This document shows positions 1 to 64,000 of a DNA stretch of 64,000 nt, piece after piece. Under the pieces are notes generated by a model. That model was given only the letters and a program-made list of their open reading frames with translations. It searched no databases and was not told where the DNA came from. The stretch is from assembly GCA_030390025.1 (NCBI GenBank), contig JASTWF010000339.1, positions 1 through 64,000 on the forward strand. Direction: 5' to 3'. The DNA comes from Squalus acanthias. Its lineage: Eukaryota. Within the stretch, counting starts at the first letter, position 1. Every line of letters begins with the position of its first letter. The position numbers and the translations under genes are program-made.

Positions 1-335
1 CGTTACTGAAGCCCCGCCCACCCTTTGTTCCTGACCAAGATGACTGCGCATGCGCTTTGTTACTCACTGAATCAAGATGGCGGCCGTTATCCTGGGCCTG
101 TGACTGGGAGAAGCCCCGAAGCTGCAAAAGCGGAACCTTCAGGTTATTATTCGGGGCTTGCGGCCTGTACCAGATGTTTATGAAGCCTCCCCGCCCACTT
201 TTGGACCATTACTCCGCTCCGTCGGGCCGCATCTCCACGTTTAAGCGGAGCTGGTCCAAAGCGTCCATCTCTCTAATTCGACGCAACGCGCATGCTCCAA
301 ACCCAGGCAGTCCCGCGCCTGCACACTGTGCTCCT
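1..335. promoter_or_regulatory. CpG-rich promoter-like block (GC box, NRF1, YY1 motifs)
   Basis: GCCCCGCCC at 11-19, TGCGCATGCGC (NRF1) at 45-55, CAAGATGGCGGC (YY1) at 73-84; CpG-rich relative to flanks; inverted paralog of 7700-8055. Confidence 0.6.
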
Positions 336-724
336 GTTGTCTGGGTAATATTTTTATTCAAATACAATAATACCTGTACAACTCATCAATTACATAGTAA
401 ATCCATTACATAGTAAATCCATTACATTCATCCATCACAGTAAAAAATAGAGCCTTAAAAACAGCCTTATAGTTAATATAAATGCAATGATTAATTTTAC
501 AAATAATCAATAATCTTTACAGTACAAATACCCTTAAACCATACCACACAACTTTTTAGATTTAAAATAATAAATCTCAAAGTTAACTCCACATAAAACA
601 AAAACCATTTCAACACCACAGTGTACAAACTCATAGCACCATCATAATCCAATTAAATTCTACAGATAACTCTTATTCCAATAAACCAAGAAAAAAAACC
701 ATTTTACGCCAGTCCTACTGGCAT

Positions 725-1200
725 TGTTCGTTCGATCATTCGATCATTCATTCAATTGTTCGTTCGATCATTCATTCAAGCGTTTGTTCGTTCGATCGAG
801 TGTAAGTTCCAATATGTATTTATGAGTGCGTGCGTGCGTATCATTTGTCTAACTGCGCGCCTGGGTGCGTTCGCTCGTATCGTTCGTTCCATCACTGCAC
901 AAGTGATCATTCATTCGCTCGAGTCTAAGTTCCAATATGCATGCTTGCGTTCGCTCGAATCGTTCATTCGACCACTACCCCATGAGGTCGTTCGTTTGAT
1001 CGAGTGTAAGTTCCAATATGTATGTCTGAATGCGTGCGTGCATATCATTTGTCTAAGTGCGCGCCTGCGTGCGTTCGCTCGAATCGTTCGTTCTATCACT
1101 GCACAAGTGATCATTCATTCGATCGAGTGTAAGTTTCAATATGCATGAATGCATTCGTTTGAATCGTTCATCCGTTCGTTCACTCGAGCGTCCGTTCGTT
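725..1200. repeat. (TTCG/TTCA)-rich tandem duplication, ~200-bp unit x~2
   Basis: Block ...CGAGTGTAAGTTCCAATATG...ATCACTGCACAAGTGATCATTCATTC at ~785-940 recurs at ~988-1145. Confidence 0.8.
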
Positions 1201-1574
1201 CAATAAATTATCAATATTAATTTACTTTATCTTTTCAACCACACCAACACTAGACAATAACCTCAAAGTAAATTCCTACATAACCACCAATACATCACAA
1301 TGTGCAAATTCCCACAGTAGTTATCAGAAAATCAATTAAGCTTCAAGTAAACTGCTTTCAAACAGAAAACCTGAAACCTTCCCAACAAAACAATTAAATA
1401 CCAGTTCTGCACCAGTCCTATTGGCAATCCATTAACTCATATCATTTGATGTTGTCGAACCATGTAAAGTCATAGTCCTTGTCCACAGTCTTCAGCCCTT
1501 CCATGGAAAAAGAAGCCATCCACTTCCTGAAATCCCGTAAAAAGACCGAACACTCAAATCTTCTTCTGCTTGCT

Positions 1575-1912
1575 GTGTAAGTGGTCCCTGGATTTCGTGT
1601 CACACTGTAAGTGGGCCCTGAATTTGGTGTCTCAGTGTAAGTGGTCCCTGGAATTGGTGTCACAGTGCAAATACTCCCTGGATTTGGTGTTACAATGTAA
1701 GTGGTCCCTGCATTTGGTGTCACAGTGTAAGTTGTCCCTGGATTTGGTGTCTCACTGTAAGTGGTCCTAAGATTTGGTGTCTCAGTGTAATTGTTCCCTG
1801 GATTTGGTGACTGTGTAATTGGTCCCTGGATTTCATGTCTCATTGTAAGTGGTGCTTGGATTTGGAGCCACAGTGTTACTATTCCTGAATTTGGTGTCTC
1901 AATGTAAGTGAC
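1575..1912. repeat. 30-bp minisatellite (~11 copies)
   Basis: Unit TGTAAGTGGTCCCTGGATTTGGTGTCACAG; explains the 10-aa repeats in ORF 1442..2002. Confidence 0.92.
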
Positions 1913-2689
1913 CCCCACACAGAGGGGGTTCCTACATGTGGCAGCCCATCTGGCGAGGCCCAATGGTTCAGGATATAAAGAGACAGCGTGCTGTTCCTCC
2001 AACCACTGCCTGGGGGAATGGGGCAGATATTTAAAGGGACAGGGACTCCCCTTTCTCTGTCTTTATATTTAAAGGTACAGACCCCGTTTATCTTGGAGTG
2101 TCAGCGGACTTCACTAACAGAGCTCCCATTAACAGTCACTCACTTCTGTACTGTGCAGTTATTGTAAACATGTCTGTTTCAGTGACTTGAGCCTTTCTAA
2201 AATGTCTCAATATTTTTGAAGATCCATTTGACTTGCTTGTTTAATTTGGAAAGACTTCAGAATTTTGCAGTGTGACGAAGGTTTCCTTTAAAGGTGGAGT
2301 AACATTTCTTTCAGAATGTTCTGTTCTAACCCTTCCCACCTCCACATTGGCCCCACCACACCACCACCCCCACTTTAAAACACTCGGCACTACTGACTGG
2401 GAAGGTCCAAAGTGCAGTCCTTGATCTGGGCTGTTAGTTGATCTCAGCCACAGCAACAGTTCAGGGGCCAGAATTGGCCTCAGCACCACTGGGCTAAATA
2501 AGAGTAAAAATCAGCCCCTGCCCCTGCTCTTGATGGAGATCCAGTCACATCAACTGGGAAGTGTATGGATGTCAATTGAGGGCAGGATTGGACTCGGCTG
2601 TGATGCCTACCACAGGGGAAATGCTGCTGACACTCACTGAGTCGGCTGACGGTGAGGCACGAGAGGTTAACTGATGTCTGTGGAATTGC

Positions 2690-4204
2690 ACCCAGCCGGA
2701 TTCAGCGCCTTCTGGAGAGAAGGGGAGAAACAAAATCCCAGCCAGTGCAATGAATGTTGATTTTAGACAGTATGGATGGAGGCAGAGTTTGTAGAATGGG
2801 GAATTTACAGCTTAGGAGGGGCAGGAGAGGACAGAACGTTCTATAGGAACTAGAATTGTCTGTTCTGACTTTCTATCCTGCACTTAAAGTAACAACATTT
2901 GTAAAGACCATTTCAGAGTGTCAGTAGGGGAGGATCTGCTGATGGAAACTCAAACAAAATATCACCTCAAGATCTGACAGATTGACCAGTTTCATCAGGA
3001 CCTGAATATCATCGGCCTTTGGATATAGAAGGAAAGACACGAATCACAGCGGGAGAAACAGGACACGTGTTCTGTGTATGTTTTTAAATTTGTTTATGGG
3101 ATGTGGACATCGCTGGCAAGGCCAGCATTTATTGCCCATCCCTAATTGCCGTTGAGAAGGTGGTGGTGAAACACCTTCTTGAACCGCTGCAGTCTGTGTG
3201 CTGAAGGTACTCCCACAGTACTGTTAGGGAGGGAGTTCCAGGATTTTGACCCAGCGACGATGAAGGATCGCCGATATTCTTCTCAGTCGGGATGGTGTGT
3301 GACTTGGAGGGGAACTTGGAGGTGGTGGTGTTCCCATGTTCCTGCTGCCCTTGTCCTTCTAGGTGGAAGAGGTCGTGGGTTTGGGAGGTGCTGCCGAAGA
3401 AGCCTTGGCGAGTTGCTGCAGTGCATCTTGTAGATGGTACACACTGCAGCCACAGTGCGCCGGTGGTGGAAGGAGTGAAGGTGGTGGATGGGGTGCCAAT
3501 CAAGCAGACTGCATTGTCCTGGATGGTGTCGAGCTTCTTGAGTGTTGTTGGAGCTGCACTCATCCAGGCAAGTGGAGAATATTCCATCACACTCCTTACT
3601 TGTGCCTTGTAGATGGTGGAAAGGCTTTGGGGAGTCAGGAGGTGAGACACTCACCGCAGAATACCTAGCCTCTGACCTGCTCTTGTTGCCACTGTATTTA
3701 TGTGGCTGGTCCAGTTAAGTTTCTGGTCAATGGTGACCCCCAGGATGTTGATGGTGGGGGATTCGGTGATGGCAATGCCGTTGAATGTTGGGTGGTGGTT
3801 AGACTCTCGCTTGTTGGAGATAGTCATTGCCTGGCACTTGAGTGGCACGAACCCACCTTCAACCAATCATCAAGCCTGTGAGACTCGTGCGCCCACCTGA
3901 ATCAACAGTGTAAATGTGAGGACTGTGGGAATGAATGGAGTTGACCATCTGAGGTGGAAACTCATGGATACATTCACACCAGGGAGAGGCCACATTGAGA
4001 ACAATTGCTTTAAATACTCTGACTGTGAGAAAAGCATTCAAAGTTCAAAGCAGCTGATGCACGATCAGCGCATTGATACTGGAGAGAGGCTGTTTCAATA
4101 TCCTGTGTGTGGGAAGAAATTCACCCCACCTGCTGAGACTCCAGTGAGTTCACATGTGACTGCAGGGGTTTGGATTCTGTTATTAATCACATCCAGGACT
4201 GAAC
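2690..4204 (+). pseudogene. Decayed C2H2 zinc-finger gene paralog, interrupted by a LINE fragment
   Basis: 2800-3075 aligns by eye to 8888-9125/9280-9315 (e.g. TCAAGATCTGACAGA...CATCAGGACCTGAATAT.ATCGGCCTTTG); 3990-4204 holds degenerate fingers (FKYSDCEKS...TGERLFQYPVCGKKF) and the same post-stop sequence (TAATCACATCC.GGACTGAA) as 10200-10270. Confidence 0.8.
3085..3848 (-). mobile_element. 3' fragment of a non-LTR retrotransposon (CR1/L2/Jockey-group RT C-terminus, 'family B')
   Basis: INILGVTIDQKLNWTSHI...IYKAQVRSVMEYSPLAW...LDTIQ is a typical LINE RT C-terminal region; same family at 45742-46145 and 62790-64000. Confidence 0.85.
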
Positions 4205-7200
4205 CATAGATACATAGATACATAGAAGATAGGAGCAGGAGTAGGCCATCCGGCCCTTCGAGCCTGCTCCGCCATTTAATGAGATCATGGCTGATCCTTC
4301 AATTCAGTATCCCGTCCCCGCCTTCTCTCCGTAACCCTTAACCCCTTTTGCCTGTAGAAATATATCTAATTCCCTCTTAAATATATTTAATGAGCTGGCG
4401 TACACTGCCCTCTGTGGCAATGAGTTCCACAGGTTCACCACTCTCTGAGTGAAGAAATTCCCCCTCATTTCTGTCCTAAATGGTTTAGCCCTTATCCTTA
4501 AATTATGTCCTCTAGTTCTGTTCTCACCCGCCAAGGGAAACATTCCTTCTGCATCTAATCTGTCTAGACCTGTCAGAATTTTATACACTTCTATGAGGTC
4601 CCCTCTCAATCTTCTAAACTCCAGTGTGTACATCCCTAAACTACATAGTCTCTCCTCATAGGTCAATCCCGCCATTCCTGGTATCAGCCTGGTGAATCGC
4701 CGCTGCACCCCCTCCATGGCAAGAACATCTTTCCTCAGATGAGGCGACCAAAACTGTACACAGTACTCGAGGTGTGGTCTCACCAGTGCCCTGTACAGCT
4801 GCAGCAAGGTATCCCTGTTCCTGTATTCCAACCCTTTTGCTATGAAGGCCAGCATACCGTTTGCCTTCTTGACCGCCTGTTGCACCTGCATGTTCGCCTT
4901 CAGTGACTGGTGTACAAGAACACCCAGGTCTCTCTGTACTTCCCCCTCTCCCAATTTATTGCCATTTAAATAATAATTTGCCCTCCCGTTCCTGCACCCA
5001 AGGTGGATAACTTCGCACTTGTCCACATTATAGTGCATCTGCCATTTATCCGCCCAATCACCCAGTCTGTCCAAATCGCTCTGGAGCTTCCTGGTCTCCT
5101 CCTCTGAGCCCACCCCCCTCCTAGTTTAGTGTCGTCTGCAAATTTGGAAATGCTGCATTCGACTCCCTGATCCAGGTCATTAATATAAATTGTGAACAGC
5201 TGGGGACCCAGGACAGATCCCTGTGGTACCCCACTTGTTACTGCCTGCCATTCAGAAAATGAGCCGTTTATTCCAACTCTCTGTTTTCTATCTGACAGCC
5301 AGTTCTCTATCCACGTCAATACTTTCCCCTTTATCCCATGAGCTTCAATTTTCCATGCTAATCTTTTATGTGGGACCTTATCGAAGGCCTTTTGGAAGTC
5401 CAGGTACACCACATCTACTGGCTCTCCCCCATCTATTTTACCAGTTACTCCCTCAAAAAATTCCAATAGATTAGTCAAGCACGATTTACCCTTTGTAAAT
5501 CCATGTTGACTCTGTCCTATCCTGTCCCCATTTGCTAAGTGCTCGGCTATTTCATCCTTAATGATGGACTCCAGCATTTTGCCCACAACTGATGTAAGGC
5601 TTACAGGTCTGTAATTACCTGCTTTTTCCCTACCCCCCTTTTTGAATAGTGGGGTAACGTTAGCTACCCTCCAATCCATGGGCACTGTTCCCGAGTCTAA
5701 TGAATTCTGAAAAATCATGCTTAGTGCATCCGCTATCTCTAGGGCCACCTCCTTCAGTACCCTAGGATGCATGTTATCAGGCCCTGGGGATTTGTCCGCC
5801 TTCAATCCCTTTAGCTTCCTTAACACCATATCCTTAGAGATATTGATTTGCGTCAGTTCCTCCTTTGCCAATGTCCCTATTTTTCCCGATATCCCAGGGA
5901 GGTTTTTTGTGTCTTCCTTCGTAAAGACTGACCCAAAGTATGCATTTAGTTGGTCTGCCATTTCCTTATTTCCCATTATATATTCCCCCGTATCTGACTG
6001 CAATGGACCAACTTTGGTTTTCACCAGTCTTTTCCTCTTGATATACTTATAAAAGCTTTTGGAGTTAGTTTTTATATTTTCCGCCAGCTTGCTTTCGTAA
6101 GCTATTTTGCCCTTCTTGATTAAGCCCTTTGCCCTCCTTTGCTCTATCTTAAACTGTTCCCAATCTTCCGCTCTGGCGCGTTTTTTGGCTATTTTATACG
6201 CCCTATCTTTGGATTTTATGCTGTCTCTAATTTCCCCTGTTATCCACGGTTGAGTCACCTTTTTAGATTTCCTTTTATGCCAGATTGGTATAAACAATTT
6301 TTGCAATTTTGTCATTCTATCTTTAAATGCTTGCCATTGTTTATCTACCTCCAGTCCTCCCAGGAACGTTGTCCAATCAGACCTACTCAGTTCCCGTCTA
6401 ATGGCATCATAATTCCCCTTGTTTAAATTCAGGACCTGAGTCTCTGAGTCAATTTCTTCGCTCTCCATTTCGAGTGAGAAATCGATCATGTTATGATCGC
6501 TCTGACCCAAGGGTCCCCGTACAACAAGATTACTAATTAGTCCCTTCTCATTGCACAGTACCCAGTCCAATATAGCCTGTTCCCGAGTTGGTTCCTCGAC
6601 ATATTGATCCAGATAACCATCCCTTAAACACTCAAGGAATTCCTCCTCCTCATTATTTTTACTGATTAGGCTAGTCCAATCTATATGTAAGTTAAAGTCA
6701 CCTATGATGACAGCTGTGCTCTTATTGCACGCTTCTCTAATTTCCCTCGTGATGCCCTCCCCAACCTCTATTTTACTATTTGGAGGCCTATATACCACTC
6801 CTATTAATGTTTTTCGCCCCTCGCTATTTCTTAGCTCCACCCATATAGATTCTGTATTAACTGAGTTAATATCCTTCCTTTCAATTGCATTTATCCCCTC
6901 TTTTACCAGCAATGCTACCCCTCCTCCCTTTCTTTTTTGTCGATCCTTCCTAAATACTGAATACCCCTGTATGTTAAGCTCCCAGCCCTGCTCACCCTGC
7001 AACCATGTTTCCGTAATCCCAATTAGATCATAATTATTAACCTCTATTTCCACAGCTAATTCATCTACCTTGTTCCTGATGCTTCTCGCATTAAGGTATA
7101 AAACCCTCAGGCTTTTTTTATGCTCACATTTTTTATGAATTAGTTTGGCCCTTTGTTTTTTGTTCCTCTCCTTTTTACCATTTATTTCTGTCTGCCTTTC

Positions 7201-7560
7201 ACTTTCCTCTATTTCACTACATGGGTTTCTAGCCCCCTGCCATACTAGTTTAAATGCTCCCGAACTGCTTTATCAAAATTTACCCCGAGAACCTCAGTTC
7301 CATCTTTGCACAGGTGTAGACCGTCCCTTTTGTATAGGTCACACCTACCACAAAACTGGTCCCAATGCCTCAAAAATTTAAAACCCTCCCTCTTACACCA
7401 CTGCTCAAGCCACGTATTTAGCCTAACTATCCTGTTCTCTGTACTCTTACTAGCACGTGGCACTGGTAGTAATCCAGAGATTACTACCTTCGAGGTCCTA
7501 CTTTTTAGCTTGGCTCCTAACTCCCTAAATTCTACTTGTAGGACCTCTTCCCTTTTTTTA
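4205..7560 (-). mobile_element. CR1 (HER1-like) LINE, 5'-truncated within ORF1; ORF2 APE endonuclease + RT with one frameshift
   Basis: ORF 4966..7053 ([33 protein letters not shown]) continues in ORF 4304..5113; ORF1 esterase remnant at 7245-7560; (TATCTATG)n tail at ~4205-4225. Confidence 0.95.
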
Positions 7561-7699
7561 GCCGTGCACTTGGGTTTCTGTATGAATTATTGATGAATTT
7601 TCTCGCAATGGGATCACTGAAACTCATTCTCCATTCACAAATTGGGTCTTTCAATGTTCCCCAGCATGCCCCGCGGGGGAGAATGTGCCCCATTCACAC

Positions 7700-8055
7700 T
7701 GGAGGAGCCCAGTGCGCAGGCGCAGTGCCCGCCTGTATTTGGAGCATGCGCAGTGTCAGTGTGATCAGAGCCGGGCGAGTGCGGTGCGCTGAAAGGTCGG
7801 AGTCGCGATTTTAGCGCCGATTACGAATCAGCGGACGCAGGGAGGTAACGTACCCGGTGGCTGGGCTTCATAAACACCTGGTGTAGGCCGCAAGCCCCGA
7901 ATGAGAACCTGCGGGTTCCGCGTTTGCAGCTTGGAGGCATTTTCCCAGGAACAGGCCCGGGTTAACGGCGGCCATTTTTGTAAAGGAGCGATGTGGGTTT
8001 TTGCGTCGCCATCTTGCTTCATCGTGCGCTAGAGCGCATGCGTGGCCATCTTTGT
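7700..8055. promoter_or_regulatory. CpG-rich promoter-like block upstream of the ZNF locus
   Basis: YY1-type CGCCATCTTG at 8007-8016 and GGCGGCCATTTT near 7968; NRF1-type GCGCATGCG at 8034-8042 and GCATGCGCA near 7744. Confidence 0.6.
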
Positions 8056-8116
8056 AAAGTAGCCACTAGTGGACGTGGCTTCAGGGTCCCAGTGAGTGAA
8101 AAGAACCCAGCCAGAA

Positions 8117-8412
8117 AACATAGAAACATAGAATCTAGGAGCAGGAGTAGGCCATTCGGCCCGTCGAGCCTGCTCCACCATTCAATACGATCATGGCTGA
8201 TCATCCAAATCCAGTACCCTGTCCCTGCTTTAATCCCCACAGTACACATATCCCACCCTACCCCCACGTATTTAATTCCCCCTAACATATCCCATCCTAT
8301 CCCCATAACCCCCCCCCTAACAACTAAGGGTCAATTTATCATAGCCAAATCAACCTAACCCACACATTTTTGGACTGTGGGAGGAAACCGGAGCACCCGG
8401 AGGAAACCCACC
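8117..8412 (-). mobile_element. HE1-type V-SINE, 5'-truncated
   Basis: Near-identical to the 3' part of the full copy at 35451-35875; CR1-derived tail ending in (TTCTATGT)n; V-domain GTGGGTTTCCTCCGGGTGCTCCGGTTTCCTCCCACA on the minus strand. Confidence 0.9.
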
Positions 8413-8794
8413 CACAGAGTCAGCACCTTCAGAGGAGGAGAGGGAGGGGAACCAGTGAGTGAACTGAACCCAGCCAGAGTCAGCACCTTCAGGGGAGGAG
8501 AGGGCGGGAAACCAGTGAGTGTAGAACTAAACCCAGCCAGAGTCAGCAACTTCAGGGGAGGAGAGTGAGGGGAACCAGTGAGTGTGGAACTGACCCCAGC
8601 CAGAGTCAGCACCTTCAGGGGAGGAGAGGGAGGGGAACCAGTGAGTGTCGAACTGAACCCAGCCAGAGTCAGCAACTTCAGGGGAGGAGAGGGAGGGGAA
8701 CCAGTGAGTGTAGAACTGAACCCAGCCAGAGTCAGCACCTTTAGGGGAGGAGAGGGACGGGAACCAGTGAGTGTAGAACTGAACCCAGCCAGAG
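8413..8794. repeat. 63-bp minisatellite (~6 copies)
   Basis: Unit CAGCCAGAGTCAGCACCTTCAGGGGAGGAGAGGGAGGGGAACCAGTGAGTGTAGAACTGAACC; a partial unit also lies left of the SINE (~8080-8116). Confidence 0.92.
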
Positions 8795-9334
8795 TTGGTG
8801 GAGAAAACTGGAAGTGGAGAAAAAACTGTCTTGGGATGTGCGATGTGTTTGGATTTTAACACAGGGAGGAGGTACAATGTGTAGGACGGGGATTTGCAGC
8901 TTTGGAGGAAGAAGAGAGGAAAGAATGTTCTTTAGAAACTAGAATAGTCTGTTCTGAATTTCTGTCCTGTATTTACAGTGATGAGTTTTGTAAACTCCTT
9001 TTACAGGGTATCGGAAGGGGAGGATTTGCAGACGGGAAATTCAAATGAAACATCAGGTCAAGATCTGACAGAGTCGCTCAATTCATCAGGACCTGAATAT
9101 TATCGGCCTTTGAATGTGGAAGGAGAAATGTTTGTCTGTTCTGTCTGTGAGAAAAGATTTCAAACATCAGTGTGACTGGAAAAGCACCGAGACACACACA
9201 CCCGAGTGAAAGTGTTCCAGTGCACTGACTGTGGAAAGAGCTTTAACCAGTTACACAGCCTGAAAAAACATCGCACCGTTCACAGCGGGAAGAAACCGTA
9301 CACGTGTTCTGTGTGTGGACAAGGCTTCAACTGA

Positions 9335-10213
9335 TCGTCCAACCTGGAGAGACACAAGGACACCCGCACCACAGAGAAACCGGGGAAATGTGGGGACTGT
9401 GGGAAGGGATTCAGTTACCCGTCCCAGCTGGAAATTCATCGGCGCAGTCACACCGGGGAGAGGCCGTTCACCTGCTCCGAGTGTGGGAAGGGATTCACTC
9501 AGTCATCCAGCCTGCTGACACACCAGCGAGTTCACACTGATAAGAGACTGTACAAATGTTCTGACTGTGAGAAGAGCTTTAAAAGCAAACAGCACCTGCT
9601 GAGACACCAACGCACTCACACTGGGGAGAGTTCGTTCACCTGCTCCTTGTGTGGGAAGAGATTCTCTGATTCATCCAGTCTACTGAGACACCAACGCACT
9701 CACACTGGAGAGAGGCCGTTCACCTGCTCCCTGTGTGGGAAGGGATTCGCTCAGTCATCCAACCTGCTGCAGCACCAGCGAGTTCACACTGGAGAGAGAC
9801 CGTTCACCTGCTCCGAGTGTGGGAAGGAATTCGCTCGGTCAAATCACCTTACACAACACCAGCTTGTTCACACTGATAAGAGACCATTTAAATGTTCTGA
9901 CTGTGAAAAGAGCTTCAAAAGCACAAGGGATCTGCTGACACACCAGCGAGTTCACACCGGGGAGAGGCCATTCACCTGTTCTGAGTGTGGGAAGGGATTC
10001 ACTCTGTCATCCGACCTGCTGAGACACCAGCGAGTTCACACTGGGGAGAGGCCATTCACCTGCTCTGAGTGTGGGAAGGGATTCACTCAGTCATCCAGCC
10101 TGCTGAAACATCAGCGAGTTCACACTGGGGAGAGGCCATTCACCTGTTCTGAGTGTGGGAAGGGATTCACTCGATCATCCCACCTGCTGAGACACCAGCG
10201 AGTTCACAAGTGA
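9335..10213 (+). CDS. Tandem C2H2 (Kruppel-type) zinc-finger array, 10 fingers in one open frame; no in-frame ATG (possible pseudogene)
   Basis: Repeated CxxC-x12-HxxxH with TGERPF linkers. The frame is open from 9335 to the TGA at 10211-10213. Three more upstream fingers (9128-9370) are in the same frame but contain TGA at 9173 and 9332. Candidate acceptor TTTTACAG ends at 9006. Confidence 0.8.
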
Positions 10214-11494
10214 TTACACAAGGTTGGATTCTACTGTTATTGCTGCTGTTAATCACATCCCGGACTGAATCATGTTAATTCTGACAGTTGAAGTTTGTTT
10301 CTGCTGATGTTAATAACTCCTGTAAGTGGGCTGGAGTTTAATATTTTGATGTTTCAAATAACGCAGTGTGTCAATATTTGATGTCTCCAAGATAATTGAT
10401 GTTGTGTTACCAACTGCTCCATTTTTGGGCCTTTTCTCCTTTCTAACTTGAGATTATTTCAGTTCTCGTACCTTCGGTTACTCTCATGGACAAGTCCCAG
10501 CTCCCCATACCTTCCAGAGTGCCTCTCCTAGCCTTGGTATCCAGGGAAGGTCTCGGTAACACGCCCGGGATCACTAAACACAAAACCCAGTCTGTTAATC
10601 ACTTTCAGCTACTGGACTTAGCGTGTGTCCCACAGCATCTCTCTCACCTTCGATGTGTGAATAGAGCATCACGCCTGCAAACCTGCTTTCAATTTAAATT
10701 TGAATCCACTCAGCAAGTGTATTTAAAAAAAATAAGTACAAGTAAACAGATCACATCAAATAATTGGCAAAGGCTTAGAGTCAACAAGATGAACACATCA
10801 CGGCCCAATACCCCAGCTCTATATTCACAGGAGAAAGTCTGTTATCTAACTCCTCGAGTGGACAGAATAGAGAAAGATCCCAACTCTAAGAACATCTAGA
10901 ATCTGTTGTAAATATCTTTCAAATCCTGACTGGTCCAATCTGTCGGTTTCCTTTCAATTGAATGAATGGAAGATGAGAGGGGTGTTGGCATATGGACCTC
11001 GGTTAATTCAGCTTCTGAAAGGTGTTCATGTTTAGTTCATTCGATATCGGGGAAAATGTGGTTGGTATCATTAGAGAGAGAGAGAGATTTCACTGAGCAA
11101 CAGCTGGTGTTTACAACCAACTGGCCTTGGATATTTTCATCATAGAATGTTTTGATCAGAAATATGATGTTGGGATAAGAAAAGTCTGGAGACTAGTGGT
11201 TTGTGCTGCCCCAGGAAGGCCACAGTGTTTTTACCTGCTTCTAACATTGTTGATGTGTGTTGAAGAATATGCAGACTTGTGTCTCTGGACTGTGCAGTAG
11301 CCAGAGACGACCATATTAGGCAATGCCAGCTCCAGTTTGATAAGAGGTTGATGGCAGAGCAAGAGATCCAGCAGTTTTAAGAATTTATCTCCCGTTATCT
11401 GCAGACATCGAATGTCGCAGCGTGCTGACAAAATTGGACTTAAGACTTTAACCTATTGGGTAAATTATTGGGATCGATTGTTACAGAATTGAAT

Positions 11495-12118
11495 TGTTAT
11501 AGAATGGAAAAGTAGTGAAGTTATGCTAAACTTGTATCGAACCTTGGTGAGACCACACTTGGAGCACTGCATACAATTCTGGTCACCATATTATAAAAAG
11601 TATATAGAGGCACTGGAGAGGGTGCAGAGAAGATTTACAAGGATGATACCAGAAATGAGAGGGTATACCTGTCAGGAAAGGATGGACAGGCTGGATCTCT
11701 TTTCTCGAAAAAAGAAGGCTGAGTGGTGACCTAATAGAGGTCTTTAAAATTACGAAAGGTTTTGATAGAGTAGAGAGAGAGAGAATGTTTCCACTTGTGG
11801 AGAAGAGCATAACTAGAGGCCATCAATATAAGATAGTCACCAAGAAATCCAATAGGGAATTCAGGAGAAACTTCTTTACCCAGAGAGTGGTGAGAATGTG
11901 GAACTCGCTACCACAGGGAGTGGTTGAAGCGAATAGTACAGATGCATTTAAGGGGCGGTTAGACAAGCATATGAGGGAGAAGGGAATAGAGGGTTATGCT
12001 GATAGATTTAGATGAGGAAAGGCGGGAGGAGGCTCGAGTGGAGCATAAACGCCGGCATGGACTGGTTGGGCCGAATGGCCTGTTTCTGTGCCGTATATCC
12101 TGTGTAATCCTGTGTAGT
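11495..12118 (+). mobile_element. CR1 LINE 3' fragment (different subfamily)
   Basis: LYRTLVRPHLEHCIQFWSP...RRNFFTQRVVRMWNSLP with a frameshift; tail ATCCTGTGTAATCCTGTGTA. Confidence 0.9.
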
Positions 12119-12435
12119 CACAGCAAACAGACAGTTTAACAGACTGTCCCTGGTCCACTCTAACCCCCACCTTCTCTCTCTCTCACTATTCATGGACACT
12201 GCTGCAGTAATTGCTCCTCTGACCTTTCCTCTCTTGTCCCTCCTACACCCCTAATACACGGCCCGACACAATCTCCCTCCCCCTGCATCCTCACTGTGCT
12301 GGAATCCACACCAGTCTCCCCATCTGCTCCTTGTTCTCTCCCTGGATCCGAAAACTACTGAACTCAGTCTTCCCTCCTGAAGTCTACAGGCTCGAAAACT
12401 GAAGCTTGGTGTCCCTCAGTCCCTACTCCTCCCCT

Positions 12436-12765
12436 TCTCTCCTCCTCTTTTCCCCCGGGGTGTGACCACACTCTGGGCCTTGGGCCTTGCCCGGGGATTC
12501 TCAGTATGAACAGGTGGGGAGTGTTTTGAGACAGGGTGTCCCCGCTGTCCTCTTTTCCCCCGGGGTGTGTCCACACTCTGGGCCTTGGGCCTTGCCCGGG
12601 AATTCTCAGTATGAACAGGTGGGGTGTGTTTTGAGACAGGGTGTCCCCGCTCTCCTCCTCTTTTCTCCCGGGGTGTGTCCACACTCTGGGCCTTGGGCTT
12701 GCCCAGGGATTCTCAGTATGAACAGGTGGGGTGTGTTTTGAGACAGGGTGTCCCCGCTCTCCACC
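12436..12765. repeat. ~105-108-bp tandem repeat x3
   Basis: GGGGTGTG.CCACACTCTGGGCCTTGGGC...CAGTATGAACAGGTGGGG recurs at ~12457, 12562 and 12670. Confidence 0.9.
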
Positions 12766-12868
12766 TTTAAAGGGACAAGGAGATGACCAGCTGGGCTGAA
12801 TGGCCCTGCTTTATGACATCACTGCAGTGCCTAGCAACCAACCTCCCTGAGCCCTGCTCATTATGGGC

Positions 12869-13388
12869 TGGCAGTGTTTGATGGGACAGTGTAGAGGGAG
12901 CTTTACTCTGTATCTAACCCGTGCTGTACCTGCCCTGGCACTGTTTGATGGGACAGTGTAGAGGGAGCTTTACTCTGTATCTAACCCATGCTGTACCTGC
13001 CCTGGCACTGTTTGATGGGACAGTGTAGAGGGAGCTTTACTCTGTATCTAACCCATGCTGTACCTGCCCTGGGATTGTTTAATGGGACAGTGTAGAGGGA
13101 GCTTTACTCTGTATCTAACCCGTGCTGTACCTGCCCTGGCACTGTTTGATGGGACAGTGTAGAGGGAGCTTTACTCTGTATCTAACCCGTGCTGTACCTG
13201 CCCTGGGAGTGTTTAATGGGACAGTGTAGAGGGAGCTTTACTCTGTATCTAACCCGTGCTGTACCTGCCCTGGCAGTGTTTGATGGGACAGTGTAGAGGG
13301 AGCTTTACTCTGTATCTAACCCGTGCTGGACCTGCCCTGGCAGTGTTTGATGGGACAGTGTAGAGGGAGCTTTACTCTGTATCTAATC
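12869..13388. repeat. 67-bp minisatellite (~7.7 copies)
   Basis: Unit GGCAGTGTTTGATGGGACAGTGTAGAGGGAGCTTTACTCTGTATCTAACCCGTGCTGTACCTGCCCT; a single decayed unit lies at ~39283-39341. Confidence 0.95.
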
Positions 13389-14069
13389 CAGACTCTTTGT
13401 GTCCTGCTGGTGGGTGGCTGCTCATTATCCTCGGTGTGATTTAATCCCCTTTCCCACTGAATACTGCGGACAGACAGGCTCACCTTGGCAACGGAATGGT
13501 CATTGTGACATCACTTTCTAAACAAGAGCCCACAAGACAATGGGTTATCAATAAATATTAAAGGGATTCAACGCTCTGAAGTTACACTGTGAATAAAGGA
13601 AATAAAATGCTGATCAATAATGGCTGAAGATAATGATTTCTCTCTGTGGAATGTGCTTGCACACATTAAGAATGACGAGCTTTGTACACACACACACAGC
13701 AAACACTTTGTGAGGCTCTTTTCAGTTGTTGCTTTGAGCCCGCTGTATGGTATTTTACACGGTGAGCAATAGGACCCTGCGGCCGCCCATCCGGCGGTGC
13801 TGTGAGGTCACGGTTCCAGGCTCTGTCTCACCCAATCAGTGGGTGCCGTCAAAGCTCAATAGAAAATACTGCAGCAAAAACAATCCTGAACATTCACAAA
13901 CTGGGAGCAATCGGCACAGCACAACACAAGTGTGAATTAGTAAACTTTAGCACACAGAGTCTGTCACTAATTAGTACAAAGTGCAGGGCACTATTGCTCA
14001 CCTTCAGTCCTGTCCCTCAATCCCAGCTCATCTCTGGGGGATTGTTACAAGGTTCACCCCGTCCTTCCC

Positions 14070-15445
14070 CGGTAGTGGGGAAAATGCTACAGTCCATTAT
14101 AAAAGATGTAATAGCAGAGCACTTGGAAAACAGTGACAGGATCGGACAAAGTCAACATGGATTTACAAAAGGTAAATCGTGCTTGACTAATCTACTGGAA
14201 TTTTTTGAGGATGTAACTGGCAGAATAGATAAGGGAGAACCAGTGGATGTGGTGTATTTGGACTTTCAAAAGGCTTTCGATAAGGTCCTGCATAAGAGAT
14301 TAGCGTGTAAAGTTAAGGCACATGGGATTGCGGGCAAGGTATTGACTTGGATAGAGAACTGGTTGGCAGACAGAAAGCAAAGAGTTGGAATAAACGGGTC
14401 TTTTTCCGAGTGGCAGGCAGTGACTAGTGGGGTACCGCAGGGATCGGTCCTTGGACCCCAGCTATTCACAATATATATCAATGATCTAGACGAGGGAACG
14501 AGATGCAATATCTCCAAGTTTGCAGACGACACAAAACTGGGTGGGCGTGTGTGCTGCGAGGAGGATGCCGAGAAACTCCAGGATGATTTGGACAGGTTGG
14601 GTGATTGGGCAGAAGCATAGCAGATGCAATATAACGTGAATAAATGCGAGGTTATCCACTTTGGTGTCGAATACAGGAAGGCAGATTATTATCTGAATGG
14701 CAATAGATTGGGGGAAGGGGAAGTGCAAAGAGACCTGGGTGTCCTTGTGCACCAGTCGCTGAAGGTAAGCATGCAGGTGCAGCAGACGGTTAAGAAGGCA
14801 AATGGTATGTTGGCCTTTGTAGCGAGAGGGTTTCAGTAGAGGAACAAGGATGTCTTGCTGCAGTTGTACAGGGCCTTGGTGAGACCACATCTTGAGTATT
14901 GTGTTCAGTTTTGGTCGCCTTATCTGAGGAAGGAGGTTCTTGCCATGGAAGGAGTTCAGCAAAGATTCACCAGGCTGATACCTGGGATGACATATGAGGA
15001 GAGATTGGGTCAATTGGGATTATACTCGCTGGAGTTTAGAAGAATGAGAGGGGATCTCATTGAAACTTATAAAATTCTGAAAGGACTGGACAGACTAGAT
15101 GCAGGAAGGATGTTCCCGATGGTCGGGGAGTCCAGAACCAGGGGTCACAGTCTAAGGATAAGGGGTAAGCCATTTAGGACAGAAATGAGGAGGAATTTCT
15201 TCACCCAGAGAGTGGTGAACCTGTGGAATTCTCTACCACAGAAGGCAGTAGAGGCCAAGTCAGTAAATATATTCAAGAAGGAGTTGGATATATTTCTTAA
15301 GGCTAAAGGGATCAAGGGATACGGGGAGAAAGCAGGGACAGGGTTCTGAATTTGGATGATCAGCCATGATCTCATTGAATGGCGGAGCAGGCTAGAGGAG
15401 CCAAATGGCCTACTCCTGCTCCTATCTTCTATGTTTCTATGTTTC
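14070..15445 (+). mobile_element. CR1 LINE, 5'-truncated RT region with nonsense codons
   Basis: [34 protein letters not shown] stops at 14618 and 14837; tail (TTCTATGT)n. Confidence 0.95.
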
Positions 15446-17546
15446 AACACAGATATTACCCACATAATCCCACGTCAATTAGACATTGCACACAGCTTCT
15501 GATAGTTATTAACAAGACTAAACCTATGCTTCGAACCAAAAAATTATTGCATCCTCCCACCCACTAAAACATATGTCTTTATTTATATTAATGTCTGTCT
15601 GTCTATCTATGAATGAAAGACAGGATCTGGTACAGTAATAACTGAGACAGGGTCTCGTAAAGTAATAACTGAGACAGGGTCTCGTGTAATATAAACAGAG
15701 ACAAGGTCTAATGTAATATAAACAGAGACGAGGTCGAGTGTAATATAAACAGAGACAAGGTCTAGTGTATTATAAACAGAGACAGGGTCTAGTGTAATAT
15801 AAACAGAGACGGGGTCTAGTGTAATATAAACAGAGCCCGGGTCTAGTGTAATATAAACAGAGACGGGGTCACGTGTAATATAAACAGAGACGGGGTCTAG
15901 TGTATTATAAACAGAGACGGGGTCTAGTGTAATATAAACAGAGACGTGGCCTAGTGTAATATAAACAGAGATGGGGTCTAGTGTAATATAAACAGAGACG
16001 GGGTCTAGTGTAATATAAACAGAGACGGGGTCTAGTGTAATATAAACAGAGATGGGGGTCTAGTGTAATATAAACAGAGACGGGGTCGAGTGTAATATAA
16101 AAAGAGATGGGGTCTAGTGCAATATAAACAGAGACGGGGTCTAGTGTAATATAAACAGAGACTGGGTGTTGTAATATGCACAGAGACAGGGTCGAGTGTA
16201 ATATAAACAGAGAGGGGACCTAGTGTAATATAAACAGAGACGGGGTCTAGTGCAATATAAACAGAGATGGGGTCCAGTGTAATACAAACAGGGACAGGGT
16301 CTAGTGTAATATAAACAGAGACCGGGTGTTGTAATATACACAGAGACAGGGTCCAGTGTAATATAAACAGAGATGGGGTCCAGTGTAATATAAACAGAGA
16401 CAGGGTCCAGTGTAACATAAACAAAGATGGGGTCTAGTGTAATATAAACAGAGATGGTGTCTAGTGTAATATAAATAGAGACGGGGACTAGTGTAATATA
16501 AACAGAGACGGGGCCTAGTGTAATATAAACAGAGACCGGGTGTTGTAATATACACAGAGACAGGGTCTAGTGTAATATAAACAGAGACAGGGTCTGGTGA
16601 AATATAAACAGAGACAGGGTCTGGTGAAATATAAACAGAGACAGGGTCTGGTGCAATATAAACAGAGACAGGGTCTGGTGTAATATAAACAGAGAAAGGG
16701 TCTGGTGTAATATAAACAGAGACAGGGTCCAGTGTAATATAAACAGAGACAGGGCCTAGTGTAATAAACAGAGACAGGGTCTAGTTTAATATAAACAGAG
16801 ACAGGGTCTAGTGTAACATAAACAGAGACAGGGTCCAGTGTAAAATAAACAGAGACAGGGTCTAGTCTAATATAAACAGAGACAGCGTCTAGTGTAATAT
16901 AAACAGAGACAGCGTCTAGTGTAATATAAACAGAGACAGGGTCTAGTGTAATATAAACAGAGACAGTGTCTCGTGTAATATAAACAGTGATGTGGTCTGG
17001 TGTAATATAAACAGAGACAGGTCGAGTGCAATATAAACTAAGACAGGGCCCAGTGCAATATAAACAGAGACAGGGTCTAGTGTAAAATAATCAGAAAAAG
17101 TTCTGGTGCAATAATAACTGAGACAGGGTCTAGTGTAATATAAACTGAGACAGGGTCTAGTGTAATATCCACAGGGACAGGGTCTAGTGTAAAATAAAAA
17201 GAGATAGTATCTAGTCTTCTATAAACAGAGACAGGGTCTAATGTAATATAAACAGTGACAGGTTGTAGAGTAATATAAACAGAGTAGGGTCTAGTGTAAT
17301 ATAAACAGAGACAGGGTCTAGTGTAATATAAACAGAGACAGGGTCTAGTGTAATATAAACAGAGACGGGGTCCAGTGTAATTTAATCAGAGATCGGGTCT
17401 AGTGTAATATAAACAGAGACATTGTCTAGTGCAATATAAACGGAGACAGTGTCTCATGTAATATAAACAGAGCCAGGGTCTTATGTAATATCAACAGAGA
17501 CAGGGTATAGTGTAATAAAAACAGAGACAGGGTCTAGTGTAATATA

Positions 17547-17679
17547 ATAGCAAAATACTGCAGATGCTGGAAATCCGAAATAACAACAGAAAACGCTGGA
17601 AAAACTCAGCAGGCCAGGCAGCATCCGTAGAGAGAGAAAGAGAGTTGACGTTTCAGGTCGATGACCTTTCAATCAGAAC
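17547..17679 (-). mobile_element. Short 3'-terminal fragment of a second Penelope-like family, inserted in the satellite
   Basis: Matches the 3' end of the PLE remnant at 53845-53975 (GATGCTGCCTG.CCTGCTGAGT...CCAGC.TTTTCTGTTGTTATT); carries a damaged hammerhead-like core CTGATTGA-AGGTCATCGACCT-GAAACGT. Confidence 0.7.
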
Positions 17680-19480
17680 AGGATCTGGTGCAATATTAAC
17701 AGAGACGGGGTCCAGTGTATTATGAACAGAGACCGGGTCTATTTTAATATAAACAGAGACATGGTCTAGTGTAATATAAGCAGAGACAGGGTCAGGTGTA
17801 ATATAAACAGAGAAAGAATCTAGTGTAATATGAAGAGATACAGGGTCTAGTGTAATATAAAAAGAGACAGGGTCTAGTGTAAAATAAACAGCGATGGGGA
17901 CTAGTGTAATTCAAACAGAGATATGGTCTTGTGTAACAGAAACAGAGACTGGGTCAAGTGTAATATAAACAGAGACAAGGTCTCGTTTAATCTAAACAGA
18001 AACCGGGTCTATTGTAATATACACAGAGACAGGGTCTTGTGTAAAACAAACAGAGATAGTGTCTAGTCTTCTATAAACAGAGACAGGGTCTAATGTAATA
18101 TAAACAGTGACAGGTTGTAGAGTAATATAAACAGAGTAGGGTCTAGTGTAATATAAACAGAGACAGTGTCTAGTGTAATATAAACAGAGACGGGGTCCAG
18201 TGTAATATAATCAGAGATCGCGTCTAGTGTAATATAAACAGAGACATTGTCTAGTGCAATATAAACAGAGACAGTGTCTCGTGTAATATAAACAGAGACA
18301 GGGTCTTATGTAATATCAACAGAGACAGGGTCGAGTGTAATATAAGCAGAGACAGGGTCTAGTGTACTATAAACAGAGACAGGATCGAGTGTAATATAAG
18401 CAGAGACAGCGTTTAGTGTAATATAAACAGAGACAGGGTCTAGTGTAATATAAACAGAGACAGGGTCTAGTGTAATATAAACAGAGACAGGGTCTAGTGT
18501 AATATAAACAGAGACAGAGTCTAGTGTAATATAAACAGAGACAGGTTCTCGTGTAATATAAACTGAGACAGGGTCTCGTGTAATTTAAACAGTGATGGGG
18601 TCCAGTGTAATATAAACAGAGACGGGGTCCAGTGTAATATAATCAGAGATCGCGTCTAGTGTAATATAAACAGAGACATTGTCTAGTGCAATATAAACAG
18701 AGACAGTGTCTCGTGTAATATAAACAGAGACAGGGTCTTATGTAATATCAACAGAGACAGGGTCGAGTGTAATATAAGCAGAGACAGGGTCTAGTGTACT
18801 ATAAACAGAGACAGGATCGAGTGTAATATAAGCAGAGACAGCGTTTAGTGTAATATAAACAGAGACAGGGTCTAGTGTAATATAAACAGAGACAGGGCTC
18901 GTGTAATATAACCAGAAACCGGGTCTTTTGTAATATCCACAGGGACAGGGTCTAGTGTAATATAAACAGAGACAGTGTCGAGTGTAATATAAGCAGAGAC
19001 AGCGTTTAGTGTAATATAAACAGAGACAGGGTCTAGTGTAATATTAACAGAGACAGGGTCTAGTGTAATATAAACAGAGACAGGGTCAGGTATAATATAA
19101 ACAGAGAAAGAGTCTAGTGTAATACAAAGAGATACAGGGTCTAGTGTAAAATAAGCACAGGCAGTGTCTAGTGTAAAATAAACAGCGACGGGGTCTAGTG
19201 TAATTCAAACAGAGACAGGGTCTAGTGAAATATAAACAGAGACAGGGTCTAGTGTAATTCAAACAGAGACAGGGTGTAGTGAATTATAAACAGAGACTGG
19301 GTCAAGTGTAAAATAAACAAAGACAGGGTCTAGTGTAATATAAACAGAGACAGAGTCTCGTGTATTATAAACATAAACCGGCTCTATTGTAAAATATACA
19401 GCGACAGGGTCTAGTGTAATAGAAACAGAGACTGGGTCAAGTGTAATATAAACAGAGACAGGGCTGGTGTAATATAAACA

Positions 19481-19953
19481 GGCGGCCTTCGAGACACACG
19501 ACAATGCAAAATCATCGAGCAGAAACTGATAGCCAAGTTCCGCACCCATGAGGACGGCCTCAATTGGGATCTCGGGTTCATGTCACGCTACAGAACGTGA
19601 CTCGACATCGTTGTCTGTCTTCCCCGTTTAAAAAAAAAAACAAAAAAAAAAGGTTAAAAACTCAACGACAGACAGCAGGATTTGAGACGTTGGACCCCCT
19701 GTGACCCATCTCATTGTCTTGGCTGTGCTCTGGTGTGTCTTTGATGTAATGCATCCCTGAAAGATTGTATCTCTGCAGTTTCTGTGTTTATATACTGTGC
19801 AATATTGTAGAATCCCACATTGTACCTTTACCTGACAAAGGGGCAGCAGCTCCGAAAGCTTGTTATTTTAAATAAATCTGTTGGACTATAACGTGGTGTT
19901 GTGCGACTTCTCATTTTTGTCCACCCCAGTCCAACACCGGCATCTCCGCATCA
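19481..19953 (+). mobile_element. 5'-truncated Penelope-like element (end of GIY-YIG + 3' terminal region)
   Basis: Encodes KIIEQKLIAKFRTHEDGL...GFMSRYRT*; ends ...GGCATCTCCGCATCA; TAATATAAACA is duplicated at 19470-19480 and 19954-19964. Confidence 0.92.
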
Positions 19954-22036
19954 TAATATAAACAGAGACAAGGTCTCGTGTAATATAAACAGAAACCGGG
20001 TCTATTGTAATATAAACAGAGAGAGGGTCTAGTGTAAAACAAACAGAGATAGGGTCCAGTCTTATATAAACAGAGACAGGATCTAGTGTAATATAAACGG
20101 AGACAGGTTCTCGTGTAATATAAACAGAGACGGGGTCTAGTGTAATATAAACAGAGACAGGTTCTCGAGTAATATAAACAGAGACAGGGTCTAGTGTCAA
20201 ATAAACAGAGACAGGGTCTAGTGTAATATAAACAGAGACTGGGTCTAGTGAAATATAAACAGAGACAGGGTCAGGTATAATATAAACAGAGAGAGAGAGA
20301 GAGTCTAGCGTATTATAAAGAGATACAGGGTCTAATGTAATATAAACAGAGGCAGTGTCTAGTGTAAAATTACCAGCGACGGGGTCTACTGTAATTCAAA
20401 CAGAGACAGGGTCTAGTGTAATATAAACAGAGACTGGGTCAAGTGTAATATAAACAGAGACAGGTTATCGTGTAATATAAACAGAGACAGGGTCTAGTGT
20501 AATATAAACAGAGACAGGGTCCAGTGCAGAATAAAAAGAGACAGGGTCTACTGTAATATAAACAGAGACAGGTCGAGTGCAATATAAACTGAGACAGGGC
20601 CCAGTGCAATATAAACAGAGACAGGGTCTAGTGCAATATCCACAGGGACAGGGTCTAGTGCAAAATAAACAGAGATGATGTGTAGTCTTATATAAAGAGA
20701 GACAGGGTCTAATGTAATATAAACAGTGACAGGTTATAGAGTAATTTAAACAGAGTAGGGTCTAGTGTAATATAAACAGAGACGGGGTCCAGTGTAATAT
20801 AATCAGAGATCGGGTCTAGTGTAATATAAACAGAGACATTTTCTAGTGCAATATAAACAGAGACAGTGTCTCGTGTAATACAAACAGAGACAGGGTCTTA
20901 TGTAATATCAACAGAGACAGGGTATAGTGCAATATAAACAGTGACAGGGTCGAGTGTAATATAAGCAGAGACAGCGTTTAGTGTAATATAAACAGAGACA
21001 GGGTCAGGTATAATATAAACAGAGAGAGAGAGAGTCTAGTGTAATATAAAGAGATACAGGGTCTAATGTAATATAATCAGAGGCAGTGTCTAGTGTAAAA
21101 TTAACAGCGACGGGGTCTAGTGTAATTCAAACAGAGATAGGGTCTAGTGTAATATAAACAGAGACTGGGTCTAGTGTAATATAAACAGAGACAGGTTCTC
21201 GTGTAATATAAACAGAGACAGGGTCTCGTGTAATATAAACAGAGACAGGGTCTTGAGTAATATAAAAAGAGAAATGGTCTAGTGTAATATAAACAGAGAC
21301 AGGGTCTAGTGTAAAATAAACAGAGACAGGGTCTAGTGTAATTAAACAGAGACAGGGTCCAGTGTAATATAAACAGAGACAGGGTCTAGTGTAATATAAA
21401 CAGAGACAGGTTCTCGTGTAATATAAACAGAGACCGGGTCTCGTGTAATATAAACAGTGATGGTGTCTAGTGTATTATAAACAGAGACAGGGTCTAGTGT
21501 AATATAAACAGAGACAGGTTCTCGTGTAATATAAACAGAGACAGGTTCTCGTGTAATATAAACAGAGACAGGGTCTAGTGTAATATAAACAGAAACAGTT
21601 CTGGTGCAGTAATAACTGAGACAGGGTCTAGTGTAATAAAAACAGAGACAGGGTCTAGTGTAATATAAACTGTTACAGGGTCTAGTGCAATATAAAAGAG
21701 ACAGGGTCGAGTGTAATACAAACAGAGACATGGTCTCGTGTAATAGAAAGTTAGACTGGGTCTAGTGTAATATAAACAGAGACAGGGCTGGTGTAATATA
21801 ACCGGAGACAGGGTCTCGTGAAATATAAACAGAAACCGGGTCTATTGTTATATAAACAGAGACAGGGTCTAGTGTAATATACACAGAGACAGGGACTAGT
21901 GTAATATCCACAGGGACAGGTTCGAGTGTAATATAAGCAGAGACAGCGTTTAGTGTAATATAAACAGAGACAGGTTCTAGTGTAATATTAACAGAGACAT
22001 GGTCTAGTATAATACTCCACATCATAGTATAATATA

Positions 22037-24873
22037 AGAAGTCGCACAACACCAGGTTATAGTCCAACAGATTTATTTAAAATTACAAGCTATTGGAGCT
22101 GTCGCTCCTTCTTCAGGTAGGGTAGCTGTGAGAGAATCTCCCAGAATTCACAATATAAACACAGAAAAAATGTATTCAAATCTTTCCCTACATCAAAGAC
22201 ACACTAAGAGCACAGCCAAGACAATGAGATGTGTCCCAGGGGGGCTGCATATCCTCTCCATTTGTATTAGGTTCTTGTGTTAGTTTTTTTTAAAAAAAAA
22301 CCTGGAAAGACCGGCCATGATGTCAAGTCACGTTCTGTATCGTGACATGAACCCGATATCGCGATTGAGGCCATCCTCATGAGTGCGGAACTTGGCTATC
22401 AGTTTCTGCTCTATGATTTTGCGCTGTCGTGTATCCCGAAGGCCGCCTTGGAGAACTCTTACCCGCAGATCCGAGGCTGAATGCCCCTGACTGCTGAAGT
22501 GTTCCCCGACTGGGAGGCAACCCTCCTGCCTGGCGATTGTTGCGCGGTGTCCGTTCATACGTTGTCTCAGTGTCTGCATGGTCTCGCCGATGTACCATGC
22601 TCTGGGGCATCCTTTCCTGCAACGTATGAGGTAGACAACGTTGGCCGAGTCACATGAGTATGTACCATGTACCTGGTGGGTAGTGTCCTCACGTGTGATG
22701 ATGGTATCTGTGTCCATGATCTGGCATGTCTTGCAGAGGTTGCTGTGGCAGGGTTGTGTGGTGTCGTGGTTGCTGTTCTCCTGAAAGATGGGTAATCTGC
22801 TGCGAACGATGGTACTTTTGAAGTTAGGCGGCTGCTTGAAGGCGAGTAGTGGAGGCGTGGGGATGGCCTTAGCAAGGTGTTCGCCGTCATCGATGACATG
22901 TTGAAGGCTGCGAAGAACATGGCGTAGTTTTTCCGCTCCGGGGAAGTACTGGACGACGTAGGGTACTCTGTTGGTTGTGTCCCGTGTTCATCTTCTGAGG
23001 AGGTCTATGCGGTTTTTCGCTGTGGCCCGTCGGAACTGTCGATCGACGAGTCGAGCGTCATATCCCGTTCTTACGAGGGCATCTTTCAGTGTCCGTAGGT
23101 GTCCATCGCGTTCCTCCTCGTCTGAGCAGATCCTGTGTATTCGCAGGGCTTGTCCATAGGGGATGGCTTCTTTAACGTGATTAGGGTGGAAGCTGGAGAA
23201 GTGGAGCATCGTGAGGTTGTCCGTGGGCTTGCGGTAGAGTGAAGTGCTGAGGCGTCCGTCTTTGATGGAGATTCGTGTGTCCAAGAATGAAACCGATTCT
23301 GAGGAGTAGTCCATGGTGAGTTTGATGGTGGGATGGAACCTGTTGATGCTATCGTGTAGTCCTTTCAGTGATCCTTCGCCGTGGGTCCAAAGGAAGAAGA
23401 TGTCGTCGATGTATCTGGTGTACAGCGTTGGTTGGAGGTCCTGTGCAGCGAAGAAGTCTTGCTCGAACTTGTGCATGAAGATGTTGGCGTATTGGGGTGC
23501 GAATTTGGTCCCCATGGCTGTTCCGTGTGTTTGGGTAAAAAAATGGTTGTCGAAGGTGAAGACATTGTGGTCAAGGATGAAGCGGATGAGTTGTAGGATG
23601 GCATCCGGAGATTGGCTGTTGTTGGTGTTGAGTACTGAGGCTGTCGCAGCGATGCCGTCATTGTGGGGGATATTGGTGTAGAGTGCCGATACGTCCATCG
23701 TGACGAGGAGTGTTCCTGGTTCAACTGGTCCATGGGTGCTGAGTTTCTGCAAGAAGTCTGTAGTGTCGCGACAGAAGCTGGGGGTTCCCTGTACGATGGG
23801 TTTCAGGATGCCCTCGACGTACCCAGAGAGGTTCTCACACAGGGTTCCGTTGCCTGATACGATAGGACGTCCGGGTGTGTTGGCTTTGTGTATCTTTGGG
23901 AGGCAGTAAAAGTCTCCTACGCGGGGAGTATGTGGGATGAGAGCGCGTAGGATGTTTTGAAGGTCTGGATCGAAGGTCTTGATCAGTCTATTGAGTTGGC
24001 GGGTGTGTTCTTTGGTCGGATCTGCGGGTAGCTGTCTGTAGTGTTCCTGGTTGTCCAGTTGTCGGTATGCTTCTTTGCAATGGTCCATTCTGTTCTGTAT
24101 GACAATGGCTCCTCCTTTGTCCGCTGGTTTGATGACGATGTTGCGGTTGGTCTTGAGAGCGTGGATGGCGTTGCGTTGTGCTCGGGTGACATTCTGGACT
24201 GTCTTGTGAGTACGGCTGATGAATCTGGCGTTGATGCATTTCCTGACAGCTTGAGCATACATGTCAAGCTTAGGGTTGCGACCCTCCGGAGGGGTCCAAT
24301 TTGACTCTTTCTTCCTCGGTTGTAGCACTGCGGTTCCCTCTGTCTGCTGTTCCGGATCATTGATTGTCTCATTAGGAATGTTGCTGACATCTTGGGATTT
24401 GTGGTAGTATTCCCAGATCCTCATTCTCCTGATGAATTCCTCTGTGTCTGCCGCGAGACCGATGGGGTCCATTTTTGTGGTGGGGCAGAACTTGAGCCCT
24501 AGGGCGAGAACTTCGATTTCGTCTGGTTGAAGGGTGTGGTCCGACAGGTTGACGATGGACTTCCCTGTGGTTGCAACCGTGGTACCGGGGGAGGCTTGGT
24601 TGCAGCTGGTGGTTACGCCGAGTTTCTCAAGCTTCCTGTTCTTGATGCGCATGTAGGCAGCGTAGTTCCGTTGCCTCGTCTGTTTGGCGGTGTCTCGTAG
24701 CTGGTCTGCTGTGTCCTGAGCACAGGCTGAGAGCATGGACTCTATCTTGGTTTCGAGGTTGCGACGTCTGCTGTAGAGCTGGTGTACGAGATGGTTGAGG
24801 AGTGTGCGAGAGGTACGACGGCAAAGTCTCTCAGCGTAGTCTGTGTTGTATGTCGACTTGAGTGGGTTCGTGA
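22037..24873 (-). mobile_element. Penelope-like element, inverted (left) arm; RT + GIY-YIG with one nonsense codon
   Basis: ORFs 22988..24736 and 22328..22717 are in the same frame, separated by a CGA>TGA change at 22988-22990; reverse complement of 24936-27795. Confidence 0.96.
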
Positions 24874-24874
24874 C

Positions 24875-27481
24875 ACAGACATCAAGTACCTGCAGAGATG
24901 CAAGAAAGCAGACAAGATTCCGAAAGGACTACAGATCACGAACCCACTCAAGTTGACATACAACACAGACTACGCTGAGAGACTTTGCCATCGTACCTCT
25001 CGCACACTCCTCAACCATCTCGTACACCAGCTCTACAGCAGACGTCGCAACCTCGAAACCAAGATAGAGTCCATGCTCTCAGCCTGTGCTCAGGACACAG
25101 CAGACCAGCTACGAGACACCGCCAAACAGACGAGGCAACGGAACTACGCTGCCTACATGCGCATCAAGAACAGGAAGCTTGAGAAACTCGGCGTAACCAC
25201 CAGCTGCAACCAAGCCTCCCCCGGTACCACGGTTGCAACCACAGGGAAGTCCATCGTCAACCTGTCGGACCACACCCTTCAACCAGACGAAATCGAAGTT
25301 CTCGCCCTAGGGCTCAAGTTCTGCCCCACCACCAAAATGGACCCCATCGGTCTCGCGGCGGACACAGAGGAATTCATCAGGAGAATGAGGATCCGGGAAT
25401 ACTACCACAAATCCCAAGATGTCAGCAACATTCCTAATGAGACAATCAATGATCCGGAACAGCAGACAGAGGGAACCGCAGTGCTACAACCGAGGAAGAA
25501 AGAGTCAAATTGGACCCCTCCGGAGGGTCGCAGCCCTAAACTTGACATGTATGCTCAAGCTGTCAGGAAATGCATCAACGCCAGATTCATCAGCCGTACT
25601 CACAAGACAGTCCAGAATGTCACCCGAGCACAACGCAACGCCATCCACGCTCTCAAGAGCAACCGCAACATCGTCATCAAACCAGCGGACAAAGGAGGAG
25701 CCATCGTCATACAGAACAGAATGGACTATTGCAAAGAAGCATACCGACAACGGGACAACCAGGAACACTACAGACAGCTACCCGCAGATCTGACCAAAGA
25801 ACACACCCGCCAACTCAATAGACTGATCAAGACCTTCGATCCAGACCTTCAAAACATCCTACGCGCTCTCATCCCACGTACTCCCCGCGTAGGAGACTTT
25901 TACTGCCTCCCAAAGATACACAAAGCCAACACACCCAGACGTCCTATCGTATCAGGCAACGGAACCCTGTGTGAGAACCTCTCTGGGTACGTCGAGGGCA
26001 TCCTGAAACCCATCGTACAGGGAACCCCCAGCTTCTGTCGCGACACTACAGACTTCTTGCAGAAACTCAGCACCCATGGACCAGTTGAACCAGGAACACT
26101 CCTCGTCACGATGGACGTATCGGCACTCTACACCAATATCCCCCACAATGACGGCATCGCTGCGACAGCCTCAGTACTCAACACCAACAACAGCCAATCT
26201 CCGGACGCCATCCTACAACTCATCCGCTTCATCCTTGACCACAATGTCTTCACCTTCGACAACCATTTTTTTACCCAAACACACGGAACAGCCATGGGGA
26301 CCAAATTCGCACCCCAATACGCCAACATCTTCATGCACAAGTTCGAGCAAGACTTCTTCGCTGCACAGCACCTCCAACCAATGCTGTACACCAGATACAT
26401 CGACGACATCTTCTTCCTTTGGACCCACGGCGAAGGATCACTGAAAGGACTACACGATAGCATCAACAGGTTCCATCCCACCATCAAACTCACCATGGAC
26501 TACTCCTCAGAATCGGTTTCATTCTTGGACACACGAATCTCCATCAAAGACGGACGCCTCAGCACTTCACTCTACCGCAAGCCCACGGATAACCTCACGA
26601 TGCTCCACTTCTCCAGCTTCCACCCTAACCACGTTAAAGAAGCCATCCCCTATGGACAAGCCCTGCGAATACACAGGATCTGCTCAGACGAGGAGGAACG
26701 CGATGGACACCTACGGACACTGAAAGACGCCCTCGTAAGAACGGGATATGACGCTCGACTCGTCGATCGACAGTTCCGACGGGCCACAGCGAAAAACCGC
26801 ATAGACCTCCTCAGAAGACGAACACGGGACACAACCAACAGAGTACCCTACGTCGTCCAGTACTTCCCCGGAGCGGAAAAACTACGCCATGTTCTTCGCA
26901 GCCTTCAACATGTCATCGATGACGGCGAACACCTTGCTAAGGCCATCCCCACGCCTCCACTACTCGCCTTCAAGCAGCCGCCTAACCTCAAAAGTACCAT
27001 CGTTCGCAGCAGATTACCCATCTTTCAGGAGAACAGCAACCACGACACCACACAACCCTGCCACAGCAACCTCTGCAAGACATGCCAGATCATGGACACA
27101 GATACCATCATCACACGTGAGGACACTACCCACCAGGTACATGGTACATACTCATGTGACTCGGCCAATGTTGTCTACCTGATATGTTGCAATAAAGGAT
27201 GCCCCAGAGCATGGTACATCGGCGAGACCATGCAGACACTGAGACAACGTATGAACGGACACCACGCAACAATCGCCAGGCAGGAGGGTTGCCTCCCAGT
27301 CGGGGAACACTTCAGCAGTCAGGGGCATTCAGCCTCGGATCTGCGGGTAAGCGTTCTCCAAAGCGGCCTTTGGGATACACGACAGCGCAAAATCATAGAG
27401 CAGAAACTGATAGCCAAGTTCTGCACTCATGAGGATGGCCTCAATCGCGATATCAGGTTCATGTCACGATACAGAACGTGA
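24875..27481 (+). CDS. PLE polyprotein: reverse transcriptase + GIY-YIG endonuclease (5'-truncated, open frame)
   Basis: IKPADKGG, YCLPKIHK, RPIVS, TMDVSALYTNI, GTAMG..FAP.YANIFM, RYIDDIF, FLD, Cys-containing linker (PCHSNLCKTC), VVYLI.C..C...WYIGET...LRQRMNGH. The first ~31 aa of ORF 24782..27481 derive from the inverted arm and are not native. Confidence 0.93.
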   Translation, partial: TDIKYLQRCKKADKIPKGLQITNPLKLTYNTDYAERLCHRTSRTLLNHLVHQLYSRRRNLETKIESMLSACAQDTADQLRDTAKQTRQRNYAAYMRIKNRKLEKLGVTTSCNQASPGTTVATTGKSIVNLSDHTLQPDEIEVLALGLKFCPTTKMDPIGLAADTEEFIRRMRIREYYHKSQDVSNIPNETINDPEQQTEGTAVLQPRKKESNWTPPEGRSPKLDMYAQAVRKCINARFISRTHKTVQNVTRAQRNAIHALKSNRNIVIKPADKGGAIVIQNRMDYCKEAYRQRDNQEHYRQLPADLTKEHTRQLNRLIKTFDPDLQNILRALIPRTPRVGDFYCLPKIHKANTPRRPIVSGNGTLCENLSGYVEGILKPIVQGTPSFCRDTTDFLQKLSTHGPVEPGTLLVTMDVSALYTNIPHNDGIAATASVLNTNNSQSPDAILQLIRFILDHNVFTFDNHFFTQTHGTAMGTKFAPQYANIFMHKFEQDFFAAQHLQPMLYTRYIDDIFFLWTHGEGSLKGLHDSINRFHPTIKLTMDYSSESVSFLDTRISIKDGRLSTSLYRKPTDNLTMLHFSSFHPNHVKEAIPYGQALRIHRICSDEEERDGHLRTLKDALVRTGYDARLVDRQFRRATAKNRIDLLRRRTRDTTNRVPYVVQYFPGAEKLRHVLRSLQHVIDDGEHLAKAIPTPPLLAFKQPPNLKSTIVRSRLPIFQENSNHDTTQPCHSNLCKTCQIMDTDTIITREDTTHQVHGTYSCDSANVVYLICCNKGCPRAWYIGETMQTLRQRMNGHHATIARQEGCLPVGEHFSSQGHSASDLRVSVLQSGLWDTRQRKIIEQKLIAKFCTHEDGLNRDIRFMSRYRT

Positions 27482-27712
27482 CTTGACATCATGGCCGGTC
27501 TTTCCAGGTTTAAAAAAAAAAAAACTAACACAAGAACCTAACACAAATGGAGAGGATATGCAGCCAGCAGGTGTTTTGACACGTTGGACCCCCTGGGACA
27601 CATCTCATTGTCTTGGCTGTGCTCTTAGTGTGTCTTTGATGTAGGGAAAGATTTCAATACATTTTTTCTGTGTTTATATTGTGAATTCTGGGAGATTCTC
27701 TCACAGCTACCC

Positions 27713-27748
27713 TACCTGAAGAAGGAGCGACAGTTCCGAAAGCTTGTA
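27713..27748 (+). ncRNA. Minimal type-I hammerhead ribozyme motif in the PLE 3' terminal region
   Basis: TAC-CTGAAGA-AGGAGCGACAGTTCC-GAAA-GCTT-GTA: core CUGANGA/GAAA/UH, stem II, palindromic AAGCUU stem III, stem I TAC/GTA. Confidence 0.75.
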
Positions 27749-30700
27749 ATTTTAAATAAATCTGTTGGACTATAACCTGGTGTTGTGCGACTTCTCATTT
27801 TTGTCCACCCCAGTCCAACGCCGGCATCTCCACATCATAGTATAATATAAACAGAGACAGGGTCAGGTATAACATAAACAGAGAAAGAGTCTAGTGTAAT
27901 ATAAAGAGATACAGGGTCTAATGTAATATAAAGAGAGGCTGTCTCTAGTGTAAAATAAACAGCGACGGGGTCTAGTGTAATTCAAACAGAGACAGGGTCT
28001 AGTGAAATATAAACAGAGACTGGGTCAAGTGTAAAATAAACAAAGACATGGTCTAGTGTAATATAAACAGAGACAGGGTCTCGTGTAATATAAACAGAAA
28101 CCGGCTCTATTGTAATATAAACAGCGACAGGGTCTAGTGTACTATCAACATTGACAGGGGCTAGTGTATATCAAAAGAGACAGGTTCTAGTGTAATATAA
28201 ACAGAGACAGGGTCGAGAGTAATATAAACAGAGACGGGGTCTAGTGTAAAATAAACATAGACCGGGTCTAGTATAATATAAACTGAGACATGGTCGAGTG
28301 TAATATAACCAGAGACATTGTCCAGTGTAATATAAGCAGAGACAGGGTCTAGAGTAATATAAACAGAGACAGGGTCTGGTGTAATATAAACAGTGCAAGG
28401 GTGTAATGTAATATAAACAGCGACAGGGTCTAGTATAATACAAACAGAGACAGGGTCTAGTGTTATATAAACTGAGTTAGGGTCTCGTTTAATATAAACA
28501 GAGACAGGGTCAGGTATAATATAAACAGAGAAAAAGTCTAGTGTAATATAAAGAGATACAGGGTCTTAGGTAATATAAACATAGACAGTGTGCAGTGTAT
28601 AATAAACAGAGACGGGGTCTAGTGTAATTCAAACAGAGACAGGGTCTAGTGTAATATAAACAGAGACAGGGTCTCGTGTAGTATAAACAGAAACCGGCTC
28701 TAGTGTAAAATAAACAGAGACAGGGTCTCGTGTAATATAACCAGTGACAGGGACCAGTGTAATATCAACAGAGACAGGTTCTAGTGTAATTTAAACAGAG
28801 ACAGGGTCTAGTGTAATATAAACAGAGACTGGGTCAAGTGTAATATAAACAGAGACAGGGCTGGTTTAATATAAACAGAGACAGGGTCTCGTGTAATATA
28901 AACAGAAACCGGGTCCATTATAATATAAACAGAAACAGGGTCTAGTGTAACATAAACAGAGACAGGGTCTCATGTAATATAAACAGTGACGGGGTCCAGT
29001 GTAAAATAAACAGAGACAGTGTCGAGTATAATATAAACTGAGACAGGGACCAGTGCAATATAAAAAGAGACAGGGTCTAGTGTAATATAAACAGAAACAG
29101 TTCTATTGCAGTAATAACTGTTACAGGGTCTAGTGTAATATAAAAGAGACAGGGTCTAGTTCAATATAAACAGAAGCCGAGTCTAGTGCAATATAAACAG
29201 AAGCAGGGTCTAGTGTAATATAACCAGAGACAGGTTAGAGTGTAAAATAAACAGAGACAGGGTCTAGTGTAATATAAACAGATACAGTTCTGGTGCAGTA
29301 ATAACTGAGACAGGGTCGAGTGTAACTTAAACAGAGACGGGGTCTAGTGTAATATAAACTGTTACAGGGTCTAGTGTAATATAAAAGAAACAGGGTCTAG
29401 TTTAATATAAACAGAAGCCGCGTCTAGTGCAATATAAACAGAAGCAGGTTCCAGTGTAATATAAACAGAGACAGGGTCTGGTGTAATATAAACAGAGACA
29501 GGGTCTTTTGTAATATAAAGAGAGACAGGGTCTAGTGTAATATAAACAGAGACAGGGACTTGTGTAATATAAACAGAGACAGCGTCTAGTGTAATATAAA
29601 CAGAGACAGGGTCTAGTGTAATATAAACTGAGACAGGGTCTAGCGTAATATAAACAGAGACAGGGTCAGGTGTGAAATAAACAGAGAAAGAGTCTAGTGT
29701 AATATAAAGAGATTCAGGGTCTAGTGTAATATAAACAGAGACAGGGTCTAGTGTAATATAAACAGAGACAGCGTCCAGTGTAATATAAACAGAGACAGGG
29801 TCTAGTGTAATATAAACAGAGACATGGTCTGGTGTAATATAAACAGAGACTGGGTCAAGTGTAAAATAAACAGAGACAGGGTCTAGTGTAATATAAACAG
29901 AGACAGGGTCTAGTGTAATATAAACAGAGACAGGGTCTAGTGTAATACAAACAGAGACAGGATCTAGTGTGATGTAAACAGGGACAGGGTGTTCTGCCAT
30001 AATAAGTGTGACTGGAGCTAATGTAATAAACAGAGATGCGTTCTAATATAAAATACACAGCGACATGGTCCAGTACAGTAATAACTGAGATGGTGCCTGC
30101 GCATAGTAGAATTTAAACTGACCCATGATTGATTGCGGTGATAATTGAGACAGGGCTGAGTGAAATTTGCACAAAGTATGGTCCAGTGCAATATTAAATG
30201 AAACAGGGCCTAGTGTCATCTAAACAGAGACACTATCTAGTGCAGTCAGAACTGAGAAAGTGTCCAGTGCAATTTTAACAGAGACAGTGTCTAGTGCAGT
30301 AATAAATGAGACATGGTCTGGTATAATATAAACAGAGTCGGAGTCTAGTGTAATATAAACAGAGACAGGGTCTGGTGTAATATAAACAGAGACAGGGTCC
30401 AGTGTAATATAAACAGAGACAGGGTCTAGTGTAATATAAACAGAGACAGGGTCCAGTACAATATAAACAGAGACAGTGTCTAGTGCAGTAATAAATGAGA
30501 CATGGTCTGGTATAATATAAACAGAGTCGGGGTCTAGTGTAATATAAACAGAGGCAAGGTTTTCACCATTAGAAGTGAGACTGGAGCTAATGTACAAATC
30601 AAAGACGCGGTCTAATGGAATATACACAACAACAGTGTCCAGTGCAATAATAATTAAGGCAGGGTCTAGTGCAATATAAAAAGAGACAGGGTGCAGTGCA

Positions 30701-31272
30701 ATGATAATTCAGACAAGGCCGCGTGTAATATAAACGGAGACAGGGTCTAGTGTAATATAAACAGAGACAGGGTCTAGTGTAATATAAATAGAGCTAAGGT
30801 CTACTGTAATATAAACAGAGACAGGGCCTAGTGTAATATAAACAGAGACAGGGTCTAGTGTAATATAAACAGAGACAGGGCCTAGTGTAATATAAACAGA
30901 GACAGGGTCTAGTGTAATATAAACAGAGACAGGGTCTAGTGTAATATAAACAGAGACAGGGCCTAGTGTAATATAAACAGAGAAAGGGTATGGTGTAATA
31001 TAAACAGAGACAGGGTCTAGTGTAATATAAACAGAGACAGGGTCTAGTGTAACATAATCAGAGACAGGGTCTAGTGTAATATAACCGGAGACAGGGTCTA
31101 GTGTAATATAAACAGAGACAGGGTCTAGTGTAATATAAAAAGAGACAGGGTCTAGTGTAATATAAACAGAGACAGGGCCCAGTGTAATATAAACAGAGAC
31201 AGGGTCTAATGTAATATAAACAGAGACAGGGCCTAGTGTAATATAAACAGAGACAGGATCTAGTGTAATATA

Positions 31273-32033
31273 GTGGAGATGCCGGCGTTGGACTGGGGTG
31301 GACAAAAATGAGAAGTCGCACAACACCAGGTTATAGTCCAACAGATTTATTTAATTTTACAAGCTTTTGGAGCTGTTCGCTCCTTCCTCAGGTAGGTTAG
31401 CAGTGAGAGAATCTCCCAGAATTCACAATTTAAACACAGACAAAATCTATTCAAATCTTTCCCTACATCAAAGACACACTAAGAGCACAGCCAAGACAAT
31501 GAGATGTGTCCCAGGGGGTCCAACGTGTCAAACCACCTGCTGGCTGCATATCCTGTCAATTTGTGTTGGTTCTTGTGTTAGTCCTTTTAAAAAAAAAACA
31601 AACACCTGGGAAGACCGGCCATGATGTCAAGTCACATTCTGTATCGTGACATGAACCCGATATCGCGATTGAGGCCATCCTCATGAGTGCGGAACTTGGC
31701 TACGTGACTTGACATCATGGCCGGTCTTCCCAGGTGTTTGTTTTTTTTTTTAAAAAGACTAACACAAGAACCAACACAAATTGACAGGATATGCAGCCAG
31801 CAGGTGGTTTGACACGTTGGACCCCCCTGGGACACATCTCATTGTCTTGGCTGTGCTCTTAGTGTGTCTTTGATGTAGGGAAAGATTTGAATAGATTTTG
31901 TCTGTGTTTAAATTGTGAATTCTGGGAGATTCTCTCACTGCTAACCTACCTGAGGAAGGAGCGAACAGCTCCGAAAGCTTGTAAAATTAAATAAATCTGT
32001 TGGACTATAACCTGGTGTTGTGCAACTTCTCAT
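31273..32033. mobile_element. Non-autonomous fold-back Penelope derivative (~760 bp)
   Basis: Arms ~31308-31635 and 31703-32033 are inverted copies of the PLE 3' region; the extra tail is only on the left; TAGTGTAATATA is duplicated at 31261-31272 and 32034-32045. Confidence 0.93.
31947..31983 (+). ncRNA. Minimal hammerhead ribozyme motif
   Basis: TAC-CTGAGGA-AGGAGCGAACAGCTCC-GAAA-GCTT-GTA; the mirror copy at 31358-31394 has GAAA>AAAA. Confidence 0.75.
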
Positions 32034-32594
32034 TAGTGTAATATAAACAGAGAGAGGGCCTAGTGTAATATAAACAGAGACAGGGTCTAGCGTAATATAA
32101 ACAGAGACAGGGCCCAGTGTAATATAAACAGAGACAGGGTCTAATGTAATATAAACAGAGTCAGGGTCTAGTGTAATATAAACAGAGACAGGGTCTAATG
32201 TAATATAAACAGAGTCAGAGTCTAGTGTAATATAAACAGAGACAGGGACTAGTGAAATATTAACTGAGGCAGGGTCTAGTGTAATATAAACAGAGACAGG
32301 GTCCAGTGTAATTTAAAAACATACAGACTCTGCACTCTGTCAATTAATCCCCTCACACTTCATGTCCCTGCTCTCAGACTGCGGGGTTCACGGTTTATTT
32401 TCTATCCAATCATTCTCGAAATATTCTGATCATTGAAGGCTGTCACATTCCATTTGTGCAATGCCTGTTTAATTGTTTTTTGTAATGTTACTATTGTTGG
32501 GACTGAAATGGTTAACTTGGTCTGTTTGTTTAACGACTGTAATTAATGTCAGTTCCCAGGGAATCTGCTCGTCTCTCTGGAGTTTTTACTCTAA

Positions 32595-32602
32595 TATAAA
32601 TA
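32595..32602 (+). promoter_or_regulatory. Candidate TATA box of the GPCR gene
   Basis: TATAAATA 100 bp upstream of the ATG at 32695. Confidence 0.4.
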
Positions 32603-32694
32603 AGATGCTCCTTTGAATTCTCTATTCCATTAATTCAGTGGGAGCGGTTCCTCGAGCACTGATCAGTTCATCCTTTCCCGCCAAAAGTGGAACC

Positions 32695-32791
32695 ATGTTT
32701 CGGGATTCCACACTAACTCTTCGGATGCTATGGGCAGTCTGGGACGTACAAAAGATTTACTTCCCCACCATCGCTGCCGTTGGTGTTCCCA
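32695..32791 (+). CDS. GPR139/GPR142-like orphan GPCR, coding exon 1
   Basis: ACCATG start; MFRDSTLTLRMLWAVWDVQKIYFPTIAAVGVP, then a phase-1 donor A|GTAAGT at 32792; joins in frame to 35972 to rebuild TM1 (GVP-x-NLV). Confidence 0.8.
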
Positions 32792-32984
32792 GTAAGTCCA
32801 ACTATTATCATCGTGAAGCATGTTTAACTGTATTACTGTTGTTCTGTGTTTCCCAATATCTTCCACAGTCTCGGATCATTGATGTTCCTGGTAAGTCCAA
32901 CTATTAACTCCGTGCACCATTTTTAACTTTGTTGCTGTTCCTCTGTGACTCCCATTTCCTGCCACAGTCTCAGGTCGCTGATGT

Positions 32985-33200
32985 TCATAGAATCATAGAG
33001 AGTTATACTGCAGAAGGAGGGCATTCGGACCCTCGCACCTGTACCGGACTCTGTGAAAGAGCAGTCGTGCTTAGTCCCACATTCCCGCTTTTTACCGGTA
33101 ACCCTGTAAGTTTCTCATCCTCATGTTCCTGTCCAACTCTCTTTTAAAACTGTTGTTGGAATAGCTTCCACCACCTATTCAGTTGGAGCGTTCCGATCCC
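32985..33200 (-). mobile_element. Short decayed CR1-type 3' end/SINE tail
   Basis: CATAGAATCATAGA tail and GCATTCGGACC; flanked by ATGTTC on both sides. Confidence 0.55.
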
Positions 33201-35450
33201 GACATGTTCCTGGGAAGTAACTGTTGGTTCAGTGTTGTTGCTTATGATGAAGGGACATGAAAGCTTAGCGCGCCTGAAAGATCTGCCGCTGTTACATATT
33301 TCAATCCAGGTTCCCACCCACTGATCTGAAATCAGTTAACTCTTTTAAACAGTGAGCCAAGAAATGCTACATGGAAGCGTTAAGGGTTTTCCACTTCATC
33401 GCCAACAGTAATGTTTACTCTTCTCTTCAGATAGTAATTCTCGAGACCATGTTTGTTTGATTGTTACTGTGGTTGTGATTTAGATAATTTACCCGCTGTT
33501 GGTTGTGCTCCGTGTATCCCTCTTGGTGTGCGGTATTGGAAGGTGTCTGTCTTGATGTGTTTGTTATACAGTCGCCTGTTCACTGGTCTGAGTTTAATGG
33601 ACACTGCGGCCTCACTCCTGTCATCTGTTTAACAATGTTTGAGAGGTAACTGTACTTTGACTCTTTAACGCCACCAATGTTACTCTTTGTCCCAGAATGA
33701 TGCCGGAACTGTGCTGTTCCATTAGATCAGAAATGTGTTTTCAGGAAGATTTTATATTCCGTATTCTGCGTACAGTTCAATGGGTAGAGCAGTAGCGATC
33801 TGACAGAAAGTCCAAAAATACACAGAAACGTTTGAGAAAACCCGCCAGCTCCACTTCACTGTCTGACTTTCCACCATCGCCCACTCCGCACTCCTCCCAT
33901 TGGTTGAGGATGTTTAAGACATGATTACAAGTGTAATGTTTGTTCCAGTAATATAGTCAATGAATCGTATTTTTAAAAACTTAATATTAATCATTACTCT
34001 GACACTCAGTGTAAAGCCATGCGGGCCTTGCACAGTTCAGGGAGTCTCTCAGTGAGGCGCAACCTGACTTTGGATAATCGCCTATGTCCTTTCTATCATC
34101 AATTGAAAACCCGGACAATTTATATTAATACGCGATTAATTGTTTGGTTGTAATTCAGTCTAAGAAAGTATATTGGTAAAGTATTGGGAAATCTGCCGTA
34201 AAATTAATTGCAATATATATATGAACTGAAAGTACTCATTTTAAATTAAAATAAAGCATTCGATTTACACAGCGTTTTATCTTATCTGTGCGAATGGTAA
34301 AACGTGTTTGACATTTACACACATGAAGTAGAGAGAACTTGGAGCAAAATCAGCCGCAATTTTTCACACAGCAGCTGGTAAATAGTTTAGTTGATGTTGT
34401 CTGGTGCTGGAATGTTGGCAATGACACCGAGAGCTCCATGTTCTTCCCGAAATAGTCCCAACGTTAACATCCCATGAATGAGAAGAGCGGGTCGAGACGA
34501 TCTCTCATCACACTCTCCCCGGAGGGAGGGCGCCTCTGATCAGTATTTAACTGGAGTGTTAACCCGCTCAAGGCCAGGAGTGGAGCTTGAACCCATGAGA
34601 TTCACACTCAACACGAGCCGAACTGACTCGGAATGAATCCAATGACTGAGTTTTTAATACAATTTACGACAGATTTATATTTAATATATTTCCTTTCTTC
34701 TCCCGCCACTTCCTCTGTTCCAAGCGAAGGTCTAATATCGCCACCTAAGACCTACACATCCTCCGCTCTGCTTCATTCTGCTACTGCTCAGCCGCAGTCC
34801 CGCTGGAGGAGACCGCCTCATTCATCTCGCTCCTTCTTCATCTCCACATTCTAGTAACCCTGGAACTCCCTGATAATGTAATATCTTCCCATCTACTGCG
34901 TGCGTGTTTTCTTTTATTTTACCTCCATCTTTTCTCTCCCCTTTTCTGAAAGCGCTGATCTTTTGGACCACGGGCTACGACGGTACAAACGCCTTCACCG
35001 AGAGAACCTAGACAGGGTCCATAGTAGGTATCAGAACCCCGCGTAAGCTGTTCTCATCTCACTGCCACACCTATGCACCTTCCAGTAAGTGTTGGTGGCC
35101 AGTGATCAGAAGGAACATCCCTGCCGCATTTCCCCCCTGATCCTACAGCACTGTGACACAAGTAACAGCGAACGGCCAATTCCTTACAGTCTTCCGTCCG
35201 AACCCGGGAAGTGTGGGTAATTTTTGCCTCCAGCTAAAACAAGGTGTTGTTATCGACCAGATCCACCAGTAATCTCCCATCACAGGAATGGTTTTTCTTA
35301 TAGTTTTCTGCAGATCCTTTTATTTATTGTGTTAAATTTTATACTGTTCAGTTATTTATTTCATATTTTATTTCTGCTTTTATTGTAAACCATGTCTCCA
35401 GTAGAAAGTACTGTCACAGGTAAAATAATCAGTCTCTATACCTGGATGTA

Positions 35451-35875
35451 AACATAGAAACATAGAATCTAGGAGCAGGAGTAGGCCATTCGACCCGTCG
35501 AGCCTGCTCCACCATTCAATACGATCATGGCTGATCATCCAAATCCAGTACCCCGTCCCTGCTCTAATCCCCACAGTACACATATCCCACCCTACCCCCG
35601 TAACCCCACGTATTTAATTCCCCCTAACATATCCCATCCTATCCCCATAACCCCACATATTTAATCCCCCCCTAACACTAAGGTTCAATTTATCATAGCC
35701 AAATCAACCTAACCCGCACATTTTTGGACTGTGGGAGGAAACCGGAGCACCCAGAGGAAACCCACGCAGACACGGGGAGAATGTGCAAACTCCACACAGA
35801 CAGTCACCCGAGGTCAGATTCGAACCCGGGTCCCTGGCGCTGTGAGGCACCAGTGCTAACCACTATGCCACCGTG
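35451..35875 (-). mobile_element. Full-length HE1-type V-SINE in the GPCR intron
   Basis: Minus strand begins CACGGTGGCATAGTGGTTAGCACTG (A box) ... GGTTCGAATC (B box), then the V-domain and a CR1-like 3' tail with (TTCTATGT)n. Confidence 0.93.
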
Positions 35876-35971
35876 TAGTAGCAAAGCTTCTAATTTCAGA
35901 TCGAACTCCACCGGTTTGCTGCTTCTGTTGGAGCCTGATGTATAATTTCTGTTTTGTAACCTTCCTTACAG

Positions 35972-36870
35972 TGAACTTGGTGACGATTGTGATCCTGTCT
36001 CGGGGAAGGTGCGGCCTCTCCAAATGTGTCTCCCGTTACCTGGTGTCCATGGCAGCGGCGGATCTACTGGTCATTATCATTGACGTGATACTAAGACAGA
36101 TTCCCGTCGCTTACGCTGCACAATTCCTCTTTGTACGGAATATTAAAGTGTGTAATATCCACGCTGTCCTGCTGTATGCAGTCACAGACTGTTCTGTCTG
36201 GTTCACAGTCGCTTTCACCTTTGATCGATTTGTGGCCATTTGTTGCCAGAAGCTGAAAACAAAATATTGCACCGAGAAAACGGCGGCTGTGGTTCTAGGA
36301 ACAGTGACTGTGCTGTTTTGTTTGCAAAATATTTTTTGGTACTTTATGTACACAAGTGAATATTTACTGTTTAACATGCCTTGGTTTTGCAATGTATTAG
36401 ACAGTGTTTTCTTTTCACGGGTATGGGCAACAATAGAATCTCTTCATTTTATTTTAACCCCATTTATTCCTTTTGTTCTGATTCTGCTGCTCAATGCTTT
36501 AACCATCAGACACATTTTATTGTCGAGCAGAGTCCGCAGGAGACTCCGGGCCCACAGCAGTGGGGAGAGTCCCAGTGACCCAGAGATGGAGAAGCGAAAG
36601 AAATCCATCATTTTACTGTTTGTTATATCCGGGAATTTTATCCTGTTATGGGTGATGTTTTTGGTGAATTCCATATACTTGCGCATAATCGCAATGTATA
36701 ATGACTCGAACATTAGCACTTCGCATATCCTACAAGAAATTGGATTCATACTTCAACTGTTGAGTTCTTGCACAAACACTTGTATTTATGCCGTGACCCA
36801 GACTAAATTCAGAGAGGAGTTGAAGTCTTTGGTGAAATTTCCCATCGCTCTAATTGCTAAATTAATGTAA
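35972..36870 (+). CDS. GPR139/GPR142-like orphan class A GPCR, coding exon 2 (spliced product 331 aa)
   Basis: Acceptor CTTCCTTACAG|; hydrophobic segments for the rest of TM1 through TM7; MAAADL (TM2), AFTFDRFVAIC (DRY-like), Cys in ECL2, SSCTNTCIY (NPxxY-like), basic helix 8. Confidence 0.92.
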
Positions 36871-37244
36871 AACTAAGAAAAGAAATGAAAACTGACCACC
36901 TGGCGCATGAAATACTAAACATAATTTATAAAGTATGCCTGAAACACTTATTAATTCGATGATATTTTAAATCTATTTGCAATATTTTATACTTTGTGCA
37001 GCAACTTGATATAAAATGAGCAGCTGCACAGGTATTGCACTAAACAGTTTACAAACATTTCAAAATGTTAATAAAACAAGACAAATATAAAACCTTCCCA
37101 TTGATAGTTTATACAATCTGCTTGAGCTTTCTTCGTTCTTATGTTGATGGTGCTCCATCTGCATGAACTGTGCTCATAAAATGCGGCAGAGAAAGATCCT
37201 GAGATCCTGTTTACAGGAAGCACCCAGCTGACCATTTACCGTCT

Positions 37245-37548
37245 GCTGGGATCCGTGGTCGTTGCCCTGTGTGGATTCCACTAGTTCAATAGGTGGAGCA
37301 ATGCGGGCCGCTAACAATAGGCTGGGATCCGTGGTCGTTGCCCTGTGTGGATTCTATTAGTTCAATAGGCGGAGCAATGCGGGCCGCTAACAATAGGCTG
37401 GGATCCGTGGTCGTTGCCCTGTGTGGATTCCATTAGTTCAATAGGCGGAGCAATGCGGGCCGCTAACAATAGGCTGGGATAAGTGGTCGTTGCCCTGTGT
37501 GGATGTCATTAGTTCAATAGGTGGAGCAATGCGGGCCGCTAACAATAG
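37245..37548. repeat. 76-bp tandem repeat x4
   Basis: GCTGGGATCCGTGGTCGTTGCCCTGTGTGGATT...GCTAACAATAG at 37245, 37321, 37397 and 37473. Confidence 0.93.
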
Positions 37549-37725
37549 ATGCAAACAATGCTGTGAAATGGTTTCATTTGTGAATCAATGTTGGCTTCAT
37601 GTCATTGGTGATGGACGGGTTATTAAATGGTTATCTAATTAAGATACTAAAGGTGCTTAAAGGAATTGATAGTGTGGATGGGTCGAGCAATTCATCTCGA
37701 GCGGTGACGCAGAACGGGCGGTCTG

Positions 37726-37821
37726 GGATCGGCCGCCCGTTATACGCAGCGCCTGATATTCAGCTCCATTGACTGAAATTACAGCAAATATCAGGCGCTG
37801 CATATAACGGGCGGCTGATCC
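37726..37821. repeat. 35-bp inverted repeat with 26-bp loop, in a GC-rich MITE-like remnant
   Basis: GGATCGGCCGCCCGTTATACGCAGCGCCTGATATT / AATATCAGGCGCTGCATATAACGGGCGGCTGATCC. Confidence 0.75.
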
Positions 37822-39517
37822 GATCCCGTTCCTTTCTCCTGGTGACTCCTGGAAGGTGTCCAATAAGGTAGAGTAGCACAGCACTCACTCCTTTTAAGAG
37901 AAGTCCTCAGAGAATTTCCAGAATAAATGTTGATGGAGTGTTGGTGAAGTCTTGACGAAGTTTCCTAGAAAGTCTCCCGATGAGTTTCAAAAGTCCTCTT
38001 CAAAGCTCCAGCAGCAAGTGGACAGTAAAAGGCGATGTCCCTTTAAACAGCGCTCCAAATCTTCAGCAGCTACGCGTTTACTCCCAATCAGCTGGTCGCT
38101 GTTAGGAGAGGGCGTCAGGTCCAGCGCCGGCCACCAGAATGCCACGAAGCATCGTTAATGAGCGCTAGCAGGCAAGTTAAGTGGCAATTAGCTGCTTAAT
38201 GAACCTCCGGCGGCCGTTCATAGCGCAAGCTTCAACTCCTTGACCAAGATGGCGTCTTGCGTTAAACGGGGGCTAAACCGGTGTTTCAGCTTAAGACCCC
38301 AGTCTGGCCACCTTGGAGGCTCTTCAGCGCCTAAGGTATCTGGGGAACATCGCCGCCTCCCCACCCCTCCATCCCTTCTTATGAACTTTTGAATAGCTCA
38401 TGATGTCGTTCCGCCCTTCCGACGGGGGTGGCGCTGTAGCGCCTCAGCTTTGCGTTTCCCGACTCTGCAGCTCATAATTTAGAGAGATTCCGCTGCTCCA
38501 ACCCATGTCTCTGACTCCCAAACCGTAGAAAATGTTGCTACTTGGCCTCGACTCCCCATGTGCAACACCGCGGGAGATCATGTGGTAATAATATAAAATC
38601 ACAGTGCTAGGTATAAAAACGGCAGAATATGTCACTTTAAAATGGGACGTGGACAACATCTGTCCACCCTGGTCCGATTAACCCCGCCCTCTAACCCTGC
38701 TGCACCCGAAGACCACACCTGGTCTTAACTCCCCTATCTAACACTACAGGAGGTTGACTGTTATTCCCTACAACCAATATTTCCCAAGCAAGTACTCAGT
38801 CCCATTTTCCAGGCCTCCGTTGATTTTGGCTGTCTGATAACGTGTGCTGTACAACCTCGCATCCGTTCTGGGAAAACGCTGTCAACTGGCTGTACCTGGA
38901 ATCCTAACATGATGCCCCGTAGTTCTAGATTCCCCTACTAGAGAGAAGAGTTGTGTTATGTTATCTGTGTCTTCCTTAATTAGTCTACCATTTCGATCAA
39001 ACCGTCACACAATCTCATTTCGACACATTTTAGTACAAATTCATTCGGTCTCTGCACTCAGTCCATTTATCCGTCTTCTCACGCTGGTGATTTCTCGCTG
39101 GACTTTCTCCAAGGTGAGTATTTCCTTGCTAAGGTTTGTGACCCACACTGAAAACAACATGATCTAATAATAGCAACATTGTTTTTAATTACATGTAACT
39201 GCTTCATAGCAATCAGCAAGTACAAGAGAAATATACGCAGCAGTCACACAGAACCTGACCCAGAAACACAGTATCGGACCAAGTAGATGGAGCTTTACAC
39301 GGTTTCTAACGCGTGTTGTTCCTTCCCTGGGAGTGTTTGATAACATGAGAACATACCAAATATGAGCAGGAGTAGGACATACGGCCCCTCGAGCCTGCTC
39401 CGCCATTCAATAAGATCATGGCTGATCTTCAACCTCAAATCCACTTTCCCGCCCCATCCCCATATCCCTTGATTCCATTTGAGTCCAAAAATCTATCGAT
39501 CTCAGCCTTGAATAAAC

Positions 39518-40018
39518 GCAAAATCATCGAGCAGAAACTGATAGCCAAGTTCCGCACTCATGAGGACGGCCTCAACCGGGATCTTGGTTTCATGTCACGA
39601 TATATGACGTAGAGTCATCCAGACTCGAGTCGTCGTTGGCTTGTTCACAGATGTGATTTCCAGTTAAAAAAAAGTAAAATTTTAAAGTTTATCGTTTTCC
39701 ATACCGACTGCAACTTTTGACACATTAGACCCCCTGTAACCCCACCTCATTGTCTCAGTTGTATCTTGCTATGTCTTTGATGTGGTGCCTTCCTGGCTGA
39801 CCTGATTGTTTATCTGCCGAGGTGTGACAAAAGGCAGTCAGGAAGATTAAATGTAGTCGTCTGCCATTGTACGTTACACATGCATTGTTCTCTATCTATA
39901 TATGCTTTGTCGATTTGTATTCCTTTACTTCACCTGACGAAGGAGCAGCCGCTCCGAAAGCTTGTGATTTCAAATAAAACTGTTGGACTATAACCTGGTG
40001 TTGTGCGACTTCTCACTT
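39518..40018 (+). mobile_element. 5'-truncated Penelope-like element nested in the CR1 3' end
   Basis: RKIIEQKLIAKFRTHEDGLNRDLGFMSRY; TTGAATAAAC is duplicated at 39508-39517 and 40019-40028. Confidence 0.93.
39930..39967 (+). ncRNA. Minimal hammerhead ribozyme motif
   Basis: TCAC-CTGACGA-AGGAGCAGCCGCTCC-GAAA-GCTT-GTGA. Confidence 0.78.
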
Positions 40019-43000
40019 TTGAATAAACTCAACAACTCAGCATCCACAGCCCTCTGGGCGAGAGAATTCAGAATATTGACAACCCTCTGAGTGAAGAAAT
40101 TTCTCCTCCTCTCAGTCTTAAATGGCCGACCCCTTATCCTGAGGGTATGCCCCTAGTTCTAGACACTCCAGCCAGGGGAAACAACCTCTCAGCATCTACC
40201 CTGTCAATCCCCTTCAGAATCTTGTATGTTTCAATGAGATCATCTCTCATTCTTCTAAACTCCAGAGAGTATAGGCCCATTCTACACAATCTCTCATCAT
40301 AGGACAGCCCTCTCATCCCAGGAATCAATCTAGGGAACCTTCGTTGCATCCCCTATAAAGGATGCATATCCTTCTTTACATACGGAGACTAAAACTGTAC
40401 ACCGTACTTCAGGTGTGGTCTCATCAAAGCCCTGTACAATTGTAGCAAGACTTGCTTACTGTTGTACTCCAAACCCCCTTGCAATAAATGCCAACATACC
40501 ATTTGCCTTCCTAATTGAATGCTGTACCTGCATGTTAACTTCCTCTGTTTCGTGTACAAGGACTGCCAAATCCCTCTGAACACCAACATTTAATAGTTTC
40601 TCACTCGTTAAAAAATATTTTCTTTTCAGATTCTTCCTACCAAAGAGCATTGGTTAAAGGACAGAAAACAAAGACTAGGAGTAAACTTGTAATTTTCAGG
40701 TTGAAAGGCTGTTACTGGTACAAGTATTAGTGTTGGGCCCTCAGCCAGTTACAATCTAAATTAATGACTTAGATGAAGGGATTATTACCCTGCTAATTAT
40801 ATCCTCAAAAGGTTGTAATAAATTATTCAAACACGATTTCCCTTTCATGAAACCATGTTGACTCTGCCCAATCATGTTATGATTTTCTCAGTGCCCTGTT
40901 ACCACTTCCTTAACAATGGATTGCAGCATCTTCCCGATGACTGATGTCAGGCTAACTGGCCAGTATTTCCCTGTTTTCTCTTTCCCACCTTTCTGGAGTA
41001 GCGGTGTTATATTTTCTATCTTTCATTCCACCGGGACAGTTCCAGAATCTAAGGAATTTTGGAAAATTGCTACCAATGCATCCATTATCTCTGCAGACAC
41101 CTCTTTGAGGATCTCAGGATGTGGGCCATCAGGTACAGGGGATTTGTCGGATTTTAGTCCCATTAATTTATCCAGTACTTTCTCTTTCCTAATATTAATT
41201 ACTTTAAGTTCCTCACTCTCATTAGACGATTGGCTCCCCATTATCTCTGGTCTGTTTTTAGTCTCTGTTACGGTGAAGACAGATACAAAATATTTTTAAC
41301 GTCTTTGACATTTCCTGATGCCCCATTATAAGTTCTACAGTCTCAGCCTCTAAGGGACCCACGTTTACTTTCGCTACTCTCTTCCTTTTTATATACTTGT
41401 AGAAGCTCTTAAAATCTGTTTCTATTTTCTCCTTCTTTATCACTATTTTGGCCATCCTTTGCTGGTTTTTGAAACTCTCCCAATCCTCAGGCTTACTATT
41501 CTTCTTGGCAACGTTATAAACCTCTTTTAATCTAATACTATTCTTATCCTCATTAATTAGTCATGGATGGATCACTTTTTCCGTGATGTTTTTATATCTC
41601 AATGAAATGTATATTTAATGAGAATTATGAAATATTTCTTTAAATGTTCACCTTTGCATATCTACCGCCATACCTTTTAATCTATTTTCCCAGTCTACCT
41701 TAGTTAACTCGCCACTTATACCTTTGTAATTGGCTTTAGTTAAGTTTAAGATTTTTGTTTCGGACTTAAGTACGTCACTCTTGAATTCAACGTGGAATTC
41801 TATTATGTTATGGTCACTCTTCCCCAGATTAGTAATTACCCCTGTCTCATTACACAAGACACGATCTAAAATAACCTCTTCCCTGGTTGCTTCCACGATG
41901 AATTGTTCTAGGAAAATCTCTCTCGTGCGTTCCATTAACTCTTCTTCAAAACTACTTTTGCCAATTTGATTTGTCGAGTCTATATGAAGATTAAGGTCCC
42001 CCACGATTATTGCATTACCTTTGTTAGAAGCTTCTCTTATTTCTTGATGAATACTCTGTCCAACAGTATAGATACTGTTCGGGTGGCCTACAAACTACTC
42101 CCACCAATGTTTTCTGTTCTTTGTTACTTCTTATTTCCACCCATACTGATTCTACTTCCTGGTCTTCTGAGCCAAGATCCTTCCACATTACTGTCCTTAT
42201 GTCATCCTTTATTATCAGTGCTACCCGCCCTCATTTTCCATTTTGTTTGTCTTTTCGGAATGTCAAGTACCCTGGAATATTATTTCCCAATGTTGGTTAA
42301 CCTGCAATCACGTCTTTGTAATGGCGATTAGATCAAACCCATTTATCACTATTTGTGTCATTAATTCCTCTATCTTGTTACGAATGCTTCGTGCATTCAG
42401 ATAAAGCATTTTAATATTAACCTTTTACCTTTTTCCCCTGATTTGACCGTATTCACTGATGCACTATTACTGTTAAACTCTCTGTCCCTCCCTGTCACAA
42501 TCTGCTTATCTTTATCCAATCGCTACACTGCTCTATGGACTTGAATTTTCTCTTTAGATTTTGTACGTTTCCCCTTACCTGATTTCTCCCCTTTTAATTT
42601 AAAGCCCTATCTACAGCCTCAGTTTTTCAATTCGCCGGAACATTGGTCACAGCCCGGTTTAAGTGGCTACTGTCCAAATGGAACAGCCCCCTCTTTCCCC
42701 AGTACTGTCGCGAGTGACCAATGAATCGAAACCCCTTCCTCCCATACCACTCTTTGAGCCACGCATTTAAACCTCTAATCTGTTTCATCCTGTGCCAATT
42801 TGCATGTGACTCTGGTAACAATCCAGAGATTATTAGCTTTAAGGTTCTGCTTTTTAATTTGGATCCTAGATACTCAAACTTCCTCAGCAGAACCTCATTT
42901 CTAGATCTACCGATGTCGTTGGATCCGACGTGGAACACGACAACTGGATCCTCCCTCTACCACTTCAAGTGCTTCTCCAACCGCGTGGAGAAGTTCTTAA

Positions 43001-43359
43001 CCCTGGCACTGGACAGGCAACACAACCTCGGAACTCCCGATCGTAGCTGCCGAGAACTGTATCTATCCTCTGACTATAGGGACCCTTACCAGTACCACAT
43101 TCTTTTTCACTCCCCCCATTTGAACGCCCTCATGTACCACGGTGCCATGGTCAGATTGCTCATTCACTCTGCAGAGTTTACTTCATCCACATTGGCCGCA
43201 AGTACCTTGCACTTGTTTGAAAGTGACAAAGGTCGAGGCTCCTCCAGCACTGCACCTGGGGTCCCCTTACTTGCTTGAGTCGCAGTCACACCCTCCTTTC
43301 TATGACCTGATTTGTACCACCTCTTAACCTAAAAGGTGTGACCGCCTCCTGGATCAAAG

Positions 43360-44064
43360 GGCTAAAAAATCCGTAGCGCCCCGTTTGGGCGATAACTTTA
43401 GAAATCTCAGAAAAGTATCGCCAGGCGATAATCATTTTCTCGTCCCGGGAAATTGAAATTTAGCGCTCCAAGAGGGAAGTGGAGCGCTAAATCAAGCGCT
43501 AACCACTTCTCTTAGGGTGCTAAATTGCGAGTATGGGGCGGTAGCAGCAGAGCGCTGAACAATGTGGAGTGCAAAGATACCGGCATCGGAGGCTGCTTCC
43601 CTCGCTTAAAGAGAAGGGCCAATGATGGTGCACAACATGCTTCTGCTCAGTTCTCTGTTGCCAGGCGACCTGTTCGACTGCCATTCTAGCCCCTTTCACT
43701 CTCAGCATCTCGCAGCAATAAGCATCGAAAACTTTCAGGAGGCACCAGACTGGTGCAAAGAATACCACTGCCTTTAGTTAGCGCTCTCCAAGCGGCCAGC
43801 CGAGGTAACAACGCCTCCGCTTCCTGCCGTTGCTGACACCCAGCGATAGCAGGGGGCAGGAGGCAATTTCATCTCCGGGGCGGTAACGGGGCACTGCGCA
43901 CTTTATGACGTCAGAACCTGCGAGGCGCTGGAGGGTGATGTGGTAAGTGTTAGCGCCAGTGCTAAACCGGCAGGGAAGTTTGCAGGCATTGCTGAATTCG
44001 CCGCACCCAGTCGCTAGCCCCTTAGCGTCCCAGTACCGCCTCCCCCAGGCGCTAACAGGAGGTG
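43360..44064. mobile_element. ~705-bp GC-rich non-coding insertion in CR1 ORF1
   Basis: Removing it restores ...GAGTTACCTGGAGACTTTGATCCAGGAGGCGGTCACACC (cf. 58468-58508); CAAAG lies on both sides (43355-43359, 44065-44069). Confidence 0.7.
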
Positions 44065-44386
44065 CAAAGTCTCCAGGTAACTCTATCCCCGCCCTCACTG
44101 ATGCCTCGCAATGTCTGCACCTCAGGGTCCAGCTCAACAACTCTGAGCTGAAGTTCCTCGAGATGCAGACATTTACCGCAGATCTGGTTGTCCGGGATCG
44201 GGATGCTCCCACAAACTCCCACATGCTGCAGTTGCGGTACACCTCCTGCACTGCCATCCCTATCAAACCTTGTTTTATTTATTTAATTAATTAAAATGTA
44301 TGAATTTAATCAAGTTAGCTTATAGTTTTTAGTATCATCACGAATTACTTGATTTAGTTTAAGTTATAGGTAAATTAAATTAAATA

Positions 44387-44597
44387 TGATGTGGAGATGC
44401 CGGTGTTGGACTGGGGTGGACAAATGTGAGAAGTCGCACAACACCAGGTTATAGTCCAACAGCTTTATTTGAAATCACAAGCTTTCGGAGCGCTGCTCCT
44501 TCGTCTGACTTCACCTGACGAAGGAGCAGCGCTCCGAAAGCTTGTGATTTCAAATAAAGCTGTTGGACTATAACCTGGTGTTGTGCGACATCTCACA
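44387..44597. mobile_element. Non-autonomous fold-back Penelope derivative (~210 bp)
   Basis: Inverted arms of the PLE terminus around a ~12-nt loop; tail only on the left; TTAAATTAAATA is duplicated at 44375-44386 and 44598-44609. Confidence 0.92.
44511..44547 (+). ncRNA. Minimal hammerhead ribozyme motif
   Basis: TCAC-CTGACGA-AGGAGCAGCGCTCC-GAAA-GCTT-GTGA. Confidence 0.78.
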
Positions 44598-45489
44598 TTA
44601 AATTAAATAGTCACCGGTTACACGAACAAGTATTGGAGGGAAAAGCAGCCCCTCCTTCCTCCTTTGCACCGAACTCCCACTCTCACCAAATTCCCACGAT
44701 TACACTCTGTTTATGACGCACTCCGTTTATGACAACACTGTCCGTCCATTCGTTGCCTCAGCAGATAAATGATACATTTCTACACGTTTTCTCGCCACAC
44801 CCAAGTTACAAGTGCTGACGCAGCTTCCTGCTCACAGTAATTACCCCCTATTCAGGCAAACAATTAAAGCTGATTGACTGGTAACTGTTAACAGCCACTG
44901 ACAGGCAGTTTCTGTTAACGCTTGACTAACTTGCAGTTTATTTTAAAAGTTTTTAAAGTTCTAAGTTAAATTCCAAAAGTCAAAATAAATTTCAGATTGA
45001 GACGCATTACTTACCAGAGTTCAACCTTTCCCGAATTCCCCTCATTAAACTCTGTTTAAAATGCACTCCGTTCGTGCCCACTCTCATCTCTTTTTGGCAA
45101 TCTATTTGAAAGAAATGGGTGATTGAAAAACATGATATACGGTTGCATCCAGCAGGAAGAGAACCATAAACTTAAAGTATATAAGACAGATGCCATGGTA
45201 TTTTTGGTTAGAAAGAAAGAAATAAGGAGAGAAAGAGGAATTCTAAATCCCGGGGCTAAGAACAGGTTTGGCGAAGCCATTTCACGATGGTTTATTAAAT
45301 CAACGCACAATAAATTTTGGATGGAGGGCTGACCTGTTCGGTTCTGTATGTTTGGTTAGGGTGTTTTAAGATAAATCCTTTGTCGGTAATAAATGAACTG
45401 AATTATAACATCTGCCACTGTCTCTAGTTGTACGAACCGATTTAAAGGATGAGGAAATAATTATCCAACAGACGTGCTTGGCACTGCCC

Positions 45490-46622
45490 TTACATTACCC
45501 AGGTCCTTGTCCCTTGCACACACAACCCAGCCTGGTGTACACGTGGTGAAAACTGATCCTCGTCCCGTTCAGCAGCCTTGAGCGCACAACCCAGCCTAGT
45601 GTACATGTGAATAGCACTGGCCCTGTAATACCCAGGGACTTGTCCTTCAGTGCAGAACCCAGCCTGGTGTACACGTGACGATTATAGCCACGGCTTTATC
45701 CATCAGCACACAACCCTTTCTCGTCGACATGTTAATAGAATTAAACATTCACTCCCCCAACCACCGGCGTACCGTGGCTGCAGTGTGTACCATCTACAAG
45801 ATGCACTGCAGCAACTCGCCAAGGCTTGTTCGGCAGCACCTCCCAAACCCGCGACCTCTTCCATCTAGAAGGACAAGGGCAGCAGATGGGAATACCATCA
45901 CCTCCAGGTTCCCCTCCAAGTCACACACTATCCTGACTTAGAAGTATATCGCCGATCCTTCATCGTCACTGGGTCAAAGTCCTGGAACTCCCTACATAAC
46001 AGCACTGTGGGAGTACCTTCACCACACGGACTGCAGATGTTCAAGAAAGCGGCTCACCACCACCTTCCCAAAGGCAATTAGGGATGGGCAATAAATGCTG
46101 GCCTTGCCAGCGACGCCCACATCTCTTCAAAATGAATTTAAAAAAACCCTGGCCCGATAATAGCCAGGGCCCTATCCTTCAGCACACAACCCTTTCTACT
46201 GTACATGGGAATAGCCCTGGATCTATAATACCCAGGGCCCTATCCTTCAGCACACAACTCTTTCTAGTGTACATGTGAATAGCCCTGGCCCTATAATACC
46301 CAGGGCCTTATTCTTCAGTACACAACCCTGCCTGCTGTACTTGTGAATAGCCCTGGCCCTATAATACCCAGGGCCTTAACCTTCAGCGCTGAACCCTGCC
46401 TGGTGTACACGTGAATAGCCCTGGCCCTATAATATCCAGGGCCTTATCCTTCAGCACACAACCCTGCCTGGTGTACATGTGAATAGCCCTGTCCCTATAA
46501 TACCCAGGTCCTTATCCTTCAGGACACAATCCTTTCTAGTGTACATGTGAATAGCCCTGTCCCTATAATACCCAGGTCCTCAGGTGACTGCCTGGTGTAC
46601 ACGTGACTGGCATTGGCCCTAC
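45490..46622. repeat. 68-bp minisatellite interrupted by a LINE fragment
   Basis: Unit GTGTACATGTGAATAGCCCTGGCCCTATAATACCCAGGGCCTTATCCTTCAGCACACAACCCTGCCTG (period 68 at 46267/46335/46403); more decayed units at 45490-45720. Confidence 0.88.
45742..46145 (+). mobile_element. LINE family B 3' fragment
   Basis: HRRTVAAVCTIYKMHCSNSPRL...; reverse complement of 3090-3480. Confidence 0.85.
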
Positions 46623-46689
46623 CCACGTGATTCACGCTACCTTTATCTACATTTACTTACGTCTACCAGATGTGGGCCCATTCCTCTGC

Positions 46690-47250
46690 CACATCTAGAT
46701 TTGCCTGTAATTTATTTTCTCATCTAAGTTCCTAACACCCACACAATTCCTTGTATCATCTCTGAGTTTGTGGGAAGTTCCCCCGATGCCTTCTTGCAAA
46801 TCATTGATAAAGATGGTGAAGAGCAACAATCCCATCACTTAGGTAACTCCATCAGTTACAGGTCCACACACAGAACCACTGCCATTAATAACTACCTTCT
46901 GTCTTCAAGAATGTAGCCGGTTCCTTAGTGAGCCCAAAATCTACCTGCTAAACCCACAGGACTCAACCTCATTCAGCAGCCTTCCATGTGGCACCTTGTC
47001 AAGGGCATTTTGGAACTCAAGATCCAGAAGGGTAACCGGGCAACTAGCATCCAACAACCCAGTAACTTCCTCAAAAATTCAACCAAGTTAGTGAGACCAA
47101 ACCTTTGTCTGAAACCCTGTTGAGATTTTTAGATTAAGCCATTCTCTGTCAAGGTGACCGTACAGTGTTTCACTGACGATGCGTTTAACTGAAGTGAAAT
47201 TAACGAGCCTGTAATTTCCCGGTTCTCTCATTTCCTTTATTAAGTCTTGG
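46690..47250 (-). mobile_element. Old CR1-like RT fragment
   Basis: Minus strand reads LDLEFQNALDKVPHGRLL and REPGNYRLVNFTSV. Confidence 0.6.
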
Positions 47251-47487
47251 AACCACATGGGGCTGTCACCAGTACACGGAACAATTCCAGTCCCAGCGAA
47301 TTGTTCAATATATGAACACGGGGCCCGCGGGGCACACTCCCCATTTCTTTGAGCGTCCTCTGTTGCACATGAAAGGCCCAGCTGCCTGGTCTGTTTTGAT
47401 ATCCTTTGAGACCGTTCTAAATCCGGATAAATTTTGTCAATTTCAACTTTAGCATTATCGCAGCCGTTACTTCCACAGCGATCCTTT

Positions 47488-50400
47488 GATAGTATCATTA
47501 AGGGGATAGATAGGATTCTTTGCAGCCGAGAGCGAGAGTCCCGAAGGCTATGTTGCCTGCCCGGTGCCAGGGTTAAGGACATCTCCTCTGGGCTGGAGAG
47601 AAACTTGGAGTGGGAGGGGGAAGATCCAGTTGTCGTGGTCCATGTTGGTACCAATGACATAGATAGGACAAGGAATGAGTTCTGCTGAGGGAGTATGAGC
47701 AGCTAGGGGCCAAATTAAAAAACAGAACCTCTAGGGTAGTAATCTCTGGATTACTACCTGAGCCACGAGCAAATTTGGCTAGGGTAAATAAAATCAGAGG
47801 GTTAAATGCGTGGCTCAAAGACTGGGAGAAATGGGTTTTGCTACCTGGGACACTGGCACCAGTGCTGGGACAGGAGAGAGCTGTTCCGTTGGGACGGACT
47901 TCACTTGGCCAGTGCTGGGACTAGAGTCCTGGCGAATCGAATAACTAGGGCTGTAGAGAGGGCTTTAAACTAATTAGTGGGGGGGAGGTTTCAAGAGAGC
48001 AAAAAATAAAAATGTCAGCGGAGAAGGCAATAGAGCAAAGTAGCAGTGGGGTAATTAAAAACCAGAGCGTGTCAGGAAGGGACAGAATATATAAAGATAA
48101 AGATAAAGTAGTAAAGGGGGTAAAAGCAGGAATAAATTGTCACAAAACATATTTAAAAGTTCTTTATCTGAATGCACGCAGCATTCGTAACAAAATAGAC
48201 AAATTGACGGTACAAATAACTACGTATGGGTATGATCTTGTGGCCATTACAGAAACATGGCTGCAGGGTGACAACGACTGGGAATTAAATATGCCAGGGT
48301 ATTTAACAATCAGGAAGGACAGACAGGAAGGAAGAGGAGGTGGGGTAGCTATGTTAATAAAGGAAGGAATCACTGTATTACAGAGAAATGATATTGGGTC
48401 AAAGGATCAGGATAATGAAACAGTTTGGGTGGAGATAAGGAATAATAAAGGGAAAAAAACACTAGTGGGAGTAGTATATAGGCCTCCTAATAGTTGCAAC
48501 TCTGCTGGAAGAAGTATTAATCAGGAAATAGTTGGGGCATGTAATAAGGGAACAGCTATAATTATGGGGGATTTTAACTATCATATTAACTGGACAAATC
48601 AAATTGGGCAGGGCAGCCTTGAGGAAGAGTTTATTGAGTGTCTTAGGGATGGATTTCTTGAGCAGTATGTAACTGATCCTACAAGGGGGCAAGCAACCTT
48701 GGACCTGGTCCTGTGTAATGAGTCAGGATTAATTAATAATGTCCTAGTTAAGGATCCCCTTGGAATGAGTGACCATAACATGGTTGAATTCCATATCCAA
48801 TTAGAGGGTGAGAAGGTTGGTTCTCAGACAAGCGTACTGAGCTTGAATAAAGGAGACTATGATGGTATGAGAGCGGAATTGATTAAAGTGGACTGGGAAA
48901 ATAGATTAAAGGGTACATGAGCAGTGGTGTTCATTTAAGGAGTTATTTTACAACTTTCAAAAAATATATATTCCACTGAGGAAAAAAGGGTGTAAAAGAA
49001 ATGACAGCCATCCGTGGCTAAGTAAAGAAATTAAGGATAGTATCCAACTAAAAACAAGGACATATAAGGTAGCCAAACTTAGTGGGAGGATAGAAGATTG
49101 GGAAGTCTTCAAAAGACAGCAAAAAGTAACTAAAGGATTGATTAAGAAAGGGAAGATAGATTATGAAAATAAATTAGCAAAAAATATAAAAACAGATAGC
49201 AAGAGTTTCTATAGTTATATAAAAAGAAAAAGGGTGGCTAAGGCAAACGTAGGTCCCTTAGAGGATGAGACCGGGAAATTAATGGTGGGAAACATGGAGA
49301 TGGCAAAAATGCTGAACAAATATTTTGTTTCAGTCTTTACGGTAGAGGACACTAAGAATATCCCAACACTGGACAAACAGGGGGCTCTAATGGGAGAGGA
49401 GCTAAATACGATTAAAATCACTAAGGAATTGGTACTCAGTAAAATAATGGGACTCAAGGCGGATAAATCCCCTGGACCTGATGGCTTACATCCTAGGGTC
49501 TTGAGGGAAGTGGCAATAGGGATTGTGGATGCTTTGGTAATAATTTTCCAAAATTCCCTGGACTCAGCAAAGGTCCCTGCAGATTGGAAAACTGCTAATG
49601 TAACACCCTTATTTAAAAAGGGTAGTAGGCAGAAAGCTGGAAATTATAGACCAGTTAGTCTAACATCTGTGGTGGGTAAAATTTTGGAGTCTATTATTAA
49701 GGAGACAGTAACAGAACATTTAGATAAACATAATTTGATAGGACAAAGTCAGCATGGCTTTATGAAGGGGAAATCATGTCTGACAAATTTGCTTGAGTTC
49801 TTTGAGGACATAACGTACAGGGTGGATAAAGGGGAACCAATGGACGTAGTGTATTTAGACTTCCAGAAGGCATTCGACAAGGTGCCACATAAAAGATTAT
49901 TGCTCAAGATAAAAAATCACTGGATTGGGGGGAATATTCTGGCATGGGTGGAGGATTGGTTATCTAACAGGAAGCAGAGAGTTGGGATAAATGGTTCATT
50001 CTCGGACTGGCAACCAGTAGCCAGTGGTGTTCCGCAGGGGTCAGTGCTGGGTCCCCAACTCTTTACAATCTATATTAACGATTTGGAGGAGGGGACCGAG
50101 TGTAACATATCAAAGTTTGCAGATGATACAAAGATGGGAGGGAAAGTAGAAAGTGAGGAGGACATAAAAAACCTACAAGGGGATATAGACAAGCTGGGTG
50201 AGTGGGCAGAGATTTGGCAGATGCAATACAATATTGGAAAATGTGAGGTTATGCACTTTGGCAGGAAAAATCAGAGAGCAAGTTATTATCTTAATAGCGA
50301 GAAACTGGAAAGTACTGCAGTACAAAGGGATCTGGGGGTCCTAGTGCAAGAAAATCAAAAAGTTAGTATGCAGGTGCAACAGGTGATCAAGAAGGCCAAC

Positions 50401-51157
50401 GGAATGTTGTCTTTTATTGCTAGGGGGATAGATTATAAAAACAGGGAGGTATTGCTACAGTTATATAAGGTATTGGTGAGACCGCATCTGGAATACTGCA
50501 TACAGTTTTGGTGTCCATACTTAAGAAAAGACATACTTGCTCTCGAGGCAGTACAAAGAAGGTTCACTCGGTTAATCCCCGGGATGAGGGGGTGGACATA
50601 TGAGGAGAGGTTGAGTAGATTGGGACTCTACTCATTGGAGTTCAGAAGAATGAGAGGCAATCTTATTGAAACATATAAGATTGTGAAGGGGCTTGATCGG
50701 GTGGATGCGGTAAGGATGTTCCCAAGGATGGGTGAAACTAGAACTAGGGGGCATAATCTTAGAATAAGGGGCTGCTCTTTCAAAACTGAGATGAGGAGAA
50801 ACTTCTTCACTCAGAGGGTAGTGGGTCTGTGGAATTTGCTGCCCCAGGAAGCTGTGGAAGCTACATCATTAAATAAATTTAAAACAGAAATAGACAGTTT
50901 CCTAGAAGTAAAGGGAATTAGGGGTTACGGGGAGCGGGCAGGAAATTGGACATGAGGCTGAGTTCGGATCGGTCGAGGCCCTGTGGGTGGCATAGCGGGC
51001 CCAGGGGCTGAGTGGCCGGGTCCTGCTCCTACTTCTTGTGTTCTTTAGATTTGAGGTGAGGATCAGATCAGCCATGATCTTATTGAATGGCGGAGCAGGC
51101 TCGAAGGGCCGATTGGCCTACTCCTGCTCCTATTTCTTATGTTCTTATGTTCTTATG
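47488..51157 (+). mobile_element. CR1 LINE: partial ORF1 (SGNH-esterase-like) + ORF2 (APE 48012..48920, RT 49138..50955)
   Basis: CCLPGARVKDI...[29 protein letters not shown]; intact RT motifs; frame disrupted near 48915-48965; (TTATGTTC)n tail. Confidence 0.95.
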
Positions 51158-51184
51158 ATCCACTAAGGTCGCCACTAAAGACGC

Positions 51185-52148
51185 TGAACTGACCTATACT
51201 GAATGTAACCGTGCTGAACTGGACTTGTCCACACTCAATCTAACTGCGCTGAACTGGACCTGTCCACACTGAATGTAACTGTGCTGAACTGGACATGTCC
51301 ACACTGAATGTAACTGTGCTGAACTGGACCTGTCCACACTGAATGTGACCGTGCTGAACTGGACATGTCCACACTGAATGTAACCGTGCTGAACTGGACC
51401 TGTCCACACTGAATGTAACCGTGCCATACTGGACCTGTCCACACTGAATGTAACCGTGCCGTACTGGACATGTCCACACTGAATGTAACTGTGCTGAACT
51501 GGACATGTCCACACTGAATGTAACTGTGCTGAACTGGACCTGTCCACACGGAATGTAACTGTGCTGAACTGGACATGTCAACACTGAATGTAACTGTTCT
51601 GAACTGGACCTTTCCACATTGAATGTAACCGTGCTGATCTGGAACTGTCCACACTGAATGTAACTGTGCTGAACTGGACCTGTACGCACTGAATGTAACT
51701 GTGCTGATCGGGAACTGCCCACAATGAATGTAACTGTGCTGAACTGGAAGTCTCCACACTGAATGTAACTGTGCTGAACTGGACCTGTCCACACTGAATG
51801 TAACCGTGCTGATCTGGAACTGTCCACAATGAATGTAACTGTGCTGAACTGGACCTGTCCACGCTGAATGTAACTTTGCTGAACTGGAACTCTCCACACT
51901 GAATGTAACTGTGCTGAACTGTACCTGTCCAAAATGAATGTAATTGAGCTGAACGGAATCTGTCCACACTGAATGTAACTGTGCTGAATTGGACTGTCCA
52001 CACTGAATGTAACTATGCTAAACTGGACATGTCCACACTAAATGTAACTGTGCTAAACGGGACCTGTCCACACTGAATGTAACCGTTCTGAACTGGACCT
52101 TTCCACACTGAATGTAAGCGTTCTGTACTGAAGCTGTCCACACTGAAT
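51185..52148. repeat. 35-bp minisatellite (~27 copies)
   Basis: Unit TGTCCACACTGAATGTAACTGTGCTGAACTGGACC. Confidence 0.96.
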
Positions 52149-52677
52149 ACACAGACAGTTGGTTAAAGTGGATGTGCACTCTCTGTGGAATTTGGAGACA
52201 GCTGCACGTCACCCGTGCGTACACGGACTGGAGCTGGACAATGATCAGGAGCGAGAACCTGGCCGTGTTTTCCGACTGTAGGGCCAGAGTTTGTCTGGTC
52301 AACTATAGATTGTGCTCAGATCTCTTCACTCAGCATTAAGGGGGTAAAACCCGTGATGTCCTCCTGTACAAGGCTCATTCTCACCAAGGCAACCACAGAT
52401 TCAGCGTTTTATTTTATTTTTGAAGAAATTTAACCGGGATCATACTGTAATCTCTGAGTATTTCAATTCGGAGCCGGGTCAGAGCTGTTTAATGACATTC
52501 TATTCCATCAAAACATAAGCACGACCCTGGCAGCGGCTGCACTAATCTGTTTGTTTCAATCAGTGTAAGTAATATGAACGATCAAGCCATCTGATTATCT
52601 CCCTGGAGTCGAACATCAGATATAAGTGTGACAATCTGTGAGTGTGGTGCAGAGCGCGCTCAGAGCTTCTGAGAGAA

Positions 52678-52747
52678 ATGCACGGGATACCAAAAGGTCT
52701 GGTGTTTGCCATTTACTATCCCGTCATTGCAGCTATCGGCGTTCCAG
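52678..52747 (+). CDS. Coding exon 1 of a second GPR139-like GPCR paralog (exon 2 outside the window)
   Basis: GAAATG start; MHGIPKGLVFAIYYPVIAAIGVP + CAG|GTAAAG phase-1 donor; homologous to IYFPTIAAVGVP of the first gene; TATA-like GATATAAG at 52619. Confidence 0.75.
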
Positions 52748-53311
52748 GTAAAGTATTGAGTTAGTTACTAGTTATGGGCATCATTGGTTAACTGTGTCAC
52801 AGCTTCTATTTACAGGGAACGCTTCTCCACTTTAACTCTGTCATTTCCGCCGTGTCACGGTATATTTTATCCCATTCAACGGAATAATTTCTCCCCTTTG
52901 ATGGTATAATTCCTCCCACTTTAACGTGATAATTTCTTCCCTTTGTCGACAACATTTCTCCCCTTCAATTTAATCACAATCTAATTTGAGTGCCTGATTC
53001 TGGAATTTGTGTTTTAATGTGTTTTCCACAGAGCCGCCTCTTCAGCGGTAACAGTCTATTTGCTCCGAATGATGTTTTATTAAAATTCAACAGTAGATGT
53101 CGCTGCACTGTGAGTGGTATCATCACACTATTCTAACTGTGTATATATATTTCCTATTGTGCTTTTGGTATTTCGCTGTGAGTGGTATTATCACACTATT
53201 CTAACTGTGTGCATATATTCCCTATTGCCTTATTGGTATTTCGCTGTGAGTGGTATAATTACAGTATTATAACGTTGTGCATTTATTTACTTGTACTTCT
53301 TGCAATTTAGA

Positions 53312-53978
53312 ATACTGTATTCGCTGGTCACGATGTGGTTTCCTCGACATAGGGGAGACAAAACGCAGATCGGGTGACCGCTTTGCTTAACATCTCCGTT
53401 CAATCAGCAAGCCTCACCCTGAGCTTCCGGTCGCTTGTCAGTTTAATTCTCCAGCCCTCTCACACTCTGACCTCTCTGTCGTCGGCCTCTTACACTGTGC
53501 TACTAAGGCTCAACGGAAACTCAAGGAACAGCACCTCATCTTTCGAATAGGCATTTTACAGCCTTCCAGACTCAACATCGAGATCAACAATTTCAGATCA
53601 ATACCACTGCTCCCATTTTTCGGACAGCAGGTGTTGGTCATGATTCTGCCATTGCCATTTACACCTCCTCCAGACCCATCTTTTGTTTCTTTACTTGTCC
53701 CATTAACACCCCTTTTTCTCTTGCACCATCCTCCCTTTTGTCATTTAACCACTCCTGCCTTCTACCAATTCACTGACCTTCCCTTTAGTTCTTTCCTCCC
53801 CTCGCCCCTTTCCCTGCCTCTGCACTTGCATCTCTAACTTTATCCAGTTCCGACAAAAGTCCATCGACCAGAAATGTTGACTCTGTTTCTCTCTCCACAG
53901 ATGCTGCCTGACCTGCTGAGTATATCCAGCATTTTCTGTTGTTATTCAGATTTCCAGCATCCTCAGTATTTTGCTTTT
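53312..53978 (+). mobile_element. Decayed Penelope-like element, second family (GIY-YIG + 3' region)
   Basis: YCIRWSRCGFLDIGETKRRSGDRFA*HLRS...RKLKEQHLIFRIGILQP resembles PLE GIY-YIG; 3' end shared with 17547-17679. Confidence 0.8.
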
Positions 53979-54027
53979 GTACATATATTTCCGATTGTGT
54001 TATTGGTGCTGTACTGGGATCCGTATT

Positions 54028-55130
54028 ATCAACAACAACAACCTGCATTTATATAGCGCCTTTAACGTAGTAAAATGCTTCACAGGAGCGATTATCAAAC
54101 AACATTTCACACCGAGCCACATAAGGAGAGATTCGCACAGCAAAAGCTTGGACAAATAGGCAAGTTTTAAGGAGCATTTTAAAGGACGAGATAGAGGGAA
54201 AGCTCTCAGAGTGATGTCGGGTTGGGAGGTTACAGAGATAGGGAGGAGCGAAGCTCTGGAGAGATTTGTCAACAAGGATGAGAATTTTAAAATCGAGGTG
54301 TTGCTGGACCGGGAGCCAATGGAGGTCAGCGAGCACAGGGGTGTTGGGTGAACGGGACTTGGTGCGAGTTAGGCTGTGGGCAGCAGAGAATTGGATGAGC
54401 TCAAGTTTATGGAGGGTGGAAGATGGGAGGCCGGCCAGGAGAGCATTGGAATAGTCAACTCTAGAAATAACAAAGGCATGGATGAGGGTTTCAACAAGTT
54501 ATGAGCTGAGGCAGGGGTGGAGACGGTTATGTTACGGAGGTGGAAGTAGACGGTCTTGGTGATGGAGCGAATATGTGATTGGAAACTCGATTTTGCTCAA
54601 ACAGGACGCCAAGGTTGTGAACTGTTTGGTTCAGCTTCAGACTATTGCCAGCGAGAGGGATGGAGTTGGTGGTTCGCGAATAGAGTTCGTGGTGATGACC
54701 GAAGACAATGGCTTTGGTCTACCTGATATTTAGTTAAAGGAAATTTCTGTTCATTCAATACTATATGTACGACAAGCAGTGTGACAAACCAGAGAAATGG
54801 AGGGGTCGAGAGGGGTCATGGTGAGGTAGAGCTGGGTGTCGTCCACATGGATGTGGAACCTGACGCTGTGTTTTCCGATGATATCGCCAAGGGCAGCATG
54901 TAGATGAGAAATAGGAGGGGCCAAGGACAGATCCATCAGGGATTCAAGAGCTAACGGTGCGGGAGCGGGAAGAGAAGCCATTGCAGGTGTTTCTCTGGAT
55001 ATCAGGATAATCCCACCCAGCTGGGCGACGGAGGAGAGATGTTAGAGGAGGATGGTGTGGTCAACCGTATCAAAGGTTGCTGATATTTCGCAAAGGCTGA
55101 GGAAGGATAGTTTACCACGGTCATAGACAC
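54028..55130 (-). mobile_element. L2-clade LINE 3' fragment
   Basis: LADLHWLPVQQHLDFKIL, FHIHVDDTQLYL (YADDTQLY-like); tail GGCGCTATATAAATGCAGG(TTG)n. Confidence 0.88.
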
Positions 55131-55133
55131 ATA

Positions 55134-55875
55134 GGCCCAGAAATTAAAGACGGAGCCTTCCTGCGGGGGTAAGGCTTCCCCGCGATATCTCACTGCGCGC
55201 CTGCCTTTTCATTCCGAGCTCACACGAACTTTACTTTCAAGACTGCAGCTGTGCAGTGCTTGCTATCCCACAAACGCAGTTAATTCGTGCGAGCTGTGGG
55301 ATCACGTGATTCAGTTAGAGCCAATGGCAGCACACCATCTTTCATTCATAGTTTTCACAGCAAGGGCTGTGAAAGCTATGAATCTATACGCACCCCAGAA
55401 GAACAGCTAAACCTCAATTAAATTTTAAAAAACTCATCACATTAATAAAATAAGTATAGTTAAATAAATTAACCACTTTAAACAAAAAATTAAATTTTTG
55501 AAAAAATTTAAAATCTTTTTAAAAGTTATAAAAATAAACTTACCTTTCTTTAAAGTCTCTAAAAAAGATATACCTGTTGAAAAAAATTCAAAATAATACT
55601 TAATTAACTACTTACCTTGTTAAAAGAGGGTCTTACGCCTCCTTTCTTTATGTGCAAAATCTTCCATGCTTACCTGCGCGTTCAAAGCACTAAGTGCACT
55701 GCGTGCGCGCAGCCTGTAGCGCGCACGCGGTTCACCTAGGAACCGCCCCCTTTTGAGTTCACCAAGTGCCGGTTTTCAGCGCATGCACAGTGCATGCAGA
55801 AAACCGGCAATTGGAGACAGAATACGCGAGAGTACACAGTGCGTACTCTCGCATAGTGAGACTAATTTTTGGGCC
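55134..55875. mobile_element. Non-autonomous DNA transposon (MITE-like), 13-bp terminal inverted repeats
   Basis: GGCCCAGAAATTA ... TAATTTTTGGGCC (12/13 match); non-coding interior with an AT-rich core and small palindromes; no clear TSD. Confidence 0.6.
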
Positions 55876-55929
55876 ACAGTATATCATTTGTGAATTTAAT
55901 AAGAGCTGTTTCAGCGCCATTATAATGGG

Positions 55930-57360
55930 GTGCATATATTTCCTATTGTATTTCTGGTATTTTACTGTGGGTGAATTATCACACTGTTATCGCTGAGTAC
56001 ATGTAGTTCTATTGTGTTATTGACACTGTCACTGTGGGTGAATTATAATTCTGTTATCACTGTGTACATGGAGTTCTATTGTGTTACTGACACTGTCACT
56101 GTGGGTGAATTATCACACTGTTATCACTGTGTACATGGAGTTCTATTGTGTTACTGACACTGTCACTGTGGGTGAATTATCACACTGTTATCACTGTGTA
56201 CATGTAGTTGTATCATGTTATTGACACTGTCACTGTGGGTGAATTATAATTCTGTTATCACTGTGTACATGGAGTTCTATTGTGTTACTGACACTGTCAC
56301 TGTGGGTGAATTATCACACTGTTATCACTGTGTATATGTAGTTGGATTGTGTTACTGGCACTGTCACTGTGGGTGAATTATCACACAGTTATCACTCAGT
56401 ACAAGGAGTTCTACTGTGTTATTGACACTGTCACTGTAGATGAATTATCACACTGTTATCACTGTGTACATGGAGTTCTATTGTGTTATTGACTCTGTCA
56501 CTGTGGGTGAATTACCACATTGTTATCACTGTGTACATGGAGTTCTATTGTTACTGACACTGTCACTGTGGGTGAATTCTCACACTGCATCACTGTGTAC
56601 ATGGAGGTCTATTGTGTTACTAACACTGTCATTGTCGGTGAATTATCCCACTGTTATCACTGTGTACATGGAGTTCTATTGTGTTACTTTCACTGTCACT
56701 GTGGGTGAATTATCACACTGTTATCAATTTGTACATGGGGCTCTATTGCGTTACTGACACTGTCACTGTGGGTGAATTATCTCAGTTATCACTGTGTACA
56801 TGGAGTTCTATTGTGTTACTGACACTTACATTGTGGGTGAATTATCACACTGTTATCACTGTGTACATGGCGTTCTATTGTGTTGCTGACACTGTCACTG
56901 TAGGCGAATTATCACACTGTTATCACTGTGTACATGGAGTTCTATTGTGTTACTGACACTGTCACTGTGGGCGAACTATCACACTGTTATCACTGTGTAT
57001 ATGGAGTTCTATTGTGTTATTGACACTGTCATTGTGGGTGTATTATCAAACTGTTATCACTGTGTACATGGAGTTCTATTGTATTACTGAAACTGTCATT
57101 GTGGGTGAATTATCACACTGTTATCACTGTGTACATGGAGTTCTATTGTGTTACTGACACTTTCACTGTGGGTGAATTATCACACTGTTATCACTGTGTA
57201 TATGGAGTTCTATTGTGTTACTGACACTGTCACTGTGGGTGAATTATCACACTGTTATCACTGTGTACATGGAGTTCTATTGCGTTACTGACACTGTCAC
57301 TGTGGGTGAATTATCACATTGCTATCCCTGTGTACATGGAGTTCGATTGTGTTATTGATA
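55930..57360. repeat. 67-bp minisatellite (~21 copies)
   Basis: Unit CTGTCACTGTGGGTGAATTATCACACTGTTATCACTGTGTACATGGAGTTCTATTGTGTTACTGACA; related diverged units at 53108-53290. Confidence 0.96.
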
Positions 57361-57600
57361 TTAACATTGACTAAGTTCCACAAATGATTAAATAATACTC
57401 GACTGAATTCAATTAATTAATTTAGAGCAATGACATTATTTGGTGGTGAGTTGCTGACAGAAATATAAACAATGCAACAAGTGGCCGTATTATAAACGAA
57501 AATGTATTTTCCCCAAACTCCCACAGCGCAGTTTTTCTGCTCTCAATCTCTGACTATCACTGGTTCAGCTCGGCTCCCTCTTCCATATTCGCTGCTGCTC

Positions 57601-60600
57601 TCTTGAATAGGCACCAATCACCAGGACCAGGGAAGCTGAGTCATCACTTTTAAATTGGGTGAGACTCTTAGTGTGTAAAAGTAAAAATTTCTGCAGAGTA
57701 CAGACCGGCCTGCACAGAGCGGGATTAAACGGAGTGGAATTGAACAGAGTGTTTTATATGGGAAATTGGAAAGAGTGGGAATTTCTGGTAAGTTTTTGGG
57801 TAAGTAGATGCTGTAAAAAGTGAAATTTAGTTTGTGATTTTGATGTTAACTTGGAACTTTAAAAAACTGTAGTTAACAGAAGCTGTTGTTTGTGGCAGTT
57901 AACTGTCAGTCATTTGTAAGTGTTTGTCTTGAATAGGCGCTAATCACCCGGAGCAGGGGAGCTGAGTTATCACTGGTAAATTGGGTGAGGCTCCTAATGT
58001 ATAAAAGCAAACATTTCTGCAGAGTGTGTGCGGTCTGCACAGAGCGGGTTTAAACGGACTGGACTTGAAGAGAGTGTTTTATTTGGGAATTTGGAAAGAG
58101 TGGGAATTTGGAGAAGAGGGGGAAGGTGATTTTTTTGCCCACACTACTTGTAGTGCTTGGTGTTAAAGGTAGATATTTAATTTCAGTACCCATAATTTAA
58201 GATAGATCAAGTAATTGTCCAGAAACTTTAATGTAAACTAAGTTGCCTAAAAACAAATTTAATTAAATGTAATTAAATACAACACGTTCATATAGGGATG
58301 GCAGTGCAGGTGGTGTGCCGCAGTTGCAGCATGTGTGAGTTTGTGAAGAGCATTGTGATCCCGGACAACCACATTTGCAGTAAGTGCCTGCATCTTGAGG
58401 AAATTCAGCTCAGAGATTTTGAGCTGGAGATTCAGGTGCAGACATTGCCGGGCATCAGGGATGTGGAGAGTTACCTGGACATTTTGATCCAGGAGGCAGT
58501 CACACACCTTCGGGTAGGTAGTTTTACAGGTCTGGTTAGTGGTCAGGGACAGGAGGGTGTGACTGCAACTCAGGCAGGTAAGTGGACCTTAGGCGAAGTG
58601 CTAGATGAGCCTCAGCCTTTGCATTTGGCTAACAGGTACGAGGTCCATGCTGCCTGTGTGGATGAGGGAAAAGCCTGAAGGATGGTTAAACAAGCTGACC
58701 ATGACACCACGGAGGAGTTGTATAGTCAAGGGGATAGATACTGTTCTCTGCAGCTGCGACCGAGAGTTCCGAAGATTGACTTGGGTTAATGGCATCTCCT
58801 CGCGGCTGGACAATAACTTGGAGTGGGAGGGGGAGGATCCAATTGTCGTGGTCCACGTAGGAAACAATGACATAGGTAGATCTAGAAATTAGTTTCTGCT
58901 GAGAGAGTTTGAGGAACTAGGATCCAAATTACAAAGCAGAATCTCAAAGGTAATAATCTCTGGACTGTTACCTGAGCCACGTGCAAATTGGCATCGGGAC
59001 GAACAGATTAGAGGTTTAAATTCGTGGCTGAAAGAATGGTGTGCGAGGTAAGGGTTTCGGTTCATTGGGAAAGAGGGAGCTGTTCCGTTGCTCTTCTTAA
59101 ACCTGGCTGGGATCAGTGTCCTGGTGAACCGAATAACTAGGGCAGTAGACAGGGCTTTAGTCTAATGAAGGGGAGGGGAGCGGGAGGATTCAGGAAAGAG
59201 CAGCAAGAGAAATGTCAAGTTTTTAGAAAAGTGTAGAGTTTTGTGTAAAAATAAGCAGAGTGGGTCAGGAAGGGACAGAGAGAGTAACAAAGGTAATACG
59301 GCATCAGTGACTAATGTGACATCAGGAAACAACACAAATAAGTCAAAGCTAAAGGAACTACATCTGAATGCGCGAAGCATTCGCAACAAAATAAATAAAT
59401 GAATAGTGCAGATAGAAATTAACAGGTTTGATCTAATAGCCATTACAGAGACGTGGTTGCAAAGTGGCCAAGTTTGGGGACTTTACTTTTAGAAGAGATA
59501 GGCAAAATATAAAAAGAGGAGGGGAAGCCCTGATAAAAAAGGATGGGTTAAGACAGTAGAGAGAAAGCATCTTAGCTCTGAAAATTAAGAAGTAGAATCA
59601 GTTTGGATGGAGTTAAGAAACAGCAAGGATCAGAAAACAATGGTGGGAGTTGTTTATAGGCCCCAAAACAATAATTGTAGGGCAGATACGGAAATTAGTG
59701 GCGCATGTACCAAGGGTAATACAGTCATCATGAGGGACTTTAATCTATATTTAGATTGGGCAACCCAAATTTGCAGTAATAGTGTGGAGGACGTTTTTCA
59801 TGGAATGTATGTAAGATAGATTTCTAGATCAGTATGTTGAGAAACCATCTAGGGAAAAGGTTATTTTAGACCTAGTGTTGTGCAATGAGAAACGGTTCAT
59901 TAATAACCTTGTAGTAAAAGGGCATTTAGGGAAGAGTGACCATAATATGATAGAATTTTAGATTGAGTTTCAAAGTGAGTTAGTTAAATCCAAAACTAGG
60001 GTCGTAAATCAAAACAAAGCAAACTACGTAGGTATGAGGGGCGAGTTGGCTGAGTTAGATTTGGAAACTCCATTAAAAGGAATGGCAGTAGATATACAAT
60101 GGCTAGCATTTTAAACAAAATACATAATTTACAACAAATATACATTCCTTTAAGGCACACAAACCACAAAGAAAAGTGATACAACCGTGGCGAAAACAGA
60201 AGTTGAAGATAGTATGAGATCGAAGGAAGAGGCTTATAATGTTGCCAAAAAGAATAGTAAGCCTGAGGATTGGAAGGATTTTAAAATTCAGCAAAGGAGG
60301 AGCAAAAAATTGATAAAGAAAGGGAAAATAGAATGAGAGTAAACTAGCGAGACACATAAAAGAGACTGTAAAAGCTTCTATGGGTATGTAAAAAGTAAAA
60401 GATTAGCGAAAATAAATATGGGTCCCTTACATGCTGAGACAGGAGAAATTATATTGGGAAATAAGGAATTGGCAGAGAAATTAAACAAATACTTTGTATC
60501 TGTCTTCACAGAAGAAGACGCCAAAAACTTTCCGGAAAAAGTAGAGATCAAGGCTCTAGCAAGAAAGAGGAACTGAAACAAATTAGTATGAGTAAAAAAA

Positions 60601-62205
60601 ATAGTACTGGAGAAATTAATGGGACTGAAAGCCAATAAATCTCTTCGACCTGATGGCCTACATCCTAGGATTTTGAAAGACGTGGCTATAGAGATAGTGG
60701 ATGCATTGGTTGTCATTTTCCAAAACTCCATAGATTCTAGAACGGTTCTCGCGGATTGGAAGCTGGCAAATGTAACACCACTATTTAAGAAAGGAGGGAG
60801 AGAGAAAACAGGGAACGACAGACCAGTAAGCCTGACATCAGTAGTAGGGAACATGCTAGAATCTATTATAAAGGACTTGGTAACAGGGCACTTAGAAAAT
60901 AATTATAGGACTGGGCAGGGTCAACACTGATTTAGGAAAGGGAAATCGTTTTTGACAAATCTGTTAGAGTTTTTTCAGAATGTATCTAACATAATAGATA
61001 AGTGGAAACCAATGGATGTGATGTATTTGCATTTTCAGAAGGCATTCGATAAGATGCCACGCAAGATGTTCTTAAACAAAATTAAGGTTCATGGGATTGG
61101 GGTAATATACTAGCAGGGATTGAGGACAGAAAACAGAGAGTAGGAATAAATGGGTCATTTTCGGGTTGGAAGGCTGTAACTAGTGAGGTACCGCAAGGAT
61201 CAGTGCTTGGGCCTCAGCTATTCACAATCTACATCAATGATTTGGATGAGGGGACTAAATGTAATATGTCCAACTTTGCTGCTGATACAAAGCTGGGTGG
61301 GAATGTAAATTGTGAGGAGGATGCAAGGAGGCATCAAGAGGATATAGACAGGCTAAGTGATTGGGCAAGAACGTGGCAAATGCAATACATTGTGGAGAAA
61401 TGTGAAGTTATCCACTTTGGTAGGAAAAATAGAAAAGCAGAGTATTTTTTAAATGGTGAGACATTGCAAAATGATGGTGTTCAGAGGGACCTGGGTGTCT
61501 TTGTACAGGAATCACTGAAAGTTAACATGCAGGTGCAGCAAGCAATACGGAAAGCAAATGGTATGTTGGACTTTATTACAAGAGGATTTGAGTGTTAGAG
61601 TAAGAAACGTATTAATGCAATTATATTGGGCCCTGGTAAGACCACACCTGTAATATTGTGTACAGTTTTGGTCTCCTTACCTAAGGAAGGATATACTTGC
61701 CGCAGAAGGAGTGCAACGACAGTTCACCAGACTGACTCCTGGGAAAGGGGTATTGTCCTATGAGGAGAGATTGAGTAGACTAGGCCTATATTCTCTGGAG
61801 TTTAGAAGAATGAGAGGTAATCTCATTGACACATACAAAATCTTACAGGTCTTGACAGGGTAGATGCAGGGAGGATGAATTCGCTGGCAGGGGAGTCTAG
61901 AACCAGAGGACACAGTCTCAGAATAAGGGATCGACCATTTAGGACTGCGATGAGGAGATATTTCTTCACTCGGGGGGTGGTGAATCTTTGGAATTCTCTA
62001 CCCCAGAGCGCTGTGGAGGCTCAGTCCTTGAGTATATTCAAGACAGAGATCGATAGATTTTTGAATATTAAGGGATATGGGGATAGTGCAGGAAAGTGGT
62101 GATGAAGTAGAAGATCAGCCATGATCTTTCTGAATGGCGGAGCAGGCTCGAAGGGCCAAATGGCCTACTCCTGCACCTTGTAATTTTTTTATGTTCTTAT
62201 GTTCT
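57601..62205 (+). mobile_element. Decayed full-length CR1 LINE (duplicated 5' UTR, ORF1 Cys-rich domain + esterase, ORF2)
   Basis: ORF1 starts at 58298 (MAVQVVCRSCSMCEF...HICSKC); esterase motif VVHVGNND; APE/RT fragments at 59350-62102 with many stops; (TTATGTTC)n tail. Confidence 0.92.
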
Positions 62206-62433
62206 GACATTTCTACAGTGAACACTGCTGACCCCGAGAGTTCCTTCTGCTCCTAACACCTGGCAATGTTCCGGACTGTTCCCGTCTTCATTAATTGAGT
62301 GAGGCTGCATAACTGATGGCAGGTCTCGTAACTGAATCACAAAGTTTTAATGATGCAGAGATGCCGGTGTTGGACTGGGGTGGACAAAAGTGAGAAGTCG
62401 CACCAGGTTATAGTCCAACAGTTTTATTTGAAA

Positions 62434-62471
62434 TCACAAGCTTTCGGAGCTGCTGCCCCTTCGTCAGGTGA
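62434..62471 (-). ncRNA. Minimal hammerhead ribozyme motif (minus strand)
   Basis: Reverse complement reads TCAC-CTGACGA-AGGGGCAGCAGCTCC-GAAA-GCTT-GTGA. Confidence 0.75.
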
Positions 62472-62665
62472 AGTGAAGGAATACGAATCGGCAAAGCATA
62501 TATAGACAGAGAACAATGCCTGTGTAGCGTACAATCTCAGACAACTACAGTTAATGTGTGTGATGAAAGGCAGTCAGAACGATTAACTGTAGTCGTCTGA
62601 GATTGTACGCTACACAGGCATTGTTCTCTGTCTATATATGCTTTGCCGATTCGTATTCCTTCACT

Positions 62666-62703
62666 TCACCTGACGAAGGGGCAGCAGCTCCGAAAGCTTG
62701 TGA
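62666..62703 (+). ncRNA. Minimal hammerhead ribozyme motif
   Basis: TCAC-CTGACGA-AGGGGCAGCAGCTCC-GAAA-GCTT-GTGA. Confidence 0.75.
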
Positions 62704-62789
62704 TTTCAAATAAAACTGTGGGACTATAACCTGGTGTTGTGCGACTTCTCACAAAGTTTTATGTTCAACATCCACTGTCAGCCTTTTTT

Positions 62790-64000
62790 TTCATTCGTTC
62801 ATGGGATCTGGGCGTCGCTGTTATGCCAGCATTTATTGCCCATCCCTAATTGCCATCGAGAAGGTGGTGGTGAGCCGCCATCTTGAACTGCTACAGTCCT
62901 GAGGAGACGGTATTCCCACAGTGCTGTTAGGGAGGGATTTCCAGGATTTTGACCCAGCCACGATGAAGGATCGGCGATATACTTCCAAGTCAGGATGCTT
63001 TGTGACTTGGAGGGGAACCTGGAGGTGGTGGTGTTCTCATGCGTTTGCGGCCCTTGTCCTTCTAGGTGATAGAGGTCGCGGGTTTAGAAGCCTTGGCGAG
63101 TTGCTGCAGTGCATCTTGTAGAAGGTCCACACTGCAGCCACGGTACGCCGGTGGTTGAGGGAGTGAATATACAAGGTGGTGAATGGGGTGCTAATCAAGC
63201 GGGCTGCTTTATCCTGGATGGTGTCGAGCTTCTTGAGTGTTGTTGGAGCTGCACTCATCCAGTCAAGTGGAGAGTATTCCATTACACTCCTGACTTGTGG
63301 AAAGTCTTTGGGGAGTCACTTGCAGCAGAATACCTAGCCCCTGACCTGCTCTTGTTGCCACAGTATTGATATGGCTGGTTTGTTAAGTTTCTGGTCAATG
63401 GTGATCCCCAGGATATTAATGGTGGCTGATTCGGCGATGGTAATGCCGTTGAATGTCAAGGAGCGGTGGTTAGGATCTCGCTTTTTGGAGATTGTCATTG
63501 CCTGGTACTTGTGTGGCGCGAATTTTACCTGCCATTTATCAGCACAAGCCTAAATGTCGTCCAGGTCTTGCTGCATGCGAACATGGACTGCTTCATTATC
63601 TGAGGAGTTGTGAATGGCACTGAACTCTGTGCAGTCATCAGCGAACATCCCCATTTCTGACCTTATGTTGGAGGGAAGGTCATTGATTAAGCAGCTGAAG
63701 ATGGCTGGGCCTAGGAAACTGCCATGAGAACTCCTGCAGCGATGTACTGGGACTCTGATGATTGACCTTCAATCACCACAACCATCTTCCTTTGTGCTGG
63801 TATGACTCCAGCCAGTGGAGAGTTTCCGCCCACCCCCGATTCCCATTGACTTCAGTTTTACTAGGGCTCCTTGATGCCACACTCGGTCAAATGCCGACTT
63901 GATTTCAAGGCCAGTCACTCTCACCTCACCTCTGGAATTCAGCTCCTTAGTCCATGATTGGACCAAGGCTGTAAGGGGGTCTGGAGCCGAGTGGTCCTGG
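62790..64000 (-). mobile_element. LINE family B, decayed RT region running off the window end
   Basis: MEYSPLDWMSAAPTTLKKLDTIQ; GMFADD (63637-63654); LEIKSAFDRVWHQG. Confidence 0.88.

Follow-up and report, generated by a model that had tools for sequence, protein, structure and literature searches.

Insertions of Penelope-like elements at an AT-rich patch of a 27-bp satellite in Squalus acanthias

Several Penelope elements (PLEs) are close to the system reported here, and what follows about them is limited to the available passages of the papers cited. In the Neptune clade a linker, CX2-5CxxC, is found together with a CCHH motif; Nematis also has the linker, and for linker-bearing PLE clades an insertion bias towards repeats, with microsatellites as targets, has been proposed (Craig et al. 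2021, PMC8557442). The PLE reconstituted in vitro in PMC11167929 is a Poseidon, PAc of Anolis carolinensis (Frangieh et al. 2024); it nicks AT-rich DNA on both strands in vitro, and its reverse transcription starts at two sites bounding a 30-40-nt tail. An inverted pLTR, an optional tail and duplications of 8-10 bp were given as the typical PLE structure by Arkhipova et al. (2013, PMC3846280). A literature search of main texts revealed no description of a shark PLE within a satellite, and supplementary tables of a centromere atlas (bioRxiv 10.64898/2026.09.17.752431) may bear on this; the passages obtained from PMC12910113, PMC12602865 and PMC4350176 hold no information on PLE targets.

The window analysed here is a stretch of 64,000 nt from Squalus acanthias. 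As listed in Table 1, it contains a tandem array that is 16.7 kb long with its inserts included and lies amid CR1 and zinc-finger sequence; nothing indicates that it is centromeric. The four TA steps of the 27-bp unit (positions 1, 6, 9 and 11) all fall inside one 12-bp patch between GC-rich DNA, and each of the unit phases 1-7 is 10/12 A+T. A unit-level scan gave 19 higher-order block pairs with divergences of 0.4-9.6%; a gapless scan found only the homogeneous region at 30.7-31.3 kb. Alignment scores of the satellite against PLE families 1 and 2 were matched by 3/100 and 19/100 shuffles, respectively, and its best score against PLE proteins (40) by 4/30 shuffles; by these comparisons the unit is not PLE-derived. 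One gapped 49-nt match to a single CR1 copy (3/200 shuffles against all flank DNA) is absent from 4 other CR1 stretches and is probably due to chance.

Table 1. Coordinates of the array, its PLE inserts, their target duplications and the copies in the flanks
Feature	Position	Strand	Details
Tandem array, 27-bp units	15618..32317	+	about 9.5 kb of satellite bases, 349 units, short higher-order blocks
Family-2 PLE end	17548..17677	-	hammerhead-like core near 17676; 3' end attached behind unit position 12-13; without target duplication
Target duplication of the 19481 insert, 11 bp	left 19470..19480, right 19954-19964	+	TAATATAAACA; unit positions 6-16; empty sister site 28867
Family-1 PLE, 5'-truncated, single arm, with tail	19481..19953	+	14% divergent from the 5.8-kb copy
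5.8-kb insert, first target copy, 10 bp	22005..22014	+	unit positions 1-10
10-nt remnant	22015..22024	+	identical to last 10 nt of element tail (27828-27837); missing from empty sister site 19061
Target duplication of the 5.8-kb insert, 12 bp (13 with shared A)	left 22025..22036, right 27838-27849	+	TAGTATAATATA
5.8-kb palindrome, left arm without tail	22037..24873	-	stops 42 nt before tail end; frame broken by one stop
5.8-kb palindrome, right arm	24874..27837	+	62-nt spacer, open 868-aa frame, pLTR, tail
5'-truncated RT + GIY-YIG frame, 868 aa, open	24875-27481	+	in right arm of the 5.8-kb palindrome
Target duplication of the 760-bp insert, 12 bp	left 31261..31272, right 32034-32045	+	TAGTGTAATATA; unit positions 1-12
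760-bp palindrome, left arm with tail and 68-nt spacer	31273..31703	-	tail 4 nt shorter than other tails
760-bp palindrome, right arm without tail	31704..32033	+	
Control: family-1 copy inside a CR1	39517..40021	+	10-bp duplication TTGAATAAAC
Control: palindromic family-1 copy	44387..44596	.	13-bp duplication ATTAAATTAAATA, 11-nt spacer
Control: family-2 PLE copy with endonuclease C-terminus remnant	53259..53981	+	tblastn with PLE homologues
Control: palindromic family-1 copy	62351..62751	.	9-13-bp duplication TCACAAAGTTTTA, 26-nt spacer

Apart from the 10-nt remnant, the only non-satellite stretches longer than 40 bp in the array are 17548-17677, 19481-19953, 22037-27837 and 31273-32033. Three are Neptune-type (family 1) and one belongs to a second PLE family (family 2), which confirmed the four Penelope insertions that the initial annotation had placed in an array of about 16.7 kb. 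The four insertions are independent. The family-1 copies in the array diverge from each other by 6-14% and have different ends, and no insert appears, from its sequence, to have been copied along with the array.

The closest named relatives of family 1 are from sharks. Its frame contains an RT domain (Pfam RVT_1, E=1.7e-8) and a GIY-YIG core with the invariant residues Y768, Y781, G783, R792, E842 and N857, the catalytic R, E and N being present; the homologues carry PF01541, and Pfam gave no GIY-YIG match on this copy. Between RT and endonuclease (EN) lies the linker C729-X4-C734-X2-C737 (CX4CxxC), invariant in 8 aligned rows, and a CCHH motif is present, with C772, H796 and H812 conserved. 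The single frame with RT followed by the GIY-YIG endonuclease, together with the pLTR, optional tail, inverted arrangement and short duplication, is that of an EN+ PLE, and by motifs rather than a tree family 1 is placed as Neptune-type. Family 2 was recognized as a PLE by homologues matching 53259-53594 (tblastn, E down to 5e-13), and its fragment in the array is 83-86% like the end of this sister copy. A hammerhead core pattern matches at 31950, 39934, 44515 and 17676 and in no other copies. The Rfam search returned no hammerhead; its 3 matches, all below the gathering score, were microRNA-hairpin artefacts of the 760-bp palindrome. Four pLTR pieces folded no better than shuffles (z -1.1 to 0.5).

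As previously claimed, the 760-bp and 19481 inserts duplicate TAGTGTAATATA and TAATATAAACA, respectively. The TAGTATAATATA copies claimed for the 5.8-kb insert are also present, but the exact duplication bordering it is 23 bp (22015-22037 / 27828-27850), 10 nt of the tail included. At the positions that correspond to the 5.8-kb and 19481 insertion sites, empty sister blocks in the array (at about 19061 and 28867) have one unit only, so both are true target duplications. No empty sister block within the array was found for the family-2 site and no distinctive one for the 760-bp site, whose duplication was read from phase continuity because the surrounding region is homogeneous. The family-2 insert does lie at the AT-rich patch; however, it shows no duplication, a few unit bases are missing, and the junction at its far end falls in a short shared stretch. 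The duplications start twice at unit position 1 and once at position 6, two registers 5 nt apart, in place of the one common phase originally proposed; the start shared by 2/3 of them has P=0.26-0.39 among AT-rich phases. What the insertions have in common is the phase of the 12-bp patch, since all four TA steps lie within it, and the claim that PLEs use this AT-rich patch was borne out at the array insertions.

Both the 5.8-kb and the 760-bp insert consist of two inverted arms set head to head. Their optional tails are on opposite sides, right in the former and left in the latter, as had been described; but both are palindromic, and 'orientation' therefore tells only which end has the optional tail. 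Each of the four family-1 palindromes in the window has one tailed and one short end and a duplication of 10-13 bp, and their arm divergence (1.2-1.5%) is alike inside and outside the array. Only 11-68 nt separate the points at which the two arms stop (spacers of 62, 68, 11 and 26 nt), the spacer belonging to either arm, which suggests that both nicks were primed at the same time.

The two families total 8 copies in the window, split evenly between the array (4) and its flanks (4). Half of the family-1 copies (3/6) are outside the satellite, where copies of like age sit in CR1 and unique DNA and the duplications, of 10-13 bp, have A+T contents of 8/10, 13/13 and 10/13. The array makes up 17% of the target length and holds 33-39% of the AT-rich 12-mers. 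By length alone, 4/8 copies in the array has P=0.033, for an array picked after being seen; against AT-rich sites, 4 or more of 8 has P=0.24-0.39 (n=8, low power), and given the array's share of AT-rich 12-mers 4/8 is thus unremarkable. Density and phase fit the AT-matched expectation within the window (n=8, low power), the outcome that the initial annotation had itself named as refuting its preferred landing pad. Insertion at nearly all times at one bond of one repeat, the fixed-target trait, was not what we observed, given the copies outside and the two registers inside, and 0/6 family-1 duplications are located in a microsatellite, a proposed Neptune tendency and not a defining trait. It is likely, in our view, that PLE insertion occurs at AT-rich sites genome-wide and that the satellite offers such a site in every unit. 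Family-1 ends are followed by TA at 5/5 ends in the array, which accords with this explanation, and at only 2/5 outside, which counts against it; the T may be the element's own.

A true preference of the family for the satellite beyond its AT/TA content, perhaps via the CX4CxxC linker or array chromatin, seems doubtful to us. Four inserts of two PLE families in 9.5 kb are an excess by length, linker-bearing PLEs have a reported simple-repeat bias (PMC8557442), and Penelope elements have been recorded in the satellite arrays of chordates (bioRxiv 10.64898/2026.09.17.752431); but the excess vanishes under the AT-matched control, same-age copies lie in CR1 and unique DNA, and one patch serves two families that are unrelated, a pattern more in keeping with a general preference than with specific recognition. 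Nor did the suggested PLE-satellite partnership hold, the unit not being PLE-derived and no insert having been copied with the array. The satellite is best read as a good opportunistic target.

CR1 had been described as missing from the array though common in the flanks. Its absence was confirmed: CR1 protein matches cover 14,370 bp of the flanks and none of the array, and all blastn matches between array and flanks lie inside a PLE insert. However, the absence is not significant; for the 7 CR1 3' ends of the flanks, the probability of none in the array is 0.27, or 0.16 with CR1 bodies taken out of the target. With 12 non-PLE repeat events and a strict target size, it is 0.043. For L2 and SINE the comparison covered only DNA common to array and flanks, with no repeat library. 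CR1 is probably missing because its events are few, long and partly older than the PLEs.

Public contigs from three organisms contain, among the matches listed, 9 element-to-satellite joints with six different element end points. All 9 lie within 1 nt of TA at position 1 (5 joints) or 6 (4 joints) and none at positions 3-5, so the satellite has been struck repeatedly at the same two registers. A joint is detected only with about 20 letters on each side of it, and unit two of the stretch has diverged; detection is therefore poor for positions beyond about 8 and for joints on the reverse strand, and the P values of the joint analysis, 0.005 and 0.026, are post hoc. Some joints have depths of 120-664 versus 10-30 for single-copy-looking pieces, pointing to tens of element-satellite junction copies in organism A, which need not be the window's species (the best public run contains 0.70 of the window's words). 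Depth is no copy number, and the rough enrichment bounds drawn from it (0.6-110-fold by length, 0.2-35-fold AT-matched, 0.1-11-fold against TA-bounded sites) were used as support neither way; a strong preference lies within the AT-matched range. That joints recur at two registers across three organisms, in some cases at high depth, speaks for a true preference, whereas many public tails continue into unlike AT-rich DNA (agreement 0.37-0.42), which speaks against it; loose ends at the tail end number at least 110, at least 103 and at least 20 in X1, X3 and X6 of the public data, respectively. A metagenome scan with a 20-nt tail pattern gave 3 loci, each of them a chance match of 20-22 nt in unrelated DNA.

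Deep public joints would also be explained if the elements landed at ordinary rates, were tolerated in the array and had some junctions multiplied by its turnover. The array does turn over, as its higher-order block pairs indicate; TE-bearing satellite blocks with identical duplications are reported to have been copied in other animals (bioRxiv 10.64898/2026.09.17.752431), and the joint 27800 -> 27838 is common to X1, X6 and X11 of the public data. Retention and copying is nonetheless quite improbable, because no array insert is duplicated, the family-1 copies differ in sequence and ends, and so do the element end points of the public joints.

Under the favoured explanation, insertion at AT-rich sites, an abundant Neptune-type PLE and a second PLE family would insert genome-wide by target-primed reverse transcription, the strands being nicked 10-13 nt apart and, we infer, often at TA steps. 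With an AT/TA patch once per unit, every array insertion would fall there and the array would receive 2-3 times its length share. cDNA synthesis may be primed at both nicks, at the start site of the tail and at a point 35-42 nt further in, with head-to-head joining of the two products afterwards; the 10-nt remnant may stem from a start at the same bond that was aborted or switched template. We give a small chance to a bolder reading, in which the family is a genome-wide coloniser of a conserved 27-bp minisatellite, cutting it in several species at two fixed TA registers and several-fold more often than local sequence predicts, and the palindromes and 10-nt remnant are fossils of a dimeric enzyme priming both nicks at once, both cDNAs stopping together. 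If the enrichment were true, repeat targeting by linker-bearing PLEs would extend from microsatellites to a complex minisatellite.

The repeated 27-bp target with its empty sister sites yields base-exact nick positions (registers 1 and 6; staggers 10-13), and the unit could serve directly as substrate for studies of a Neptune endonuclease in vitro. Whether head-to-head PLE insertions originate by self-priming or by priming at both nicks is a question to which the near-equal arms are relevant.

Compared with the known systems, as far as the cited passages describe them, the array illustrates known PLE behaviour neatly in a natural setting. Family 1 resembles Neptune-clade EN+ PLEs in its single frame of RT then C-terminal GIY-YIG, linker, CCHH, pLTR and inverted insertions; in contrast to the microsatellite bias proposed for such clades, its insertions in this window are in ordinary AT-rich DNA and in a patch of a 27-bp minisatellite (PMC8557442). 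The family-1 ends differ by 35-42 nt, like the two RT start sites of PAc, whereas PAc has no linker and prefers 5'-ATT-3', which is on the primer strand only at the position-6 register and not at position 1 (PMC11167929). Like Pen2a_Av-type insertions of Adineta vaga, those here have head-to-head ends, an optional tail at one end and short duplications, and some 5' joins are by microhomology without duplication; unlike them, with their short inverted pLTR and proposed self-priming, the arms here are nearly equal and up to 2.9 kb long, and the spacer belongs to either arm (PMC3846280). Finally, Penelope elements occur in chordate satellite arrays in the centromere atlas as they do here, but in contrast to the satellite-colonising transposons of the atlas, ours lie in a 16.7-kb array amid CR1 and zinc-finger sequence (bioRxiv 10.64898/2026.09.17.752431).

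Four Penelope-like element (PLE) inserts interrupt the 27-bp satellite array, three of them from a Neptune-type family (family 1) and one from a different PLE family (family 2), and the target duplications described in the initial annotation were found where it had placed them. The two arms of the 5.8-kb insert lie head to head as a palindrome and differ by 1.5% (43/2,823). Its plus arm carries an open, 5'-truncated frame of 868 aa containing RT, a CX4CxxC linker, a CCHH motif and a GIY-YIG core. Among named proteins, those nearest to this PLE protein come from sharks (82-90% identical), which makes a shark the most likely host. The 760-bp insert is likewise a palindrome, with arms differing at 4/329 positions. 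Both bear a tail on one end and are 35-42 nt shorter at the other, and the 19481 insert consists of one tailed, unpaired arm. Since the three family-1 inserts differ by 6-14%, they are independent insertions. The duplications of the 5.8-kb and 19481 inserts are proven by insert-free sister blocks (at about 19061 and 28867), which hold a single unit at these sites. The family-2 insert begins after unit position 12-13, without a duplication and with a few unit bases lost; its sister copy at 53259-53981 bears a PLE endonuclease remnant.

The insert junctions place the bottom-strand nicks at unit positions 1, 1 and 6, and the top-strand nicks at 12-13, 12, 16 and 12-13. One patch of the unit therefore serves all four inserts, as had been proposed, but in two registers rather than a single phase; a common start in two of three duplications is expected with P=0.26-0.39. 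The A+T content of the unit is clustered (10/12 in 12-mers starting at positions 1-7, 5 or 6/12 at 14-21), and its four TA steps lie at positions 1, 6, 9 and 11.

The element end is present in at least 20 public sequencing runs (best share 0.70), and region 27560-27925 was compared with the contigs of 4 of 20 (X1, X3, X6 and X11). Among the joints listed, 14 in all, 5 link satellite to satellite and 9 link a short element end, with six end points at 27795-27801, to satellite. Five of these nine lie at unit position 1 ± 1, four at 6-7 and none at 3-5, register detection being good only to about position 8; the two registers thus recur, a pattern more in keeping with a TA-step rule than with A+T content alone. 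One such joint is common to three organisms, and joint depth reaches 664 in X3 vs 10-30 for single-copy-looking pieces. Tail-end contigs continuing into unlike AT-rich sequence numbered 110 (X1), 103 (X3) and 20 (X6), with none shown among those listed for X11. Satellite enrichment over AT-matched expectation has rough bounds of 0.2-35-fold, too wide to yield an estimate. The satellite and the family-1 end are both abundant in the organisms labelled A, B and E, and so are common to several species.

Three further family-1 copies lie in the flanks of the array, bounded by the duplications TTGAATAAAC, ATTAAATTAAATA and TCACAAAGTTTTA. One interrupts a CR1, and two form palindromes whose arms differ by 1.2% (1/80, 2/166), which puts them in one age class with the array palindromes. 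With both families combined, 4 inserts lie inside the array and 4 outside. A true PLE preference for the satellite would accord with the array's 17% share of target length (P=0.033 for 4/8), but we consider it unlikely: four site rules give the array 33-39% of AT-rich 12-mers (P=0.24-0.39), and a fifth, which requires TA at both ends, gives it 67% (P=0.91), all rules being post hoc, set once the sites were known, and the sample small (8 insertions). The observation made initially was mostly right, and its landing-pad reading is probably accounted for, at window scale, by local target preference.

The suggested PLE-satellite partnership was not upheld, as the unit derives from neither PLE family and no insert was copied within the array. 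Retention and copying of inserts is an improbable explanation. The array is still turning over; its higher-order blocks are short (19 block pairs, divergence 0.4-9.6%, median 4.3% by unit-level comparison), and units show on average 2.7 differences from the consensus. The block pair across the 5.8-kb site has diverged by 4.8% vs 1.5% for the insert arms, so the pair is older than the insert. A 9-unit duplication (18171-18413 / 18603-18845; 0.4% divergence) is very recent and postdates the PLE inserts.

The reported lack of CR1 in the array was borne out (0 of 14,370 CR1-matching bases). The abundance of CR1 in the flanks is one of length rather than of number: with 7 3' ends, P for none in the array is 0.27, or 0.16 after CR1 bodies are removed from the target; for 12 events the values are 0.11 and 0.043. 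At least one CR1 predates a PLE.

The window contains CR1 retrotransposons, zinc-finger and GPCR-like frames and several minisatellites. Two CR1 copies are probably young, because their long open frames are split only once each; five further CR1 3' ends lie in the flanks. A third interspersed family is possibly an L2-like LINE, its copy at 63112-63918 overlapping a distant RT match. A CR1 ORF2 segment (49186-49234) has a weak gapped likeness to two satellite units (3/200 shuffles), which is absent from the four other CR1 stretches compared. A likeness of 71-75% is seen between the 67/68-bp minisatellites at 53.1 and 56 kb, and the edge of the first is where the family-2 flank copy starts.

Features of the array and its surroundings
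Feature	Position	Details
27-bp satellite array	15618-32317	9,489 bases once inserts removed; 349 units
5.8-kb insert, head-to-head palindrome	22037-27837	left arm 22037-24873, minus; right arm to 27837, plus; 62-nt spacer within 24873-24936
760-bp insert, palindrome	31273-32033	68-nt spacer within 31635-31704
Family-1 flank palindrome	44387-44596	11-nt spacer within 44505-44517
Family-1 flank palindrome	62351-62751	26-nt spacer within 62555-62582
CR1 copies	47949-51155; 4209-7269	long open frames, one split each
C2H2 zinc-finger array	9335-10213	about 9 fingers; decayed match at 3904-4207
Rhodopsin-family GPCR frame	35860-36870	single exon, 336 aa; 7tm_1, E=1e-17
Third interspersed family	3081-3851; 45745-46144; 62786-63522 and 63112-63918	three copies, 82-89% alike
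Other minisatellites	46147-46580; 51198-52148; 53108-53287; 55964-57358	35, 67, 68 bp

In all four palindromes the arm ends lie 11-68 nt apart, with arm lengths from about 80 to 2,900 nt. Both nicks may prime, each from its own start site, and the two cDNAs would then be joined head to head. Simple fold-back of tail-primed cDNA would place the spacer on the tailed arm only; in the four copies it is part of the tailed arm in 2/4 and of the short arm in 2/4 (assigned by frame continuity in the 5.8-kb copy), so simultaneous priming fits better, though n=4 does not settle the matter. At its left junction (22005-22037), the 5.8-kb insert shows a 10-bp target copy, then the final 10 nt of the tail, a 12-bp target copy and the short arm; the sister site has none of this extra sequence. 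The tail copy may reflect an aborted RT start with the same bond later re-cut; alternatively, the second primer could have jumped onto the young cDNA.

Our literature search found no paper on the family-1 PLE or the 27-bp satellite. Penelope elements in chordate satellites (bioRxiv 10.64898/2026.09.17.752431) and a repeat bias of linker-bearing PLEs (PMC8557442) are noted in the available portions of earlier reports, and minimal hammerheads are reported in fish PLEs (PMC4209133). In the window, a hammerhead core pattern occurs at 31950, 39934, 44515 and 17676 but not in the other copies; no Rfam hammerhead was found, and four folded pLTR pieces scored no better than shuffled sequence. Typical PLE insertions are described as having inverted ends, short duplications and a tail that may be lacking, with joins occasionally made at microhomology (PMC3846280). 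According to the accessible text of PMC11167929, a purified protein of the Poseidon type makes nicks in both strands of AT-rich DNA and extends them, its RT initiates at two sites bounding the tail, and the protein is predicted to be dimeric. A recent survey, in the part available, assigns vertebrate PLEs to either Neptune or Poseidon (bioRxiv 10.64898/2026.07.22.740005), and the motif set of the 868-aa frame is that of Neptune and Nematis PLEs, as far as the available text of PMC8557442 describes them.

Follow-up and report, generated by a model that had tools for sequence, protein, structure and literature searches.

Do the minimal hammerhead motifs scattered through this stretch of Squalus acanthias DNA (a window of 64,000 nucleotides) cut RNA in living cells, and where in the life of the element that carries them would they do so? 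We favour, at a probability of roughly 60%, the reading that the motifs belong to the minimal type I hammerheads, that they sit in the terminal repeat of a very abundant Penelope-like element (PLE), and that, as predicted dimers of two RNAs, they would cleave the 5' leader of its RNA with low efficiency.

Hammerhead cores and PLE copies in the window

Both strands of the window were searched with the core pattern CTGANGAAG-N10-20-GAAAGCTT, which matched six times, at 27716, 31950, 39934, 44515 and 62670 on the forward strand and at 62438-62467 on the reverse strand; 100 shuffles gave a mean of 0.00 matches and a maximum of 0. The initial annotation had placed intact cores at five forward sites and at 62434-62471 (reverse), and all six were recovered. 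The positions it cites land on stem I, 3-4 nt 5' of C3. Its three damaged cores, at 19828 (CTGACAA), 22084-22119 (AATA) and 31358-31394 (AAAA), are as it described them, and a tenth core that it had overlooked, 5'-truncated and on the reverse strand, lies at about 44475-44505. The covariance-model search that it suggested proved unproductive: for this motif without helix III, an Rfam scan of the window gave no hammerhead family match even at E<=5, and its miRNA matches were rejected as merely the fold-back pairs. The copies concerned are as follows.

19482..19954, forward: single 5'-truncated PLE arm with a long tail, within a 27-bp satellite; hammerhead damaged (CTGACAA), its cut predicted before 19862
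22031..24873, reverse: left, short-ended arm of a head-to-head PLE insertion, with an internal stop in the ORF
22083-22119, reverse: damaged hammerhead (AATA) of that left arm; predicted cut adjoins 22086
24872..27481, forward: PLE ORF without its first 23 codons; RT (PF00078, E 1.7e-8), DKG, YIDD, CX4CX2C linker, VVY..YIG
27713..27748, forward: minimal hammerhead of the TAC subfamily, intact, with a stem I of 3 bp; cut predicted before 27746
27746..27838, forward: 93-nt leader/tail past the cut; AATAAA at +10..+15, short end near +52..+59, long end CATCAT
31273..32034: head-to-head pair, long arm reverse and short arm forward; damaged core 31358-31394 (reverse), intact core 31950-31980 (forward)
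39517..40021, forward: single CAC-subfamily arm with a target duplication of ~10 bp; intact core 39934-39963, predicted cut before 39964
39897..39927, forward: TATATAT at 39897, followed 30 nt on by an initiator-like A at 39927; a likely Pol II start
44385..44599, both strands: 215-bp hairpin insertion with target duplication
62350..62753: another head-to-head pair, likewise with a target duplication; both cores intact, at 62438-62467 (reverse) and 62670-62699 (forward)

The TATA-initiator spacing at 39897/39927 recurs at 62633/62663, and, in tandem units, the long end CATCAT of the leader/tail coincides with the A and T of the ORF's start codon (ATG). Within the hairpin, the forward arm begins at 44508 after a non-native TG and holds an intact core at 44515-44543, and the reverse arm has a long tail and a truncated core. 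No head-to-tail tandem hammerhead arrays of the retrozyme type were found in the window, where all copies are single arms or inverted pairs.

The host element and its known relatives

The carrier of the motif is the terminal repeat (pseudo-LTR, pLTR) of a very abundant PLE, probably of the RT plus GIY-YIG type, with a Neptune-type linker. Its VVY..YIG endonuclease motif was read by eye in the translation, a Pfam GIY-YIG match being absent at E<=10; the translated RT-EN linker, CHSNLCKTC, fits CX2-5CxxC, a feature of the Neptune clade that is common to Nematis (PMC8557442). A pLTR from partial tandems, an inverted 5'-truncated copy, a tail and a target duplication are all present. EN+ PLEs of the Neptune clade share the inverted pLTR, a 30-40 bp tail on one side, 5'-truncated head-to-head arms, target duplications of 9-16 bp, partial tandems and a Zn-finger-like RT-EN linker, and the Adineta pLTR shares the TATA box and a TCACT initiator-like motif (PMC3846280, PMC8557442).

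The motif itself agrees, as the initial annotation held, with the published minimal type I hammerheads (min-HHRs) of PLE pseudo-LTRs. Those of metazoan PLEs, as presented in the text of PMC4209133, have the same CUGANGA/GAAA core, short helix I, unpaired base between 9 and 10.1, G10.1-C11.1 pair, palindromic 15.2-16.2 segment without loop III and pLTR location, as well as thousands of scattered copies with opposite-strand pairs 100-700 bp apart. Helix II has 5 bp in the present motifs versus 7-8 bp in Schistosoma, and the exact pattern occurs in at least 65,000 copies genome-wide (TAC subfamily 10,767; CAC subfamily 54,396) versus about 9,000 in Xenopus, by differing methods; one supplement file aside, the same text names no cartilaginous fish among the hosts. 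Non-LTR retrozymes, in a study that sampled one chondrichthyan (bioRxiv 10.64898/2026.07.22.740005), are likewise non-autonomous and PLE-derived with type I hammerheads; they form head-to-tail tandem arrays, whereas here each copy is either one arm or a head-to-head pair, with fixed tail ends.

Core conservation and stem pairing

The core residues C3-U4-G5-A6-N7-G8-A9, G12-A13-A14-A15.1 and U16.1-H17 are intact in the six window motifs, and across 32 recurrent haplotypes the core is invariant except at N7, at H17 and, in one haplotype, at U4. The topology is type I, with a short helix I and a helix II closed by G10.1-C11.1. The variable N7, extra A, held stem II and variable loop II of the initial annotation were all seen in 129 motifs and the 32 haplotypes: the unpaired base between 9 and 10.1 is A in 129/129, the palindromic remnant of helix III reads GCTT in 121/129, and the predicted scissile bond falls after GCUU, where the cut had been placed. 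Among recurrent haplotypes 99.3% of stem cells are paired, against 24-51% in slid controls, and RNAfold predicts both stems, I and II, in the minimum-energy structure of all four short segments folded, at modest z-scores (-0.85 to -2.25).

The stem I swap from CAC/GTG to TAC/GTA, read earlier as covariation, is real but is a single event. It concerns one pair (C-G 219, T-A 113, T-G 12, other 22; n=366 motifs) and tracks one subfamily split, and therefore gives weak covariation evidence, without independent support; stem pairs changed on both sides number 2/9, equalled by 28/500 shuffles, and the main one is that same split. In the TAC copies of the window stem I is just 3 bp long, pair 4 being C-A. 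Two points count against cutting: sub-lineages with U4C, or with a C-A mismatch at the pair adjoining the cut, have spread, and in 3/4 cofolds the hammerhead dimer was not the minimum-energy dimer.

Could the motif, then, be catalytically silent or nearly so in vivo, kept as a fold for RNA pairing or protein binding? We regard this as improbable, though deserving of serious weight. CUU is a poor cleavage triplet, which counts towards silence. So do the published min-HHR monomers that showed no cleavage and dimers that cut weakly (text of PMC4209133). On the other hand, variation is seen at N7 and H17 whereas the catalytic residues are conserved, a constraint that a purely structural role does not need, and the PLE hammerhead of Anolis does cut in the presence of its protein (PMC11167929).

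Where the genomic copies begin and end

In the CAC subfamily, ~20% of arms have their start 36-37 nt upstream of the cut, often with an extra G and with a TATA box 30 nt further upstream. The start-site counts are 3,857 for G+ACTTCACC, 577 for A+ and 33,086 for the native Y+, with 3,959 at the next position. All 30 G-start cases inspected were true junctions, the extra G being templated by partner or target in 16/30. Judged on sequence, this pile-up is likely a capped RNA start driven by a TATA/initiator. In the TAC subfamily the predicted start site failed, with no pile-up at the three positions tested (77, 24, 42).

Downstream, 602/650 arms stop either 50-62 or 90-97 nt beyond the predicted cut, so the motif is not the template's 3' end; in tandem units it lies in the 5' leader, 91 nt upstream of the ATG. 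The role at the PLE end near AATAAA that had been proposed therefore stands only in part: AATAAA is used at least rarely, as five copies genome-wide carry poly(A) 13-15 nt past it. With five such copies, poly(A)-primed insertion was dismissed as the usual route. In 2/5 the poly(A) is joined directly to +1, which implies a template end and argues against a silent motif. Twenty arbitrary 10-kb stretches held four arms in total, and are thus too few for an unbiased end profile. In contigs putatively from RNA runs, a status that is a guess, depth tracks genomic copy number, and these contigs were left out of the evidence.

More than 98% of the arms counted run intact through the predicted cut site, as a silent motif would have it; most copies hold an uncut or re-joined site. 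However, ~0.7% of arms begin exactly at the predicted cut (+1), 2-8x the neighbouring positions, with +2 close behind. Whole-genome double-mismatch counts of 5' starts are 12, 9, 29, 72 and 45 at -8, -4, -3, +1 and +2 in TAC, and 137, 91, 127, 385, 295, 172 and 118 at -8, -4, -1, +1, +2, +3 and +8 in CAC; these profiles cover 5 TAC and 7 CAC positions under differing mismatch filters. Dropping internal mutations and junctions with microhomology of 2 or more nt (30 loci per position) gives corrected CAC estimates of 55, 64, 76, 231, 128, 126 and 31 in the same order. The base before +1, counted by eye, is A in 63/72 and G in 6, and thus there is no cap-like G at +1. The partner arm ends at +1/+2 in 23/77 pairs with a focal start at -1/+1/+2, a count that contains mirror duplicates of the same event, versus 0/37 at -4/-8; for a focal start at +8 it apparently does so in 5/16, mostly ambiguous by microhomology.

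A silent motif would have to account for this excess by RT stalling at the three-way junction together with stem I microhomology. Indeed, microhomology explains 10/30 CAC +1 junctions, the excess is modest, and +2 and +3 are raised too; yet the excess remains once such junctions are removed. We consider that the +1 excess, as a sequence signal, likely records occasional cleavage in living cells.

Paired arms and their templates

Among head-to-head pairs, 189/216 are of the long plus short type. The arms of CAC pairs share a loop II class in 21/30 and differ in 9/30, so at least some pairs used two templates, and snap-back self-copying was rejected as the sole source of inverted pairs. The published accounts of the inverted junction favour self-priming (PMC3846280, PMC8557442), which leaves these loop-discordant pairs unexplained. 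Marker +16 differs between arms in just 3/30 pairs (47% expected at random), which, with the shared loop class, indicates that both templates usually came from one source.

A further alternative, which we think quite unlikely, is that the ribozyme serves mainly to cut both repeats, the unit-length RNA then being ligated into a circle (the model in the text of PMC4209133), so that uncut-looking copies cross a re-joined site, leaving no scar, and cut RNA that has yet to be closed gives the +1 starts: 17/25 ORF-start loci have an intact core, often with extra sequence 5' of the ATG, that is, more-than-unit copies, and the TAC subfamily has no start pile-up at its three positions, but tandem read-through or transfer between repeats accounts for long copies equally well, the CAC arms stopping at the likely capped start make linear uncut RNA a common template, and crossover at the cut, from upstream versus downstream markers, was not significant (7/9 loop-discordant pairs share +16, 56% expected).

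A proposed model of low-efficiency cutting

The reading that we prefer, occasional cutting by two-RNA dimers, would run as follows. With a capped start at the pile-up, the ribozyme would occupy the first 40 nt of the RNA, and two RNAs would pair via AGCU, completing helix III. With both target ends as primers, the RT would begin near +55 and +93 and would usually copy uncut RNA; where a dimer had cut after GCUU, the cap would be lost and cDNAs would run off at +1, leaving the footprint.

Much of this is mirrored by the Poseidon element PAc of Anolis carolinensis (Frangieh et al. 2024, PMC11167929), in which the hammerhead, too, sits where pLTR and ORF meet, the RT starts at two internal sites that are 30-40 nt apart and produce the tail, both target strands are cut and extended, and uncut RNA is the main template. 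In PAc, however, the ATG lies inside the ribozyme and the RT starts inside the ORF, whereas here 91 nt separate the cut from the ATG downstream, and the long end is at the ATG itself; the CX4CX2C linker is a feature of the Squalus acanthias element set against PAc. Against our reading, this sole biochemical study found no RNA reads ending at the cut and cleavage dispensable in vitro (PMC11167929); here, by contrast, there is an excess of genomic 5' ends at that point.

We posit, tentatively and as a speculation more likely wrong than right, that the pseudo-LTR functions as the U3-R-U5 of a retrovirus does, with a capped start 3 nt before stem I, polyadenylation 29 nt past the cut, RNAs paired via the palindrome, and an RT dimer priming both target ends at +55/+93 near the RNA 5' ends. 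Strong-stop cDNAs would then account for the mini copies, which number in the tens of thousands; long copies would need either a switch to the 3' repeat or an RNA circle formed by the ribozyme, and the +1 starts would be a genome-wide record of in vivo PLE hammerhead cleavage.

Significance

The motif family and the inverted-plus-tail layout are already published, and the finding as first written is therefore ordinary. The useful addition is the small excess of genomic copies that start exactly at the predicted cut. The role of PLE hammerheads is still termed unclear (PMC8557442), and the text of PMC4209133 gives no in vivo evidence for min-HHR cleavage. With more than 65,000 young copies, this genome can serve as a record of where template RNAs begin and end. 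It yields an exact predicted start, cut site and poly(A) site and two RT start sites, and thereby makes in vivo cleavage, and read-through versus strand transfer versus circular templates, testable.

Placement and context of the hammerhead motif

Every minimal type I hammerhead in the window lies close to the 3' end of an arm, i.e. one copy end of a Penelope-like element (PLE), and all arms belong to a single Penelope-like family. Around them stand CR1/L2-type LINE ORFs, zinc-finger repeats, a single-exon 7tm_1 gene and satellites, arranged as follows.

4304-7269 (-) and 47949-50955 (+): two almost complete LINE ORFs (endonuclease plus RT), one split each
9335-10213: C2H2 zinc-finger array, period 84 bp
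15640-32317: 27-bp satellite, host to three PLE insertions (19482, 22031, 31273)
22015-22037: exact 23-nt direct copy of the large insertion's right junction, preceding its left end
22031-27838: large insertion, made of a head-to-head arm pair with 98% complementarity across 2.6 kb
35860-36870: 7tm_1 receptor ORF without introns, 336 aa stop to stop

The large insertion codes for RT, a CX4CX2C linker and a VVY..YIG motif, and since it is without the first 23 codons it is not autonomous. The 23-nt copy consists of the last 10 nt of the tail plus target, which suggests a template jump during integration. Each of the three satellite insertions adjoins the satellite's TAATATA stretch, and a further PLE sits within the same satellite at L139, a locus fetched from outside the window (as are all L-numbers here); a target bias toward AT-rich sequence is possible from these satellite insertions.

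All nine motifs cited in the initial annotation are present, and a tight pattern retrieves six intact cores in the window against none in 100 shuffles; a tenth, truncated core, absent from those nine, lies on the minus strand at ~44475-44505. Stems I and II appear in the minimum-energy fold in 4/4 short windows. The first loci yielded 129 motifs, every one with the extra A; N7 occurs as any of the four bases, and in 121 GCTT comes directly after GAAA. Behind the proposed stem covariation, the swap in stem I is borne out (C-G in 219 and T-A in 113 of 366 motifs) but reflects a single split between two subfamilies, TAC (TAC...GTA) and CAC (CAC...GTG), and the two-sided pair count was reached by 28 of 500 shuffles. 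Stem cells are paired in 99.3% of cases across 32 recurrent haplotypes, versus 24-51% in slid controls; the 366 motifs gave 129 distinct haplotypes, 38 of them seen at least twice, from which six with junction-altered ends or core indels/substitutions were dropped. Rfam holds no model matching the motif.

Loop II is often palindromic (AGCGCT, ATCGAT; e.g. L256:1531-1574, L001:1503-1541), and could offer a second RNA-RNA pairing site; cofolding of CAC copies preferred stem II exchange. Several copies carry a U4C core change (L068, L355, L375, L382, L384).

Downstream ends and the leader

Positions hereafter are counted from the predicted cut, +1 being the G following GAAAGCTT. The fetched loci contain 650 distinct arms, whose downstream ends fall at +50..+62 in 324 cases and at +90..+97 in 278; this is a non-random sample of loci chosen through searches, where the +52 peak is partly an effect of the TAC reference. 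Head-to-head pairs in these loci combine a long and a short downstream tail in 189 of 216 cases. The tail runs continuously into an ATG at +92 in 25 of 30 loci found via the ORF start, 17 of these 25 with an intact core upstream, which places the ribozyme in the next unit's 5' leader and separates tail ends from the cut site. In another set of 30 loci, four (L398, L399, L405, L407) share an identical inner hairpin junction, hinting at a preferred join or at one hairpin re-amplified.

Arm starts at the predicted cut

Exact patterns of 33-40 nt recover 10,767 TAC-type and 54,396 CAC-type copies in the 3.7 Gb assembly. The footprint count at a base is the number of arms whose match begins there, directly after two non-native bases. 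Junctions were classed in the first 29-30 loci among the matches listed, in nine sets, and the filtered estimates exclude internal mutations as well as any junction showing microhomology of 2 nt or more.

Arm starts genome-wide, by position
TAC, counts: -8 12; -4 9; -3 29; +1 72; +2 45
TAC, filtered: -3 22; +1 62
CAC, counts: -8 137; -4 91; -1 127; +1 385; +2 295; +3 172; +8 118
CAC, filtered: -8 55; -4 64; -1 76; +1 231 (156-298); +2 128; +3 126; +8 31

Starts at +1 make up ~0.7% in both subfamilies, and five TAC loci at -3 are mirror views of junctions having both arms at +1. Of 77 pairs whose focal arm starts at -1/+1/+2, 23 have a partner arm ending at +1/+2, as against 0/37 for focal starts at -4/-8, 1/23 at +3 and 5/16 at +8 (nominal Fisher p 4e-5, overstated, as mirror duplicates are included and controls were picked post hoc). 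Just five copies genome-wide carry poly(A) following GGACTAT, 13-15 nt past the AATAAA: in two of them the sequence resumes at +1, an extra G being present in one; in another it resumes further downstream, and two end there. The start excess, partner ends and poly(A) joins would be the expected, if indirect, marks of a minority of templates ending at the scissile bond. The sub-lineage with H17 = C (L321, L323, L324, L336, L341, L344, L345), many copies of which have A at +1 and hence a broken pair adjoining the cut, offers a naturally occurring control against which to judge the +1 footprint.

A likely transcription start in the CAC subfamily

CAC arms carry an initiator-like TCACTTC whose A has TATATAT 30 nt ahead of it, and that A lies 36-37 nt before the cut. 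Genome-wide, the base before it is a non-native G in 3,857 copies and A in 577, and the native C/T in 33,086; a non-native letter stands before the next base in 3,959, and this letter is G in ~22 of 100 among the matches listed. Arms starting at these two bases amount to 8,393 of 41,479 (20%), as counted with a single mismatch, which lets in some mutation. Inspection of 30 G cases showed true junctions throughout. The G was non-templated in 14 of 30 by script and 11 by eye, and the A in 10 of 20 and 8 respectively; scaled genome-wide, this gives ~1,400 non-templated G versus ~230 A. An extra G at full-length L1 5' junctions is ascribed to the cap in PMC11702581, and we infer that CAC arm starts 36-37 nt before the cut represent the capped RNA start. 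For TAC, the start-site test failed at three positions (77, 24 and 42 matches), which counts against a capped start.

A proposed model for PLE templates

The motif, its position, the end sites, the pair layout and two 5' pile-ups are established here. Minimal hammerheads are described in PMC4209133 as designed for dimer action and cutting weakly. In PMC11167929, both target strands are cut and extended by the PLE protein of Anolis, which also initiates RT at two internal sites and switches on its hammerhead; insertion does not require cleavage.

We posit that two RNAs, usually from the same source, would pair via AGCU; RT would prime on both target ends, at ~+55 and ~+93, and the two cDNAs would be joined head to head. 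Templates would mostly be uncut, with occasional dimer cleavage stripping the capped 36-37 nt, and long copies past the start site could arise by read-through, strand transfer or a circle. Loop II class is unlike between arms in 9 of 30 pairs, supporting the view that some events, at the least, drew on two templates. In cofolds, the AAGCUU duplex reaches -4.3 kcal/mol, and in 3/4 cases another fold beats the active dimer, so predicted folding backs RNA pairing only weakly.

The hammerhead family as first described is of an ordinary, already known kind, its motif and layout being covered in PMC4209133, PMC11167929, bioRxiv 10.64898/2026.07.22.740005, PMC3846280, PMC8557442, PMC6155905 and PMC11702581. 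Our literature search, which covered mainly open-access papers, returned none whose listing or text describes 5' ends of genomic copies at the cut of a PLE hammerhead, or a cap-G start. With the genome-wide footprints, the function of PLE hammerheads can be tested directly.

Follow-up and report, generated by a model that had tools for sequence, protein, structure and literature searches.

The window, a 64,000-nucleotide stretch of Squalus acanthias DNA, contains a 5.8-kb palindrome made of two head-to-head, nearly full-length but 5′-truncated copies of a Penelope-like element (PLE), and this palindrome is a long example of a layout already known for PLEs. The family assignment and the origin of both copies in a single event are highly probable and far more certain than the mechanism. 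For the latter we lean, with somewhat better than even confidence, to a reading in which both nicked target strands primed cDNA from two start sites of the same source RNA, and the two cDNAs were joined by a 2-bp microhomology. The palindrome matters little as an object; its value lies in the data it provides on the origin of PLE inverted structures, and the available part of PMC8557442 calls the origin of tandem and inverted PLE structures undefined. The palindrome and its flanks are built as follows.

15640-22014, no strand: left part of the 27-bp satellite, hosting the insertion and two other small inserts (TRF, 235.9 copies)
22005-22014, plus strand: extra (third) copy of the target 10-mer, read from the sequence
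22015-22024, plus strand: 10-nt stub in sense orientation, matching exactly the final 10 nt of the element's tail (27828-27837)
22025-22036, plus strand: left copy of the 12-bp target-site duplication, from the alignment (22037 fits target and element alike)
22037-24873, minus strand: left, tail-less arm, aligned as an inverted copy of 24936-27795
24872-24873, no strand: 2-bp microhomology at the head-to-head junction, from loose family-contig ends compared with the arm alignment
24874-24935, plus strand: unpaired 62-bp spacer carrying sense ORF of the right arm
27796-27837, plus strand: 42-nt tail, on the right arm only, from the alignment
27838-27849, plus strand: right copy of the 12-bp target-site duplication, from the alignment
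27838-31272, no strand: right part of the 27-bp satellite (TRF)

The left and right arms measure 2,837 and 2,860 bp, and 2,793 of the 2,861 alignment columns are identical. The alignment recovers all the dimensions given in the earlier note, namely the palindrome coordinates, the arm lengths, the 62-bp spacer, the 42-nt one-sided tail and the 12-bp duplication. The spacer has the length described, but it is not a separate segment: its sense strand is in frame and continuous with the right-arm ORF, and relatives align from its first residue. Loose ends of family contigs at 24871/24872 (sequencing runs X1 and X2) place the start of the right arm at 24872. Since the spacer belongs to the right-arm ORF, the two truncation points lie 64 bp apart; both arms are indeed 5′-truncated, and this distance refines the claim that they end at almost the same point. 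A single 12-bp duplication encloses the whole structure as claimed, but the repeat at the outer junctions actually extends over 23 bp (22015-22037 = 27828-27850), owing to the 10-nt stub and the third copy of the target 10-mer on the left flank. The stub is likely the remnant of a previous insertion that aborted at this site. In the stretches counted, the satellite variant of the third 10-mer is found 4 times and the common form 101 times. The host satellite is of shark type.

The right arm retains a long reading frame.

24875-27481, plus strand: open frame of 868 codons without native start, with RT, CX4CxxC linker and GIY-YIG-type motifs (Pfam, motifs and an alignment of 120 homologues)
26396-26407, plus strand: YIDD motif of the RT
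27059-27085, plus strand: CX4CxxC linker motif
27167-27229, plus strand: GIY-YIG-type motifs

The frame matches Pfam RVT_1 (E=1.7e-8), and the PLE-type RT motifs GLKF, DKG and YIDD are read in it. A putative C-terminal GIY-YIG domain with the CCHH motif and the R, H, E and N residues is recognized by motif at aa 765-857, whereas the Pfam GIY-YIG model matches neither endonuclease region; some of the homologues (3,986 of 8,000 scored) are annotated PF01541. The linker, at aa 729-737, is present in all 102 homologues having the YIG motif among the 120 examined, and a CX2-5CxxC linker between RT and endonuclease defines Neptune/Nematis in the available text of PMC8557442. Judged by its sequence, the element is thus a Neptune/Nematis-type endonuclease-bearing PLE with shark relatives. 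Neptune is preferred over Nematis on the basis of the vertebrate host (Neptune and Poseidon being those listed for vertebrates). The name Penelope proposed earlier applies in the broad sense and not as the Penelope/Poseidon clade, since that clade has no CX2-5CxxC linker.

The insertion shows the inverted 5′-truncated copy, the tail and the target duplication of endonuclease-bearing PLEs, as well as the minimal hammerhead motif that these elements carry in the terminal repeat. The inverted truncated repeat was cited in the earlier note as an established PLE trait, in line with the published layout of an adjacent inverted 5′-truncated copy and a one-sided tail (PMC8557442, Fig. 2 legend; Pen2a_Av, PMC3846280, as far as their available parts describe it). 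The canonical unit in the same parts of these papers resembles the palindrome in having a truncated copy inverted head to head, a tail on just one end, a single outer duplication and an AT-rich target. Unlike that unit, the palindrome has an inverted copy of ~2.8 kb covering nearly the whole ORF (pLTR ~200 bp), no upstream direct pLTR, an extra left tail stub and a tail of 42 nt versus the 30-40 quoted. Long inverted repeats that reach into the element body are also described, in the available excerpts, for Penelope in transformed Drosophila melanogaster (PMC3681739) and for Pen3/Pen4 of Adineta vaga (PMC3846280), which differ in clade and host.

The frame is open for 868 codons, as had been claimed, but its openness is no sign of activity. 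About 22-29 N-terminal codons are missing (three long relatives extend 22, 24 and 29 residues beyond the N-terminal end of the alignment), and aa 293, 306 and 355 depart from near-invariant columns, conserved in 118/118, 99% and 92% of homologues. Moreover, a frame with ~19 neutral changes is still open about half the time. An active autonomous PLE copy has a complete ORF with start, an upstream pLTR and the conserved residues; the palindrome lacks the start, has no upstream pLTR and has altered residues, and is not such a copy.

Both arms have accumulated changes of their own.

22084-22119, minus strand: left minimal hammerhead motif, GAAA core changed at 22094 and 22092 (sequence and fold)
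22243-22244, minus strand: point in the left 3′ UTR at which 24 bp are deleted (the right arm keeps 27565-27588)
22988-22990, minus strand: premature stop in the left arm, CGA>TGA, a CpG transition (alignment and translation)
27713-27748, plus strand: right minimal hammerhead motif with intact core, from predicted folds

The arms differ by 43 substitutions, of which five fall in a single T/A homopolymer tract, and by 25 gap columns. Of the 33 coding substitutions, 18 are CpG transitions (P ~5e-9 against 12% CpG sites), which bears out the report of private substitutions in each arm, many at CpG, and derived changes are present on both arms. The left-arm stop, the small 3′-UTR deletion and the hammerhead damage reported earlier are all found; the deleted 24-bp segment is kept in the copies at 31273 and 19482, and the two GAAA core changes would disable the left motif. 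Non-synonymous changes make up 23 of the 33 coding differences, against a neutral expectation of 23.0 (range 18-28), and selection on the open frame is rejected. There is no sign of arm-to-arm conversion, the longest identical run being 343 bp (P=0.18). Both arms decayed neutrally after insertion and probably encode nothing active; a near-perfect 5.8-kb palindrome can persist to 1.3% divergence without visible conversion tracts.

The arm-specific changes had been raised as an argument against a read fold-back artefact, and we find such a sequencing or assembly artefact very unlikely indeed. It would have to produce 38 non-homopolymer substitutions enriched at CpG, derived letters in each of the arms, a tail on one side only and a target duplication, with three like structures nearby. 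Two observations from the contigs of four runs aligned to 24830-27860 could be taken in its favor: among the joints listed (15 of 29) none crosses the head-to-head junction, and four right-arm private letters have zero depth in X1 and X2. The missing depth means that the palindrome locus was not seen in these two runs, and the contigs show presence, not absence.

The same contigs place both arms on one source. The best-matching runs contained 75% of the query words, differences were scored from the right arm only, and 40 of the 96 variant rows are listed. Of these, 38 family-variable sites were tested; rows 27655 and 27734 lie past indels and were left out, and the left arm carries the family letter at both. 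The arms have the same letter at 25 of the 38 sites, including family-rare letters, and the right arm alone departs at the remaining 13. At 26925 the arms share a letter from which the family differs in more than 99.9% of summed depth (X1, X2). Arms from different subfamilies are accordingly rejected. Clustered right-arm changes at 27181-27193 resembled a second template, but at 27192, the one listed of the four sites, the left letter holds >99.8% of depth.

Rare letters common to both arms also make two independent head-to-head insertions highly doubtful, as do the one duplication bracketing both arms, with none between them, and the recurrence of the layout four times in 64 kb. What such a history would fit is the 10-nt stub, a sign that the site was struck more than once, and the presence of several PLE inserts in the satellite. 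A hairpin RNA from an older palindromic source copy, reverse-transcribed in one pass, would yield one duplication, one tail and matched arms, and the available part of PMC11167929 regards PLE templates as multi-copy transcripts. It is nevertheless unlikely, as no two of the four pairs in the window share a centre, and at the 13 listed arm-differing sites the family contigs have the right-arm letter at trace level or not at all, as expected of decay in place and not of inheritance from a source.

Three shorter head-to-head PLE pairs are found in the window.

31273-32034, no strand: second pair, same family, arms ~330 bp, 65-bp loop on the tailed arm, 12-bp duplication
44385-44596, no strand: third pair, related subfamily, arms ~83 bp, ~10-bp loop on the tail-less arm, 13-bp duplication
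62350-62752, no strand: fourth pair, related subfamily, arms ~170 bp, ~25-bp loop on the tail-less arm, 13-bp duplication

These pairs bear on the claim that the cDNA of a single event folded back or switched template: one event and one source stand, and the fold-back mechanism is weakened. In such a fold-back, tail-primed cDNA would snap back and pair with a 2-bp complement located 62 nt before its end, copy itself, be cut or stopped at the tail boundary and join the other target end. We regard it as possible but doubtful. It accounts at once for the matched arm lengths and the common source, and places the loop on the tailed arm, as in the palindrome (62 bp) and the 31273 pair (65 bp). In addition, self-priming has been proposed for head-to-head PLE structures (PMC3846280), and the tail has been attributed to endonuclease resolution (PMC8557442), each in the available part of the paper. 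However, two of the four pairs (44385 and 62350) carry the loop on their tail-less arm, and a tail-less first strand folding back could not add the tail, so that these loops count against fold-back. Copying would also have to halt at the tail boundary every time. The tail-less ends of the four arms and of one solo copy fall within the equivalents of 27795-27803, abutting the target duplication; they overlap the target by 1, 1, 3, 4 and 3 bases (n=5), above a rough null (P 0.002-0.03), although at the palindrome itself the overlap is 1 base only. Moreover, the solo copy at 39517-40021 has its own duplication, so no partner arm is required for a tail-less end to form.

We therefore prefer two-strand priming, inferred from four pairs in one window. 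After the likely 10-nt abortive insertion, a single old insertion into the 27-bp satellite would have begun with the element protein nicking both target strands 12 bp apart. One target 3′ end would prime cDNA from the tail end, and the other would do so at a second start site, located 42 nt upstream, its template being either the same RNA or a sister RNA derived from the same source. The two cDNAs would then join at the 2-bp microhomology. The available part of PMC11167929 reports that the protein of PAc (Poseidon, Anolis carolinensis) cuts and extends both strands and uses two start sites whose interval equals the tail, with no start-site difference between strands. PAc further resembles the present element in having RT followed by GIY-YIG, a hammerhead upstream of the tail and two 3′ end positions; unlike PAc, whose Penelope/Poseidon clade has no linker, the element carries CX4CxxC, and this clade difference qualifies the analogy. 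That part of the PAc paper does not trace the inverted arm back to extension of both strands, and the available part of the preprint 10.64898/2026.07.22.740005 holds nothing on an inverted arm. LINE-1 twin priming likewise yields inverted cDNAs at both target ends in one event, but in the example in the available part of bioRxiv 10.1101/2024.12.14.628481 the cDNAs come from adjacent, non-overlapping mRNA parts, whereas here the same 2.8 kb is duplicated.

Several points temper the preference for two-strand priming. The palindrome's own loop, on the tailed arm, fits fold-back equally well, and the 2-bp microhomology fits both models. The two pairs that speak against fold-back come from a different subfamily, and a later deletion at a palindrome centre could shift the loop to the other arm. 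The two arms of a pair agree in length to within 10-65 bp, for arms ranging from 83 to 2,860 bp, which independent primings do not by themselves explain; summed depth, which is not copy number, suggests that only ~1.5-4% of family copies extend to this 5′ position. Two-strand priming thus needs the extra assumption that the same RNA was copied twice, or that a dimer coupled the reactions. Tentatively, a dimeric enzyme may copy one RNA twice, using each nicked strand and each start site once, with the first copy displaced by the second. The one-sided tail, matched arm lengths, loops on either arm and the common source would then follow in a single step, and the distance between the two enzymes might account for the 62- and 65-bp loops. 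We did not find the idea stated in the open-access papers searched. Loop side, loop length, tail-less overlap and common rare letters, scored here by hand, are countable over thousands of shark-genome copies and would separate two-strand priming from fold-back.

Cruciform extrusion across the 62-bp spacer is unlikely. Transcripts of the palindrome could give dsRNA and siRNA, an idea with precedent in D. melanogaster, where siRNAs matched inverted regions of Penelope copies (PMC3681739, available part). No small-RNA run is listed among those matching the sequence, and the raw RNA run X21 placed 0 reads on 24830-27860, which weighs neither for nor against transcription. Rfam at the gathering score returns no matches in the 64-kb window, yet six hammerhead folds of the minimal type (PMC4209133) are predicted, with core, helix II and a helix I pairing that covaries between subfamilies. 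The tail end lies ~115 nt from helix II; in the available part of PMC11167929, PAc initiates 111-118 nt from the equivalent point.

The main palindrome is a real, single-source and decayed insertion of a Penelope-like element (PLE), and represents a long example of an already known layout. It is composed of the following parts.

22037-24873: left arm, tail-less
24936-27795: right arm, tailed, head-to-head with the left arm
27796-27837: 42-nt tail, right arm only
27713-27748: minimal hammerhead motif in the right arm, core intact
22025-22036 and 27838-27849: 12-bp target duplication
22015-22024: tail-end stub (10-nt exact copy), left of the duplication
22005-22014: third copy of the target 10-mer, left of the duplication
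15640-22014, 27838-31272 and 32034-32317: 27-bp satellite, interrupted at 22015-27837

The left arm and the reverse complement of the right arm are identical in 2,793 of 2,861 columns. The differences comprise 43 substitutions, of which 5 fall in a single T/A tract, plus 25 gap columns; one deletion in the left-arm 3' UTR accounts for 24 of the latter. In the coding part, 18 of the 33 substitutions are CpG transitions, with CpG sites making up only 12% (P about 5e-9). Derived changes are found on both arms when polarised by shark homologues and family contigs (pieces assembled from the public sequencing runs X1 and X2 and matched against 24830-27860). A read fold-back artefact is very unlikely, as it would not produce CpG enrichment with derived changes on both arms; the one-sided tail and flanking duplication are likewise not expected from it. 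The arm alignment bears out the earlier note, which described the inverted arms, one-sided tail and single duplication and took private, CpG-rich changes as an argument against such an artefact. The layout, in which a 5'-truncated copy lies inverted and only one end bears a tail, is described in the available text of PMC8557442 and PMC3846280. Among the contigs listed, which show presence and not absence (55% and 95% of X1 and X2 read), no piece spans the centre junction, and the right-arm letters at 25659, 25937, 26369 and 26590 have zero depth. At 27181-27193, the right arm shows a cluster of four differences from the left arm inside 13 bp.

Through the 62-bp spacer, the ORF of the right arm extends uninterrupted in sense orientation. 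Loose ends of contigs from the family place the start of this arm at 24872, which gives a 2-base overlap of the arms at the centre. Both arms share the same letter at 25 of 38 family-variable sites tested (from 40 of the 96 variants), including some where the family is split; at 26925, more than 99.9% of the summed X1 and X2 depth has another letter. At the other 13 sites the right arm carries a private letter and the left arm agrees with the family; the underlying table gives differences from the right arm only and so under-sees left-private letters. Arms from different subfamilies, which the earlier note had named as a refuting case, are thereby rejected, and a single source is supported. 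No gene conversion tract is evident in the arm alignment.

The right arm contains 868 open codons with RVT_1 (Pfam). In the homologue alignment, its frame carries GxKF, DKG and YIDD motifs, a CX4CxxC linker and GIY-YIG-type motifs; the last assignment is by motif, with no GIY-YIG match in a Pfam search of the endonuclease region. The nearest named proteins are from sharks (90%, 83% and 82% identity), which makes a cartilaginous fish the most likely host. The available text of PMC8557442 gives the linker as a mark of the Neptune and Nematis clades, missing from Penelope/Poseidon, and by this linker the element is probably of Neptune/Nematis type, not Penelope/Poseidon. Helix I pairing of the hammerhead co-varies between subfamilies present in the window, and the motif agrees with the type described in the available text of PMC4209133; Rfam gave no hammerhead match in the window at gathering score. 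In the left-arm hammerhead, which the earlier note called dead, the GAAA core is altered at two positions. A weak tblastn match to the endonuclease region at 53286-53546 (33%, E=0.004) is perhaps an older diverged PLE fragment.

The openness of the frame reported earlier is confirmed, but it does not indicate activity. The N-terminus is absent (22, 24 and 29 residues precede the first aligned residue in three long relatives), and no upstream pLTR (PLE terminal repeat) is present at the main insertion. Moreover, among 120 aligned homologues, residue 293 departs from a column conserved in 118/118 with a residue there, residue 355 from one conserved in 99% of 119, and residue 306 from one conserved in 92% of 118. 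The non-synonymous share of arm differences is 23/33, with a neutral expectation of 23.0 (18-28), and in 5,000 simulations 49% of frames given about 19 neutral changes stayed open.

The window contains further copies.

31273-32034: second head-to-head pair, one tail, one duplication
44385-44596: third head-to-head pair, one tail, one duplication
62350-62752: fourth head-to-head pair, one tail, one duplication
19482: solo tailed copy with duplication
39517: solo tail-less copy with duplication

The three further pairs have duplications of 12-13 bp and arms 1-3 substitutions apart. X1 provides one opposite-strand joint, 121 bp apart (among 15 of 29 joints). In two pairs the loop, the unpaired centre part, belongs to the tailed arm and measures 62 and 65 bp; in the other two it belongs to the tail-less arm and measures about 10 and about 25 bp. 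The longer loops (24874-24935 and 31638-31702) belong to pairs with arms ninefold different in length; with n=2, chance is possible. The five tail-less ends in the window lie inside nine bases of one another. Their overlaps with the target duplication (1, 1, 3, 4 and 3 bases) exceed a rough null (P 0.002-0.03), and no such excess is seen for tailed ends.

On balance, we prefer two primings with the cDNAs joined at their 3' ends over fold-back of the first cDNA strand, the earlier note's model, which we consider rather doubtful. If a tailed first strand folded back, the loop would end up within the tailed arm, contrary to two of the four pairs, and a tail-less strand that folds back is unable to add a tail; the target overlap of tail-less ends also speaks against it. 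Fold-back fits the main pair equally well when taken alone, and both contrary-loop pairs belong to another subfamily. A later deletion at a palindrome centre could shift the loop to the other arm. In the two-priming model, each nicked target strand would prime a cDNA and the two would meet by their 3' ends. Matched arm lengths demand coupling, since just 1.5-4% of summed depth, a rough figure, extends so far 5'; copying the same RNA twice would supply it. The PLE RT is not known to have RNase H. Length matching, the main pair's ambiguity and the subfamily and centre-deletion caveats keep our preference for two primings modest.

In the available text of PMC11167929, purified PAc (the Poseidon PLE of Anolis carolinensis) nicks each strand of the target and elongates both; it starts at two sites on the RNA, and the tail spans the interval between them. 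The distance from tail end to hammerhead helix II is about 115 nt here and 111-118 in PAc. LINE-1 twin priming, as described in the available text of bioRxiv 10.1101/2024.12.14.628481, is akin to the two-priming model, but the copies overlap here. A derivation of the inverted arm from two-strand priming was not found in the open-access papers searched.

The 12-bp duplication stands, and the stub and third target 10-mer, overlooked earlier, extend the repeat common to both outer junctions to 23 bp. The simplest reading has two steps at one site: first an abortive insertion of 10 nt that made a duplication of its own, then the large one. A tail stub between two target copies (22005-22036) is present at one of six insertions examined, where an abortive insertion was possibly re-used. 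The satellite holds three inserts of this family (duplications at 22025, 31261 and 19470), two of which have the duplication start in the same phase of the 27-bp unit, and further tail-less ends join satellite-like flank in X1 contigs (among 15 of 29 joints). This suggests that the satellite is a favoured target of the family. Another short non-satellite insert in the satellite (17548-17685) shows no match to this family within the window search, and may, judging by eye, be one end of some other shark repeat in inverted orientation.

Cruciform extrusion over a 62-bp spacer is unlikely, and a hairpin in single-stranded DNA from the main palindrome is possible. A hairpin RNA would require a transcript inward through both arms; long inverted Penelope copies in transformed flies yield siRNA, according to the available text of PMC3681739.

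Elsewhere in the window, an open frame at 9335-10213 has tandem C2H2 zinc fingers with an 84-bp period (labelled by eye), and a single 336-codon open frame at 35860-36870 resembles by eye a putative seven-transmembrane receptor. Two long LINE-like frames with endonuclease and RT, both with a single split, are located at 4304-7269 (-) and 47949-50955 (+), with further LINE-like fragments at 13766-15349 and 58783-62178.

Follow-up and report, generated by a model that had tools for sequence, protein, structure and literature searches.

The window, the whole 64,000-nucleotide stretch of Squalus acanthias DNA that was analysed, contains four hairpin insertions and two direct solo copies derived from one kind of Penelope-like element (PLE). 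The features are listed in Table 1, where the 210-bp and 400-bp hairpins are those at 44 kb and 62 kb.

Table 1. Positions and properties of the insertions and related features in the window
Feature	Position	Strand	Remarks
27-bp AT-rich satellite array	15618..32332	+	~9.5 kb net; host of 3/6 insertions
Direct solo 5'-truncated copy	19482..19953	+	stops at tail boundary; within satellite; hammerhead core mutated; 12-bp duplication
Left flank, 5.8-kb element	22015..22037	+	extra 11-nt tail-end copy 22015-22025, then left target duplication 22025-22037
5.8-kb element (hairpin)	22037/8-27838		left tail-less inverted arm and right tail-bearing arm
Target duplication, 5.8-kb element	22025-37/27838-50		13 bp, within 21-23-bp match
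Tail-less inverted arm, 5.8-kb element	22037..24873	-	ORF copy with stop; hammerhead core mutated; 24-nt deletion
Tail-bearing arm, 5.8-kb element	24872..27838	+	5'-truncated Penelope-like element: ORF, 3' region, hammerhead, tail
Open frame, 869 codons	24872..27481	+	RT (RVT_1, DKG, YIDD), CX4CxxC linker, GIY-YIG-like domain with CCHH
Loop, 62 nt, 5.8-kb element	24874..24935	+	tail-arm coding sequence; apex microhomology 2 nt (GA)
Minimal type-I hammerhead motif	27716..27752	+	core intact by sequence; predicted ribozyme
Tail	27796..27838	+	about 37-43 nt; U-rich start
760-bp hairpin	31273..32033		tail arm (-) 31273-31702, its tail 5 nt short, core mutated; ~64-nt loop; tail-less arm (+) 31702-32034, core intact at 31950
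Target duplication, 760-bp hairpin	31261-72/32034-45		12 bp, in satellite
Direct solo 5'-truncated copy	39518..40018	+	stops at tail-less boundary; within LINE fragment; 10-bp duplication
210-bp hairpin	44387..44596		tail arm (-) 44387-44505, begins within hammerhead core; 11-nt loop; tail-less arm (+), core intact at 44515
Target duplication, 210-bp hairpin	44374-86/44597-609		13 bp
400-bp hairpin	62350..62748		tail arm (-) 62350-62555; 26-nt loop of tail-less-arm sequence; tail-less arm (+); both cores intact (62467 -, 62670 +)
Target duplication, 400-bp hairpin	62337-49/62749-61		13 bp

Hairpin anatomy and the coding parent

All four hairpins consist of an inverted 5'-truncated copy with a tail of ~40 nt (about 37-43) at one end, on one arm only. 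The arms of a single hairpin are 97-99% identical in their terminal part, different elements 83-98% identical, and the two arms end 11-65 nt apart across a 30-fold range of lengths. The hairpins and the solo copy 39518-40018 lie where the sequence-only reading had placed them, with slightly refined bounds for the 210-bp and 400-bp units, and its common plan of one tailed arm, a short loop and target duplications of 12-13 bp was confirmed in the four hairpins. The tail-bearing solo copy at 19482-19953 was absent from that reading.

The 5.8-kb member carries an open frame lacking ~20 N-terminal codons relative to homologues; public contigs also show loose ends before 24872. Judged by its motifs, the product is a Penelope-type RT-endonuclease, and its RVT_1 match lies above the cut-off. 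Invariant across 8 aligned proteins are DKG, the linker CX4CxxC (C777-X4-C782-X2-C785), CCHH (C809/C820/H860/H866), Y816/Y829, R840, E890 and N905. The GIY-YIG-type assignment of the C-terminal domain rests on motif and alignment, since the domain in the window found no match in the Pfam GIY-YIG search; the aligned homologue P0020 passes that model (PF01541). The nearest protein relatives are shark proteins (82-92% identity), and a PDB sequence search returned 0 matches at E<=1. A CX2-5CxxC linker between RT and EN is described as diagnostic for the Neptune and Nematis clades in the available text of PMC8557442. Each hairpin is made of two 5'-truncated copies, head to head, of the 3' end of a Penelope-like element with this linker, for which vertebrate distribution suggests Neptune rather than Nematis.

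No complete copy with direct pLTRs or a partial tandem around a full ORF is present in the window, where the ORF is 5'-truncated. Missing direct pLTRs are expected of truncated insertions, so this lowers no claim on the parent. In public contigs the summed depth climbs ~50-70-fold from 5' to 3', which fits graded 5' truncation. An exact-pattern search for the conserved sequence of the terminus gave 0 loci in metagenome and viral contigs.

By their overall inverted-repeat shape the units might be taken for DNA-transposon MITEs or fold-back elements, or for assembly artefacts, origins that we regard as extremely improbable. A class II MITE was rejected on the ends, which are asymmetric with a tail on one side only, on the duplications, whose length is not fixed (10-13 bp), and on the parent, which has an RT rather than a transposase and of which the arms are nested 3' pieces. 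The earlier view that the units are retro-derived despite their MITE-like look is thus upheld by these asymmetric ends and by the predicted enzyme of the 5.8-kb member. An assembly artefact was rejected on the divergence pattern of the 5.8-kb arms, which differ at 45/2842 columns plus indels. Since 19 of those 45 are in CpG context and the right arm alone deviates at 12 of the 14 sites near-fixed in public contigs, the differences point to post-insertion mutation and not to mis-assembly. Hairpins of this kind can easily be mistaken for MITEs or microRNA precursors in annotation.

Target sites, boundaries and hammerhead motifs

In a random control of 3000 non-tandem position pairs, searched like the real flanks, a duplication of 10 bp was reached by 2 pairs and one of 13 bp by 0. 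Three of the six duplications lie inside the 27-bp satellite, where the register alone is informative. Two hairpins in opposite orientation duplicate one identical 12-nt satellite phase.

The five tail-less ends, mapped by hand on the right arm of the 5.8-kb element, fall at 27794-5, 27798-9, 27798-801, 27794-8 and 27800-3. The tail-less arm had been thought to stop at essentially the same nucleotide in every case; the boundary is indeed near-fixed, and a single-nucleotide boundary was rejected, as the ends spread over a 10-nt window and no one base fits all five. Target microhomology at these ends, also scored by hand, is 1, 1, 3, 4 and 3 nt (P(sum>=12)=0.014 against a rough null). The tail end is tighter, at 27837-8 in 4/5 cases and at 27833 in one, and probably lies within the start codon of the ORF. 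Among public contigs, 103, 111 and 22 records run out of the element immediately after 27838 and into dissimilar flanks (flank agreement 0.37-0.42), and 8 of 15 joints (15 of the 38 joints being listed) exit at 27796-27801. Solo copies terminate at either boundary: 19482 ends with the tail, and 39518 stops at the tail-less boundary, as the earlier reading had it.

Of the 10 arms or solo copies, 6 match a minimal hammerhead descriptor, which had no match in 20 shuffles. Two intact cores occur in the 62-kb hairpin only (1/4), the core of one arm being broken in the other three. Rfam searches gave no hammerhead match at gathering score or at E<=10 and 0 matches of any kind at gathering score; at E<=10 over 19400-64000 only sub-threshold matches appeared, those on hairpins all being miRNA models. 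The description of the units as ribozyme-bearing is thus too strong. Folding of whole-hairpin RNA gave a predicted stem II pairing probability of 0.000, and the duplex is predicted to sequester the hammerhead motifs.

Dual motifs on opposite strands ~100-700 bp apart have already been noted among minimal PLE hammerheads (PMC4209133). The metazoan motifs of that paper resemble those found here in the extra base between A9 and stem II, the short helix I, the palindromic 15.2-16.2 and the lack of helix III; those found here differ in being shark sequence, predicted from the letters.

Origin of the inverted copies

The architecture of inverted copy, tail and minimal hammerhead is already described for Penelope-like elements, an inverted 5'-truncated copy with a 30-40-nt tail being a typical insertion in the available text of PMC8557442 and PMC3846280. 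The mechanism of inverted insertion is unsettled in the literature, as far as the accessible parts of these papers and of PMC11167929 go. We consider it very probable that the hairpins are Penelope by-products made de novo at each insertion; the apex junctions are unique, four different ones among the four hairpins in the window.

On balance, reverse transcription appears to be primed from both strands of the nicked target, at two internal starts ~40 nt apart. The RT-endonuclease, probably as a dimer, would nick an AT-rich target 12-13 nt apart. One target 3' end would prime where the tail ends, and its partner at the U-rich tail start, through 1-4 nt of pairing. Elongation of the two cDNAs would be coupled, so that their stops lie no more than about 10-65 nt apart at any length; the head-to-head join would use 0-2 nt of microhomology or add 2 bases. 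A single priming end would yield a direct solo copy, with or without tail. On this view the hammerheads would have come along as passengers with the terminal repeat of the parent, and the mini-hairpins would be dead from the outset. Coupling must be assumed, since two independent cDNAs would rarely match; in public contigs only about 3-6% of the depth at the ORF end also extends to the 5' bins.

The arm that holds the loop and the microhomology at the apex are where double priming and fold-back predict differently. At 44 kb and 62 kb the loop sequence prolongs the tail-less arm and has no counterpart in the tail arm, which alone carries the tail, so that each arm holds sequence missing from the other. 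With neither arm contained in its partner, simple cDNA fold-back is insufficient for these two hairpins unless the apex was later deleted. It is possible, if less probable, that the units are still de novo by-products whose second arm arose when the tail-primed cDNA, or an antisense template, folded back or primed itself; the free target end would anneal at the U-rich tail start, and apex deletion or hairpin-precursor processing would blur which arm the loop belongs to. Loops that are short at every hairpin length agree with this, as do the hairpins of 5.8 kb and 760 bp, whose loop lies on the tail arm with 1-2 nt of apex microhomology. Self-priming was proposed in PMC3846280, and an antisense template for rotifer Penelopes, in the portions available. 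However, besides the 44-kb and 62-kb loops, the solo copy 39518 reaches the tail-less boundary without any fold-back, and the apex palindromes behind the rotifer argument are absent here beyond 1-3 nt. The earlier explanation by a fixed boundary plus fold-back synthesis is therefore retained for its near-fixed boundary, with fold-back doubtful.

Several observations weigh against double priming. Coupling is an added assumption, whereas close arm stops follow from fold-back without one; fold-back accounts just as well for the hairpins of 5.8 kb and 760 bp; a subsequent deletion at the palindrome apex could shift the loop to either arm; and the route was judged on four hairpins. A very abundant young shark family such as this offers thousands of junctions for distinguishing double priming from fold-back.

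According to the available text of PMC11167929, both strands are cut and extended by the anole enzyme PAc, a predicted dimer whose reverse transcription starts at two sites bounding the tail; no difference between the strands in where it starts was found there, and inverted insertions are not modelled in that text. PAc belongs to the Poseidon clade, which limits its support for double priming here. Whether this anatomy is the trace of one enzyme dimer priming twice in a coupled way is an even call; such a mechanism was not found described for Penelope-like elements in the literature searched. A search that covered few subscription papers yielded nothing on Penelope hairpins of sharks or on PLE twin priming.

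The sequence-only reading also suggested that the smallest hairpins are independently mobilised, retrozyme-like parasites, which we consider unlikely. As non-autonomous units, retrozyme- or SINE-like, they would be transcribed and re-inserted by the Penelope enzyme, an origin of low probability; that some short hairpins are self-standing, a dsRNA hairpin with a single-stranded tail re-inserted whole by that enzyme, is just as improbable. If true, this would be a retro-derived family of MITE look-alikes distinct from tandem retrozymes. The arms are young, ~1% apart; PLE termini are able to work in trans, and there are non-autonomous derivatives (available parts of PMC3846280, PMC8557442 and bioRxiv 10.64898/2026.07.22.740005); and depth in the last ~180 nt is ~2-3x the level at the ORF 3' end and several-fold above the two bins just upstream, an excess that may however reflect several families with a common terminus. 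Against independent units, all four junctions differ, and the minis belong to different subfamilies (95-96% identity between the 44-kb and 62-kb hairpins, 99% within each). Their hammerheads are opposed in orientation, broken in one arm in most hairpins and, by prediction, held in duplex; the tail arm of the smallest lacks the core start. One opposite-strand joint occurs among the 15 of 38 joints listed (one contig, depth 76 vs local ~10^6), a weak count in which the two smallest minis could not have shown their junctions, and no recurrent strand-change joint is found among those 15. No tandem of the terminus is present in the window, the units being head-to-head. If PAc is a guide, its minimal RNA runs ~55 nt beyond the RT start (PMC11167929, available text), whereas the minis end at the tail.

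Relation to known systems

L1 twin priming lets the second strand of the target start synthesis at an internal position on the RNA, which produces a 5' inversion; each L1 arm copies its own part of the RNA, and the internal position varies. Here, by contrast, both arms copy one stretch from a near-fixed site.

Non-LTR retrozymes (available parts of bioRxiv 10.64898/2026.07.22.740005; see also PMC4918200) are likewise small and non-coding, with a type-I hammerhead and an origin in a PLE terminus. They are head-to-tail repeats with same-strand ribozymes, whereas the present units are single head-to-head hairpins.

PAc, a Poseidon element of Anolis carolinensis, shares two adjacent boundaries bounding the tail, AT-rich targets, a hammerhead just upstream and the use of both target strands in vitro, in the available text of PMC11167929. 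It differs in clade and lacks the linker motif present here.

The units also resemble the complex insertions of EN+ Penelope elements such as Pen2a_Av, which in the accessible descriptions (PMC8557442, PMC3846280) show a head-to-head inverted copy, a tail at one end, target duplication, 5' truncation, AT-rich or repeat targets, and an RT followed by a C-terminal GIY-YIG-type domain. Unlike these, most units here are two facing termini only, without a direct pLTR. The tail is located inside the ORF in Pen2a and PAc, as against apparently ending at the start codon here, and rotifer duplications measure 8-10 bp, compared with 10-13 bp in the window.

Hairpin elements and their Penelope-like parent

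Comparison of the window with itself recovered four inverted pairs and two direct solo copies, all built from one terminus, as the sequence-only reading had proposed for the hairpins. Each hairpin has two facing arms, one with a tail of about 40 nt and one without. Among 3000 random position pairs, a 10-bp duplication was reached by 2 and a 13-bp duplication by none; three target duplications fall inside satellite, where only their register is informative. Nested 3' pieces of at least three subfamilies make up the smaller elements; these subfamilies have the last 120 nt in common at about 87-98%.

Features of the window and details of the hairpin family
Feature	Position (strand)	Target duplication (bp)	Loop (nt)	Remarks
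5.8-kb hairpin	22037/8-27838	13	62	loop on tail arm
760-bp hairpin	31273-32033	12	about 64	loop on tail arm
210-bp hairpin	44387-44596	13	11	loop on tail-less arm
400-bp hairpin	62350-62748	13	26	loop on tail-less arm
Solo copy	19482-19953	12		ends at tail boundary
Solo copy	39518-40018	10		ends at tail-less boundary
Extra tail-end copy	22015-22037			11 nt
27-bp satellite	15618-32332
Second short repeat	17548-17680 (-); 53856-53975 (+)			86% between copies
Zinc-finger array	9335-10213 (+)			C2H2
Receptor frame	35860-36870 (+)			336 codons, 7tm_1 match
LINE copies	4304-7269; 40800-43360; 47949-50955; 58483-62205			67-82% alike
GC-rich palindromes	37726-37821; 55759-55817			imperfect, 80-82%

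The right arm of the 5.8-kb copy contains an 869-codon open frame with an RVT_1 match above the cut-off, and its closest relatives are shark-named proteins (82-92% identity). The DKG, the CX4CxxC linker, the CCHH residues, two GIY-YIG tyrosines and R, E and N residues were invariant in an alignment with seven homologues. The Pfam GIY-YIG model was passed by one aligned homologue and gave no match to the window's own C-terminal domain. A CX4CxxC-type linker is described in PMC8557442 as a marker of Neptune and Nematis, missing in Penelope/Poseidon. The frame starts about 20 residues inside the homologues' N-termini and is extended by loose ends upstream of 24872 (public contigs, read by hand); the 5.8-kb copy is therefore also 5'-truncated.

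Its arms differ in 45 of 2842 aligned columns. The target duplication holds 2 of these and a slipped T/A run another 5; 19 are in CpG context. At 14 sites fixed (≥95%) for another letter in both DNA runs (based on 36 of the 40 rows listed, a further 133 lying outside the listing), 12 deviations occur in the right arm only and the other 2 in both arms. The palindrome is thus real and has aged since insertion.

The hairpins are real and their architecture is of an already described kind: an adjoining inverted, 5'-truncated copy and a 30-40-nt tail at one end, both seen here, are reported as typical of Penelope-like elements (PMC8557442). In the literature searched, neither this shark family nor any twin priming by such elements was described; the family may already be catalogued, for instance in Repbase or Dfam. 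The hairpins offer one modestly useful mechanistic handle.

Boundaries of the terminus and hairpin formation

Mapped onto the right (tail) arm of the 5.8-kb copy, the tails of four of the five arms that have one terminate at 27837-8, and the remaining tail is 5 nt shorter. In public contigs, 103, 111 and 22 records break away from the element after 27838, and the flanks that follow are unlike one another (agreement 0.37-0.42, among 18 of 1384 loose-end rows). The plurality letters beyond 27838 start GAC and would complete an ATG; the tail appears to terminate inside a start codon.

The tail-less ends, read by hand, lie at 27794-5, 27798-9, 27798-801, 27794-8 and 27800-3, with target microhomology of 1, 1, 3, 4 and 3 nt (sum of 12, P=0.014 under a rough null built from the sequence of a single subfamily and from AT-rich sites). 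Eight contig joints (among 15 of 38 listed) exit at 27796-27801 into satellite. These ends thus span 10 nt where the U-rich tail begins, and do not share the essentially single stopping nucleotide proposed earlier. The sequencing runs contain at most 0.77 of sampled window words, so they need not come from the same species.

One solo copy uses each boundary by itself, which makes the tail-less end a start site and not the stop of fold-back synthesis; a fixed boundary plus fold-back synthesis had first been suggested as the origin of the hairpins. Likewise, two RT starts bound the tail in PAc, the Penelope-like (Poseidon) element of Anolis carolinensis; both strands are cut and extended by the PAc protein, a predicted dimer (PMC11167929). 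Double priming, coupled elongation and end-joining is on balance the preferred route: two priming events would occur on the target, one per RT start site, both cDNAs would be elongated in a coupled manner, and they would then be end-joined. Fold-back or antisense self-priming (put forward in PMC3846280) followed by apex deletion is a possible but less probable origin. It would suit the arms always stopping within 11-65 nt of each other, which counts against double priming; with about 3-6% of ORF-end depth reaching the 5' bins (summed contig depth, a crude measure), the arms are not independent truncations. However, the start site used by solo copy 39518 and the loop's position on either arm, with neither arm containing the other in the 210-bp and 400-bp hairpins, tell the two routes apart in favour of double priming.

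The extra tail-end copy is embedded in satellite, immediately beyond the end of the 5.8-kb tail-less arm. Both ends of the element therefore carry a 23-bp stretch of tail plus target, and the extra copy resembles an 11-nt priming event that was aborted at the same nick.

Hammerhead motifs and mobility

A minimal type-I hammerhead descriptor, built after PMC4209133, matched six places in the window, all of them within the hairpins and solo copies; 20 shuffles gave no match. The small elements had been called ribozyme-bearing, which these matches support in part; the core is broken in the 5.8-kb tail-less arm, the 760-bp tail arm, the 210-bp tail arm (which the apex truncates) and solo copy 19482. 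Folded in isolation, two arms gave predicted stem II pairing probabilities of 0.95-0.98 and a third gave 0.03; every whole-hairpin RNA folded gave 0.000. The predicted fold of the 211-nt element reached -157 kcal/mol (z -24). According to PMC4209133, such minimal motifs cleave only weakly and as same-strand dimers; opposite-strand pairs separated by 100-700 bp are also mentioned there.

Independent, retrozyme-like mobility of the smallest hairpins, as suggested earlier, is very unlikely. All four apex junctions differ, and the hairpins lack the tandem same-strand hammerheads that define retrozymes (bioRxiv 10.64898/2026.07.22.740005). The minimal PAc RNA extends about 55 nt past the RT start (PMC11167929), whereas the small hairpins end at the tail and, by analogy, would be missing some of the binding site. 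One strand-change joint was present among those listed (15 of 38), in a single contig at depth 76 versus about 10^6, a weak test since repeat contigs are short and the reference is blind to junctions of the two smallest hairpins.

The second, unrelated short repeat has a hammerhead-like core with one extra base at 17676 and a palindromic ACGT; it probably represents the end of a different Penelope-like family.

Satellite target and setting

The vertebrate DNA of the window is rich in repeats and carries LINE, zinc-finger and GPCR frames. The 27-bp satellite hosts three insertions of the hairpin/solo family and one from another family. Two hairpins duplicate the same 12-nt satellite phase in opposite orientation, and further tail-less-end/satellite joints are present among the contig joints listed; the satellite may be a preferred target. 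Two of the LINE copies have long RT/endonuclease frames, and solo copy 39518 is inserted within one copy. The GC-rich palindromes are MITE-like and unrelated to the Penelope terminus.
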